A DNA stretch of 64,000 bases. It comes from Octopus vulgaris (lineage: Eukaryota). Of this stretch, positions 1 through 64,000 are shown in pieces; position 1 is the stretch's first letter; each line of letters begins with the position of its first letter. Below the pieces are notes generated by a model. That model was not told the origin of the DNA. It saw only the letters and a list, made by a program, of their open reading frames with translations, and did no database searches. Where the stretch lies: NCBI GenBank assembly GCA_951406725.2, contig OX597829.1:54064001-54128000 (forward strand), given 5' to 3'. Position numbers and translations under genes: made by a program.

Positions 1-349
1 TAACGTTTTCACTGGTTCTGCCATGCATTATCTCATAACTTCAAGATTTCAATGTTATGATTGTTTGGTTTTAGAATGACATTGTAGGATAGGTGTAAGA
101 AGCTGGACCTGGCCAGTCTGAATATAAAGTAGGTAAAATATTTTAGTTGGATATGGTTGGTTTCAGTGCTAAATGGTTGTTCAAATGTTGTGTCAATCTT
201 AACACCTGTTGACTAATGATTTGGAAATGTTCCTTTGAACATTCCTTGATAGATGAGGTATTTATCTCATTACTCATTTTCTTTTACCTTTATTAATCAT
301 TAGATTACAACTTCATTTCTTTAAACAATTGGTTTCTCTTTTTTCACAG

Positions 350-459
350 TTCAAATCAGTCAGAAATTCCACTTGGAGAATCCTTGAGTGATACCACTAC
401 AATGGTTATTAACGATGATGGCCATGTTTTATCAGAAGGTTGTGGATGGTTATATACAG
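350..459 (+). CDS. AASDH: AASDH internal exon (adenylation domain)
   Basis: Acceptor ttttcacag at 341-349, donor gt at 460. Translates SNQSEIPLGESLSDTTTMVINDDGHVLSEGCGWLYTG, resembling the AASDH A-domain segment. Phase joins exon 2050. Confidence 0.88.
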
Positions 460-684
460 GTACAGTTAGATTTATTTCTATTGTCTTTGAGAGGAATCTG
501 AAAGACACTAAAATATATTTCAGTTTATTTCACATTTCTCTTAGCTTTCTTCTTCTATAAACCTAAATGTTAAAATTAGTCCAGAACACCTCATTCTTAA
601 AAACCGTTCTTTTCCTTTTATAATTTCTAATATGTATTTGTTTCTTTAATGACATTCAGTTCAGATGTATATTACACTAACCAT

Positions 685-1043
685 TTTGGTTTGGTTTCAG
701 TCCCATTGCACAGCACTTTGGGCAAATATCTTGTATTATAGCCCCAGGCCACCCCATGCTGATCAAAACCTTGTGAGTGGATTTGGTAGACAGAAGCTGA
801 AAGAAGTCTGTCGTGTGTGTGTGTATGTCATTGTGTTTGTTCCCCACCATTGCTTAGCAACCAGTGTTGGTGTGTTTGCATCCCTATAACTTAGCAGTTT
901 GGCAAAAAAAGTGCAATAGAATAAGTACCAGGTTTAAAAATTAAGCCCTGGAGTTGATTTATTCAACTAAAAACTTTCAAAGGTGGTGTTCCAGCATGGC
1001 CACAGTTCAATGACTGAAACAAGTAAAAGATAAAAGGATAAAA
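685..1043 (+). mobile_element. degenerate tRNA-derived SINE, family A (CORE-like)
   Basis: Matches the better copies at 29377 and 51214 (ttcagtcccattgc...ttgggcaa, tail tgactgaaacaagtaaaaga). Confidence 0.75.
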
Positions 1044-1317
1044 AATATATTACATAAATGTTAATTAACTTCTTAATTATTTCACTTTATATCGTTTTGG
1101 GAAAATATGAAGTCAGTATCATACCATTTCCACTTTTCTAAAATTTAATGACTTAGCACCTCAGAAGAATAAAATAAACAGCTTAGCTTCCTAACTACAT
1201 GGTTCCAGGTTCAGTCCCTTGGGCAAGTATCTTCTACCATAACCTTAGGCCTTGTGAGTAGATTTGATGGATGGAAATTGAAAGAAGCCTGTTGTGTGTA
1301 TATATATAAATACACCA

Positions 1318-1942
1318 ACATCAACATCATTTAATGTCCATTTTCCATGCTGGTTTGGCTTGGACGGTTTGACAGAAGCTGGGCAGCTGAAGGGTTGTTC
1401 AGGCTCCATGTCTGTTTTGGCAGTGTTTCTATAGCTGGATGCCCATCCTAATGCCAACCACTTTACAGAGTGTACTGGGTGCTTTTATGCAGCATTGGAC
1501 ACTAAACTCTGCTTGCGAGGACCTGTTGAGGCAAGTAAAATCAAAATCAAATTCGATGACTGGCAGCCATGTTAGTGGGGCACTAAGAGCACCATCTGAG
1601 AGTGATCATTGCCAGAGCTGCTAACTGGCTTCCATGCCGGTGGCACATAAAAAGCACCATTTGAGCTTTATTGTTACCTGTGTCGCCCTACTGGCACTTG
1701 TGCCAGTGGCATGTGAGAAAAACATTCGAGCAATGTCGTTGCCAGGGCTGCTGGACTGGCTCCTGTGCAGGTGGCACGTCAAAAAACACCATTCGAGTGG
1801 TTGGCATTAGGAAGGGCATCCAGCTGTAGAAACTCTGCCAGATCAGATTGGAGCCTGGTGCAGCCATCTGGTTTGCCAGTCCTCAGTCAAAATCGTCCAA
1901 CCCATGCTAGCATGGAAAGCGGACGTTAAACGATGATGATGA
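1318..1942. mobile_element. two RTE-LINE 3' UTR fragments in opposite orientation
   Basis: (cat)n-tttaatgtcc...gctggatgcccatcc on - (1318-1490) and ...ggaagggcatccagctg...gcggacgttaaacgatgatgat on + (1500-1942); same tail as the RTE at 18221. Confidence 0.8.
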
Positions 1943-2049
1943 TATATATATATATTTACACACACACATGCACAATTGAAAGTGTATATATATATACTTG
2001 GAAAATGCCAACACTCCTAGTCTAAAAGATATAATTTTCTTCTTTTCAG

Positions 2050-2222
2050 GAAGTCTTGACCGTTTATGTTTCGTAAATGATGAAGTAACTCCTGAGAATG
2101 GTTTGAGGAATACTGGAGACTTGGTTACCATTGATCAGTCTGGGAAAATATTCTTTCTTCACAGGAAGGATGAGCAGTTGAAAAGAAATGGTAAAAGACT
2201 GAATCTCCAAGAAATAGAACAT
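2050..2222 (+). CDS. AASDH: AASDH internal exon (adenylation domain, TGD and RxDxQxKxxGxR motifs)
   Basis: tcttttcag acceptor, gtatga donor. Translates GSLDRLCFVNDEVTPENGLRNTGDLVTIDQSGKIFFLHRKDEQLKRNGKRLNLQEIEH, containing the A7/A8 motifs of adenylate-forming enzymes. Confidence 0.93.
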
Positions 2223-3888
2223 GTATGAATACAAATTCTTCTTCTCTTCTCTTTTTCTTTTTTGCTCTTATATATTTCTTGAAATGAATTTTTATTTTTT
2301 GAAGTAATAAGGTTCATATTAAGAAACACAAAGACCGTTAGATTCACTTAAAGATTTAAATTTAATTTGTCAAAATATTTTTTTCGCTTTGAGACCGCGA
2401 CCTGTTCACTGACAAAATTCCGTGCTGCCTTAATAATAATAATAATAATAATCAGGGAGCTGAGAAGTATATTAAGCCTTTCCTTGGTAACTCCAGTCTC
2501 CATGAACTACAAAAATAACCTTGATGGGTACAACCTGTATACTAAAGAAAGCACTCCCCATCTAAAATGGAATAAATGTGGTGACAATTTTAGCACATAT
2601 AGCAAAACAAAAGTACCCTTGCTATTCTTGACCACTGGAGGATACCCGGCATTAAGGCAGCTGAAATAAAGTTATAATGAAAGTAAATAATAATAATAAT
2701 AATAATAATAATGATAATAATTTTTTAACTGATTGGTAGTGTTATCATGTACAATGTTTTGTCTTGGTATAAAAAATGAGTTATAGTAAATATTCTGTTC
2801 AATACCATAGATTTGCTTGTCAGGTGCTTGACCATAACCAGCTGAGCATGTCCCTTAGTGGCTGACAATATGTGCATCTCTGATCATGAGCAGAAGTAGT
2901 GGTGGAGCATCATAGCCATGTGTTGAGAGGGATTCTTTGGGGTTTGAATAATTTATTTAGTGACCCTTTGAGCGTGATGGGCTTCTCAACCTGAAAATTC
3001 TAACTGGGTCCCACCTACAAGGTCATGCACTGTTAATCTTGATATGAGATCATCATGTTGCACATATGACTGTGATGCATGTGCCTGGTGTACCCTTATC
3101 AGACGGGTAGTCATGATGGGTGTATTGGGCTTTGTATATTTGTACCCCAATGTCACTTTGATGGTATGCACTGCTCTCTCAATAATAATAATAATAATAA
3201 TAATAATGACGCAACATCCAAAATGCAACCTAAAAGACCAAAAGAGATTGGTATTGAAACTTACATTGTTGACCTGCAGAAGAGTACGATCCTATATTCT
3301 GCCAGAATCCTAAGGAGAATTCTTGGAATTTGAGGAGACTTGTTGTCATCAAACAGCATGATAAAATTCCTTCTAACTAAATATTGTTTTGTGTGTCCCA
3401 AAACACCATTAACACGTTTTTGTGTTAATTAGATTTGAAAAACACCAACATCTTCTGTGTAAGATTGTTTTATTTCAGGTGTTGTCTCTCTATTTTGCTT
3501 TTACTAACAACCTATCTTTTGCATGTTGACTATCTTCCAAACATAACTGCACTTGTGATATTTTTACTTTATCAGAAAATCCATGGCATTATAGATGTAT
3601 GATTAATTGTCTGTTTGATTTTCGAAGGATGGCAATTCTCAGTTCTTACTCCAACTCTTCATCTTCATTATTTTTTATATATCTGTGTGTGCATGTGTAT
3701 GTGTGTGTACAGGGTGGTGCAAAAGTAGGTGTATGGTTATGATAAAAGAAAACACAATACTCATTTATTTTTATCAAAAAAATTAAAATGTACAACAAAA
3801 GTATTATTATAGTTGATAAATGTATTATTATGATTAATATCACTGTAAATATCAGAAATGAGGCTAATTTAATGTGCTAATAATTTTA

Positions 3889-4207
3889 GTGCCGGTGGCA
3901 CGTAACAAACACCATCCGAGCGTGGCCGTTCGCCAGCCTCGTCTGGCACCTGTGTCAGTGGCACATAAAAATCACCATCCGAGCATGGCCGTTCGCTAGC
4001 CTCGTCTGGCACCTGTGTCGGTGGCACATAAAAAGCACCCACTACACTCACGGAGTGGTTGGCATTAGGAAGGGCATCCTGCTGTAGAAACACTGCCAGA
4101 TCTGACTGGCCTGGTGCAGCCCTCGGGCTTCCCAGACCCCAGTTGAACCGTCCAACCCATGCTAGCATGGAAAGCGAACGTTAAACGATGATGATGATGA
4201 TGATGAT
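3889..4207 (+). mobile_element. RTE-LINE 3' UTR fragment
   Basis: gtggcacataaaa tandem units and (gat)n tail. Confidence 0.8.
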
Positions 4208-4769
4208 AAGTATTATAATATTTGATGTGATACTTACTGTATATCTATTTTTTCACCCTCCTGTATGTGTATATGTATATATATATTTGTCTTTTTGTTT
4301 TTTTTTTCAACCCTTTTTCTCATTCTTCAGCATCAGTTACTTCTTCCTCACCTCATAATGATGGTATGGTGTTACTCATTGCTACATGTTTCTAGGGTTG
4401 AGCATAAAGCAATTTCTCCTGCAATTCCCAGGCATTTGACTGATGGTGCTCTGGAAACTGAAGTTTGTTGCTCTTGCTGCTGCCTCAATTGGTCTCCATT
4501 AACTTTCCTTTCTCATTTTCTTGTCTAGTTTTCCTAGTTCTTCAAGGCAAGATGGTTATTACTAAGATAAATGTAACAACAAATCTTTTTTGTCCTTAAT
4601 CTCATAACCTTTGTCTTGGTGCCCTCAACTAGGTGTGGCTCCAGTACAATTTTGAGACCTTTTGGTAATATAAAGACTTGTAAGTCCATTTTGAGAACCC
4701 AGACTTTGTGCCACTGCTTGTTAGCCCTGCTTTTACCTCTCACATGTATCATTATACAAAAGTGATGAT

Positions 4770-5112
4770 TAGTTGCGTCGCCTTACTGGCACTTGTGCTG
4801 GTGGCACATGAAAAAAACATTTGAGCGAGGTCGCTGCCAGTGCCGTTGGACTGACTCCTGTGCAGGTGGCACATAAAAATCACTATTTGAGCATGGCTAT
4901 TGCCAGTACCGCATAACTGGCCCTCGTGCTGGTGGCATGTAGAAGCACCCACTACACTCTTGGAGTGGTTGGCATTAGGAAGGGCATCCAGCTGTAGAAA
5001 CTCTGCCAGATCAAATTGGAGCTTGATGCAGCCATATGGTTTGCCAGTCCTCTGTCAAATCGTCCAACCCATGCTAGCATGGAAAGCGGACGTTAAACGA
5101 TGATGATGATGA
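4770..5112 (+). mobile_element. RTE-LINE 3' UTR fragment
   Basis: Same tail, gcggacgttaaacgatgatgatg. Confidence 0.8.
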
Positions 5113-5796
5113 TCATCATGATCATCATCATCTTTAACTTTATAATAATGAGGCTAACATACAAACTGAAAAGTGTTGTCATTCCTATTTAAAAAATAAG
5201 AATACGGTTCTGTCAGACAGTATTTCTGACTCTTGCAGTTTCTCTGTGACTGATGACATTTCTGTCAACAAGAGACTATGGCATTATAACCAGCCAGGAA
5301 CAGTCTTCGCTACATTTGCGGTACCTGCCAGAGGGAGTGTTTGTCCAGGATAGGACTACACAGCCACAGCTGGAAATGTATCAGGACATGAAATATAAAA
5401 GCCGGACTAGACTACTTTATGCGCAACTCCATTGTCTCCCGAGACAGAAAGGATGCCAACCAACCAACGATGACATTGATGGGGTTGATATTCAGTTTGA
5501 AAATTTGGAAGTCAACATCTGCTGAAGCAAATGTAAACAACTGATATTCCAGGGAAGAAGGTGTTTGGTGTGCTTGGGCAGAGTTGGTATGCAAGGAACA
5601 GAGGACATTGTAGCAATGAAAGAAAAGGCAATGTCACATCAATGAGCCAGAGACTGAAGCGTTTAAGTGTGTGATTCCATGCATGTCGGTTTAGTGTCTT
5701 TCTTTTAGATGCCATCTTGGACATTTAGGTATGTTGCTGTAACAGAATCACATATGTGGGAGTAGTATTAGAGAAATACTACTCCCACATAATACC

Positions 5797-6027
5797 TATT
5801 TCTTTATTACCCACAAGGGGCTAAACACAGAGGGGACAAACAAGGACAGACATAGGTATTAAGTCGATTACATCGACCCCAGTGCGTAACTGGTACTTAA
5901 TTTATCGACCCCGAAAGGATGAAAGGCAAAGTCGACCTCGGCGGAATTTGAACTCACAACGTAATGCAGACGAAATACCGCTAAGCATTTCGCCCGGCGT
6001 GCTAAGGTTTCTGCCAGCTCGCCACCT
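5797..6027 (-). mobile_element. tRNA-derived SINE, family B (MetaSINE-like core), with 17-bp TSD
   Basis: Core gtcgactttgcctttcatcctttcggggtcgataaa on -. TSD tactcccacataatacc at 5780-5796 and 6028-6044. Other copies at about 9040-9257, 11286-11515, 14617-14835, 39340-39470, 58978-59092, 59200-59415. Confidence 0.85.
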
Positions 6028-6113
6028 TACTCCCACATAATACCATAATGCCATACGTCAATGTCTTTCCATATTTTGATGTGGAAATCTTTTCTCTTAT
6101 TCTATTCTTGCAG

Positions 6114-6327
6114 GTTGTTCAACAAGAAGACTTTGTGGAAAATTGCAAAGCTCTGATTTTTAATAGTTCTGTGATATTGTTTTATATTTGTTCGAGTTGG
6201 CATAAGGAAAAGATGAATGAGTCACAGAGAGAGCAATTACTGAAAACATCTCTTCAGAAAGAGCTCTCGGCTCATTACCAACCAGACATTTTTGTAGACA
6301 CCAATTCATTTCCAATAACCTATCATG
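6114..6327 (+). CDS. AASDH: AASDH internal exon (A-domain C-terminal subdomain)
   Basis: ttcttgcag acceptor, gtatga donor. VVQQEDFVENC...LSAHYQPDIFVDTNSFPITYH(G); completes the A10 motif PITYHGK with the next exon. Confidence 0.9.
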
Positions 6328-6414
6328 GTATGACCCTTTTTTGTTTGTTATTTCTTCCTTTTTTTTTTCTTGTGAGCACCAAACTTGCTATCATCAATCA
6401 ACCACTGATCACCT

Positions 6415-6815
6415 GATGGTTTGGTGGTGGTGGTGGTGGTGGTGGAGGTGTGCAGAAAGGAAATGGCATTTTGTCATACTTGAAAAAAAAAAACAATATA
6501 AAAGTCCTTAAACAGTTGTGGGAAATATTTTTATCACTAATTTTATTGCCACTACCATCACAATCACCATGACTACCACTGCCACCACCACTACTACTAC
6601 CACTACCATCACTGCTACTGCCACCACCACTACCATCACCACCACCACCACCACCACCACCATCATTGCTACCACCACTACCATCACCACCACATCCACC
6701 ACTGTCACCAGCCGAAATAAACAAAATCTCTTAAGCCACTCTCCCGTCATTATCATTATCATTCACAACACTATCACATCCTATTTCCCACTAACCATCA
6801 TCATCACCATCAACA
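6415..6815. repeat. (GGT)n/(ACC)n trinucleotide low-complexity tract
   Basis: Imperfect acc/act/atc runs, which explain the poly-T/V/G ORFs in the track. Confidence 0.85.
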
Positions 6816-7369
6816 ATGTTTCTAACATTTAAAAAAAATAAATGCCAACCCACACATTCTTAAAAACTGTTGTTGTTGTCATTGCTGTCCTCAATATTGA
6901 CCTCCAGATATTTTTTTTTCTCTAAAGCTTGTCAAACTGCAAACATTCACTCTTATACATCACTCTTACCTCAGACTCTTCTAGCTTTTGGTGACAACAA
7001 TGTTGCTACCTTATATCTTTGCAATTTTTGTCAATGTTTGTCTTTATAATATAATAAACCACGACTGGAAAAGTCTACCTTGGTAGGCACTTTCATTGCC
7101 TTCTGTTATTCTAAGTAGGTTAGCACTAACTGACTTTTTCTATTTTTCTATTTTCTTCATATCTCAAATATTTGGTAAGGTATTTTCTTAATGCTTAACA
7201 ATAAATTGTTTCTTTAATATTTAACATTTCTTCACACATCAGTGACTGTCTTTTATAATTCTAATCATTATTTATAACAAAGAAAATGAATTTTTCAATT
7301 CTTCTTATGTAGATACTTGATAAATTAAAGAACATTTCTATAATACACAGACTAACCATTTACAGTAAT

Positions 7370-7800
7370 ATGTGGTCAAGCCCTCAGTCAAGGGAATGCC
7401 CTTCCTCTTTCCAGGGTCATCCTCCCTTGACCCAAATCTTAGTTGCTGTTCTAGCACCTCAATGGAGTAGTAACATTGACCCTGAAGCTCTGCAAGTAAA
7501 GAAGGTGGCATGATATAGTTCTTATTGTTCATAAGCCCTAGGTTTATCAGAGATGATAGGTATTTGGTTTGCTTCACCTATTGCTCTTCCTCTTCATTTT
7601 CTGTTCATCGTCAATTTTCTCATTGAAGATGAACACGAGCATGATGGGTTTCTCAGGGGCCATGAGCTTATTTGGCAAGCACTTCAGCCATATCACATAC
7701 TTGTCCCAAGATTTGCTGTACATGAACTGCCCTCCCTTTATCATATAGCACTTATTAATAACATCCTCAAACACCAAATGTCTGATAGTGAATTCCACCA
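7370..7800 (-). pseudogene. decayed maT/DD37D-like (Tc1/mariner superfamily) transposase
   Basis: LPNKLMAPEKPIMLVFIFNEK...KMKRKSNR and LGLMNNKNYIMPP...IEVLE resemble the FFSDEK..NR and GVVS.EG.VMPP..YIEVL transposase segments; frameshifted. Confidence 0.55.
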
Positions 7801-9282
7801 CCCAGAGCTGCTCAGCATTGATCCATAATTAACCCAGTGAAGTTGTCATCGATTATATTCTAAACTTTGTTGTTGGATGGACTCAGTCATCTTGATGATG
7901 AATATCTGCTAAAACTGTTTTTTCCTCTTGGCTATGGACAACACTTTTGCTCTTTATGAGAACAATCAAAGCTATAGCTGAAAGAGGGTGTATCACCCCG
8001 ATGGAGGCAGAGTTCTTGTACCACATCTCAAGCTAAGTGGGTGAGTTGGTACTCTAGTAAGACATGATCTTATATGAGAAGATACATCCAAGCTTAGTAC
8101 CAGCAAGTATTGGAGGACAGAAAAGACTTGCTTCTGTTCAGATTATAAATGTGATTTGGGTGAAACTACCTAAAGTGTGTTGTACATCCCAGTGGTGGAA
8201 CAGAAAGAGTGACTGATGTTAATTCCCAGAATCACATTTCTATTGACAGGATAGCACATTAGATGGTAAAGTTACTAGTACCCTGAACATGAAAAACCTG
8301 GCCCCATTCATGAAGTTGGTAAGCTTCAAGTCACTATGCAGGGTGGCTAGAGAGAGTGATATGTGTATTTTGTCCTTTTTGCAGTTTGCCAATGCATTAC
8401 ACTTGGGTCTCCTTGTTACATCTAGCTCTGAAGTATATTGTCTTTTTATCACACTACATCTATAAAAGGATCTTCCCAAAAACGACAGCTGCAGCCTCTG
8501 GCTTTTCAATGATGCATATACATTATGTCATATCGATAAAGATTTTATTCAATGCTGTTTCTATTGCATAATTCAGATTTTATTCAGCCCAGCAGCCCCT
8601 TTGCAAAACCAGTGAATTGTTTCTTCACTGTTTCTATTTACTTCAGACTGGCTGAAGTGACTTCATCTCAGAGGGGACCCAAGTGTGTGGCATTGAATAG
8701 CTTCAAAAAGGATGAAATGCACATATCATTTTCATGGTTGCTTCTGGGACAATTTCATTTTGTCTAATCTGAAGTATGTTGTGTTTTTTTTAACATACTG
8801 CATCTATAAAGAGATCTTTCTCAAGATGACCGCTGCAGCTTCTAACTTTTCAACGATATACATATGATAGGTACGTCATACGTATAAAGAAAATGAGTAG
8901 GATATGTTTCCATAAAGTTTGAAATCATAGCCATATTATCAATAATCCACCAGCTTAATATCATTCCTAGTTTTTTATTGTCACATTTAATCTAATTTAT
9001 TCAAATTTAGAAATTAAAATAATTTATGTAAACCTGAGGCAATGAGCCAGCAAAATCATTTGAACAATGGGTAAAGTGCTTAGAGGCATTTCGTCTGTCT
9101 TTATGTTCTGAGTTTAAATCCCACCAAGGTTGACTTTGCCTTTCATCCTCTTGGGGTTGATAAAATAAAATAAGTACCAGTTGAGCACTGGGATTGATGT
9201 AATTGACTTACTTCCTCTCCCAAACTTGTTGGTCTGGTGCCAAAATTTGAAACCAATAAGTACAAATCTTAAAATTCTCAAT

Positions 9283-9660
9283 TCATCATCATCATCATCA
9301 TCATTGTTTAACGTCCGCTTTCCATGCTAGCATGGGTTGGACGGTTCAACTGGGGTCTGGGAAGCCCGAAGGCTGCACCAGGTCAGTCAGATCTGGCAGT
9401 GTTTCTACAGCTGGATGCCCTTCCTAACGCCAACCTCTCTGAGAGTGTAGCGGGTGATTTTATGTGCCACCGACACAGGTGCCAGACGAGGCTGGTGAAC
9501 GGCCATGCTCGGATGGTGTTTTTTTATGTGCCACCGACACAAGTGCCAGACGAGGCTGGCGAACGGCCACGATCGGATGGTGTTTGTTACGTGCCCACAG
9601 CACGGAGGCCAGTCGATGCGGTACTGGCTACGGCCACGTTCGGATGGTCTTCTTATGTGA
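9283..9660 (-). mobile_element. RTE-LINE 3' UTR fragment
   Basis: (cat)n-gtttaacgtccgctttccatgctagcatggg tail. Confidence 0.8.
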
Positions 9661-9830
9661 TGATGATGTTCCTTAAAATATCTTTATTATTAAATTTTTT
9701 TGATATATTTCCAACAAAATTGATTTGTCCGACATATTTCCTCACATCTATATGAACATTACTTGACTTTGTTTAATTCATACATTCTTAATTCTTGTTA
9801 ATTTAATCATTATTACAATACTTATTACAG

Positions 9831-9922
9831 GGAAATTAAATATTCCAGTTCTTTATGATATGATGAGAGACAGCAGCAGGAAACAACAACCAGTAGAAAA
9901 AATTGTTGAACAATGTTGGAAG
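9831..9922 (+). CDS. AASDH: AASDH internal exon (A10 lysine and start of carrier domain)
   Basis: ttattacag acceptor, gtattt donor. GKLNIPVLYDMMRDSSRKQQPVEKIVEQCWK; phases match both neighbours. Not in the ORF track. Confidence 0.88.
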
Positions 9923-10929
9923 GTATTTCATTTAAATAAAACTTTGGTAGATAAAAACTTTTAAGCATTTTCATTTATCTGAAGATTATTTATATCCTTG
10001 CTGATAACATCCTTTGCTTTTATATTAGCTTAATATATACACATCTGTGAATATAGTAGAAGCAGTAGTGAGCTCAAATATATAAACTTTCTCTATTTAG
10101 TTTTATGTATATTCTGCCTTTTTTGTCTTTCTCCCCCATCATCATCCTCATCATCACTTAATGTCCATCTTCCATGTTGGCATAGATTGGATAGTTTTAC
10201 TGGAGCTGGCAAAGCCAGGAATCATATCAGGTTCCATAGTCTTTTCTGGCATGGTTTCTTCAGCTGGATGCCCTTCCTAACACCAATCACTTTATCGAGT
10301 GTACTGGGTGCTTTTTACATGGTACCTCACCAGTACTTTTTATGTGGTGCTAGCATCAGTGCTTTTTACATAGTACCAGTGCTTTTATGTGAGACCATCA
10401 TTAATGCTTACGTGTCACCATTCATCTATCCATCTTCTTTGCCCACTATTCCTGGCAGGGTCCTTGGGCCCCTCCTCCATAGGGTCCAGTTAGAAGCAAC
10501 TGTTATTACATTTTCCAGCTGGATTCCTGAGAGTGACCAACTGAGTCTATGGATATTATCTGACCGTCTCATTCTTGGTCTACCCCTTGGTCACCTGCTG
10601 ATTGGTTTGGCTTGAAGAATCTATCCAGCTTTTCTTTCCTGTGACCTTCTAATCACATGTCCGCATTACTGGAGCTGTGACCTTTCAATGCAGAGAAGTG
10701 GCTGCTCAGCCTAGAGAAACAGCCTGATCTCTGAGCTACCTTAAAATTAATTTATTTATATTTAATTAACAATGCCTCTCCTGTATAATTTTGTGGTCTT
10801 GTAGTGAAATTATCAGCATTTATTCATTTGTATGTGATCCACCATGTACATTTTCATTTGCTTCATTTTATTTTGTGAACAATAACATTAATAGTTACAG
10901 CTTTCCAGTGGACCAGTCATTGGTTCACT

Positions 10930-11815
10930 GGGACATTGCACATTTGGATGAGTAAAGTCAATGGGCATATACGACAGAGTGTAAGGGATTTGAGACAAAA
11001 AATGGGTGTACAAGGCATCAGTGTGCAAGAGAGCAGACTGTGCTGGTGTGGCCATGTTATGCATATGAATGAGGACAGCTGCATCAAGAGGTGCTGATTT
11101 CTAATTGTAGAGGTAACACATGAAAAGGTAGACCTAGGAAGATGTGGGACAAAGTGGTGACAAAGGATCTTCAGACACTGGACCTCACAGAAGGGATGAC
11201 AAGGGACTGTGACTCCAAGCAGTTTGCTGTGGTTTAGAAGACACGGCAAGCTAATTAAAAGCATGGTTGTCTTTGCATACAGGCTTATTTGTTTATTGCC
11301 CTCAAAGGGCTAAACATAGAGGGGACAAACACGGACAGACAAAGGGATTAAGTCGATTACATTGACCCCAGTGCATAACTAGTACTTAATTTATCGATCC
11401 TGAAAGGATGAAAGGCAAAGTCGGCCTCGGTGGAATTTGAACTCAGCATGTAACGGCAGACGAAATATCGGTAAGCATTTCACCCGGTGTGCTAACGTTT
11501 CTGCCAGCTTGCGGCCTGGGATGCAGGAGACAAGCCTTTGCATACAGGCTCGTCCCTTGCAACCCTCTCCAGCTGAGCATTCCTAATCTTGTGGGCTCAT
11601 GGGTGCTGGTGCCAAGTAAAAAGCACCCATACCAGTGCTACTTAAATGCACCCCATGCTGGTGCTGCATAGAAGCACCCAGTTTTAAGTGGTTGGCATTA
11701 GGAAGGGCAGCCAGACATGGAGTCCAGGCAGCTCTTCGGATGACCAGCTTCTGTCAAACAATCAAATCTATGCCAGCATGTAAAGTGAATGTTTGATGAT
11801 GATGATGATGATGAT
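10930..11815 (+). mobile_element. old RTE-LINE 3' end interrupted by a family B SINE
   Basis: Degenerate RT C-terminal sequence homologous to 18850-19150, SINE at 11286-11515, (gat)n tail near 11810. Confidence 0.65.
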
Positions 11816-12293
11816 GCAGAAAAAGATGGTGAGGGAGAGAAAGAGAGAGCGGTATATTTATGTGTATATCTTCAGCTAATGCATCAGTGAAAAAACAAAA
11901 AAAAACATGTGCTTCAATCCAAGTCTCTTGTGATATTTTTTTTTTTTGGCACCGAGTTATGTACAAGCCCTTGTCATTCTTGTCTTCATAAAATGCAACG
12001 GCCCTGTGAGCCAATTACTGGTCTGCTGGAAAGCTGTAACTATTATTCAGAAAATAAGATGAAGCAAATGAAAATGTACGTCATGGGTCAGACACAAATG
12101 AATAAATGCTGATGACACAAGACCAGTTATGCAGGAGTGACATTGTTTATTAAATATGTCAAGTAATTTTAAGATGGCTCAGAGATCAGGGAGTCTCTCT
12201 GGGCTGAGCTGCCACTTCTTGGCATTGAAAGGTCACAGCTGCAGTAATGCTGATACTGCAAGCATGTGATGTGATGTGTGTGTGTGTGTGTGC

Positions 12294-13330
12294 ATCATCA
12301 TCATCATCATCATTTAATAACCGCTTTCCATGCTGGCATGGGTTGGACAGTTTGACTGAAAACTGGTAAACCAGGGGGCTGCGCCAGGTTCAGATCTGAT
12401 TTGGCAAGGTTTCTACGGCTGAATGCCCTTCCTAAAGCCAACCACTCTGAGAGTGTGGTGGGTGTCTTTTATGTGTCATCGTTGACCTGACACTGGCATT
12501 GGTCATGATTTCACAAGTTCTACAGATCTTCACAAGCACAGCATATTTCCAAACAATTGAAAGGTGCTTTTAACAGGCCAGTTACACAACACTGGCATTG
12601 GCCATGACTACAATCTTAGTTTGACGTCACTGCCTCAATGAGGCCCAACGCTTGAACGGTACATTTTACGTGCCACCAGCACAGGTGCCAGTCAGATGGC
12701 ACTGACATCGGCTATGACTGTGATTTCACTTCGTTAGACAAGTCTTCACAAGCACAGCATATTGCCCAACAATTGAACTGATTTTTAATGAGCCAGATAT
12801 GTGACACTGGCATTGACTACAACTACTTACTTGGCTTGCTGGGTCTTCTTAAGCACAGCACATCTCCAAACGTCTCAATTGCTTGTCATTGCCTCTGTGA
12901 GGCCCAACGTTTAAAGGTCATGCTTCACCACCTCATCCCATGTCTTCCTGGGTCTACCTCTTCCACGGGTTCTCTCCACTGTTAGGGTGCGACACTTCTT
13001 CACACAGCTCTCCTCATCCATACACAACACATGACCATACCTGCACAGTCATCTCTCTTGCACTCCACATCTGATGCTTCTTTAAGTCCAACTTTTGTCT
13101 CAGGAAGCTTATACCCTGTTGAGTATGCACACTGACATTACACATCCAGTGAATCATACCAGCTTCATTTCTTTCAAACCTATGCATGTCCTCAGCAGTC
13201 ACAGCCCATGTTTCACTGCTGTTTGCCCAGCCTATTCTTATTCTAGCAGCTAAGCTCTTGGAGCATCCACCCCTGCTACTGATTTGGTTACTTAGGTAAT
13301 GGAAGCTATTGATTACTTCTAGTTTTTGCA
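12294..13330 (-). mobile_element. 5'-truncated RTE LINE (RT C-terminus and 3' UTR)
   Basis: ORF 13014-13331 (SETWAVTAEDM...WMCNVSVH) is homologous to ORF 18828-19724; (cat)n tail at 12294. Confidence 0.85.
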
Positions 13331-13427
13331 TGTCACTCTAAACTTGGTATTTGATCACTATTTTTTCCACCTTGTTTTGTGTTTATGTGCTTACTTGTAT
13401 ATATGTGTATATATATATATATGTATA

Positions 13428-13703
13428 AGCATGGCTGTTTGGTAAGAAGTATACTTCTCAACCACATGGTTCGAGGTTCAGTCCCACTGCATGGCTCCTT
13501 GGGCAAATGTCTTCTACTATAGCTTCAGGCCGACCAAAATCTTGAGTGAATTTCGTATTGAGAAACTGAAAGAATGTGAGCGCACGTGCGTGTGTGTATC
13601 TCTCTTAAAAAAATGTCCTGTGGTCGATTCATTCAAGTAAAATTCCTCAAGGTGGTTCCCCAGCATGGCTGCAGTCTGATAACTGAAACAAGTAAAAAGA
13701 TAA

Positions 13704-13707
<4 letters not shown>
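13428..13707 (+). mobile_element. SINE family A copy
   Basis: tggctgtttggtaag...ggttcagtcccactgc head, aactgaaacaagtaaaa tail. Confidence 0.75.
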
Positions 13708-13739
<32 letters not shown>

Positions 13740-13816
13740 ATAAATATTAGGGAATAAATCCAAACTTACAGGGAAAAATCAGATTTAGGAATGAATCCAA
13801 TTTTATAGTAAAATAT

Positions 13817-14235
13817 TATATTATATTAAATTAGAGACAAAACCACTATTAGGCAAATCAAACAATGAAAAGCCTTAAGCCAATACATATGATTAATTTA
13901 TATTATTTAAATATGTAACAAAATTATTAAAAAAATATAATTAATATCACACTATGATCGTTTCATGCCTGCTGTCTTCAAATTTTTGAGTCGCAGTCAT
14001 TCATCAGGTGGTTTAAACCTCATCAAGAAAAATATTTAAACCACCTGATGAATGACTGCGACTCAAAAATTTGAAGACAGCAGGCATGAAACGATCGTAG
14101 TGTGATATTAATTATATTTTTTTAATAATTTTGTTACATATTTAAATAATATAAATTAATCATATGTATTGGCTTAAGGCTTTTCATTGTTTGATTTGCC
14201 TAATAGTGGTTTTGTCTCTAATTTAATATAATATA
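13817..14235. repeat. near-perfect 201-bp-arm palindrome (17-nt loop) in a (TA)n tract; putative Penelope-like inverted pseudo-LTR
   Basis: Arms 13817-14017 and 14035-14235, one mismatch seen; (TA)n on both sides. Confidence 0.9.
14042..14102 (+). ncRNA. minimal type I hammerhead ribozyme motif (canonical core)
   Basis: cac-CTGATGA-atgactgc...gcaggcat-GAAA-cgatcg-TA-gtg: stem I cac/gtg, stem II, palindromic stem III, GUA cleavage triplet. Mirror copy 13950-14010 (-) has the stem III G mutated. Confidence 0.75.
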
Positions 14236-15133
14236 TATATATATATATATATAAAAACACTCATTCATACATACACTTAATCATATACATTATTTACATA
14301 CCTTTACAAGGCACACAACAAATAATCGTTTGTTTAGAACTCAGCATATTTTATTACACACTAATATATATACACTCAGAATGTATACATTCATGCCAGT
14401 GTACAGGTTGTGTAGATCATAGAGTAAAAGTACAATTTTATGTACAATATAAACCTATCCTTTTCTCACACATATGAGCTCAGCCCAATTCATTTTCATT
14501 TACTTAGATTAGCAACTTATTCATATATCATATAATATATTCTAATAAATGATATTTCGAAATCTCTGTAACTGACCCTAAATATCCAACATTTTTTATA
14601 TATTATGCTAATATTCTAAGGTGGTGAACTGACAGAGACATTAGCACACCGGGTGAAATGTTTAGTGGTATTTTGTCTGTCTCTACGTTCTGAGCTCAAA
14701 TTCCGACAAGGTCGACTTTGCCTTTCATCCTTTCAGGGTTGATAAATTAAGTACCAGTTGCATGCTGGAGTCGATCTAGTCAACTGGCTCCCTCTCCCCA
14801 AATTTTTGGGTCTTGTGCTCAGAATAGAAAAGATTATGTTAAAATTCTTGGAAACAACATCAGTTGACCAGCTAGAGCCCCACAGTAGTTATACACAACA
14901 TTTTATTTTTTCATTTAGAAAGGCAAATTTATGAATCTGTTTTCATTTTAGTGTTTAATTTCAAAGAGTATAAACGAGTAAAACACTATAGTCATTACCA
15001 CTGGTATGAGTTTACTTCACTTTTGCTTCAAAAATGATTTGTCATCAAAGAGTGGAATGAATGAATTAACCATATTTGATCTCTGATTTTGAAATACTTT
15101 TAAATAAACTTATTGTATCATTTTATTTTACAG

Positions 15134-15771
15134 ACCACTCTTAAAATTCACAAGAACATTCCAATCGATACAACAGAAAGATTTCTTGCCAAAGGAGGAG
15201 ATTCCTTATTAGCAATGCAATTTATTAACAGATTACAGCTTGATCTTAATTTGCAACTCAACCATATTCTTCCTTTGGTGTTACACAACCCATACAAAGA
15301 CATTCTAGACATTGTAAGAGAATCATTATCAAAATATAAACACTCTACAACTGACGAGGAAAGTAAACCTAGTGAACTAAAATTGAGCAGTGACAATTGG
15401 AAAGATATGAATAAGTCTGTGGAAAAGAAACACCTGGAAAATGTTCAAAATACGCAGCCACATTCAACTGACAGTGTAAATTATATCAATCATAGACAGA
15501 AGAATATTATTCCAAAACTTAGCAAAGATTCTTTAGGGAAACCTGAAAATGTTAATGTTGATGATGATAAAATATTGCCTAAAAAGAAGACGAAGACAAA
15601 TAATGTATCCAATAATCATTATGGTCTCCAACCAAAAAGTGATAACATTTCTTTAGAATTTCCAAAGTTAAATTCAGTCTGCTGCCATCACAGGAAAAAA
15701 GAAGTAAATATTCGTTGGACTTACAATACTGGAAAGTGTGTGGATGCTTCACCCGTTGTGGCACAGTTGAG
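15134..15771 (+). CDS. AASDH: AASDH internal exon (phosphopantetheine carrier domain, linker, start of PQQ-type propeller)
   Basis: ttttacag acceptor, gtaatt donor. Contains FLAKGGDSL (Ppant serine motif) and RWTYNTGKCVDASPVV. Confidence 0.93.
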
Positions 15772-16280
15772 GTAATTGTCATGAGTTACTTCATTTAATT
15801 TTACTATTATTTTATCTCATAATTTGTTTGGCATCTATTTTGCAGTTGATTTCAGGAAGTTTTGATTTTAGCCAATATTTCTTTGACACATTCTTGTTGT
15901 TTCTGCAATGTTTTTCATGAAACATACATACATACATATATACACAGATACATGCACACACTAGTTGTAAAATGTTCAGAATATACTCATCAATTACATG
16001 GTATAGGAAAAATAAAATGTTGAAAACATGCTGAATGTTTTTAACTAATTATATAATACAATATCACTCACAGTTTTATATAATTTCTTAAAAAAAAATA
16101 TAAAATAGTCATAGATCTTTCTCATACGTTTTCAACTCTTGTGAATTTTCAGAGTTGCTAAATGTCTTTATATAATTTCAACATACAATATAAAGCTAAG
16201 AACAAGTATTTTCCTATGGTGCTTATGGTATTTTGTTTTATTTGGTTTGTAAGATTCTTTATGTGAATTCGAAGCATATT

Positions 16281-16516
16281 CTGTTGTGCCTGGGGAGAGT
16301 CATTCTCTTTTGGTGCCTTATAATTTAACACACTCACTAGTAAAATTTCCACTTATTTCTTTTTTATTTTACTAAAATTTTCGTTGCACTATTGAAAATG
16401 TTGCAAGACGCAATGAACATTTTAGAAAAATAAAAATAAAAAATGTGGAAATTTTACCATTGAGTGTGTTAATGTATAAGGCACCAAAAGAGACTGACTC
16501 TCCCCAAACACAACAG
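16281..16516. repeat. diverged inverted repeat with a hammerhead-like motif at its centre
   Basis: Arms 16281-16387 and 16410-16516. Centre acta-TTGAAAA-tgttgc-aagac-gcaat-GAAC-attt-taga; the opposite arm preserves gcaac-GAAA-attt-tagt. Confidence 0.8.
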
Positions 16517-17219
16517 CTTATGGTATTATTATTGACAATGTTTGTAACAAGGGACATAAGTTATGATGTCACGTCAATGAAAACACAATGCATTTGATCT
16601 GATCTGTCATTTGTTTACAAACTGTATTTCTTTATCAAACAATTTGTTGCTTTGTTGTTGAACTTCCACAAATCAATTGTAAAATTAAATAATGTGCTTT
16701 CTCTTCAATTATATCTTTGTTGACACAGGAGAATTTTTCTAATGTACAGCTCTCAAATTGGCTGATGGTGTCATATCAGTTTTCTAAAAGAGTCATGCTT
16801 GTTAGACTAATATAAAGTTCTTACCAACCTCTTCATGCTAAGATATATAATAAATTTTTGAAGAAATGTAAAAAAATTGTTATTAGTCATATGCTCCATG
16901 GTTTTGTTATTTGCATTTACTTCTACAATCTCTGTTTTTTAGTGTAGTTTTCTGCATGTAGCATCATCATCATTTTAATGTCCACTTTTTCATGCTTAGT
17001 TGGGTTGGACAGAGTTTGTTGAGGTAGATTTCTTTTTAATTTTTTTATGGATGAATACCCTTCTTGTTGCCATTTCTTACCTGTTTCCAAGCAAGGTAAT
17101 GTTACCCCATGGCCAGACATGTTTTACATTGAAAACTGAATGACATCACTTACTTGATAGTGACACACATTTACAACTATCATGCAATGCCAAGGCAAGA
17201 AGACACAAACATACACATG

Positions 17220-17220
<1 letters not shown>

Positions 17221-17279
<59 letters not shown>

Positions 17280-17319
17280 TATATATACATACATACATAC
17301 ATACACACACACACATATA

Positions 17320-17351
<32 letters not shown>

Positions 17352-17382
17352 CACATACATACATACATACATACATACATAC
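17221..17382. repeat. (CA)n/(TA)n/(CATA)n compound microsatellite
   Basis: Seen directly. Similar tracts occur at about 25391, 26720, 34405, 34980, 35655, 38580-38860, 44305, 44840, 56290-56470, 60290 and 61500-61765. Confidence 0.95.
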
Positions 17383-18015
17383 ATTATTCATATAAAAATA
17401 CAGTGCTCATTTAAACACATAAGAGATGGCCATAACAGGACATCTGACTCGCTAGAAAGAGTAGTTAAACTACAAACCACTATTAGGGGTAATTTCGAAA
17501 GGGAATGAAAAATAAAAACATTTACCCTATATTTCCTGGACTATGCATAGTTTCAAGCAACCTTTTGTAAATAAAATAATTTAACAATTGTCGAAGCTCT
17601 CATCAAGAACATGCCTCATGTTTATATGTTACAATTTTTCAAAATCCACCGTGCACACGCGGTTTTTTATCAGCAGCAAATACAAAAAATGTCGATTTTC
17701 TTTCAAAATTACCCAAAAAACATTTTATCATTAATTAATAAATCTTTGAGTAGCAAAAAAAATTTAGAAAAATTCTTTGCTACCAGTGGTCTGTACTTTT
17801 CATTCCCTTTCAAAATTACCCCCAATAGTTGTTTGTAGTTTAACTACTCATTCTAGCGAGTCAGATGTCCTGTTATGGCCATCTCTTATGTGTTTAAATG
17901 TACACTGAATTTTTATATGAATAATATATAATCTATTGACTAGTTTTTTCTTCTCACTAGACCACTGGTAGCAAAGAATTTTTCTAAACTTTTTTTGCTA
18001 CCATAAGATTTATTA

Positions 18016-18018
<3 letters not shown>
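17383..18018. repeat. interleaved inverted repeats A-B-A'-B' between microsatellites
   Basis: A 17383-17510 / A' 17797-17925; B 17733-17792 / B' 17959-18018. Confidence 0.85.
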
Positions 18019-18046
<28 letters not shown>

Positions 18047-18049
<3 letters not shown>

Positions 18050-18196
18050 GGAATTTACAAAAAAAACAAAAGACGAAGACGGGTGTGTAAACAACAAACA
18101 GATGTATTAGTTTATTGCTTAGAAAGTGAGAGTCTTTTATGTTTCGTGCCTATGCTCTTCAACAGAAAGGAACACAGAAATAAACAGAGAGAGAAT
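18047..18196 (-). mobile_element. short (TA)n-embedded element with variant hammerhead (putative solo Penelope pseudo-LTR)
   Basis: cttt-CTGTTGA-agagc-atag-gcac-GAAA-ca-TA-aaag at 18134-18169 (-); homologous to 46632-46797 and 54690-54850. Confidence 0.65.
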
Positions 18197-18220
18197 ATAT
18201 ATATATATATATATATATAT

Positions 18221-20107
18221 CATCATCATCATCATCATTTAGCGTCCGTTTTCCATGCTAGCATGGGTTGGACGGTTCTGCTGGGGTCTGTGAAGCCAGA
18301 AGGCTTCATCAGGCCCAGTCAAATCTGGCAGTGTTTCTACGGCTGGATGCCCTTCCTAACGCCAACCACTCCGTGAGTGTAGTGGGTGCTTTTTACGTGC
18401 CACCCGCACTGGTGCCAGACAGAGCTGGCAAACGGCCACGAACGGATGGTGCTTTTTATGTGCCACCGGCACGAGGGCCAGGCGAGGCTGGCAACGGACA
18501 CGAAACGGGGCGGTGCTGGCAACGGTCGCGAAACGGAAAGTTCTCTTACATGCCACCGGCACTGGTAACACATCTGCAATTTCCATTGATCGATTTCCAT
18601 TGATCGATTTCGATTCTGATCCTCACTTGCCTCAATGGGTCTTCACAAGCAGAGTTTCGACATGCCACCGGCACTGGTAGCACATCCGCAATTTCCATTG
18701 ATCGATTTCGATTCTGATCCTCACTTGCCTCAACACGTCTTCACAAGTAGAGTTTTGTGTCCCAAGAAGGGAAGGTATGCATACGTAGGCTGGCTCCATC
18801 CCATGTAGAAGGCCACGGGTTGTGGACTCACTTGTCCTGCCGGGTCTTCTCGCGCACAGCACACTTCCAGAGGTCTCGGTCTCTAGTCATTTCCTCAGTG
18901 AGACCTAAAGTTCGAAGGTTGTGCTTCACCACCTCGTCCCAGGTTTTCCTGGGTCTGCCTCTTCCACAGGTTCCCTCAACCGCTAGGGCGTGGCACTTTT
19001 TCACACAACTATCTTCATCCATTCTCGCCACATGACCATACCAGCGCAAACGTCTCTCTTGCACACCACAACTGATGCTTCTTAGGTCCAGCTTTTCTCT
19101 CAAGGTACTTACACTCTGCCGAGTGTGAGTACTGACATTACACATCCATCGGAGCATACTGGCTTCATTTCTAGCGAGCTTACGCATATCCTCAGCAGTC
19201 ACGGCCCATGTTTCACTGCCATGTAGCATGGCTGTTCGTACACACGCATCATACAGTCTGCCTTTCACTCTGTGCGAGAGGCCTTTTGTCACCAGCAGAG
19301 GTAAGAGCTCTCTGAACTTTGCCCAAGCTATTCTTACTCTAGCAGTTACACTTTCAGCACACCCGCCCCCGCTGCTGACTTGGTCACCTAGGTAACGGAA
19401 ACTATCAACTATTTCTAGTTTTTCTCCCTGGAAAGTGACAGAAGTTGGTCTCAGAGCATTTTCAGTGTTTATTGTTCCTGAGCATCTGCCACATACAAAA
19501 ACCATCTTCCTAGTTAGCCTTCCTTTGACATTGCTGCATCTCTTATGTGTCCATAGCTTACACTTGGTGCATCTTATAGAGTTTCTACCTACACCTTTTC
19601 TACAGATCGAGCAGGGCCATCTACCTGAAGGTGTTTGTGATTTGTCAACCTTCCTACTGATTACGACTTTGGTTTTAGCTAGATTGACTCTAAGGCCCTT
19701 CGATTCTAATCCTTGTTTCCACACCTGAAACTTCTCCTCCAGTTCTGATAGCGACTCAGCAATTAGAGCAAGGTCATCAGCATAGAGGAGCTCCCAAGGG
19801 CATCCTGTCTTGAATTCCTCCGTTATTGCCTGGAGGACTATGATAAATAGGAGGGGCTGAGTACTGAGCCTTGGTGGACCCCTACCTCTACCCGGAATTC
19901 TTCACTGTACTCATTTCCAACCCTCACCCTACTAGCGGCGTCCCTATACATGGCCCGCACAGCTCTCACTAACCATTCATCTATCCCTAGTTTTCTCATT
20001 GCCCACCAGATAAGGGATCGGGGGACCCTGTCGAAGGCTTTCTCCATGTCAACAAAAGCCAGGTACAGGGGCTTATCTTTGGCTAGGTATTTCTCCTGCA
20101 GCTGCCA
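18221..20107 (-). mobile_element. 5'-truncated, well-preserved RTE-clade LINE inserted in (TA)n
   Basis: RT motifs AFVDMEKAFDRV, GVHQGSVLSP, LYADDL (about 19770-19790), FRYLG, LHGSETW, RRLRWYGHV, GRPRKTW. One 1-bp frameshift near 19855; 3' UTR with tandem units; (GAT)n tail. Confidence 0.95.
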
Positions 20108-20129
20108 TATATATATATGGTGCATTTGC

Positions 20130-21341
20130 TTTTAATAATTCTGCAGAGAAAGAGGCTTGGAGATGCCATTATGAAAGACTGCTGAAGAACATGGAGAATG
20201 AATGGGAGGAGGAGACCCTGCTAAATGTTGACTCAATTGAGGGACCATCTACTTGAATAGACAGTACCCTGGTAAATAAAACAATTAGGGATATGAAGAC
20301 AGGAAAAGCCTCTGGCCTACTCAAGATCACAACTGAGATACTTAAAATATATGATGGTGTGGGTTTTGGTCTAGTCACCTGTATTATAAATCAGGTGGTT
20401 CATGAAGGAGTCATACCCAATTATTGGTGGAGCAGCACCATAGTCAACTGCTATAAAGGTAAAGCTGATGCCTTAGATAGAAATAACTACAGGGTATCAA
20501 ATTATTGGATCAGGTGATGAAAGTTACCGCATAGCCCAACTAATTAAGGAGAGAGTTAGCCTAGATGAGATGCAGTTTGGTTTTGTGCCAGGTAGAAGCA
20601 CCATTGATTCTATATTTCTGGTAAGACAATTGCAGGAGAAATACCTAGCCAAAGATAAACCTCTGTACTTGGCTTTTGTTGACTTGGAGAAAGACTTTGA
20701 CAGAGTCCCCTGATCCCTTATCTGGTGGTCAATGCAGAAATAGGAATAGATGAGTGGTTGGTGAGAGCTGTACAAGCCTTGTACAGGGACACTACCAGTA
20801 AGGTGAGGGGAGACAACGAGTACAGCTGAGAATTCAGGGTACAAGTTGGGGTTCACCAAGGATCAGTGCTCAGCCCCCTCTTGTTCATCATAGTCCTTCA
20901 AGCAGTAACAGAGGAATTGAAGACAGACTGCCCCTGGGAGCTCCTCTGTGCTGATGACCTTGCTCTTATAGCTGAATCATTACCTGAACTAGAGAAGAAG
21001 TTCCAGGTATGGAAGCAAGGTCTAGAATCAAAGGACCTTAGAGTTAACCTAGCAAAAACCAAAGTCATAGTGAGTAGGAAGGTAGGCAAATCACAAATCC
21101 CTTCAGGCAGATAGATCTGCTCGATCTGTAGAAAAGATGTACATAGAAACTCCGAGATGCACTAATGTAAGCTTTGGACATACAAAAGGTGCAGCAACAT
21201 CAGAGGAAGGTTAACAAGGAAACTAACTTTTGTATGTGGAAGGTGGACAGGTACAATAAACACTGAAAATGCACAGAGAATAGACTCCATCAACTTCCAG
21301 TGGGGCAAGCTAGATGTAGTAGATAGCTTCCAGTATCTTGG
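20130..21341 (+). mobile_element. older degenerate RTE LINE copy (linker and RT)
   Basis: MKTGKASG, CYKGKAD, DLEKDFDRV, GVHQGSVLSPLLF, LCADDL; several stops and frameshifts. Confidence 0.9.
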
Positions 21342-22440
21342 CTTCATAAAGGCTTTTGATAAGTCAGATCATGGTATATGTCACATGCTGTGAGATCTTG
21401 GCATAGCTGGTTAACTGGGAAAGTGGTTGCATGACTTCCTTAAAGAGAGAAGTCAGGCAGTTGCAGCCAATGGTGCCCTCTCTGAGGAAACTCAAATTCT
21501 AAGTGGCGTCCCCCAGGGAACTGTCTTGGGGCCCTTACTGTTTATAATAGCTCTCTTAGACACGCCCATGGTTACTTAGACAGCCACTGTCACTAGCTGT
21601 GCTGATAATACAAAATTATCATAGGCAATAAAGAATCCAGAATGAAATATACAATTGGGCTGAAATAAACAACATGCGGTTTAATGCTGGAAAATTTCAA
21701 GCACTATGCTGTTAGCTCACAAATATACCACAGCTTGCATATCCAGGACCCAAAGGCACTGCAATCCCAGAGTCACAGGCAATGAGAGACTTGGGGATCA
21801 TATGTAGATTAATCAAGATGGCAGCAAAGTGAAGACATCTGGCAGGATGGATACAAAGGTTCTTCAAGACAAGAGACCAAAAAGTTATGTTGACCCTGTG
21901 GAGGACCTTTATTCTCAACTGTCTGCACTACTGCTCTCAGCTATGGTCATCATGTAATGCCACACTAACAGCAGAGCTTGAAGTGGTCCAACATCACTAC
22001 ATTAAAAAGACTGTAACCATGCAGCAGATGAGCTACAGGGAAAGGCCGAAAAAACTGTGACTTTACTCCCTGGAATGAAGACGTGAGAGATATGTAATAA
22101 TCTACATATGGAAAACTCCAGAAGGGCTAGTGCCTAATTTTGGCATTGTGTGTTATACAAATGCCCAAACTGGATACTGTTGTATTGTACCAAAGGTACC
22201 CTCCACTCCATCTAAATTCAGGACCAGGTACTGCAATAGCTTAGGGCTCAAAGGCTCACAGTTCTTCAATTCTCTGCCACAAAAATGAAGAAACAAACTC
22301 AATGTGGACGTAAATGTCTTCAAAAAGGAAATTGACAATCTCCATTCCAAAATACTGGATGAACCAACAACCTGGCATGAGGTCAGTGATATCAAACTCC
22401 TTCATACACCAAATGGGCCAACACTCTGGGAAAAGCACAT
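21342..22440 (+). mobile_element. degenerate CR1/L2-type LINE RT and 3' region
   Basis: FIKAFDKSDH, SGVPQGTVLGPLLF, CADNT (decayed YADDT), NNMRFNAGKF, YCSQLW motifs. Confidence 0.8.
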
Positions 22441-22576
22441 GCAGGAGTAGTGATGTGAAACCCCACTGGCTTGAAGAAATCAACCAAAGAAGCATTGTAC
22501 ATAAAAGTGAAGAATCACAGTGGTGCTCCAGCATGACTGAAGCTGTGTGGCTGAAACAAACTAAAGAATAAAGAAC

Positions 22577-22900
22577 ATCATCGTCATCGTTTAATGTCCA
22601 CTTTCCATACTGGCATGGGTTGGACGGTTTGACTGGGGTCTGGCAAGCCAAGAGGCTGCACCAGGCTCAGTCTGATTTGGCAAAGTTTCTACAGCTGGAT
22701 GCCCTTCCTAAAACCAACCACTCCAAGAGTGTAGTGGGTGCTTTTTATGTGCCACCAGAATGGGAGTCAGTCTGGTGGCACTGACATCGACTACACTTGA
22801 ATGATGCTTTATACATGCTGCTGACACGGGTGCCAGTCAGGTGGCATTGGCATCAGCCGTGCTCTTATGGTGCTTTTTACATGCCACCAGCATGGGGAGA
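22577..22900 (-). mobile_element. RTE-LINE 3' UTR fragment
   Basis: Same tail family. Confidence 0.75.
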
Positions 22901-23687
22901 GCCAGTAGAAAACATTGCCTGAGGTGCCACCAGTGGGATTGAACTTAGAATCATGTGTTTAAGAAGTAAACTTCTTAGCACAGCCACATGATTATCATTT
23001 TTAACAATTTACTTTGCATTTTACTTTTAATAATTGGATGCATTCCTTTTACTTTTTTTTTTCTTACTCACCTGTATTACCTACCTGATAACAAGATAGG
23101 ATTTTGCTGAATATTTACAAAACCTTGATTCTTAAGTTTGAAAATATCTCAAAAACAGCATAAACTGTGACATATAATTTACTATGGAGTACATTACAAC
23201 AGGACAGTATTAAGAATACATTAGTAACAAACTTCCGTTCTTGAATAGTGATAAAATAAAATAAGAAATTAAGAATTACTGATAAGGCTTTTTATCTATA
23301 CTTTGTCAAGCAAAACATATTCAAGTCAACATTCCACTTAGTAAAGCAAATTTTTACAAAAGGTATGAAGGAAATGAAGGGAAAAAAATACCCCATTGAA
23401 TTCAGTCGATCGGGTAATTCAAAGAATGAAGCAAACCTTAAAAGCTGCTCGGCTTTCTGTCTTGACTTTTATCTCAAACTATGTTGAATCCTTTGTAAAT
23501 ATTCATCTAAGCCTACTATATTATTATGACATCAAACGATCAAAAAAATAACAGACATTTATTCTTGACAAGAAAAAATTTGTTAACAAAGATGAAACAA
23601 GCACAAAGGTACATACTAAAATTATGAATCTAAAAGTCAATAAATATAAACAACCAAACTGTATAGTATGTACCTATATATAATGTT

Positions 23688-23727
<40 letters not shown>

Positions 23728-24367
23728 GTACCACAAGGAGCCATTCTGTGTATAGCCCCTTGTGGGTAATAAAAAATCATGTATAATATGTATCTATATT
23801 TCAGAAGGTCCCAAATTTCATTTAAGGAAGGACCTACTTTGTAAACCAAAAATAATTTTTCATGTAGCTCTGAAAATTTAATATATATTTTAATATGCAA
23901 AGGCTACCAAGAAGTTTATATAGGCCTAAAAGACATGATATTCTGTGGAAGGATGAAATTACACCATCAACAAATTAGGGAGCCATACTCAAGAAATATT
24001 CCACTGAGTCAGTATACAGAGGGGTCTGATGCAACAAAGGTGTTAAGAGGTAAAGGATGTATTGATCAAGGATGCTTGAGTGGAGGAAGATTGACACTAG
24101 CCAACTCCAGGGAACAGAGGCCATTATAATAACAATAGAAAATCCATGAAAGAGATAGCACCCACTACACTTTCAGAGTGGTTGGCATGTTTCTTAGTGA
24201 TTTAATCCCATTCAGTAAAATGTCTGTGCATATAACAACAGTACTATCCCAGATGTAGGAGCTGTACTCCATTGTAATTCCCAGTTAATCTTTTTGTGAA
24301 GTATTCATAATTGTAAGCTGAAATATTTTCTTACCCTTAAGAGAAAGGCCAGTATTTAGGATTCAGT

Positions 24368-24752
24368 TTGGACGTTATCAAAGAAGCTTGAGAGGCGGTT
24401 GGATGGAACCTACACTCGCCTCCTTATGAGAGCTCAAAATCTCTCGTGGAAGTGTCATCCAACCAAAATGCAAATATATGGGAAACTACCACCTGTGTCA
24501 TCTCTTGTGAAAGGTGGGAGAGTCCAGTTTGCTGGACATTGTTGTAGAGCTGAAAACGAGGTAATTTCTACTCTTCTCCTCTGGAAGCCATCTACTCGCA
24601 ATACCAGAGGGTACACACTCTCCTACCCTGATGTAATCTCCAGGGATACAGGCATCCAGCAACAGGACCTCCGTAATGCCATGATGGACCGTGAAGTCTG
24701 GTGTAGCCAGGTAAATTCCATTGTCTCGACCACGGTCGAACAATGATGATGA
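24368..24752 (+). mobile_element. 5'-truncated LINE of a second RTE-like family, with 11-bp TSD
   Basis: Open frame WTLSKKLERRLDGTYTRLL...RVQFAGHCCR...MMDREVW, (tga)n tail, TSD taggattcagt at 24357-24367 and 24753-24763. Confidence 0.88.
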
Positions 24753-24899
24753 TAGGATTCAGTCCTTGAGACCTAGATGTGTTAAGGATGTGCTTTCACC
24801 AGTAGAGATCTTTAGTGATAGTGAAGCCCAACATTTGGATTAATCATGAGGTTTCTTGTTGAGTATCATTCGTGTTTGATGAGGTGTCGTAATATTTTT

Positions 24900-25385
24900 T
24901 GATATAAGATTGGCATATCCCCAGTAGAGGGTGTTCTATTGGTCTCTGTTCATACCTTCAATGCAGGTTTGGTGTCTTAAGTTGTGTGTGATGATGTATA
25001 GTTGAGAAAGGGTGAGGCAGGAATGAAAGGTTTGTATCATTTGCATAAGAGTAGGTATTGCCAGATATTGTGGCGAGTGAGTTGGGGGATAAAACTGGAA
25101 CCTGGAGTTGGTTGAAGGTGAAGCAGAGAGAACTCTGTGAAGTAATAGCATTTTCTGATGGGAAGCTACTGATTCAAGAGATAAGAGATGGTTTGTGCCT
25201 GTATGCGGGAAGTTTTGGTGGGGAATTTGCATGCAAGACATGGTTAAAGGCTTTTCAATAACATTGTTTTCATTGAACATCTGTAAAACAAGAGTCCACG
25301 GTCGAGCGACATAACAGAGTTGGTCTTCAGTGGATCTGGCGCTGTGGGAGCCATGTTGATGACTGCTAGAGTGACAGTCTTGATG
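24900..25385 (-). pseudogene. highly decayed non-LTR reverse transcriptase fragment
   Basis: Across frameshifts: IEKAFNHVLH-like, QGS..SP-like and SYANDT (YADD-like) motifs in the expected order. Confidence 0.45.
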
Positions 25386-25386
25386 T

Positions 25387-25438
<52 letters not shown>

Positions 25439-25784
25439 CATGACTCAAGTTTCATGTGACCATGATCTTCAGGTGAAAATTGTTGCAACTTAGTGGTGTA
25501 CGTTGTGAGTGTGATTTCTTGCTTATGTCTGTTAACTGGTTTACTTCTTGTCTTTGCTTATATTTATTGCTATTCTTGTTCCTCTTCATTGGTTACTTTT
25601 GTGACCTGGTGTTTACTATCCTTATTATAATGTAGAAAGCTGCTTAATTAGTTATGTAAAAGTTACTAAAAGAAAGCAATTATTGAATTATTGAAGGCTT
25701 AACCGTCTAGAAATTTTTTTTATAAGTCCATGTTCCAAGAAATTTCCTGTATTTTCAATTTCTGAAGTTTATTGAATATTTGAA

Positions 25785-26658
25785 TGGCAGTGAGACATGG
25801 GCTGTGACTGCTGAGGACATGCATAGGCTTGAAAGAAATGAAGCTAGTATGATCCACTGGTTGTGTAATGCTAGTGTGCATACACAACAGAGTGTAAGTG
25901 CCCCGAGAAAAAAGTTGGTCATAAGAAGCATCAGATGTGGTGTGCAAGAGAGATGACTATGCTGGTATGGTCATGTGTTGCGTATGGATGAGGACAGTTG
26001 TGTGAAGTAATGTCATACCCTAACTGTGGAAGAGGTAGACCCAGGAAGACATGGGATGAGGTGGTGAAGTATGACCTTTGAGTGTTGGGCCTCAGAGAGG
26101 CTATGACAAGTGACTGAGATGTTTGGAGATATTCTGCGCTTGAGAAGACCTGGCAAGCCAAGTGTGATCGTAGCTATGGCTGATGCCAGTGTCATATAAC
26201 TGGCCTATTTAAAAGCACCCTTCAATTGTTGGGCAATATGCCATGCTTGTGAAAACCTGTTGAACCAAGTGAAATCATAGTTGTGGCCTATGACAGCACC
26301 GCCTGACTGGCACCTGTGCCAGTGGCACATAGAATGTACCATTTAAGCATGACTTATGCCAGTGTCGCCTGACTGGCACCCATTCCGGTGGCATGTAAAA
26401 AGGACCATATGAGCATGGTCGATGCACCATTCAAGCATGGTTGATGCCAGTGCTGCCTGACAGGCTCCTGTGCAAGTGGCACATAAAAAGCACCCACTAC
26501 ACTTTCAGTGTGGTTGGCATTAGGAAGGGCATCCAGCTGTAAAAACCTTGCCAAATTAGATTGAAGCCTGGTGCAGCCTCCTGGCTTGCCAGTCCTCAGT
26601 CAGACTGTCCAACCCATACCAGCATGGAAAGCGGATGTTAAACGACAGTGATGATGAT
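25785..26658 (+). mobile_element. 5'-truncated RTE LINE
   Basis: gsetwavtaedm-coding start, RT C-terminus, 3' UTR and tail. Confidence 0.85.
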
Positions 26659-26714
26659 TCAATGTGGAGTAGATTTTAATGTTTAATAAACAATATTATT
26701 CATTTGCAATAGTC

Positions 26715-26786
<72 letters not shown>

Positions 26787-26854
26787 CTCTATTTTCATTA
26801 ATGATAATTTAATGTATATTCATTTCAATGTTCTCATTTCAAGTTTTAATTCAC

Positions 26855-27215
26855 TACTCTTTACTCTTTTACTCTTTTACTTGTTTCAGTCATTTGACTG
26901 CGGCCATGCTGGAGCACCGCCTTTAGTTGAGCAATTCGACCCCAGGACTTATTCTTTGTAAGCCCAGTACTTATTCTATCGGTCTCTTTTGCCGAACCAC
27001 TAAGTAACGGGGACATAACACACATGGATGCATATATATATATACATATATACGACGGGCTTCTTTCAGTTTCCGTCTACCAAATCCACTCACAAGGCTT
27101 TGGTCGGCCCGAGGCTATAGTAGAAGACGCTTGCCCAAGGTGCCATGCAGTGGGACTGAACCCGGAACCATGTGGTTGGTAAACAAGCTACTTACCACAC
27201 AGCCACTCTTGCGCC
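26855..27215 (-). mobile_element. SINE family A copy
   Basis: Full head ggcgcaagagtggctgtgtggtaag to (gtaaaaga)n tail on -. Confidence 0.85.
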
Positions 27216-27709
27216 TATTTGCAAAGCCCACAATTTATTCTATAAACGTAATGTAAAAAAATTATTTATTAAATGAATGAATGCTATTATATAAAATAGC
27301 TGTATAACTTTGAGGCTTATGATATGAGGCACAATTTCAAGAATATCAGTTTCCAGAGTTTGTTAAATGAATATTTTTGATAAAATGAATTTTTTTTTAA
27401 TATACTGATATAATTTTTAAAAAAAATAAAGAAATGATTTTGTTGGTATGGCTGTTTGGAACACCATAATCCTTACATTAATAACTATGTGGTCACTGCT
27501 ATTTCTAGCATGCTAAATGTAGTTGGGTTTCCTTGAAGTTTGTTTAAATTTTACAACTACAATAAATTACTGAAAGAAATATTTACTAAGCAAGATTTTT
27601 TATAAATTGAATTTTTCAGGAAAATTTACTTTCTAAAATTCCTTTTATTGTTGAATATTTCAAGTTCACTAATTTAAATATTCAGAACAAGATAGTTTTT
27701 AATAAGTTT

Positions 27710-27830
27710 AACTCTCCGGAAAATTTTATAGGTTTGACTCTGAGGAAAATTTTATAGGTTTGACTGAGGAAAATTTTAGAGGTTTGACCCTGTTAAAAGT
27801 TTTATAGGTTTGACTCTCTGGAAAATTTTA
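27710..27830. repeat. about 27-bp minisatellite, about 4.5 units
   Basis: ggaaaattttataggtttgactctga-like units. Confidence 0.85.
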
Positions 27831-29376
27831 ATAAATTCCTGTTAATATATATTGATGAAAAACCAGTTTCAAAGCATCTGTTATTATTTAATATCACGCA
27901 TTTAAATTCATTGCCAAGCTTTATGTTCACTGCAGAGTAGGTTTTAACATTTGATAAACTATATTATGTTCTGGCAAAATTTTTTGTTTTCATTTGTAAC
28001 TCAGTCTCTCTCTCTCTCTCTCTCTCCCATCTCTAATTGTTTTCATTAATAATAATTTACTTATATATTAATTGCAATTTTTTTCCTTTCAAGTTTTATT
28101 TCGTTATTTCAGATGAGGAAATCAGGTATTTTGTTGACTTAAATTCGCTATGTAAATTCCTTCAGTTTATTGTTTATACATACTAGAAAAAAAATTATAT
28201 TGGACAACTTATTAAAACTTACTGAAGCTTTGAACTCACGTGACTTATTTCCTTTCCATTATTATCTAAGAATTATCAAGTGAATTTGTTTCTATGGCTA
28301 TTAATGCTATAGGTATTAAAATTCTCTATGCAATTGTTACTTTTTTTTTTCGCCCACTAAACATAGTTGGACTACCTTAAAGTTTGTTTAAAAAAGAGAG
28401 ATTGTGACTTTGATAATGAAAGCAATTTTTACTAAGAAAGTGAGTGCTATTATACAAAGAAATAATTAGATGTAAAACATCATAAAAATTATTAGAATTG
28501 GGAATCAAATGTGAAAATATTATCAAGGGGCCAGCAGAAAAACCGCCTGGAGGGTGGTCTATCTGTTAGTGTTTTTAATTTGTTTTATTTTATATCTTTT
28601 TATTCAATTGTATAGTTACTGAAGTTAACTGTGAATATCATGTAGACTATTTGTATGATTTGGAGTCATGTTTTGTTGTGGTGTGTGTTGTATTTGCAAA
28701 TATTGATATTAATGGTAGAATGGTTTTGTTTGCATGAATTTTGTTTTAGTAAGCTTAAGGGTTTTAAAACTTGTTTGCTTTATTGTGTGGACCTTGTGTA
28801 TCTAACCATAAAAGGACATATTTACCTACTGAGGAGCTTAAGAATGCTTGATATTATAAATGGTATTTCATGGTTGAGTGGTTTTGAATTTTGTTTGTTT
28901 ATTAAGAATTCAAAGGTTTTTGTGGCGTGAGGAATTTCATGTGGCTTACTGGACTTGTCTCTTAAAATAAAGATTTATATTTGTGTATTTCAATGGAATT
29001 TATGTAGTTTTGAATCATAATTGTTTAAGTTTGTTTGCTTGTGTATTTATTATAGCCAAAACTTGCTTTTATCTTGGCTATCGATTCGCTGTGCTTGGTT
29101 TCGTGTGTGTGCATGTATTTTAGGCCAAAGCTTGTTTTTAATTCGTCTTCATGTATTTAAATGTGTGATCTGTCCTGTGTATAACTGGCCTATGTATAAC
29201 TAGGGCAGCTATGTTTAACTGGTAGATGCACATTGTGTGTGTGTGTGTGTGTGTGTGTTTTAGTTAAGGCTTGTTTTGATTTGCTTTTTTTTTTTGTGTC
29301 AGTATAAGCATCATTTACTACGAATCTAATTTGGGTTGGTTGTTTGTGGTTTGATTATTTTTTTTGCACATGTATA

Positions 29377-29775
29377 GGCGCAGGAGTGGCTGTGTGGTAA
29401 GTAGCTTGCTTACCAACCACATGATTCCGGGTTCAGTCCCACTGCGTGGCACCTTGGGCAAGTGTCTTCTGCTATAGCCCCGGGCCGACCAATGCCTTGT
29501 GAGTGGATTTGGTAGACGGAAACTGAAAGAAGCCTGTCATATATATGTATATATATATATGTGTGTGTTTGTGTGTCTGTGTTTGTCCCCCTAGCATTGC
29601 TTGACAACCGATGCTGGTGTGTTTACGTCCCCGTCACTTAGCGGTTCAGCAAAACAGACCGATAGAATAAGTACTGGGCTTACAAAGAATAAGTCCCAGG
29701 GTCGATTTGCTCAACTAAAGGCGGTGCTCCAGCATGGCCACAGTCAAATGACTGAAACAAGTAAAAAGAGTAAAA
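29377..29775 (+). mobile_element. full-length tRNA-derived SINE, family A (CORE-like)
   Basis: Pol III A-box-like tggctgtgtgg, B-box-like ggttcagtccc, CORE-like gcaccttgggcaagtgtctt, internal (TA)(TG) tract, (gtaaaaga)n tail. Further copies at 43356-43765(-), 45125-45500(-), 45650-45920(+), 51214-51629(+), 51871-52290(+), 56078-56610(-), 60071-60492(-). Confidence 0.9.
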
Positions 29776-31158
29776 AAAAAGAGAGAAATGTGTATTGGAG
29801 CTTTGATTGTTCTCTTATCCAGCTTGTAGTTCAGATCAAAAATGAATTCAATAAATTTATCTAGATACCATCAGCAGGATATGATTTCATTCTTCTTGTT
29901 TTGTGGGTGGATGTTTTATATGGTTATGCGGTATTTCTTTGTGGTGCATAAGAAGTAGATTCTGGAATCATTTATATATGATGGTAAGCAGCTATTATTT
30001 CATCATCATCGCCATCATCATCATCATCATATCATCGTTTAATGTCCGCCTTCCATGCAGGCATGGGTTTCACAGTTTGACAGGAGCTGGTTGGGCAGAA
30101 GACTGCGCCAGGCTTCAGTGTATGTTTTGGCATGGATTTTATGGCTGGATGCACTTCCAAATGTGAAACACTTTGCAGTGTAGACTGGATGCCTTTTATG
30201 TGGCACCAGCACTAGCAAGGTCACCAAGTAACCTGCAAGACAAAGATCCTTTGAGAGGGGAGGGGGAATTGGTGGAGGTGATGATTAAAGGTTTATAGTA
30301 AGGCAGAAATAGGTGTCTTGCTGTAGCAGAGGTACAAGGTTACCTGGCTGGAGAGAGAGATTGATCAAGAATGAGGGCAGAAACAGATGTGCTGTTGTAA
30401 AGGAGATATATGGTTACCCTGCCAGAGAGAAGAGCAGGAGAAGAAGAGAGAGTGGGAGACAGCAAGGGTTCAAGAGAGAGCAGGAAAGAGATGTTGGTGA
30501 AGTGCCAGGTATAATCACAAGAGACAAGAATCAAAATATAAACAGAATGGTCAAGTAAAACAGAAGTGAGAAATAGATGGTGGTATGTGCCAGGTCACGC
30601 TATTGAAGTGTGGAGGTCATAATATAAGTGACAGGGCATTGCCAAAGAAGTGTGAGTAGAGAGTGGGGGTGGGGAATGCAGTGAATGTGAAAACCTGGGT
30701 ATATAGAGTTGGGTGGGGTTGGGGCTACTGGATAGCAATGATACAGTGAACAGGCCGTGAGGACAGAATTGGGGAGTGAGGGGTAAGCATAGTGCATGAA
30801 GGAGGAAATGTGAGGAAGAGAAGAGATGTAGTTTGGTTTGTTCTAGTGCAAATCAGTCACTAGAAATTACTAATTCATTATAAAGCAACAGCTTTCTACT
30901 AGCTCAGAGTTAACTCAGTATCTCTTATTGAGGATGATGTAATGATCTAGAAATGCTTCTAACGGTCCAATAATGGTGTATCTGCACATTTTCTATAAGT
31001 GGGAAATTTTTTCCATTGTAAACTGCAGTGAAATTTCCTTTAGAAGTTAAAATATGTCACGAACATTATAAATTGACCAAAAGTTCACTTATTTCTCAGT
31101 GCTGTTTTGCATGTGCCAGGTCACATTATGATATATTTATGCTACATGTAGAAAAAGT

Positions 31159-31541
31159 GGAGGCGCAATGGCCCAGTGGTTAGGGCAGCGGACTCACGGT
31201 CATAGGATCGCGGTTTCAATTCCCAGACCGGGCATTGTGAGTGTTTATTGAGCGAAAACACCTAAAAGCTCCACGAGGCTCCGGCAGGGGATGGTGGTGA
31301 TCCCTGCTGTACTCTTTCACCACAACTTTCTCTCCCTCTTACTTCCTGTTTCTGTTGTACCTGTATTTCAAAGGGCCGGCCTTGTCACTCTCTGTGTCAC
31401 GCTGAATATCCCCGAGAACTACGTTAAGGGTGCATGTGTCTGTGGAGTGCTCAGCCACTTACACGTTAATTTCACGAGCAGGCTGTTCCGTTGATTCGGA
31501 TCAACCGGAACCCTCGTCGTCGTAACCGACGGAGTGCTTCC
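31159..31541 (+). mobile_element. full-length tRNA-derived SINE, family C
   Basis: ggaggcgcaatggcccagtggttagggcagcggactc...gtttcaattccc tRNA-like head plus body. Near-identical copy at 40727-41104, degenerate copy at 54386-54680. Confidence 0.88.
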
Positions 31542-33274
31542 AATGTAGAAAAAAAAACAAATGCATAAAGTAGTAATTGCAGCAGGTCGATAAAAGTTCC
31601 GTTATGGAAAGATCTTAATATTGTGTTGTAAACTGGGAGTCCCCAGAAGAAGCAGTAGGTAAGTCTGTTGTATTGATATAGCATAGTCTGGTAGGCAGGT
31701 GAATGCTGAAAGGTAAAGGTGTTGTGATTTATCCTTACAGCTGTTTCAAGAACAGTTCATAACTGATGCTGTTCTCTGCATGTTGCCTGCATCTAAATTT
31801 TTGTGGCAACCTATTCCTCTTTTAGAAATACTGGATTGAAACTCAGTGGAGAAATGAATAGATATGAGTAAGGGCAGAATTGTGGAAGTGAGCATAAGCT
31901 AAATGACACAGATATATTAAGGTCTAAAACTAGACATGTAGATAAAAAGTTCTATGTGTTTATATAGGTAGGGGCTAAACATACTTCAGGAGATAATATG
32001 GGATGATATAGGTAGGGGCTAAATGTACTTAAGGGGATGATATGAGACACAGAAGTGTAGTGGGAGAGGTTGGGTGTTATTAGTTCAGTGACCTGCCAGG
32101 ATGTGGTGAAGTGTGATAGAGAACCTAAAGTTAATGAGGGGAAGTATGATATTTAAAGATAATGTATATATTCAGAAGCGCTATCTGTTTGGTAGGTATA
32201 GATAAACGGTCAGTGAAAGATAGGTTAAGCTAAGAAAATGGAGGGAAAAGGAATATAAATAAAGCCTAGATAAAATAGCCTTCAACATTTCCATTATCTT
32301 AGTCATAAGTATGGAAACTTGCCGAAAATGTTAAATTAATTGTTGTTTATAAAATATAAAATGAGGACATGAAATACATTTCAGATATTTGCATTTGTTG
32401 ATTGTAGACAGCTATTATTAATATACTTATAGTGTAAATGTAAAAGATAAAAATTAAATATATATTTAGTAATTACTTAGGATATCTACAAATGTAGCTG
32501 GAAAAGTAACAATGGAGTATAACCTAAAAAATTTTTAATTTGCGTATTTAATAAAGATATTGAGAAATGTAAGTGTGAATATAATGACCCAAGCCAGAAT
32601 GGACAACAGACGTAAAGTGATGATTGATAATGAGATATAACTTGATGCAAGAAGTTAAAATGGGATGTAGAGTAATGTAATGAATTAAGGTTTGTGTGGA
32701 TGGATGGATGGAGTGAGGAAAGCTTTGGTGGTTAGAGGCGTTGGCTTGAGAGAAGCAAGAGAGTTTATAAATGATAGGAAAGCTTCGAGAATTTTTGTGG
32801 ATGGATGAGTGAATTCTGATGTTGCTCAAAGGGGTACAGAACCAGCATGATGTGGCAGGGGTAAACCAGCATATGCCGCTGATATTGTGGGTTGCATTCT
32901 ATGCCTTGACCTGAGCATAGAATGGGGCTCACCCCTTTGAGCTGAGAAATGAATGGAATGCCTGGTGAGCTAAATATCGAAAGTTAATGTTGGCGCCAAT
33001 ATATATTTCAGTGGAGTTTATGAACAGTGCATTTATAAGCTACCTTGTATCTGCAGCAGTTATCTTTCAAGGGGCAGTTATCAGGTACCCTACAGTCGCC
33101 TCTCTTCTTATCAGATGTACATCTGCAATGATTATTATTACTATTGTTATTAAGATGTCTATCAGTAGTTAAATCATTCTTATTTTGATGAAAGTAACAT
33201 CCATTGCTAAATGTTTTCCTACAACTGGGACTTCTATATTGTCAGTGTTCACAAGTCCTTCATCGCATTTTAGA

Positions 33275-33585
33275 TTAGGTGGTACGTAAAAAGCACCATC
33301 CGATTGTGGCCGTTGCCAGCTTTGTCTGGTCCCCGTGCCGGTGGTACGTAAAAAGCACCATCCGATCGTGGCCGTTTGCCAGCCTCGTCTTGCACCTGTG
33401 CAGGTGGCACGTAAAAAGCACCCACTACACTCACGGAGTGGTTGGCGTTAGGAAGGGCATCCAGCTGTTGAAACACTGTCAGATCAGACTGGGCCTGGTG
33501 CAACCTCCTGGCTTCCCAGATCCCAGTTAAACCGTCCAACCCATGCCAGCATGGAAAGCGGACGTTAAATGAAGATGATGATGAT
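33275..33585 (+). mobile_element. RTE-LINE 3' UTR fragment
   Basis: Same tail family. Confidence 0.8.
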
Positions 33586-33928
33586 GTGTCTCGCTGTCCC
33601 TACCTCCATTGCTAGTATTGTTGTCATTATTGTTTCTATTCTTATTAGTATTTCTATTCTCAGTGAAATTTATAAGGATATCACAATTATAGTAATCATT
33701 CATGTCATATCTCTCTCCCTCATTTTTGCTATATTCCAGAATATTTTATGTATTATAGGTATTACTGATTAGAGTGTAAGTCCACCTCTTGCTGAGATTT
33801 GCATTTTCATTAGTGTTTTCTCTTGTATTTTCATATTTACTCCTTCCTATAATTATTCTTTTCTACTCTCAGCACTAGGCCCGAAATTTTTCGAGAAGCC
33901 TTCACTTTCATCGCTACCTGGTGGTTAC

Positions 33929-33971
33929 CGCCCGTTGACGAGGGACAACCATCCCGAAACTAGTTCGAGCG
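33929..33971 (+). ncRNA. minimal type I hammerhead motif (C3U)
   Basis: cgcccg-TTGACGA-ggga-caacca-tccc-GAAA-ctag-TT-cgagcg: 5 of 6 bp in stem I, 4-bp stem II, palindromic stem III. Confidence 0.7.
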
Positions 33972-34397
33972 TATCACTCAGGCTTGCGAGGAAGGGATGG
34001 CCTCCCTTTGCAAATACTCCAAAGACACAGATATTGTGTTTAGAGCCAGCTAGAGACGAAGATCTCTTGGGGCTATAAAGCTACAGTAACAACCCCCTCC
34101 CCAATGTGGTTAGCCATGATAAGATGGCTTCTATACTTTACATTATATATATATAATTATATATTATACACACACACACACACACATATTAGGCCTCCAG
34201 ACTTCTTCTCTGGGCAATGTTTTCTTTCCTATTCCCTCTTCCTTTTGTTTACCCATGTTATCCCTGGGCATGGGTATGCAGGTACACTATGCTCGTAGAG
34301 TACAGGTAACAACAGAATAAACAAAAGTTTATCAGGAAACAAATATAAGTAATCAGAAAATGGCGAAAACTTCAGATCAACAAACAAATTATATGTG

Positions 34398-34445
<48 letters not shown>

Positions 34446-34447
<2 letters not shown>

Positions 34448-34977
34448 CAATGATAAATCTCTGAGCGAGGTATAAACAGTAGCTGCAGGACATCGTGAAG
34501 TATAATTGTCGCTTAAATGTGGCTAACCCTTAAGGGTGGATGCTACTGTAGCTTGTAGCCCCAGGAGGACACCTCCTCCACCTGGCTATTGACATACTTT
34601 CTGTGCCCTATCAATATTTGCAAAGGGATATACTACTGGTTATGCCTCACTCAGAGATTTATTATGGCTTGTTTGCACTTTTTCAATATCAGTGACTTTT
34701 CGTCACTGGAAAAAGGATACATATATTTGCATTGGGAACCACTTCACATCGACAACTGGTGATTGTCACACACTGATGACAGGTCAATATCCAGAAACTC
34801 AGGTCCATGTGTATCACGTCAGGTTGGAGATGGGAAGGATGGCTTCCCCTTTGCAAATACTGATAGGGCATGAAAGTTTGTCAATAGCCAGCTGGAAAAG
34901 ATGTTCTCCTGGGGCTACAAGCTAAAGTAACATCCACCATTATGGGTTAGCCACATTTAAGTGGCAAATATACTTCA

Positions 34978-34981
<4 letters not shown>
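34446..34981. mobile_element. (TA)n-flanked inverted-repeat element containing a hammerhead motif (putative Penelope pseudo-LTR pair)
   Basis: Arms about 34492-34628 and 34846-34981. Motif cacaca-CTGATGA-cagg...cca-GAAA-ctcag-GTC-catgtg at 34767-34811. Homologous to 33900-34145. Confidence 0.75.
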
Positions 34982-35028
<47 letters not shown>

Positions 35029-35650
35029 GGGCATCCAGCCGTAGAAACACTGCCAGATCAGACTGGGCCTGATGCAGCCTTCTAGCTTCACAGACCCCAG
35101 TTGAACCGTCCAACCCATGCTAGCATGGAAAGCGGACGTTAAATGATGATGATGATGATGATGATGATATATAAAAGGTAAGCAGAGTTAGTGGTTATAA
35201 TAACTGACTAAGGGATAAAATATCTGTATATACTATCGGTATCAGTTACCCATGTTATCCCTGGGCATGGGTATGCAGGTACACTATGCTCGTAGAGTAC
35301 AGGTAACAACAGAATAAACAAAAGTTTATCAGGAAACAAATATAAGTAATCAGAAAATGGTGAAAACTTCAGATCAACAAACAAATAAATTGGACCACAT
35401 CTATAGGTTGTTATTTAATACAAGACATGACATAACATTTATGTGACATAACAATTCTTATGGCCTTTTCCACTGCTGATGCCAGTCAGTGCTTATGAAA
35501 GAATTGCAAAAATAATATTCTTCATCTTCATAGGATATTCGAACTAGGACATGGAACTTCATCTGAGTGAATACAAAAGTGTCCAAAATAAACAAAAGGA
35601 AGAGGGAGTAGGAAAGAAAACATAGCCTAGAGAAGAAGTCTGGAGGCCTA

Positions 35651-35706
<56 letters not shown>

Positions 35707-36076
35707 GGTTAGCTGAGATAGAGCTTAAAATAATTGTCCAAGGGATAGAAGTATCCATTACCTTACCCGTATATTACCTATGTTTAACCATGGGTATACA
35801 TATGTAAGCATATTAAACTCATAAATTATAGGTAAAGACAAGGATAAACATGAGTTTATTAAAAATCAAAATTTGGTAAAAATATTACCAAATATGATAA
35901 ATATTTTAGCATATCAATGGCAATACCAAACAACACTGGAAGCAGAAACAGCTGTTAGGTGGGATGCAGTCTATTTGTATTGAATTAAATAATAATTGAT
36001 GTAAGTCAATTGTTGTTCATCGATATTTTTTTCATTTCTTGTCTTCTTTAAATTTATATATATATATATATACACA

Positions 36077-37116
36077 CAATGGTTGGACAAAATAATGGAA
36101 ACACCTAGCATCATAGCATCATAATTTTGAAATATCTATAAAACTATCAAAAGCTTGTTTATTTTTATGCTTTTTGATTTATTATAAGTGTTGATTAGTA
36201 TATTTTGCTAAAATTGCTGTTTCTTTTCAGATATTATCAGAAAAATGGTAATTAAAATTCATTAAAATGACAGATCTATCAGAATTTCAAAGAGGTCAGA
36301 TTGTTGGTGCTTGTATGGCAAGCGCCAGCATAACAAAAACAGCCAAAATGTTTGGTGTATCAAGGAGTACTGTCTTGAAAGTAATGACAGCCTTTGAGAA
36401 AGAGGGAAAAACCTCCTTGTCGAGACAAAAACTCCAGAAGAAAACCAAAACTTTCAGATAGGGACTGTTGGACTCTTACACGAATTGTTAGAAAAAATCA
36501 CATAAGTACAGCTCCCAGAATTACTGCAGAGCTTAATGACCACCTTGAGAACTTAGTTTCCACAAAAACTGTTTGCTGGGAGGTGCACAAAGCCGGATTT
36601 CATGGGAGGGTTGCAATCAGAAAACCACTACTTTCAAAAACAAATGTTGCAAAGTGTTTAGAGTGGAGTAAAAACCTACAGAATTGGTCCCTAGAACAGT
36701 GGAAGAATGTTATTTTCTCAGATGAGTCATCCTTTACAGTATTTCCAAGCACTGGCCGAGTATATGTGTGGAGATAGCCAAAAGAACCATTTGACCCAGA
36801 TTGCCTTCTTCCAACTGTTAAACATGGAGGAGGATCTGTGATGATCGGGGGAGGGCTATATCTTGGAAATCCACCTGCCCAATGGTTTCCCTTCATGGCA
36901 AAATTAATAGTGTAGAAAAACAAGTAAAGAGTCAATATCCTCCACCATCATCACTACAAGAACTGGAGACTGTTTTAGCTGAAGAATGGACAAAAATTCC
37001 TTTGCAAACAATTCAAACTTTGTATGAGTCCATATTTCAAGCTGTAATTACTGCCCTATATAAAAATAAATTTGTTTGAAATTTTAAGGTGTTTCCATTA
37101 TTTTGTCCAACCCCCA
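36077..37116 (+). mobile_element. Tc1-like transposon with internally deleted transposase pseudogene
   Basis: TIRs ggttggacaaaataatggaaacacct at both ends; MTDLSEFQRGQIVG, RKPLLS, WKNVIFSDESSF, TVKHGGGSVM; frameshifts and stops. Confidence 0.93.
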
Positions 37117-37136
37117 TATATATATGTATTTATGTA

Positions 37137-38387
37137 TTAGGTTGTCTCACACGAAATGTATTTGAAATGGGTTTCTTATGAGTCATCTATAAATGGATTT
37201 TTAATGAGTTTCTATGTATTTGTTTGTGTTTACACTTAAAACTTTTTCTTTCGAAACAATACTATCATTCAAAATTGCTACCCACAGTTCTTATGACAAT
37301 GTAGACAATTGAACAATACCGAGTGATATTCTTGTATGAATACAAGTTGGGTCACTCTGCTACTGAAGCTCTATGAAACATCAAACAGGCTTTTGGTAAC
37401 CATTCTGTTGACATTAGAACTGTTCAGAGATGGTTCCAAAGATTTCGTTCAGGAAATGAAAGCCTTAAAAATGAACCAAGAGGGAGACCAAAATCAGTTA
37501 TATGGTATGATGAACTGAATGCTTTGGTTAAACGAAATCCGAGAACAATGGTCTGAAAAATCAGATCAGAGCAACAGACATCTCCCAAAACTGCTTCTCA
37601 ACACTGAAGAAAATTAGAAAAGTCAAAAAGGTGAATAGATTTGTTCCCCATCAATTTAATGAGATTCAAAGAAACAGATGCCTTACAGTGTGTTCCATGT
37701 TGATTTCTCAGTTGGAAAGAGAACCATTTTTGTATGAACTTATTACATGTGATGAGAAATGGATGCTCATTGATAACAGCAGGACAGGACAGTGGTTAGA
37801 TGCAGGAGAGTCACCAAAACACTACCCAAAACCCTAAAAAGTTGATGGTCACTGTATGGTGGTCAACAAAGGGAGTTCTTCATTATTCATTTTGGCAGCA
37901 AGGAAACTCTTCAACAGCAACTTCCTATTGTCAAGAAATTAATTTTATGCATGAAAAATTTTAAAAAAAAGCAACCCGGATTAGTGAATAGAAATGGCCC
38001 AATTTTGCTTCATGATAATGCCAGGCCTCACACTTCTCAAGCTATTGTCCACAAGTTGCAAAGCCTGAATTATAAAATTTTGGTAGATCCTCCTTATTCT
38101 CCTGATATCTCTCCTACTGATTATCACATATGTAAACACTTCAAGCTTGCTATACACAATAAAACATTCTTAAATAAAGAATAGGTAATTGATGCATTTG
38201 AACAGTTTATCTGTGTAAAAGATGACAAATTCTTTGAAGATGGAATATATGCCTTAGAGGAACGTTGAATGAAGGTCATAAATGAACAGGGATGATATTT
38301 TGATTAAATAAATAACTATTCTAAAACTTAAAAAACAATTTTAATGTTTCCTTTTTCAAATGTGACATTTCATGTGAGACAACCTAA
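37137..38387 (+). mobile_element. full-length mariner relic (about 1.25 kb)
   Basis: TA|ttaggttgtctcac...gtgagacaacctaa|TA TIRs; FVPHQF, ITCDEKW, LHDNARPH, PPYSPDISPTDY (DD34D); frameshifted. Confidence 0.93.
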
Positions 38388-39525
38388 TATTTATGCATGT
38401 ATATATGTTTGTGTGTGTATGTGTGTATATATGGAGAAGTTTTATGTTAACTTATGATAAAAAACAATTTTACATTAAAACGAAGGATTACTCATTTTTG
38501 TTGAGTACAAATTTCTTATTCTTTAACAAGAATAATATTGTTACTAATTTCAAGGTTTTGGGCAGTTGCTGATAATACACACACACACACACACGCACAC
38601 ACACAGAGGTAGGTAGGTAGGTACACATATACATATATGCACGCACATACACACACACACATATAGATAGGTAGGTAAGTAGGCAGGTACACATATATAT
38701 ATATGCATATACACACACATATATGCAGACACACACACATATATAGGTAAGTAGGTAGGTAAGTGGATAGGTAGGTACACATATACATATATATGCACAT
38801 ACACACATAGATACATATATATATATATATATTCAAACACACACACACACATATACACATAGACACCTCTGCCATTTGTTGACTTGAGAAGGCATTTGAT
38901 AGCTTTCAGTAATTTTGTGGCCACTAAGGAAACTAATGACCTGTGAGAGCTGTACAGGTGTTGAAAGGTGAAGTGAGTAAAATGTAAGTCAACAGCAATT
39001 TCAGTGACGAGCTTAGTTTAAGGATAAGAATTCATCAAAGCTCAGTCTTCAGTCTTCTCCTTCTTCTTGTAGTCTTACAAGACATCACAGAGGAGTCTAA
39101 AACTGGCTCTCCATGGGGACTCCTATAGGCTGATGCTCTGGTTTTCTGAGCTGAAATTATAAGAGGAATTAGAGAGAAAATCCCAGGCATGGAAGCTAAA
39201 CCAGGAGCCAAGCGGTCTTAATGTAGAGTCAGCAAAGACAAAGGTTCTAGTAAGTAGGAAAGAAGAATGGATCCTGATACCTTCATTGAAATAACCTTGC
39301 TCAATATGCAGAATAATAGTATGCATAAATTATATATGCTGCCACTGAGGTTGACTTTGTCTTTCAGCCTTTTGGGGGTCAATAAAATATATACCTATTG
39401 AGAACTGGGACTCGTATAATTGACTTCCCCCTTCCCTCAAAATTTCTGACCCTGTGCCAAAAATTAGAAAGCAACAAAACAGATAGATCCACCAGGTTAA
39501 TCAGCTGTAATCATCTTGGCTCATT

Positions 39526-40259
39526 CATCATCATCATCGTCGTTTAGCGTCCGTTTTCCATGCTAGCATGGGTTGGACGGTTCTACTGGGGTCTGTGAAG
39601 CCAGAAGGCTTCATCAGGCCCAGTCAAATCTGGCAGTGTTTCTACGGCTGGATGCCCTTCCTAATGCCAACCACTCCGTGAGTGTAGTGGGTGCTTTTTA
39701 CGTGCCACCCGCACAGGTACCAGACAGAGCTGGCAAACGGCCACGAACGGATGGTGCTTTTTATGTGCCACCGGCACAAGGGCCAGGCGAGGCTGGCAAC
39801 GGACACGAAACGGGGCGGTGCTGGCAACGGTCGCGAAACGGAAGGTTCTCTTACATGCCACCGGCACTGGTAACACATCTGCAATTTCCATTGATCGATT
39901 TCCATTCTGATCCTCACTTGCCTCAACGGGTCTTCACAAGTAGAGTTTCGACATGCCACCGGCACTGGTAACACATCTGCAATTTCCATTGATCGATTTC
40001 CATTTCTGATCCTCACTAGCCTCAACGGGTCTTCACAAGTAGAGTATCGACATGCCACCGGCACTGGTAACACATCTCCAATTTCCATTGATCGATTTCG
40101 ATTCTGATCCTCACTTGCCTCAACAGGTCTTCACAAGTAGAGTTTTGTGTCCCAAGAAGGGAAGGTATGCATACATAGGCTGGCTCCATCCCAAGTAGAA
40201 GGCCACGGGTTATGGGCTCACTTGTCCTGCCGGGTCTTCTCGCGCACAGCACACTTCCA
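39526..40259 (-). mobile_element. RTE-LINE 3' end, same subfamily as 18221
   Basis: Nearly identical to 18221-18868; three copies of an about 98-bp 3' UTR unit. Confidence 0.9.
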
Positions 40260-40726
40260 TTATAATTATATTTCTGCTCACTGATTACACAATGTTTTAA
40301 TCATATTTTAATCCTGACAAAGATTTTTTTAAAAAAATTTCTCTCAAATATAGATACTGTACTTGTTTATTACTGTAAATTGAAACCCATCTAAACAAGC
40401 AGGTACTCTCCTTCCCCCTCAGAGAACTGTCATGACATTTACTGTCCCACTTCTGAGCTCACAATGCCTCTGCTTCACCCTGCAAGGGAACCTACCACCA
40501 AAATTAAGAACCAATGCACTAGATATGCACCGTAATTCAATGAAGAGATTCAGTGCTGATAGCATATCTACACAACCTTATGTAACATTACAAAGGGAAG
40601 TAATTGAATCAGTTAGCTTATGAGTGTACAAAATTAGTGTTAACTATAAGAGCAACACCAATTCACATGCATACTTAAGAACTGCATATAGTCTGCCATC
40701 ACCATCACAACCCAATTTCATACACA

Positions 40727-41104
40727 GCACATGGCCCAGTGGTTAGGGCAGTGGACTCGTGGTCATAAGATCGCGATTTCGATTCCCAGACCGGGCGTTG
40801 TAAGTGTTTATTGAGCAAAAACACCTAAAAGCAGCACGAGGCTCAGGCAGGGATGGTGGTGATCCCTGCTGTACTCTTTCACCACAACTTTCTCTCCCTC
40901 TTACTTCCTGTTTCTGTTGTACCTGTATTTCAAAGGGCCGGCCTTGTCACTCTCTGTGTCACGCTGAATATCCCCGAGAACTACATTAAGGGTACACGTG
41001 TCTGTGGAGTGCTCAGCCACTTACACATTAATTTCACGAGCAGGCTGTTCCGTTGATTCGGATCAACCGGAACCCTCGTCGTCGTAACCGACGGAGTGCT
41101 TCCA
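40727..41104 (+). mobile_element. SINE family C copy
   Basis: Near-identical to 31159-31541. Confidence 0.88.
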
Positions 41105-41551
41105 CACATATTTGTGCTTATCTTGTGTGTGTGTGTGTTTGTGAAATCAGATGTTTGTGCAGGCTGGAACACAGAGTGTTTTCCAGTTGAAGTCAGATGT
41201 AGAGGATTCGTGGGAAACTGTGAGGGGACTGTCGTTATCGTTAGGCCTAACTTACCATGAATGATATCCAAACTACTGTGGAAAAGGCTAGCCACTGGAA
41301 TTGGTTAAAAAGAGACAATGAGTGATGGCTAGAAGAATATTGTGCTATATCTGATAACTAGTTGATTGAGTAAGTGGGGACCACATGTCAGTGAGTGGGG
41401 CCAGTGTACACTGATGGCGTTGAGAGGTAAGCCCCAAAATGGCACGCATTCTCTCCCGATGACCCCCATACACTTGCTGGCTTCCAGTATGTGGAACTCT
41501 CAGCTGGTAACACTTCCATGAGCAAATTGTTTGCAAAACATATATATATAT

Positions 41552-42088
41552 CATCATCGTTTAACGTCCGTTTTTCATGCTAGCATGGGTTGGATGGTTC
41601 GGCTGGAGTTTGGGAAGCCAGGAAGCTGCACCAGGCTCCAGTCTGATCTGGCAGCGTTTCTACAGCTGGATGCCCTCCTTAATGCCAACCACTCCATGAG
41701 TGTAGTGGGTGCTTTTTACATGATATATATGTATATACATTCATCATCATTTAACGTTTGCTTTTCATGCTGGCATGGGTTGGACAGTTTGACTGAGGAC
41801 TGGCGAACCAGATGGCTGCACCAGGCTCCAATCTGATCTGGCAGAGTTTCTACAGCTGGAGCCCTTCCTAATGCCAACCACTCCAAGAGTGTAGTGGATG
41901 CTTTTTACATGCCACCGCATGAGGGCCAGTCAGGCAGTACTGGTAACGGCCATGCTCAAATGGTGTTTTTTACGTGCCACTTGCACAGGAGCCAGTCCAG
42001 CAGCACTGGCAACGACCTCACTCAAATGTTTTTTCACGTGCCACCAGCACAAGTGCCAGTAAGGCGACGCAGGTAGCGATCACGCTTG
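41552..42088 (-). mobile_element. two tandem RTE-LINE 3' UTR fragments
   Basis: (cat)n tails at about 41552 and 41741. Confidence 0.8.
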
Positions 42089-42089
42089 A

Positions 42090-43292
42090 ATATATATTTT
42101 TGAAATTGTCTGATAATACAGACATAGGCCGACCCAAATATGTCAATAAATTAACATTGATATTTTTTACCATTATTACAATCATCTGAAATGGAACTTC
42201 CAAAGCACGATATTCAAGCAATTTTGCTATTCAGCTTCAAAAAAGGACATAAAGCAGCTAAAACTGCTTGCGATATTAACAAAATGTTTGGTAAGGAAAT
42301 GACCAGTGAGTGGTCAGCTCGAAAATGGTTTAAACAATTTTGCATTGGAGACCTGAGGCTTGAAGATCATGAGTGTAGGGGATGCCCATCTGTATCGATG
42401 ACAGTCAATTAAATACCGTCATTAAGAAAGAGCCACGTAAAACCACTTTAGAACTGGCAAAAGAACTTCAAGTTAATCAGAAAACTGCCTGCAACTTTTT
42501 GCATGCGATTGGAAAATCAAAAAAGCTCAAAAAATGTGTACCACATGATTTGAATAAAAATCCGAAAATGCACAGATATGAAATTTTGCTCATCACTTCT
42601 TCTCTATAACCAGACTGTTCCTTTCTCAACCGTATGGTAACTTGCGATGAAAAGTAGATTCTGTATAATAAAAAAAAAAAACTTTCTTCCTAGTGGTTGG
42701 ACCAAAATGAAGCACCAAAAACCTTCCCTAAGCCCGAGCTCTTTAAAAAGAAGGTTATGGTGACTGTTTGGTGGTGTACTGCTGAAGTCACCCACTATAA
42801 CTTCTTAAAACCTGGAAAAACTATTACTGCAGAAACATATTGCCATGAAATTGCTAAAAATCAACGAAAAACTGCGACTCTTCCATCCGAGACTGGTCAA
42901 CAGAAGAGGGCCAATCATTCTTCATGAAAATGCTCAACCACATGTTTCACTAATGACGCTCCAGAAGTTGAGGGAACTTGGCTACAAAGTTCTTCCCCAC
43001 CCAGTTTATTCCTCAGACCTTTCTCCTACCGACAACCACTTTTTCAAGCACCTAGATGGTTTCCTGCGAGAGAAGGAGTTCAAAAATCAAACCAATGCTG
43101 AAAGTGTGTTCAAAGAGTCCATCAGCTCCAGAACTCCAGATTTTTATGTTACCAGAATAAACAAACTTGTAACTCATTGGCAAAAATATGTTGGTTGTAA
43201 TGGTACTGACTTTGATGAATAAAATTTCTGCATTGTTGAAATACATTGTTATTAATTTCATGTTTCAAAACATTGCTTACATTTTACTCAGC

Positions 43293-43296
<4 letters not shown>
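42090..43296 (+). mobile_element. mariner transposon relic, left TIR not seen
   Basis: MELPKHDIQAILLFSFKKGHKAA HTH, CVPHDL, TCDEK, KVMVTVWW, LHENAQPH, YSSDLSPTDNHFF; right end ...tactcagcctga|TA. Confidence 0.9.
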
Positions 43297-43339
<43 letters not shown>

Positions 43340-43994
43340 ATATATATATATATATTACTCTTTTACTCTTTACTCTTTTACATGTTTCAGTCATTTGACT
43401 GCGGCCATGCTGGAGCACCGCCTTTAGTCAAGCAAATCGACCCCGGACTTATTCTTTGTAAGCCCAGTACTTATTCTATCGGTCTGTTTTGCCGAACTGC
43501 TAAGTGACGGGGAAGTAAACACACCAGCATCGGTTGTCAAGCAATGCTAGGGGGACAAACACAGACACACAAACACATACACACACATACATATATATAT
43601 ATACATATATACGACAGGCTTCTTTCAGTTTCCGCCTACCAAATCCACTCACAAGGCATTGGTCAGCCCGGGGCTATAGCAGAAGACACTTGCCCAAGAT
43701 GCCATGCAGTGGGACTGAACCCGGAACCATGTGGTTGGTTAGCAAGCTACTTACCACACAGCCACGTATACATACAAAAAAAAAAGACAAGCTTAAAATT
43801 TTCCAATGATTAACAATCAAGTATAAATATGTTTTTTTGCTTTTTTAATAGAGCAAACTTACTCAGATTACATAGACTCAGAGAATCAGCATAGAGAAGG
43901 TGTTACAAGGCCAACAGCTGTCTATTAAAAAAATATAGATTCATACTTGATTGTTAACCATGTGCAAAATTGAAGCGTTCCTTCTCTTTTTACA

Positions 43995-44024
<30 letters not shown>

Positions 44025-44027
<3 letters not shown>

Positions 44028-44152
44028 ATGAGAGAATGGAGTCGAACGACAATTTTAACAAAATTCCTTTACTTTCGACATATGTTTCGAAACATATGTC
44101 GAGAATAAAGGAATTTTGTTAAAATCGTCGTTCAACTCCATTCTCTCATTTA
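44025..44152. repeat. spacerless 64-bp-arm palindrome centred on TTTCGAAA, inside a (TA)n-flanked element (44025-44300)
   Basis: Arms 44025-44088 and 44089-44152; each arm reads GAAAC-ATAT-GTC outward from the centre. Confidence 0.88.
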
Positions 44153-44301
44153 CTTATAGTTAAAAAAAACGCACAAATTTCCACACGAGAACACGTGATT
44201 TCTGCCCTTGGCATGTAGCTTCAACCGTGTTTTCTGACGTGAATTTGCTACCCGGGTATCAGTTAACCGAATTATCCATACTAGGATAATTCATTCACCT
44301 A

Positions 44302-44359
<58 letters not shown>

Positions 44360-44369
44360 TATATATATA

Positions 44370-44420
<51 letters not shown>

Positions 44421-44833
44421 TTGTGTATATATATGTATGTGTGTATATATGTATGTATATATATATTACACAGGAGTGGCTGTACATTAAAATCCAAGGT
44501 TTTGTTTATTTATTTGAATCATTGTATCTCTCTTACTCTCTCTATATATATATGTATGTGTGTATGTATATGTGCATGTGTGTGTGTTACTGTCTCTTTG
44601 TCTTGATGGTGTGTGATAGTTTTGAAGGATTACCACTGTCTTGCAAGCAGTTCATTCATTACCAGTAATCTGTGAAAACTTGTCTCACTATGGGAAAATA
44701 TCATCTTAACTGAAAACAAATGAGAGTTGGTGATAGGAAGGGCATCCAACTGTAGAAATTCTACCTCAACAAATTATGGTAGCATGGAAAAATGGATGTT
44801 AAATGATGATATATGCATACATGTAAGTAGATA

Positions 44834-44915
<82 letters not shown>

Positions 44916-44937
44916 ATATATATATATATATATATAT

Positions 44938-45127
44938 AATAACAGAGGAATTCAAGACATGCTGCCCCTGGGAGCTCCTCTGTGTTGATAACCTTGCTCT
45001 AATAGCTGAGTCACTGCTAGTTCTGGAGATAAAGTTTAGTGTGTGGAAGCAAGGTCTTGAATTGAAGGGCCTTAGGGTTAAGCTAGCCAAAAACAAAGTC
45101 TTAGTAAGTAGGAAGGCTGTCAAATCT
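44938..45127 (+). mobile_element. RTE RT fragment
   Basis: ITEEFKTCCPWELLCVDNLALIAES...WKQGLE. Confidence 0.8.
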
Positions 45128-46551
45128 TTTACTTGTTGCAGTCATTTGACTGCAGCCATGCTGGAGCACTGCCTTTTAGTCAAAGAATTCAACCCCAGGA
45201 CTTATTCTTTGTAAGCCTAGTACTTATTCTATTGGTCTCTTCTCTTGAACTGCTAAGTTATGGGGATGTAAACACACCAACATCGGTTGACAAGCAATGG
45301 TGGTGGGGACAAATACACATACACACACACACACATAAATATACAATGGGCTTTAGTCAGTTTCTGTCTACCAAATCCACTCAAGGATTTGGTCGGCCCA
45401 AGGCTATAGTAGAAAGCACCTGCCTAAGGTGGCACATAATGGGACTGAACCTGGAACTATTTGGTTGGGATGCATGATTCTGACCACACAGCCACACCTG
45501 CATATATGAACTTTAAAAGTCAAGAAGTATGAGAGGTGAACATATATTTATTTAATTATGCGACATCCTTTGGGTTACAGCCGTTTCGCAGCCTTCATGT
45601 AGTATTGATTTTGGTGTCAAAGAAATTATGCATATGTGCTTGATAGGGGGCTTGCTTCCCAACCACATGGTTCGTATATGTATGTATGGATGCATGCATG
45701 CATGCATATGTATATGTTTGTGTGTCTGTGTTTGTCTCCCCACCATTGCTTGATAACCGATGTTGGTGTGTTTACGTCCCTGTAACTTAGTGGCTCGGCA
45801 AAAGAGACTGACAGAATAAGTACTAGGTTTACAAAGAATAATTCCTGGGGCCGATTTGTTTGACTAAAGGTGGTGCTCCAGCATGGCTGCAGTCACATGA
45901 CTGAAACAAGTAAAAGAAAAAACACAATACAATTGTATATGTATAAATCAATACAAATAAATCTAGCAAGCTCATGTGTATGTATGTGTGTGTTTTACTT
46001 TTTACTGTCTCCTTGCCTTGACATAGTTGTAAGCGAGTGTCACTGTTATGCAGGAGGTGTCGTTGGTTTCTAATCTTCAATGTAATCTTGCATGGGCATG
46101 ATGAAATATTACCTTACTTGAAACATGATGATTGGTGATGGGAATGACATCTGGTTATGCAAAATCTGCCTGCATAAATCAGGTCTGATTCATGCAAGCA
46201 AAGAGCAATGGATCACACACACACACACACACACACACACATTACATGAATGATATTTCAACCAAGACTTTACAATTGTACCTGATTGTTCAAGTGATTC
46301 GCTTCTGTATATCTACAAATACTATTTACTCATGGTCACTAGATCATGGTTTCAATTTCTGAGCAAAACATTTCATTACACATTGCTCCAGTCCACTCAG
46401 CCATAAAATGAGTCACCCTGTGATGGGCTAACATTCCAATCGGGAGACAATTTAGCCTGTTTACCTAACCAGCAGGATGGTATATCATTTGAAGGCTAAA
46501 ACAGTGCAAAGTGCATTGTGACCAACGTTTGATAGTCTCATTGATCACGTG

Positions 46552-46604
<53 letters not shown>

Positions 46605-46631
46605 CACACACCCTGTTGAACCGTTAAACCC

Positions 46632-46797
46632 TACACATTTTTTTCTCTCTCTCTTCTTTCCTCAATCCTTTCTGTCAAAGAGCATAGGCTCGAAATGTCA
46701 TAAACTTTTTCACTCTTCCTGAGTGTCAAACTAATGCACATACTCATTGTTCCTTTACTTGTTTTCATCTTTTGTTTTCTGTAAATTTGAACTATAT
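46632..46797 (+). mobile_element. short variant-hammerhead element (family of 18047)
   Basis: cttt-CTGTCAA-agagc-atag-gctc-GAAA-tg-TC at 46668-46703; ends in tata. Confidence 0.55.
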
Positions 46798-47027
46798 ACA
46801 TATATGTATGCGTGTGTGTGTGTATATATATCATCATCATCATCATCATCGTTTAACGTCCGTTCTCCATGCTAGCATGGGTTGGACGGTTCAACCGGGG
46901 ATCTGGGAAGCAAGAAGGCTGCACCAGGCTCCAGTCTTATCTGGCAATGTTTCTACAGCTGGATGCCCTTCCTAACGCCAACCACTCCGTGAGTGTAGTG
47001 GGTGCTTTGTACGTGCATATATGTATG

Positions 47028-47068
<41 letters not shown>

Positions 47069-47735
47069 TAGCTCATGTTTTGCTAATCCAATAACAACAA
47101 TACAAAGTATGGCTTTTGTGCATTTACATAGAATACCGAACTGTCTTACACAGGATCTTGTTTTTAGGAATTCCCAATAAGTTATGAATTCCCCAAAAGT
47201 TATGAATACTCAAATTGTGAAGTCAGTTATGTAATAACATGAAATTAGTTACCCGATAATGTAGCCTCGAAAAGGGCTTTAATGCATTCCCAGAGTATAT
47301 ATAGAACATCGGAGGAAATACTAATAAGGTATGTATACTAAAATCGTGAAGCATGTTACGTAACAACAGGCTAATTAGATATGAGGTAGTATCAATTCAA
47401 AGTAAATAACTCTTAAAAGGGCTTTTGTGCGTTCTCTGAGAATATTACCTTCAGGGGCATTAGTGCTGGTATATTCGTGAATAAGTCACTAACCAAAATA
47501 AGTCGATCTATTGTTTAGGAAAATACTATTTACTTGTTTAAGGGTTGTACTGGATAAACTGCGAAAATAACTCTAACAGTTCAAAAAATTGAATTGAAAA
47601 ATACCAAGAAATAAGCATACTCAATTTGATTTATACCAAATAATTTAGGAAAATGATTGGGTTATTTCTCTTGGCTATATATAAAAAGCCCTTCCAGGGG
47701 CAAATGAGTTATTTCCCTTGGCTTTTAAAATAAAA

Positions 47736-49390
47736 TTTTAATTAGTTGGGCTATGACCCTCTCTGTGACCATCATCACCTGATCCAGCAATTTGATACCC
47801 CTGTAGTTATTTCTATCTAGAGCATCACCTTTACCTTTGTAGCAGTTGACTATGGTACTGCTACACCAGTGATTGGGTATGACTCCATCATGAACTACCT
47901 GGTTTATAGTATAGGTGACTAGGCCATAGCCCACACCACCAGAGGTTTTAATCATCTCAGCAGTGATTCCTGATGGGCCAGGGGGTTTTCCTAGTTTCAT
48001 ACCCTTAACTGCTTTATCTACTAGGGAGCTGTCTATTCGGATAGCTGGTCCCTCTACTGGGTCAACATTTGGCAGGCTCTCCTCCTCCTATTCATTCTTC
48101 ACATTCAGCGGTCTCTCATAATGGCTTCTCCAAGCCTCTTTCTTTTCACAATCATTAAAAGCAAGTGCACCATCATCCATGCAGACACATTTCTCTCCTG
48201 TGACATCACAATTTTCTCTCACGCACTGTCTTGCAATCCAGAATACCTCAGTTCTTTGGTCCTCATGTCGCTGCACATTGGCAAACTTCTTCTTTTTTGC
48301 TTCACCCTTGGCTATGTATACTTGTCAACCAGCCTCCCCTGATACCCCCACCATTCCAGGCTTTCCAGGCCTTTATTTGCTCTGATGGCTTTGTCTACCG
48401 TATTATTCCACTACCATGTTATTCTAGGTCTGGAAGGGACTTCGCACCATCCACAGACTTGGTCTGTGACACTCAGTAAGTTGTCCCATAAGAACATCCA
48501 GCTACCTTCTATATCCGAGGACTGTAGTTCCTCTCCCCTCTCATCAAATTCCTTGATGAGGATTTTCATAAAGCTCTGACCATATGAAGGGGTCTTTAGC
48601 TTCCAAATCCTTCTCTTCTGGATTGGTCTGCTTCTAGGCATCTTCCTGGTCTCAAGTTGAAAGTCACTAATGACTAGTCTATGCTGTGGGATGCATTTCT
48701 CACCTGGGAGAATCTTTGTATTTAAGAGCAACCCTGCGTCCTGCTGTCTGGTGAGAATGAAATCAATCTGGCTAGCAGAGTCCCTTGATTGATAGATTAT
48801 CATGTGGCTGTTTGGCTTCCTGAACTTAGTGTTGCAGATTAAAAGGTTACATGCATCACAGAACTCCAGTAGCTTAGTTCCCTCATCGTTCCAGGAACCA
48901 ATACCATGAAACCTGGGTACACCAGTGAAGATTCCAGATTTCCACCCAACATGCCTGTTAAAATCTCCAGTTGCAAAGGCGAGATCATTGCCACTCATCT
49001 TTGAGGTAGCCTGTAGAAGGGTATCATAAAAGTGGTCCTTCTGATCATTTGGTAGCCCCACATGTGGGACATAAGCGGAGATAATTGTAGCTGTGCTGTT
49101 CTGCAGGACTAGCCTTAGTTTAAGTACTCTATCACATACCCTAACGACCTCTATGACCTTATCCACCCATTTCTCCACAAGGAGTATGCCTACACCCCCT
49201 ATACCATCCATGTTACCTTGCCAGAAAACTTTATACCTATGTGCCTGTGATGACTCTAGCTGAAGCTCATCTCCTTCTTACCTCTTGTATGCAGCATACA
49301 TGATCCTGTCTCCTTTCAAGCATCTCTACAATCTCACTAGACCTACTTTTCAATGTGCCTACATTGACAGTGCCAACTCTGAAAACTGGG
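47736..49390 (-). mobile_element. RTE LINE 5' part (APE endonuclease and linker), decayed
   Basis: ORF 48411-49211 with GGVGIL, IISAYVP, GDFNRHVG, SQIDFIL, QHRLV motifs, followed by KPPGPSG and YRGIKLL. Confidence 0.9.
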
Positions 49391-49503
49391 AAGGGAATGA
49401 GGGGTGGGGCTTGGGGAGGAAAGCTGTTATATATATAATACATATATATAAGTTTGAAAATGGAGAGATTCAGTGGATATAAATTAATTTATTAATTAAT
49501 TAA

Positions 49504-49609
49504 CATTCCCTACAATTGTTTCACTTCACACCCAATTTAAATTACAAAACATATATAATACAAGTTTGCATTTTGAGAACCCTGGGTGGAAGATCTTCAA
49601 GGCAAAATG
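49504..49609 (-). ncRNA. degenerate hammerhead motif with extended stem II
   Basis: gcc-TTGAAGA-tcttc-caccca...tgggtg-tgaagt-GAAA-caattg-TA-ggg on the - strand. Confidence 0.55.
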
Positions 49610-50261
49610 GACATTACAGAGTTTACATTTTGCACAATTGAAATACTCCAACAGACTAAGCAGATAAAAGCGTGTTTATTATGTGTATGTGTGTGTGTGT
49701 ATGCGCATGTGCATGCATTAATGTTTTTATTTATATTTATAATGATAATAATAATAATAATGAATTAAAGTATATAAGAATAAAAATAAAGGATAAAAAT
49801 AAGGATTAATAATAAATAATGAAAATAATGAAATATTATATTGATAATAAAAGTGAATAAAATAAAAATGAAATATAATTTTTTTTTACAAAACATGGAT
49901 GTTGATGGTTCATTTTGGTTTATGTGTGTGCATATGTTCACATGTCTATATGTGTGCTCATATGTGTATATATGTATGTTTACTGCCTAAGTTAATTTAT
50001 GTGTATGTGTGTGTCAGTTTCAGGTTATAGAATACAAGTCTGGATACCATATAAGTGTGTGTGTGAGTGTATGTATATATATATATATGTGTGTGAGGAA
50101 GAGTCATTTTATTATTTTGTTGCTTGGTACTCCATCATCATATGTCTGAAATGAGGTAAAATTCTTTAAATTTCAAAAACGATAAGCAAAAGTGATATAG
50201 GAAAAATAGAGTAAAAAGAAAACTTAAAACAAAAGGATAAAAATATTCATGTTATTTCAAA

Positions 50262-50657
50262 TCTCTCTATATATAAAGCTGAAGTTGTCTGTGTATGGCA
50301 GGTTTGGTAGCCTTCAACTATCACTATGTCCTTTGAGACCCTGCAGCGCAAGTTGACCAAAATTGAGAGTATGATAGAAGAAGTCTTGCTCTACCTTCCG
50401 TAGAAGAAAAAATTAAAATAAGACTATGTTAACACCAAAAATTATTTACATTAAAAAGGTGCTTTTTTTTTCCCATGAAAATCACTATTTTTAAAGATTT
50501 TTTGATTGCTTTATCGTCATTTTTCGGTGTATTTCAACCAGAAAAATGTTCACTTAAAGAGAATAACAAGCTACATAATGCAAAAATTTTTACTTTTCAA
50601 AAATTCCAATTCTAAAGGGTCGAAACAAACCCAAGCAAGGCCAGGTGATACTGCTAG
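50262..50657 (+). mobile_element. non-autonomous Helitron
   Basis: A|TCTCTCTATATATAAAG 5' end, degenerate subterminal hairpin cccaagcaaggccagg, CTAG|T 3' end, no TSD. Confidence 0.75.
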
Positions 50658-52408
50658 TTGCATATAAAAGAAACAAAGAAGTTTATCTGAGAACCCAATA
50701 CATTTTTACCTAACAAATTCACCACATTCTTTGTTTCCAGGAATAAATTCCCCTTTGGATTGTAACTCGATTTATTTGTTTCATTTTTGACTTTAAGTGA
50801 GATTTTCTAGTTTTGCATTTAATTTTAATGAAACATGTAAATGTTATTTGAATTTAATTTTAAATTACTCAAAATGATTCCAAATTCGTAGTTGCTAGTA
50901 GACATATTTAAGGGCATTTTTCAAACCTCATGTCAAACTGTTGTTGGTAACACCTGTTAGCAGTATGACAGGTGTTTGTAAAATTATAGTAAGACTACTT
51001 GATTTATCCCAGTGTTTTATCACCTCTCTTCCTCCTGTTTTAACCACTCATCTCCTTTGCAAAAAATGTCTTTCTCACTCACTCTTTCTCTCTGTCACTC
51101 ACACATACATACAGTTTCTCACCACATATATGAAATTATTAGGTTTTCCAGTTATTTAATCCCTGATTGTACATCATAAACTGAATGTGCCCCTGGTTTG
51201 TTATGAGTTTATAGGTGCAGGAGTGGCTGTGTGGTAAGTAGCTTGCTTACCAACCACATGGTTCCGGGTTCAGTCACACCGCGTGACATCTTAGGCAAGT
51301 GTCTTCTACTATAGCCTCGGGCCGACCAGTGCCTTGTGAGTGGATTTGGTAGACAGAAACTGAAAGAAGGCTGTCGTATATATGTATATATATATATGTA
51401 TTTGTGTGTATGTTTGCGTGTCTGTGTTTGTCCCCCTAGCATTGCTTGACAACCGATGCTGGTGTGTTTACGTCCCTGTCACTTAGCGGTTCGGCAAAAG
51501 AGACCGATAGAATAAGTACTGGGCTTACAAAGAATAAGTCCTGGGGTCGATTTGCTCGACTAAAGGCGGTGCTCCAGCATGGCCGCAGTCAAATGACTGA
51601 AACAAGTAAAAGAGTAAAAGAGTAAAAGAGGTTCCCAAAGTCAGTTAATATCACTGTATCACTATATCAACCAGACTGTCAAATGTTGTTACGTGCCACT
51701 GGTTACAAATACAGCTACAAAAATATGATTTAAAACAAGGATCAAATTTGTCCTTTTAACACTCTTTTATCAGTCAATTTTGTTGGACTGCTAAGTTATA
51801 GGAATGTACATCATTCCAAAAGGCCCAATTTTGTTTCCAGCTGCTGATTCAGTCTATGACTTACAATCATAGGCACAGACTTAGCTGTATGGTCTTGCTT
51901 CCTAACCATGTGGTCCTGGGTTCAGTCCCACTGCATGGCACCTTGAGCAAATGTCTTTTCCTATAGCCTCAGTTTGACCAAAGCCTTGTGATGGAAACTG
52001 AAAGAAGCCTGTCATATGTATATAGATATATACACACACACATGCATGTGTGTGTGTGTGATTATGTGTGTGTCTTTGTGCTTGTCCCCCACCATCACTT
52101 GACAACCAATAATGGTGTGTTTACATTCCTGTAACTTAGCAGTTCAGCAAACAAAACTGATAAAATAAGTATTAGTATTTGAAAGAAAAAATAATAAATA
52201 CTGGGGTCAATTCATTTGACTAACATTCTTAAAGATGGTGCCCCAGCATGGCCATGGTCTAATGACTGAAACAAGTAAAAGATAAAGGATATAATTGTAT
52301 CACACAACACAATAATGTGTTATGTTATTGTAAGAATGTTGAAAACCAATAGATTTACTCTGGTCCTCATTTCTGAACAGTTAATATACAGAGCAATGAG
52401 GTGTTGAA

Positions 52409-53020
52409 TCATCATCATCATCATCATCACTTACTGCCTGTTGTCCATGCTGGCATGAGTTGGACAGTTTGACCAGGGCTGGTAAGCTGGAAGGCTGCAC
52501 CAGACCTCTGTCTGATTTCACATGGTTTGCTATGGCTGGATGTACTTCCTAATGCCAACAATTCCGAGAGTGTAATAGGTACTTTTACATGTCACTGGCA
52601 CAGGGGGTGCCATTTGCATGACACTGGTATATGTTATGACTGCACTTTTACTTGACTCGATGAGTCTTCTTTTCAAGCACAACATAATGCCAAAGGTCTT
52701 GGTCATTGCCTCCATGAGGCCCAACACTCAAAAGGAATGATGTACATTCCTATAACTTAGCAGTCCAACAAAAAAGACTGATAAAAGAGTGTTAAAAGGA
52801 CAAATTTGATCCCGTGCCACTGGTATCAGCCATTATGCCTCCATGAGGCCCAATGCTTGAAAGGTGGTGGATTTTAGGTGCCACTGGCATGAGTGTCAGT
52901 TATGTGACACCAGCATCAGCCACGACTACAATTTCACTTTTGCTTGACGGGTCTTTTCAAGCACAGCACATCACCAAAAGTCTTGGTCACTAGTCATTGC
53001 TTCTGTGAGGCCCAAAGTTT
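52409..53020 (-). mobile_element. old RTE-LINE 3' UTR
   Basis: (cat)n tail; gaggcccaac tandem units as at 12500-12900. Confidence 0.7.
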
Positions 53021-53636
53021 GAAAATCTATTCATTCAAGTATGTTTAAGCAACTGAAAAGAATAAATATATCTTTACAGCATTTTCCATTTCTATTGGAG
53101 ATAATCCATATTGTAAGAGATATTGTACATTCAAAAGTGGCCAGTCTACTTTCACAGTTGAGTTGTATAGAAATATTTGTGTAAACCAATCTATCTTTCA
53201 GTCTACTTATTGGCTTATATTTTTATCTGTGCAAGGTCAGTAGCTTGACTAAATATAATACTGCATTTGGCTAGATACTCAGGTGTATCCAAATAGGTTT
53301 ATAAATATATAACCACAAGTACTAAGATGCTTAAAATAGTTTTGGGATTAGAAACAATATTATATATTTTTAAAAATCTTAATTCTGAAAATCTTACTTC
53401 TGCAGAATTTGGCTCTGATTCTAAACTTGTATGAACTTGTTCACTTGATAAAATTCAAGGTAATCTTTGAAACTCGACACAAAGCATCTAAATGAATTAA
53501 AGATAATACACATTATAGATTAAGAGTGTTGTAAACCAATGCACTTGTTCCAGTTCTCATTTCAGGACAGCTAATAAAAATATTTCTGACAGGGCAATGA
53601 GGAATTGAATACTTCTAAGTATTCATGGATGTTTAA

Positions 53637-54021
53637 CCCTTTTGTTACCAACTGGCTCTGTCTTGTTTTCAAAAGTCCTGAATTAAAATATTTTACTAAA
53701 TTCTTTGTTATATTTAAAATTAATTGAAAGAAACACAGAGCATCTCAACAGAAATATGGTAACAAAAGGGTTAAAATATATAATAGAGAAACAATTCTTA
53801 ACCCTTTTGATAACAACCCAGCTGAAACTGCCTCTGGCTCTGAGTATAAAAGTCTTGTTTTCATAAGTTTTGAATTAAAATCTTCCACCAAACCTTAGTC
53901 ACAATTTATGTTCCTAACACTAGCTGAATGATAACTAAGTTATTTTACTAAATTCTTTGTTATATTTAAAGTAATTGAAAGAAACACAAAGCATCTCAAC
54001 AGAAATATGGTAATGACAGGG
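53637..54021. mobile_element. two adjacent piggyBac-like MITEs (53637-53770 and 53802-54021)
   Basis: TTAA|CCCTTT...GGG|TTAA ends; the first is an internally deleted version of the second. Confidence 0.8.
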
Positions 54022-54722
54022 TTAAACAACTGAAAATGTAACCAAAATATACAAAGAAATGAACAACAATGTTTTAGAAGATGAATTGTTTGTTATTTCG
54101 GTGACACGTTAAATTTCAATGAAAATTTAAAAATAAATTGTAAAGAAAAAACAAACTATTCAAGCAACATTAGTGTTTGGTTTGGAATAAATGATCCATG
54201 CTACTGTAGTTGTATTTGGAACCAATGGTGTATAACATCTGACAGTCTGGTTGATACAGCAACATTAACTAACTTTGGGTACCTTGTTATAAACTCATAA
54301 CAAACCAGTTTGACATTCAATCTATGACTTACAATCAAGAATCAAATCTGTCCTTTCAACAATTACTCCTTTATAAACTAAGTAAAGGTGCATGGCTTAG
54401 TGGGTAGGGTATTCGGTTCACAATCGACAGGTTGTGAGCTCAATTCCTGGCAGTTCATTGTATCCTTGAGCAAGACACTTTATTTCACATTTCTCCAGTA
54501 GTACCTGTATTTCAAAGGGCCGGTTTTGTCACATTCTGTGTCACACTGAATCTTGTTGAGAACTACGTTATGGGTACACGTGTCTGTGGAGTTCTCAGCC
54601 ACTTGCACATTAATTTCACAAGCAGGCTGTTCCGTTGATTGGATCAACTGGAACCCACATCATCGTAAGCGATAGAGTGCCTTTTTATTAGCATTTTTTC
54701 TCTCTTTGTTTTTTCTGTATCC

Positions 54723-54758
54723 CTTTCTGTAGAAGAGCGTAGGCTCGAAACGTAAAAG
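54723..54758 (+). ncRNA. minimal hammerhead-like motif, A6U variant
   Basis: cttt-CTGTAGA-a-gagc-gtag-gctc-GAAA-cg-TA-aaag, with perfect 4-bp stems I and II, within a short element 54690-54850 ending in (TA)n. Confidence 0.65.
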
Positions 54759-56308
54759 ACTTTTTCTATTCCTGAGCGTTATACTAATACATCTGTTTGT
54801 TTTCTACACCACCTGTCTTCGTCTTTTGTTTATTTCATAAACTCTCCCTATATATATAAACTACATTATTTCATGAAACTAGTTTTGTTTCCAGACGTGA
54901 GTAAAAAATTATTTCTCATTGGATTTGTTACTACATGACATAACCTTCTTTTGAGTTCTAATACTGTTCCACAACAATGTAAAGAATGTTATCATACTTC
55001 ACTTGACACTGTGTGGAATGGGCTCCCTGTTAACAGGTCACTTATAATAAATAAAGCGTTAAACATTTAAATTATGCAAATTAGTTCAGTAGCTGTAGTT
55101 CATTGAAATTACTGTATTCATTGTGTATCTAAACAAATTCACAGCAGATTCACAGCCTATTTCTCTGGGATTTGCCAAGTGATGTAGACACCTGATGAGG
55201 TGCCAATAATGATTGATAATCAATAAAGGTTGTTCATCAATATCTCAATCTGTGGAAAAGTGGTTAAATATGTTTGTACGTTTGCTACTTAGGTTTACAT
55301 ATAGAATAAGTAACCATGGAAATTGAGAAAACATCTGAAGTGGATATGACACTTGACCTGAAGCACCCGTTAATTTCTTTAATTACTTGCTGGTCATTCC
55401 CCCACCCCCACTACCACCACACACACACACACACAATTTCTTTTGACTGTAGACTTATTTCATGATTTTTATTAATTGCCAGTATATCTAGGCTATAGAA
55501 ATCTTGTGTGTGATTAAGATAAGACTTCTTCAACAGATAGATTATTTATCAAGGACACACAGTTTTTTTTTTTTCTTCAGAAATGATAAAAGCCATTGTT
55601 AGTAGAATACCTGTAGCTAATATAGAGACTATAAAATATGGCAGGTGTGATGGTTTATGGTAGCAACAGTAATGTTCCTGAATGGGGATTGGTGATGGTT
55701 GAATTATCAAAAATGAAATAATGGTTAGTGGTGGTGACACCTGAGTTAGTAGTTATTCATAGTAGCATCAGTGGACAATAAAGATTAGTGTTAATGGTAC
55801 TTTTTCACAGTAGTTGTAGGCTGTGGTTGTGTAGAGGTAGTAGTGTAATAGTGGTTGTAATGTTGTGGTGCATCTGAGCACTAAGACAAGACAGATAGAA
55901 GTGCGAGTTCACATTGGTATTAAAAGATAAAAATAACAGAAACTTAGAGAGCTAAATCCACCTGCATTCAATTAATTAGTTACTTTCAATATGTCCAAAA
56001 AAAAAAAAATGAAAATATCATGTATTGCCACATAAAAAGAAAATAAAAATTTGCAGCTCATTTTTGAGCTGATATATACTCTTTACTCTTTACTCTTTTA
56101 CTCTTTTCAGTCATTTGACTGTGGCCATGCTGGAGCACCGCCTTTAGTCGCACAAATCGACCCCGAGGACTTATTCTTTGTAAGCCTAGCAGTATAACAG
56201 TCTTGTTTGCCAAACTGCTAAGTTATGGGGACGTAAACACACCAGCATCGGTTGTCAAGCGATGTTGTGGGGACAAACACAGACACACAAACACACACAC
56301 ACACACAC

Positions 56309-56348
<40 letters not shown>

Positions 56349-56416
56349 AAAGAATATATATTCTTTATACATATATTATTGCGGCGTAACGTACACCTTG
56401 TTCTCTTATATGTATG

Positions 56417-56476
<60 letters not shown>

Positions 56477-57122
56477 GACAGGCTTCACTCACAAGGCTTT
56501 GGTTGATCCAAGGCTATAGTAGAAGACACTTGCCCAAGGTGCCATGCAGTAGGACTGAACCCGGAACCATGTGGTTCGTAAGCAAGCTACTTACCACACA
56601 GCCACTCCTACATAACTGATACATAATATATTTCTATAAGAGTGTCTCTAAGTGGTCACTTGGTTTGGTAGAATTAGCAGCCAAATCTCTTTCAAAATCA
56701 TATCTTGGTGTTTTAAAAAAAAGCGGGAACATATACATTGGGTAATACATCTCTAAATACTCTCTGTCAAAAAGAACAAGATGGTCATGGTTGGAGTGCC
56801 TTAATCGTAGGTCTATTCAATCAGTACTAATCTGAGGTTAAACAACAACAGCAACTCTTGATAAATTTTTTTTGCCTCTGTGGGTGTGGGTGTAGGTGGG
56901 GTGGGGGTATGAGAGAAATACTGAGAAAAAATTGAAAATGTGTCAGAATTTTTATAAATGTATATATTGTGTAATTTAACTTTTTAGCATAAGTGGAAAA
57001 TTATTTTATTCTATATGTTTATATATATATATGGAAAATAAAAATATAAAGATATGTTTCTATAGATAAATGTTCTCATATCATAGTTCAGCTAAAAATA
57101 TATTGGTATATGTATTCTTGTA

Positions 57123-58170
57123 ATGCCTGTAATATTTGTATCTTCTGTTTATATACGTTCATGTAATTTGTTTTTGTTGTTGTTGTTTTTGTTTATTCTT
57201 ATTTTGTTCATGTGTTTACATCCACTTATTATTATCATTACATATGCTTGTATGTATGTATGTATGTATAACAACAATACTAGTAATAATAATAATAAAT
57301 CGGAAAAAAAAAATAGTTATTTATTTCTATTTGTTTATTTATCTGTGTATTTATTATGTTTTCGGAATCCTCTATCGTCATATGTTGTGATGTGTGCTAG
57401 TGCTCCATTCTAGTTTTCTATTCAGGCTAGGTTTATTTTCTATTATGTGTGTAGCTTCTGTAATTTATCTGATTGTTGCATCTGTTCTATGTGTGGTCAA
57501 TATTTTAATTTCTATGTTGTTGATTGATCCCCCGTGTTCCTGTTCGGCGTGTTGGTACAGAATCGATGAGCTTTTACCTTCCTTGAGTTGTCTCCAATGT
57601 TCATTTACCCGCTCTCCTATGCTTCTTGCCGTTTCCCCTACGTATGTCGTTGTCTTGTTACTGCATCGTCCCTCTATACATCTTATACTATAGACTACAT
57701 TATTATTACTAGTATTGTTGTTATACATACATACATACAAGCATATGTAATGATAATAATAAGTGGATGTAAACACATGAAAAAAATAAGAATAAACAAA
57801 AACAACAACAACAACAACAAAAACAAATTACATGAACGTATATAAACAGAAGATACAAATATTACAGGCATCCCCCCACATACACACACTAAATAAACAT
57901 AGACGCACATAGAGATATAAGCACACGTAAATGAAGACATACAATAGAAATACATAATGGCTGACGGTTAGTAAGGAGAGACACACAAATAAGAAAGAAG
58001 AAAACAAAGGACCACTGATTCGGTCACAGGAGTGTGACGAAAGAACTTTGGCCGAAATAAGATTAAGACTAATGTAAAAAATAAATATCACTGAAGCAAA
58101 ATAACACCAAATATATAGTGCATGTGTTTTTATTGGCTAAACTGGCAAAATGACCATTCCGAAATACAAC
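57123..58170 (-). mobile_element. 5'-truncated Penelope-like element: GIY-YIG endonuclease fragment between inverted pseudo-LTR segments
   Basis: NVVYSIRCIEGRC...YVGETARSIGERVNEH...LYQHAEQEH...IR*ITEATHIIENKPSLNRKLEW (about 57701 down to 57378); inverted arms 57123-57293 and 57699-57871. Confidence 0.85.
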
Positions 58171-58270
58171 AATATATATATATATAAAATTAATTAAGGG
58201 TAGAAATTGATATTAGTCAATTAAAACCAGTGGTCTAGCATATTAAAAAGAATCCGAAGATTAAAATATT

Positions 58271-58494
58271 TATATATACCAATTAAGGACTGAACACGAA
58301 AAGTGGACAGTCAACATGCTAGATATAGATGTCAAATCGCCATTCTCCACAAAGATTATGTTCTCAAATAAAACTCAGCACAAAACCTGAGTTTTATTTG
58401 AGAACATAGTCTTTGTGGAGAATGGTGATTTGACGTCTATATCTAGCATGTTGACTGTCCACTTTTCGTGTTCAGTCCTTAATTGGTATATATA
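58271..58494. repeat. 108-bp-arm palindrome (8-nt loop) in a (TA)n tract
   Basis: Arms 58271-58378 and 58387-58494; three mismatches seen. Confidence 0.9.
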
Positions 58495-58746
58495 TATATA
58501 TATATATATCAGGATGAATTGATCTCCATAAAAGCATAATCCATTTTAACATCAAATCTGCTTCATTTCATTCATTTGATAGAATTTATTGAACTTTGTT
58601 TAATAAATTAACTCTGATATTGATTATTTCTTTACACACATGCATATATATGACACCAATTTATTTATAATAGATGAAAAAAATTATTGTAATGCAATTT
58701 TTTAGTATTTTGAGAAATTCAAGAAAATATTTTCTTTTAATTACAG

Positions 58747-58898
58747 CAACAAAGAAAGAATTATCATTGTTGGATCACACTCGCATAAAGTGAGTGCAGT
58801 TGTTGCCAGTTCTGGTCAGTTGTTGTGGGAAACCCTTCTAGCTGACCGTGTTGAGAGTTCGGCTTGTGTTTCATCATGTGGTCAACATATAGTAGTCG
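58747..58898 (+). CDS. AASDH: AASDH internal exon (PQQ-type beta-propeller)
   Basis: ttacag acceptor, gtatgt donor. SNKERIIIVGSHSHKVSAVVASSGQLLWETLLADRVESSACVSSCGQHIVVG; phase-2 junction matches the exon ending at 15771. Not in the ORF track. Confidence 0.93.
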
Positions 58899-58943
58899 GT
58901 ATGTAAACATGACTTAAAATTTGTGAAGATTTATTTTTCTTAA

Positions 58944-59498
58944 CTCTTTAGCATTTAAACCAACCATATTCACTTCTAGCCTTTCATCCTTTCAAGGTCG
59001 GTATATTAAGTACCAGTTACGTACTGGGGTTGATCTAATCAACTGGCCCCCTCCCCAAAATTTCAGGCCTCGTCTCTAGAGTAGAAAAGAATGTTCTGTT
59101 TTATGTTCAAATTAACCATATCTGGCCTCTCACACCTACCCTTCAATATCATTCTAAAAATAAATAATCACTTCATCAAGATTTCAAAACTATAAGATAA
59201 TCTTTTCTACATTAGGCACAATGCCTGAAATTTTTGGAGAGGGGGCCAGTCGATTAGATTGACCACAGTACTGAACTGGTACTTAATTTATCGACCCTGA
59301 AAGGATGAAAGGCAAAGTCAACCTTAGCAGAATTTGAACTCAGAACGTAAAGACAGGCGAAATACTACTAAGCATTTCACCCTGCATGCTAACATTTCTG
59401 TCAGCTCACCGCCTTGCTATAAGATAATATATGATTAATTCAAAACAACATGAAAATATAAGCATTAGATTTGACAGAGTAATCTGAATGTTAAAGGG
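58944..59498. mobile_element. piggyBac-like MITE with two nested family B SINEs
   Basis: TTAA|CTCTTTAGCATTTA...TGAATGTTAAAGGG|TTAA. A reverse-orientation piece of the same family lies at 1-178. Confidence 0.7.
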
Positions 59499-60292
59499 TT
59501 AATAATGGTAATTTGTAGAAAGAGATATGAGAGTGATTTTGGAAGGATGGCGTACAGGCAGTTGTTAGTTGTTTTGACCTTGAATGTTACTGTTACTTAT
59601 TTTATCAAACTTGAAGAAGAAAATGTCAAACTTTGTACCAATAGAATTCAAAGTCAATTCTGGAAAATCAAAATTAGTCTCAATAGAATTTATAATCAGT
59701 TCTGAGTCAATTATTTCATTTCGTTGCAACACTAAGTTACAGGACACACACGCAGGTACTAGTTCCTTTTTCTTGTTTTTCAAACACTGCTTATGCAAAG
59801 ACAGACATTCATGTGCCTGCAAAGACTGTCTATGATACTCTACACAGGAAGGGCTGTCCTGATGGCACACCAAACCCAGAAAGTATTCTCATCTTTAGAA
59901 ATAAAGAATAGTAGTAGAACATTTCAATGAAAGTAGGAACTGAATATAAGAATAATAGGGTATATGTTGTTATGTCAAGGAGCAAAAGTTGTTCACCGTT
60001 GTAGGGATCAATTGATCAACTGACCAGCAGATGTGAATGTTTCATCAAAAGTAGGAAAAAAGGTGAACATTTATTCTTTTATTCTTTTCAGTCATTTGAC
60101 TGCAGCCATGCTGGAGCATCGCCTTTAGTCGAACAAATCGTCCCCAGGATTTATTCTTTGTAAACCTGGTACTTATTCTATTGGTCTCTTTTGCCAAACC
60201 ACTACGTTACAGCAATGTAAACATACCAGCAACAATTGTCAAGCAATGTTGGGGGGCAACAAACACAGACACACAAATACACACACACAGAC

Positions 60293-60333
<41 letters not shown>

Positions 60334-60665
60334 CTGGCTTCTTTCAGTTTCCGTCTACCAAATCTACTCACAAGGTTTTGGTTGACCCAAGACTATAGTA
60401 GAATACACTTGCTCAAGGTGCCACACAGTAGGACTGAACTCAGAACCATGTGGCTGGTAAGCAAGCTACTTACCACACATCCACTCCTGCCCTATAGAGC
60501 CACGCCTGCATCTGTATGGGGAATTGATGAGAAACCTATTGCTCATTACATTGTCGCTTTTGATTTTACTTGTTAGTTGTTATCATAAGTGCACTGGGTT
60601 ACATGGCAACAGATCAGGTTAGAAACCGAGAAATGCTTGGATTCTCAAAATAATAATAATAATAA

Positions 60666-60965
60666 TCATCATCGTTTAACGGCCGTTTTCCATGCTAGCA
60701 TGGGTTGGACGATTTGACTGAGGTCTGGCGAAACAGATGGCTGTACCAGACTCCAATCTTGATCTGGCAGAGTTTCTACAGCTGGATGCCCTTCCTAACG
60801 CCAACCACTCCGAGAGTGTAGTGGGTGCTTTTACATGCTACCGGCACGAGGGCCAGTCAGGTGGTACTGGCAATGACCTTGCTCGAATGGTGCTTTTTAT
60901 GTGCCACCTGCACAGGTGCCAATCCAGTAACACTGGCAACGACCTCGCTCGAATGTTTTTCACCA
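60666..60965 (-). mobile_element. RTE-LINE 3' UTR fragment
   Basis: Same tail family. Confidence 0.8.
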
Positions 60966-62161
60966 CAGACCAGACTAATATGCATTCTACCTTGCTTGGA
61001 GGTACAGTGAAAATTAGTAAAACATTTCTGGAATTTTCCATTTGATATTCCTAGGCGAATGTATGCATACTATCATAAAATACATGTGGGGTACATGCGT
61101 ACGCACATAAACAGCAATGAAACATATTTGTGTTCTGTCATGAGATGCATATGTATGTCTATAAATTTATCCTACATCCACACAATTATGCACAACATGT
61201 ATATATATATATATATATATGCATACATCAACTACTTCAAGTAACCAAAAACCCCAAAGCTGCCTTGACTTAAATAAAAGAGTCTCATCTCTTTGTTAGT
61301 GACTGGTTTGAATTCTGTAATGATAAAAGCTTTAAATAAATCAAAAAGGAACATACATGTATGTATGTATACACACCACATACACACTACATACACATGT
61401 GCATGCATATATACATGCATATTATCATCATCATCATCATTATTATTTGCCATCCATGCTGACAGGAGTTGGACAGTTTGACATACTCATACACACCACT
61501 CAAACACATATACATACATGAACATATGCACACATACATGTACATACACACACACACACATATTCACACCATATAATAACACATACATACCACACATACA
61601 CACATATATGTATACTCATACACACCATACATACATACATACATACATGCATACATATATATGCATACACATATGTATACACACACACATTCACACCATA
61701 CAATAGCACATACATACACACATACATGCATGCATGTATACACACACACACACACACACACACACGTAATCAAAATTTAGCTTAAGTGATGATTACATTT
61801 AGATGCACAGCTGCTGATTCAAGAATTATTTCAATTAATTTCACTCATCATCATCATCATCGTCATCATCATCATCTCCACTTGATGGTATTAAGGTAGA
61901 TTAATACCATCGTTGCCTAATAAGCCAATGAACGATGAAACCGAGAGTCGTAATGTGATGAACGACTAATCCAGATTTTGGATAAAATTGTTAAACTTTA
62001 CATTTTTATAGAAATTTCTCTAATGTCCAAAATTACTTTACTCGATATTATATATGCATTTGTGTGTGTGTACGTATGTATTTATGAATATATACGTATA
62101 TGTGTGTGTGTGTAAATGTGTGTGTTTATATAGATATAAGTGTGTGTGTGTGTATATATAT

Positions 62162-62680
62162 ATCATCATTATCATCGTTTAACGTCCGTTCTCCATGCTA
62201 GCATGGGTTGGACGGTTCGACCGGAGATCTGGGAAGCCAGAAGGCTGCACCAGGCTCCAGTCTTATCTGGCAATGTTTCTACAGCTGGATGCCCTTCCTA
62301 ACGCCAACCACTCCGTGAGTGTAGTGGGTGCTTTTTACGTGCCACCTGCACAGGTGCCAGGTGAGGCTGGCAATGGCCACAGTCGGATTGGTGCATTTTA
62401 CGTGCCACCGGCATGGAAGCCAGTCGAGACGGCACTGGCATCGGCCACGATTTGGATGGTGCTTTTTACGTGCCACCGGCGCTGTCCACTTTCCATGCTG
62501 GTATGTGTTGGACGGTTTGACAGGGAACTAGTAGACTGCAAGGCTGTGTCGAGCTCCATTTTCTATGGCATGGTATCTACACTTGGATGCCCTTCCTAAT
62601 GCCAACTACTTTACAGAGTATATTGGGTGCTTTTTCATGCCACTGGCACCAGTGTGGTTGCCATATAACTTGCAGGACTG
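62162..62680 (-). mobile_element. RTE-LINE 3' UTR fragments
   Basis: A younger tail copy abutting an older one. Confidence 0.78.
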
Positions 62681-62903
62681 AAAAGAGCCGAGAAATAGAA
62701 GAACAAAAGGGAGCAAAAAATTCCCACTTCTAAGAAGTATTTGGGAGTGTGTGTGTGTGTGTGTGCATGAATTTATGTAAATATATGCATACATATATAT
62801 GTGTCCTTGTGTGTGTGTGTGTATGTATGTATGGATGGATGGATCGATGGATGGACGGACAGACGGACGGACATTATATTTTAGTGTTAATGTTTCATTG
62901 CAG

Positions 62904-63067
62904 GTTGCTATGATGGCTGCGTTTACGTATTACAAACAGCAACTGGTGACATAGTATGGACGTTTTCAACAAGTGACATTGTGAAAAGTTCACCCGTTGT
63001 CGACCCTGTGACCTCTTATGTTTGGTTTGGTTCCCACGACAGAAATATATACTCTCTTGATATTCAG
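62904..63067 (+). CDS. AASDH: AASDH internal exon (PQQ-type beta-propeller)
   Basis: cattgcag acceptor, gtaaac donor. GCYDGCVYVLQTATGDIVWTFSTSDIVKSSPVVDPVTSYVWFGSHDRNIYSLDIQ. Not in the ORF track. Confidence 0.93.
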
Positions 63068-63270
63068 GTAAACAAAACTCCAGGTGGATTCCTTATTGTT
63101 TAACACCATTATTTTGCATATTGATACATCAATACTGTTTTCATTGTGTGTACGCTTTTGCCTTAGGTGTTTCCTTGTTGTGTTGTGATTGTCAAGAAGA
63201 GGGAAGCTTGGTGAGAAAGAAGCAAACCACAGGTCTCGTATCCTGAATACTCATTCTTTAATCAAATGTA

Positions 63271-63605
63271 CAGAGTGTGATGGATAAATTGCCACCATTT
63301 TATATTTTTAATTTTGCACATGTGCATTGTTTTTGATTTTGTCAACTACACAGTATAGTAGGGTCTGTGGGGCACTGTCTGTGAGAAAAACAGCACCATG
63401 ATGCACTTCACTCTGCCACAAATTTGGAAACAACATGTATTGCTTGGCTTGCATGCCAGAAGATCTGATATGGATATTTCAGAGTGATTGGTGTCAATCT
63501 GAGGACACTGCATGTACTGAGAGTGATAAAAATCAAACATCCAGTCAACATCATGGTGTTTGGAGTGATCACTAGTGATGGCAACATTATACCTCCATCC
63601 ATTTT
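63271..63605 (+). mobile_element. deleted maT/DD37D-like transposon fragment
   Basis: TA|cagagtgtgatggataaattg end; KHPVNIMVFGVITSDGNIIPP transposase motif. Confidence 0.6.
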
Positions 63606-63789
63606 TACTTTTACACCAAATAAACAGCAACATGTTATATTAAAAGTGGGTGAAACAGGGTTGAATTAATGAGATACTGCTTGTAAAATTACAAAACCAG
63701 TTAATATAACCAAATATGCAACAAAACCCCAATATTCCAAGTGTAAACATTGATATATAAACCATAATATAAACCACAACCAATATGTA

Positions 63790-64000
63790 TCAGGTTGTCC
63801 CATAAATAATGCAGCTTTTTTTTATACTTCTTTTATTTTTTAAAATTAAGATAAATAAACTTCCTTTTTAATCTAAATTATACTCTCCATTTTCTATAAT
63901 GCTCTTCTCTGGTAGACTTACAAGACCCCTCTTCCAAAATTCACTTGTCCGTGACGAAAAACACTTCTCCAGTACTGTTCTGACTTCGTCTACAGAATTC
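63790..64000 (-). mobile_element. mariner 3' end (continues beyond the window)
   Basis: TA|tcaggttgtccc TIR; the - strand reads NSVDEVRTVLEKCFSSRTSEFWKRGLVSLPE. Confidence 0.75.

Follow-up and report, generated by a model that had tools for sequence, protein, structure and literature searches.

Penelope-like palindromes in an octopus DNA window: probable two-cDNA insertion and a possible role of hammerhead cleavage in one family

Palindromic elements in the window

The window analysed here, a stretch of 64,000 nt from Octopus vulgaris, contains palindromes that each belong to a high-copy Penelope-like element (PLE) family, numbered 1 to 5 (Table 1). Four of them had been reported in a preliminary description, at 14035, 16387, 44088/44089 and 34446-34981, and all four palindromes and positions were confirmed in the sequence. 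The fifth, uncited there, has its axis 55-70 nt 3' of the family hammerhead cut site, and the window copy lacks the hammerhead of its family.

Table 1. Coordinates of palindromic PLE copies and their parts in the window
Feature	Position	Strand	Remarks
Family 1 palindrome	13817-14235		arms 13817-14017 and 14035-14235, from sequence
Family 1 tailed arm	13740..14017	minus	5' end 10 nt upstream of core
Family 1 tail-less arm	14012..14235	plus	5' end 34 nt upstream of core, within short exon 1
Family 1 exon-exon junction	14031..14032	plus	13 nt upstream of ribozyme core
Family 1 minimal type I hammerhead	14041..14104	plus	predicted cut between 14099 and 14100
Mirror copy of family 1 hammerhead	13948..14011	minus	triplet AUA via single change at 13955
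Family 2 palindrome	16230..16522		symmetric part 16275-16522; tailed arm minus, ends 16387; tail-less arm from 16388
Family 4 element	34446..34981		~360-nt tandem-type unit; hammerhead 34773-34805
Family 3 palindrome and tail	44029..44305		palindrome 44029-44149; tail on plus; predicted cut between 44100 and 44101
Family 5 palindrome	58185..58499		symmetric part 58266-58499; tailed arm minus; axis near 58383

The tailed arm of the family 1 palindrome has its hammerhead in sense on the minus strand, carries an additional 3' tail of ~75 nt and terminates in (TA)n at 13706-13740. It shares a TTTAAA(C) microhomology overlap with the tail-less arm at 14012-14017, and position 14035 opens with TTTAAA, immediately 5' of stem I. 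At the exon-exon junction this copy lacks the 700-nt GT..AG intron present in longer family 1 copies, and is thus spliced. The hammerhead consists of stem I CCAC/GTG(T)G (CCAC at 14041-14044), CUGAUGA (CTGATGA, 14045-14051), stem II, GAAA (14088-14091), a palindromic CGAUCG and GUA (GTA, 14097-14099).

In family 2, the left arm ends within stem II, on its 3' strand, and is followed by ACTA-TTGAAAA. The motif is a U3-A8 core variant (TTGAAAA, 16392-16398) whose stem I has 3 bp. In the window copy its GAAA is also mutated, and on its letters it is a weak ribozyme candidate. The family 3 element, a very short copy derived from the 3' end of a PLE that encodes GIY-YIG, has its axis inside TTCGAA, where C at 44088 meets 44089, the G of GAAA. 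It has neither CUGANGA nor a complete stem II; both are found in longer relatives with the full motif, so that the earlier identification of a hammerhead at this axis holds. The family 4 hammerhead was likewise correctly placed away from the arms, whose ends map to about -118 relative to the core and +40 relative to the cut.

The type I core elements CUGANGA, GAAA and NUH occur in type I order in families 1, 3, 4 and 5, and family 2 carries just UUGAAAA and a UUU triplet. The family 1 core is invariant save position 7, though stem II varies in length. Changes on both sides of a helix pair were seen in 8/19 pairs in family 5 (98% paired), 5/13 in family 4 and 1/13 in family 1 (88% paired), counts for which shuffles overstate significance as the sequences are related. 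RNAalifold alone failed to recover the family 1 hammerhead, and single-sequence folds were unstable. An Rfam search of the window at E<=1 gave no hammerhead match, just miRNA-like noise, as expected for minimal motifs.

Sampling of family copies

Copies were chosen by their distal tail, giving 98, 70, 68, 26 and 26 loci for families 1-5. For this, the first listed places among the tail-pattern matches were fetched (100/486, 70/1246, 68/69 with the window copy excluded, 30/434 and 30/172). Queries with whole palindromes were rejected as biased, since they return same-axis copies and mimic support, and exact tail patterns were used instead. Palindromic loci made up 80/98, 46/70, 43/68, 13/26 and 16/26 of these tail-picked samples, which are biased to young, tailed subfamilies. 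Duplicates and second views were excluded (L118, L238, L207, L210, L216, L218, L386, L389, L393 and L396, and L424 from the exact-start set). For the base-level set of family 1, from the first 100 of 176 matches, 68 intact rows, 6 intact point mutants and 1 ambiguous row were all left out. In a second set from two other subfamilies, rows starting at least at +4 (~30, partly chance) were left unscored and two tandem duplicates were removed.

The elements are Penelope-like and partly spliced

Long copies of families 1 and 3 carry an upstream ORF with a C-terminal GIY-YIG domain. The Pfam GIY-YIG matches (E 2e-4 and 3.5e-3, respectively) are both just below the curated cut-off, and the two are 36% identical to each other (E 8e-22). 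A four-cysteine cluster precedes the family 1 endonuclease, with a spacing that differs from the Neptune-clade CX2-5CxxC zinc finger, and the family 3 linker is Asn-rich, without such a cluster. No GIY-YIG ORF was found in two upstream stretches of family 2, nor any reverse transcriptase (RT) family match in the longest frames fetched (205 and 426 aa), both of which are 5'-truncated. Insertions show the PLE traits of (TA)n flanks and a one-sided tail, and the partner arm, which lacks the tail in nearly all cases, stops at the short site in 78/80, 46/46, 41/43 and 14/16 palindromes of four families. Judged from sequence, the palindromes are Penelope-type (endonuclease-containing PLE) insertions. 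A MITE was considered and rejected: centres vary between copies, ends are asymmetric because of the tail and templates are spliced, leaving no fixed terminal inverted repeat unit.

Family 1 has a first exon of 28-29 nt, followed by the intron, which ends at helix I, before the hammerhead. The spliced joint was found in contigs of four sequencing runs, the joined form also existing as DNA. No intron was seen in families 2-5.

Arm architecture

In 25/80, 23/46, 22/43, 5/13 and 9/17 palindromes of families 1-5, the tail-less arm outreaches the tailed one on the 5' side by more than 10 nt, and some arm pairs barely overlap (L175, L177). Each arm therefore holds sequence that is absent from the other, which contradicts the simple form of the earlier proposal that fold-back at the ribozyme yields the inverted pseudo-LTR. 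Spliced arms outnumber intron-bearing ones by 41 to 7; the loci scored on both arms were spliced/spliced in 11 cases, intron/intron in 1 and mixed in 0. As the arms are mostly spliced, the template is a sense RNA, and as they are also non-nested, two cDNAs from sense RNA, rather than fold-back, likely make the palindrome. The divergence between arms (median 1.1%) is no lower than that to the nearest other copy. Homogenisation of the arms by gene conversion was not supported. The general picture is one of two diverging, non-nested arms, one tailed and one not, of the same subfamily and splice state, with variable junctions.

Fold-back in its wider form, in which the inverted arm arises when a cDNA or antisense RNA folds onto itself at a short palindrome and serves as its own template, has been proposed for rotifer PLEs (PMC3846280). 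It fits the many junctions that are near-symmetric about ATTAAT, TTTAAA or TTCGAA, the overlap of at least 1 nt at 46/80 family 1 junctions and the short templated snap-back fillers at L132 and L254. However, with one third to half of the palindromes non-nested it is largely refuted as a general route, and the spliced, hence sense, templates and the arm divergence also speak against it. We regard it as very improbable as the origin of the palindromes; it may contribute a minor junction step.

Arm ends at a probable 5' limit of the RNA

Arm ends pile up at a 5' limit located 13-80 nt upstream of the hammerhead core, the limits being placed at -42, -13 and -80. Within ~10 nt of this limit, which was defined from the same data, lie 30/156, 30/87 and 12/76 ends in three families, against 11, 9 and 5 expected from simulations. 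An extra G that is absent from the long form precedes the limit in 9/13 family 2 arms (7/11 without two ambiguous ones, p ~0.001) and in 7/11 family 1 arms, most of them ambiguous, as would result from a copied cap. Furthermore, unspliced family 1 copies contain an Inr-like TTAGTT. From these sequence features, the 5' limit is likely the transcription start of a pseudo-LTR promoter, and a start this close upstream of the hammerhead would explain why many axes lie near it.

The central claim of the preliminary description, that axes coincide with the hammerhead beyond chance, did not survive this mapping, as none of the five families shows an excess of ends within the motif (observed/expected by length 22/46, 26/25, 16/25, 2/3 and 3/4 for families 1-5). 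The hammerhead accounts for one quarter to one third of the usable arm length. The three cited axes each fall on a separate part of the motif (leader, stem II and core) and none on the cleavage site; an axis exactly between C and GAAA, as at 44088/44089, occurs at 6 loci genome-wide against 3432 motif-bearing arms. The axes at 14035 and 16387 are accounted for by the RNA 5' limit of families 1 and 2, and the one at 44088/44089 by a chance TTCGAA microhomology. Uniformly spread breakpoints had been named as the outcome that would speak against the proposal; clustering was found in three of five families. The further suggestion that ribozyme processing sets breakpoints appears to apply to one breakpoint class of family 1, though not at the cited axes: this cluster sits at the predicted cut and just 3' of it, with ~65-75 nt separating it from the axis at 14035.

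Arm ends at the predicted cut site

In family 1, the interval from 0 to 12 nt 3' of the predicted cut holds 50/160 ends, against 9-26 expected. This includes 33/114 ends in the discovery set and 17/46 in a replication set of 30 new loci, for which the 0..+12 window had been fixed before scoring. Six null models gave 8-26/160 with flat or later-peaking profiles, compared with the observed 50, 11 and 7 per 13-nt bin. Under a null with strong AT preference the locus-level count was not significant (25 vs 20, p 0.14), the shape of the profile still being so.

At base level, the first 100 of 176 matches gave 25 junction-bearing family 1 rows, of which 14 have the first base after GUA as their start; 5 further rows are compatible with this start. 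In the two other subfamilies, 6/18 independent starts are at or before +3 and 6 more are compatible. Pooled among the matches listed, 20/42 junctions begin on the exact base after GUA (p 3e-9 to 2e-7). No G precedes any of 21 exact-start rows. From 19 exact-start loci fetched, the partner arm could be mapped in 8, ending at +5 to +14 in 8/8; together with 3 earlier loci, partners of exact-start arms stop 5-14 nt downstream in 11/11 (p ~3e-6). Nine independent exact-start loci are single arms fused to unrelated flank at exactly that base. An up/down association of the two arms reached significance in the pooled data (p 0.006); in the replication set on its own it did not (p 0.62).

A clear cut-site spike is present in family 1 only; among families 3, 4 and 5, compared at base level, it is absent in one and weak in two. 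Counts at 0..+12 in families 2-5 were 10, 8, 0 and 1, against 9, 4, 1 and 1 expected. Family 3 showed no exact-site spike, with ~1/17 junction rows among the matches listed, in which another subfamily dominated, and family 4 had exact-site starts in 1/5. In family 5, 6/7 are at or compatible with the site, starting at C and mostly TA-preceded, which is just suggestive, and a separate pile sits at an AT run 43-94 nt beyond the cut.

The family 1 ends could alternatively arise from a folded hammerhead that acts as a roadblock, halting RT either at the core or at the 3' base of stem I, with release of the cDNA ends and their annealing via the adjoining AT-rich bases; no cleavage would be involved. 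This corresponds to the structural part of the earlier proposal. In line with stalling, most ends of the pile (36/50) map between +4 and +8, where the 3-6 bp stem I has its base, and not to 0. Stem I is predicted to be paired in some subfamily folds, ends within the family 1 motif are depleted and minimal PLE hammerheads are weak cleavers in vitro (PMC4209133). However, run-off from cut RNA would leave just the pattern seen, a single-base spike at the scissile bond and few ends between +1 and +3. The stronger hairpins of families 3 and 4 give no pile, and exact-site starts are also seen in single-arm insertions. We consider stalling unlikely, yet it is the alternative that deserves most attention. 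Chance or composition, with random or AT-microhomology breakpoints or later deletion of the centre, and short arms bringing any axis near the ribozyme, fully explains the 44088/44089 and 34446-34981 cases as well as families 4 and 5, including the family 5 pile at the AT run. It cannot yield the binned profile or one-base spike of family 1, the extra G at the 5' limit or the single-arm exact-site starts, and for family 1 it is refuted by the replicated base-level spike; as a general account it is highly improbable. Equally remote is the idea that the exact start marks another kind of RNA end, such as an additional transcription start or a cryptic splice donor. In family 1, the sole family with a clear spike, a GT does begin right after the cut (A followed by GT). 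Its context, GTA followed by GTG(T/G)(G/A), is presumably a poor splice donor, and A followed by G presumably no pyrimidine-purine initiator. Moreover, exact rows lack the extra G, and the suggestive family 5 starts are at C. Taken from the sequence pattern, the family 1 data suggest that this hammerhead RNA cuts itself in the animal.

Discussion

We consider it probable that the palindromes are PLE insertions made of two cDNAs, with axes at the 5' limit, at the family 1 cut site or at random points. One sense RNA would be reverse transcribed twice, each time with one cut strand at the AT-rich target site as primer. Both cDNAs would run toward the RNA 5' end and be joined there through a few matching bases, resulting in a head-to-head insertion whose axis records where the two cDNAs stopped. 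Such stops would be of three classes: the transcription start of the pseudo-LTR promoter; in family 1, the hammerhead cleavage site, part of the template pool likely being the self-cleaved 3' product; and random earlier points. The ribozyme would be unnecessary for palindrome formation, and where cutting occurs the cut would set the axis.

In LINE-1 twin priming, two target nicks prime two cDNAs that are joined by microhomology, which gives a 5' inversion whose inverted parts barely overlap. Unlike this, both PLE cDNAs here often copy the same 100-200 nt, so that a palindrome results.

The insertions resemble the inverted pseudo-LTR insertions of PLEs described by Craig et al. 2021 (PMC8557442) and Arkhipova et al. 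2013 (PMC3846280) in the head-to-head inverted 5'-truncated copy and the tail on one side. (TA)n targets, a short overlap or palindrome where the arms join, a pseudo-LTR hammerhead plus a GIY-YIG at the C-terminus are also shared. The parts of these two papers drawn on here contain no mapping of breakpoints onto the ribozyme, which is provided in this study. Arkhipova et al. favour self-priming on an antisense template, whereas the arms here are mostly spliced and non-nested, with a likely cap-derived G. The motifs share with the minimal type I hammerheads described from PLEs (Cervera and de la Pena 2014, PMC4209133) the core, an additional base before stem II, a short palindromic helix III, the U3-A8 variant and opposite-strand motif pairs 100-700 bp apart. 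The family 1 intron ends at helix I as in Penelope of D. virilis (PMC4209133). The same paper, in the part used here, states that there is no evidence of cleavage in vivo, whereas family 1 insertions start at the predicted cut.

In the in vitro work of Frangieh et al. 2024 (PMC11167929), both target strands are cut and extended by a PLE protein, and two start sites set the extent of the tail. The insertion route proposed here resembles this Anolis Poseidon system in both respects, including two internal start sites setting the tail. A dimer was predicted for Poseidon, along with a protein-assisted ribozyme (PMC11167929). According to the portion of that work considered here, cleavage of the lizard PLE RNA was unnecessary in vitro, no reads ended at the cut site and uncut RNA was the dominant substrate, whereas cut RNA appears to be the source of a sizeable part of the family 1 insertions. 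The HDV-like ribozyme of R2 (Eickbush et al. 2013, PMC3774820) belongs to another ribozyme class and retroelement; its cut makes the full-length RNA, whereas the family 1 cut would make a shortened, core-less product.

The function of the hammerhead in these PLEs was called unclear by Craig et al. (PMC8557442), and its role and the formation of the inverted repeats are posed as open questions in the sections consulted of PMC4209133, PMC8557442, PMC3846280 and PMC11167929. We lean, with less assurance than for two-cDNA insertion itself, towards a broader reading in which PLE palindromes are a fossil map of RNA 5' ends and a dimeric enzyme makes two copies of a single sense RNA, starting from two fixed sites. 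Family 1 would then be genomic evidence of germ-line cleavage by a minimal PLE hammerhead with insertion of the cut product, antisense self-priming would be overturned and ribozyme activity could be read from any assembly.

If this reading holds, breakpoint maps reveal which hammerheads cut in vivo, cutting can give short core-less insertions instead of full elements, and the insertion template is a sense, capped and spliced RNA. The breakpoint test requires a genome assembly alone and is applicable to any PLE-rich animal.

Setting and identity of the palindromes

The host gene around the window has phosphopantetheine-binding and ACSF4-type propeller exons, and the window lies within its introns (genome 2.8 Gb); most of it is intron of an AASDH-like gene. 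The four palindromes of the preliminary description, and their positions, were correct on rechecking of the sequence. They are single copies of four dispersed families, families 1–4, each with 1160–5347 first-look candidates. In all palindromes the arms diverge from the centre with their 5′ ends meeting, and an extra 3′ tail is present on one arm only; the flanks are (TA)n or AT-rich. Further local inverted repeats are listed in the table.

Palindromes and other features in the window. Arm ends are nt before the hammerhead core (minus)
Feature	Position	Remarks
Family 1 palindrome	13817-14235	spliced between 14031 and 14032; arm ends at -34 and -10
Family 2 palindrome	16275-16522	copy at 16387, one arm end at -4
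Family 3 palindrome	44029-44149	
Family 4 palindrome	34446-34981	L425; tandem units spaced 361 nt
Family 5 palindrome	58266-58499	
Family 5 copy	58185-58499	family loci L376-L405; tandem-type unit of the family ~510 nt
Host exons	15134-15769 and 58742-58900	PP-binding and Beta-prop_ACSF4 matches
Inverted repeat	17379-18021	nested inversions; motif resembling family 1 end
Inverted repeat	57123-57871	
Inverted repeat	34168-35672	
Inverted repeat	51739-52812	

In families 1 and 3, the longer copies extend upstream of the pseudo-LTR into the C-terminal portion of a GIY-YIG ORF; these palindromes are therefore 3′ ends of Penelope-like elements (PLEs) with the inverted pseudo-LTR structure already described (PMC8557442, PMC3846280). 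The family 3 ORF (L429:1037-2314, minus strand) has a long asparagine-rich linker ahead of the endonuclease, similar to N-rich inserts known from PLEs of rotifers. Type I hammerhead cores are present in families 1, 3 and 4 and in family 5, an additional palindrome family that the preliminary description did not cite; compensatory pairs are most evident in families 5 and 4. The family 2 motif is only a U3-A8 variant with a stem I of 3 bp. Minimal hammerheads paired on opposite strands, 100-700 bp apart, have been noted (PMC4209133). The family 5 hammerhead is canonical and strongly covarying (8/19 pairs), and arm ends of this family pile at an AT run 43-94 nt 3′ of the cut.

Arm ends relative to the hammerhead

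It had been claimed that palindrome axes coincide with the hammerhead, where breakpoints should then cluster. Since whole-palindrome queries select the same axis, copies were picked by exact distal-tail patterns, and both arm ends were mapped onto natural long copies. In these copies of the five families, clustering was absent from the hammerhead interior but present at an RNA 5′ limit, in families 1–3, and at the predicted cut site, in family 1 only. Ends inside the hammerhead numbered 22, 26, 16, 2 and 3 in families 1–5 (46, 25, 25, 3 and 4 expected), with no enrichment in any. The cited axes were coincidental or promoter-driven rather than tied to the ribozyme. The axis between C and GAAA at 44088/89 (such axes: 6 loci vs 3432 arms) is due to TTCGAA being simply self-complementary, and those of the 13817 and 16387 copies are near the ribozyme because it sits just behind the probable transcription start. 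The family 5 palindrome is a counter-example to the claim.

Ends within ~10 nt of the RNA 5′ limit numbered 30/156, 30/87 and 12/76 in families 1, 2 and 3 (11, 9 and 5 expected), a limit that was defined from the same breakpoint data (42, 13 and 80 nt upstream of the core, respectively) but has outside support. In family 1 the limit has the sequence TTAGTT, which resembles an initiator; behind it come an exon of 28-29 nt and a GT..AG intron of 700 nt whose end is 13 nt before the core, as in D. virilis Penelope (PMC2377424; PMC4209133). In family 2, 9/13 arms have an additional G in front of the limit that the long form lacks (7/11 when only unambiguous arms are tested, p about 0.001), as copying of a cap would leave. 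In one family 1 copy (L265) the sequence joined at 13 nt before the core is another leader, long and AT-rich, which may represent a second type of intron.

At the cut site, 33/114 family 1 ends of the first set lay 0-12 nt beyond the predicted cut, on its 3′ side. With this interval fixed before scoring, 17/46 ends from 30 new loci did likewise; nulls matched by subfamily (uniform, microhomology, symmetric, AT-preferring or decaying breakpoints) yield 8-26 of 160. Successive 13-nt bins from the cut hold 50, 11 and 7 ends, the nulls being flat or peaking later; under a strong AT null the locus-level count was non-significant (p 0.14). Base-level scoring was limited to patterns revealing junction-bearing arms. 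Among the first 100 of 176 rows, 14/25 such arms have their start exactly at the base that follows GUA and another 5 are compatible with it; two other subfamilies gave 6/18, plus 6 compatible. The pooled exact-start count is 20/42 (p 3e-9 to 2e-7). Of the partner arms in the 19 exact-start loci fetched, 8/8 that could be mapped stop between +5 and +14 from the cut (11/11 adding earlier loci) and one ends within the tail; 9 independent loci consist of a single arm with unrelated DNA joined at that base. Among the other families scored at base level (3, 4 and 5), no exact-site spike was seen in family 3 or family 4, and family 5 gave a hint only.

No G was seen before exact cut-site starts. In L406-L424 and other exact-start rows, the preceding base was T in 21/21 and never C or G (rows with A there were scored apart); a non-templated A on the cDNA end would fit.

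Formation of the palindromes

The tail-less arm extends further 5′ than the tailed arm in one third to one half of palindromes, and neither arm is therefore a DNA copy of the other. Both arms belong to the same subfamily (median 1.1% apart), share their splice state in 12/12 scorable loci and are spliced in 41/48 cases, a pattern that points to one sense RNA as template and speaks against antisense self-priming, the route proposed in PMC3846280. The short site where the partner arm stops is fixed in nearly all loci, in agreement with the in vitro observation of two start sites and of extension on both strands (PMC11167929). We infer two target-primed cDNAs, one begun at the tail end and the other at an inner site, which would run to the RNA 5′ end or drop off sooner and be joined via 1-8 matching bases or short filler; the 80 family 1 junctions comprise 46 overlap, 6 blunt and 28 filler.

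The main rival to cleavage is stalling at the folded ribozyme, favoured by most family 1 ends lying at +4 to +8. With cleavage, the self-cleaved 3′ product would serve as template, and one of the two cDNAs would run off at the cut while its counterpart is trimmed to the first AT-rich match.

Family 3 'tail-only' insertions (L169, L172, L272, L277, L285, L297, L301) have 5′ ends at +55 to +63; the short arm has its 3′ end there too, which would fit a tail-primed cDNA halting at the point where the second enzyme begins. Family 2 palindromes outside microsatellites (L139, L145, L146, L158, L160) show, by eye, target-site duplications of ~10-18 nt.

The elements, ribozymes and inverted layout are already known. 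In R2 the ribozyme fixes 5′ junctions (PMC3774820); no map of cut-site 5′ junctions for PLE hammerheads was found in the literature searched. The function of PLE hammerheads has been called unclear (PMC8557442), and cleavage was found unnecessary in vitro (PMC11167929). The question of a link between ribozyme and palindrome is sound, and in one family its answer is positive.
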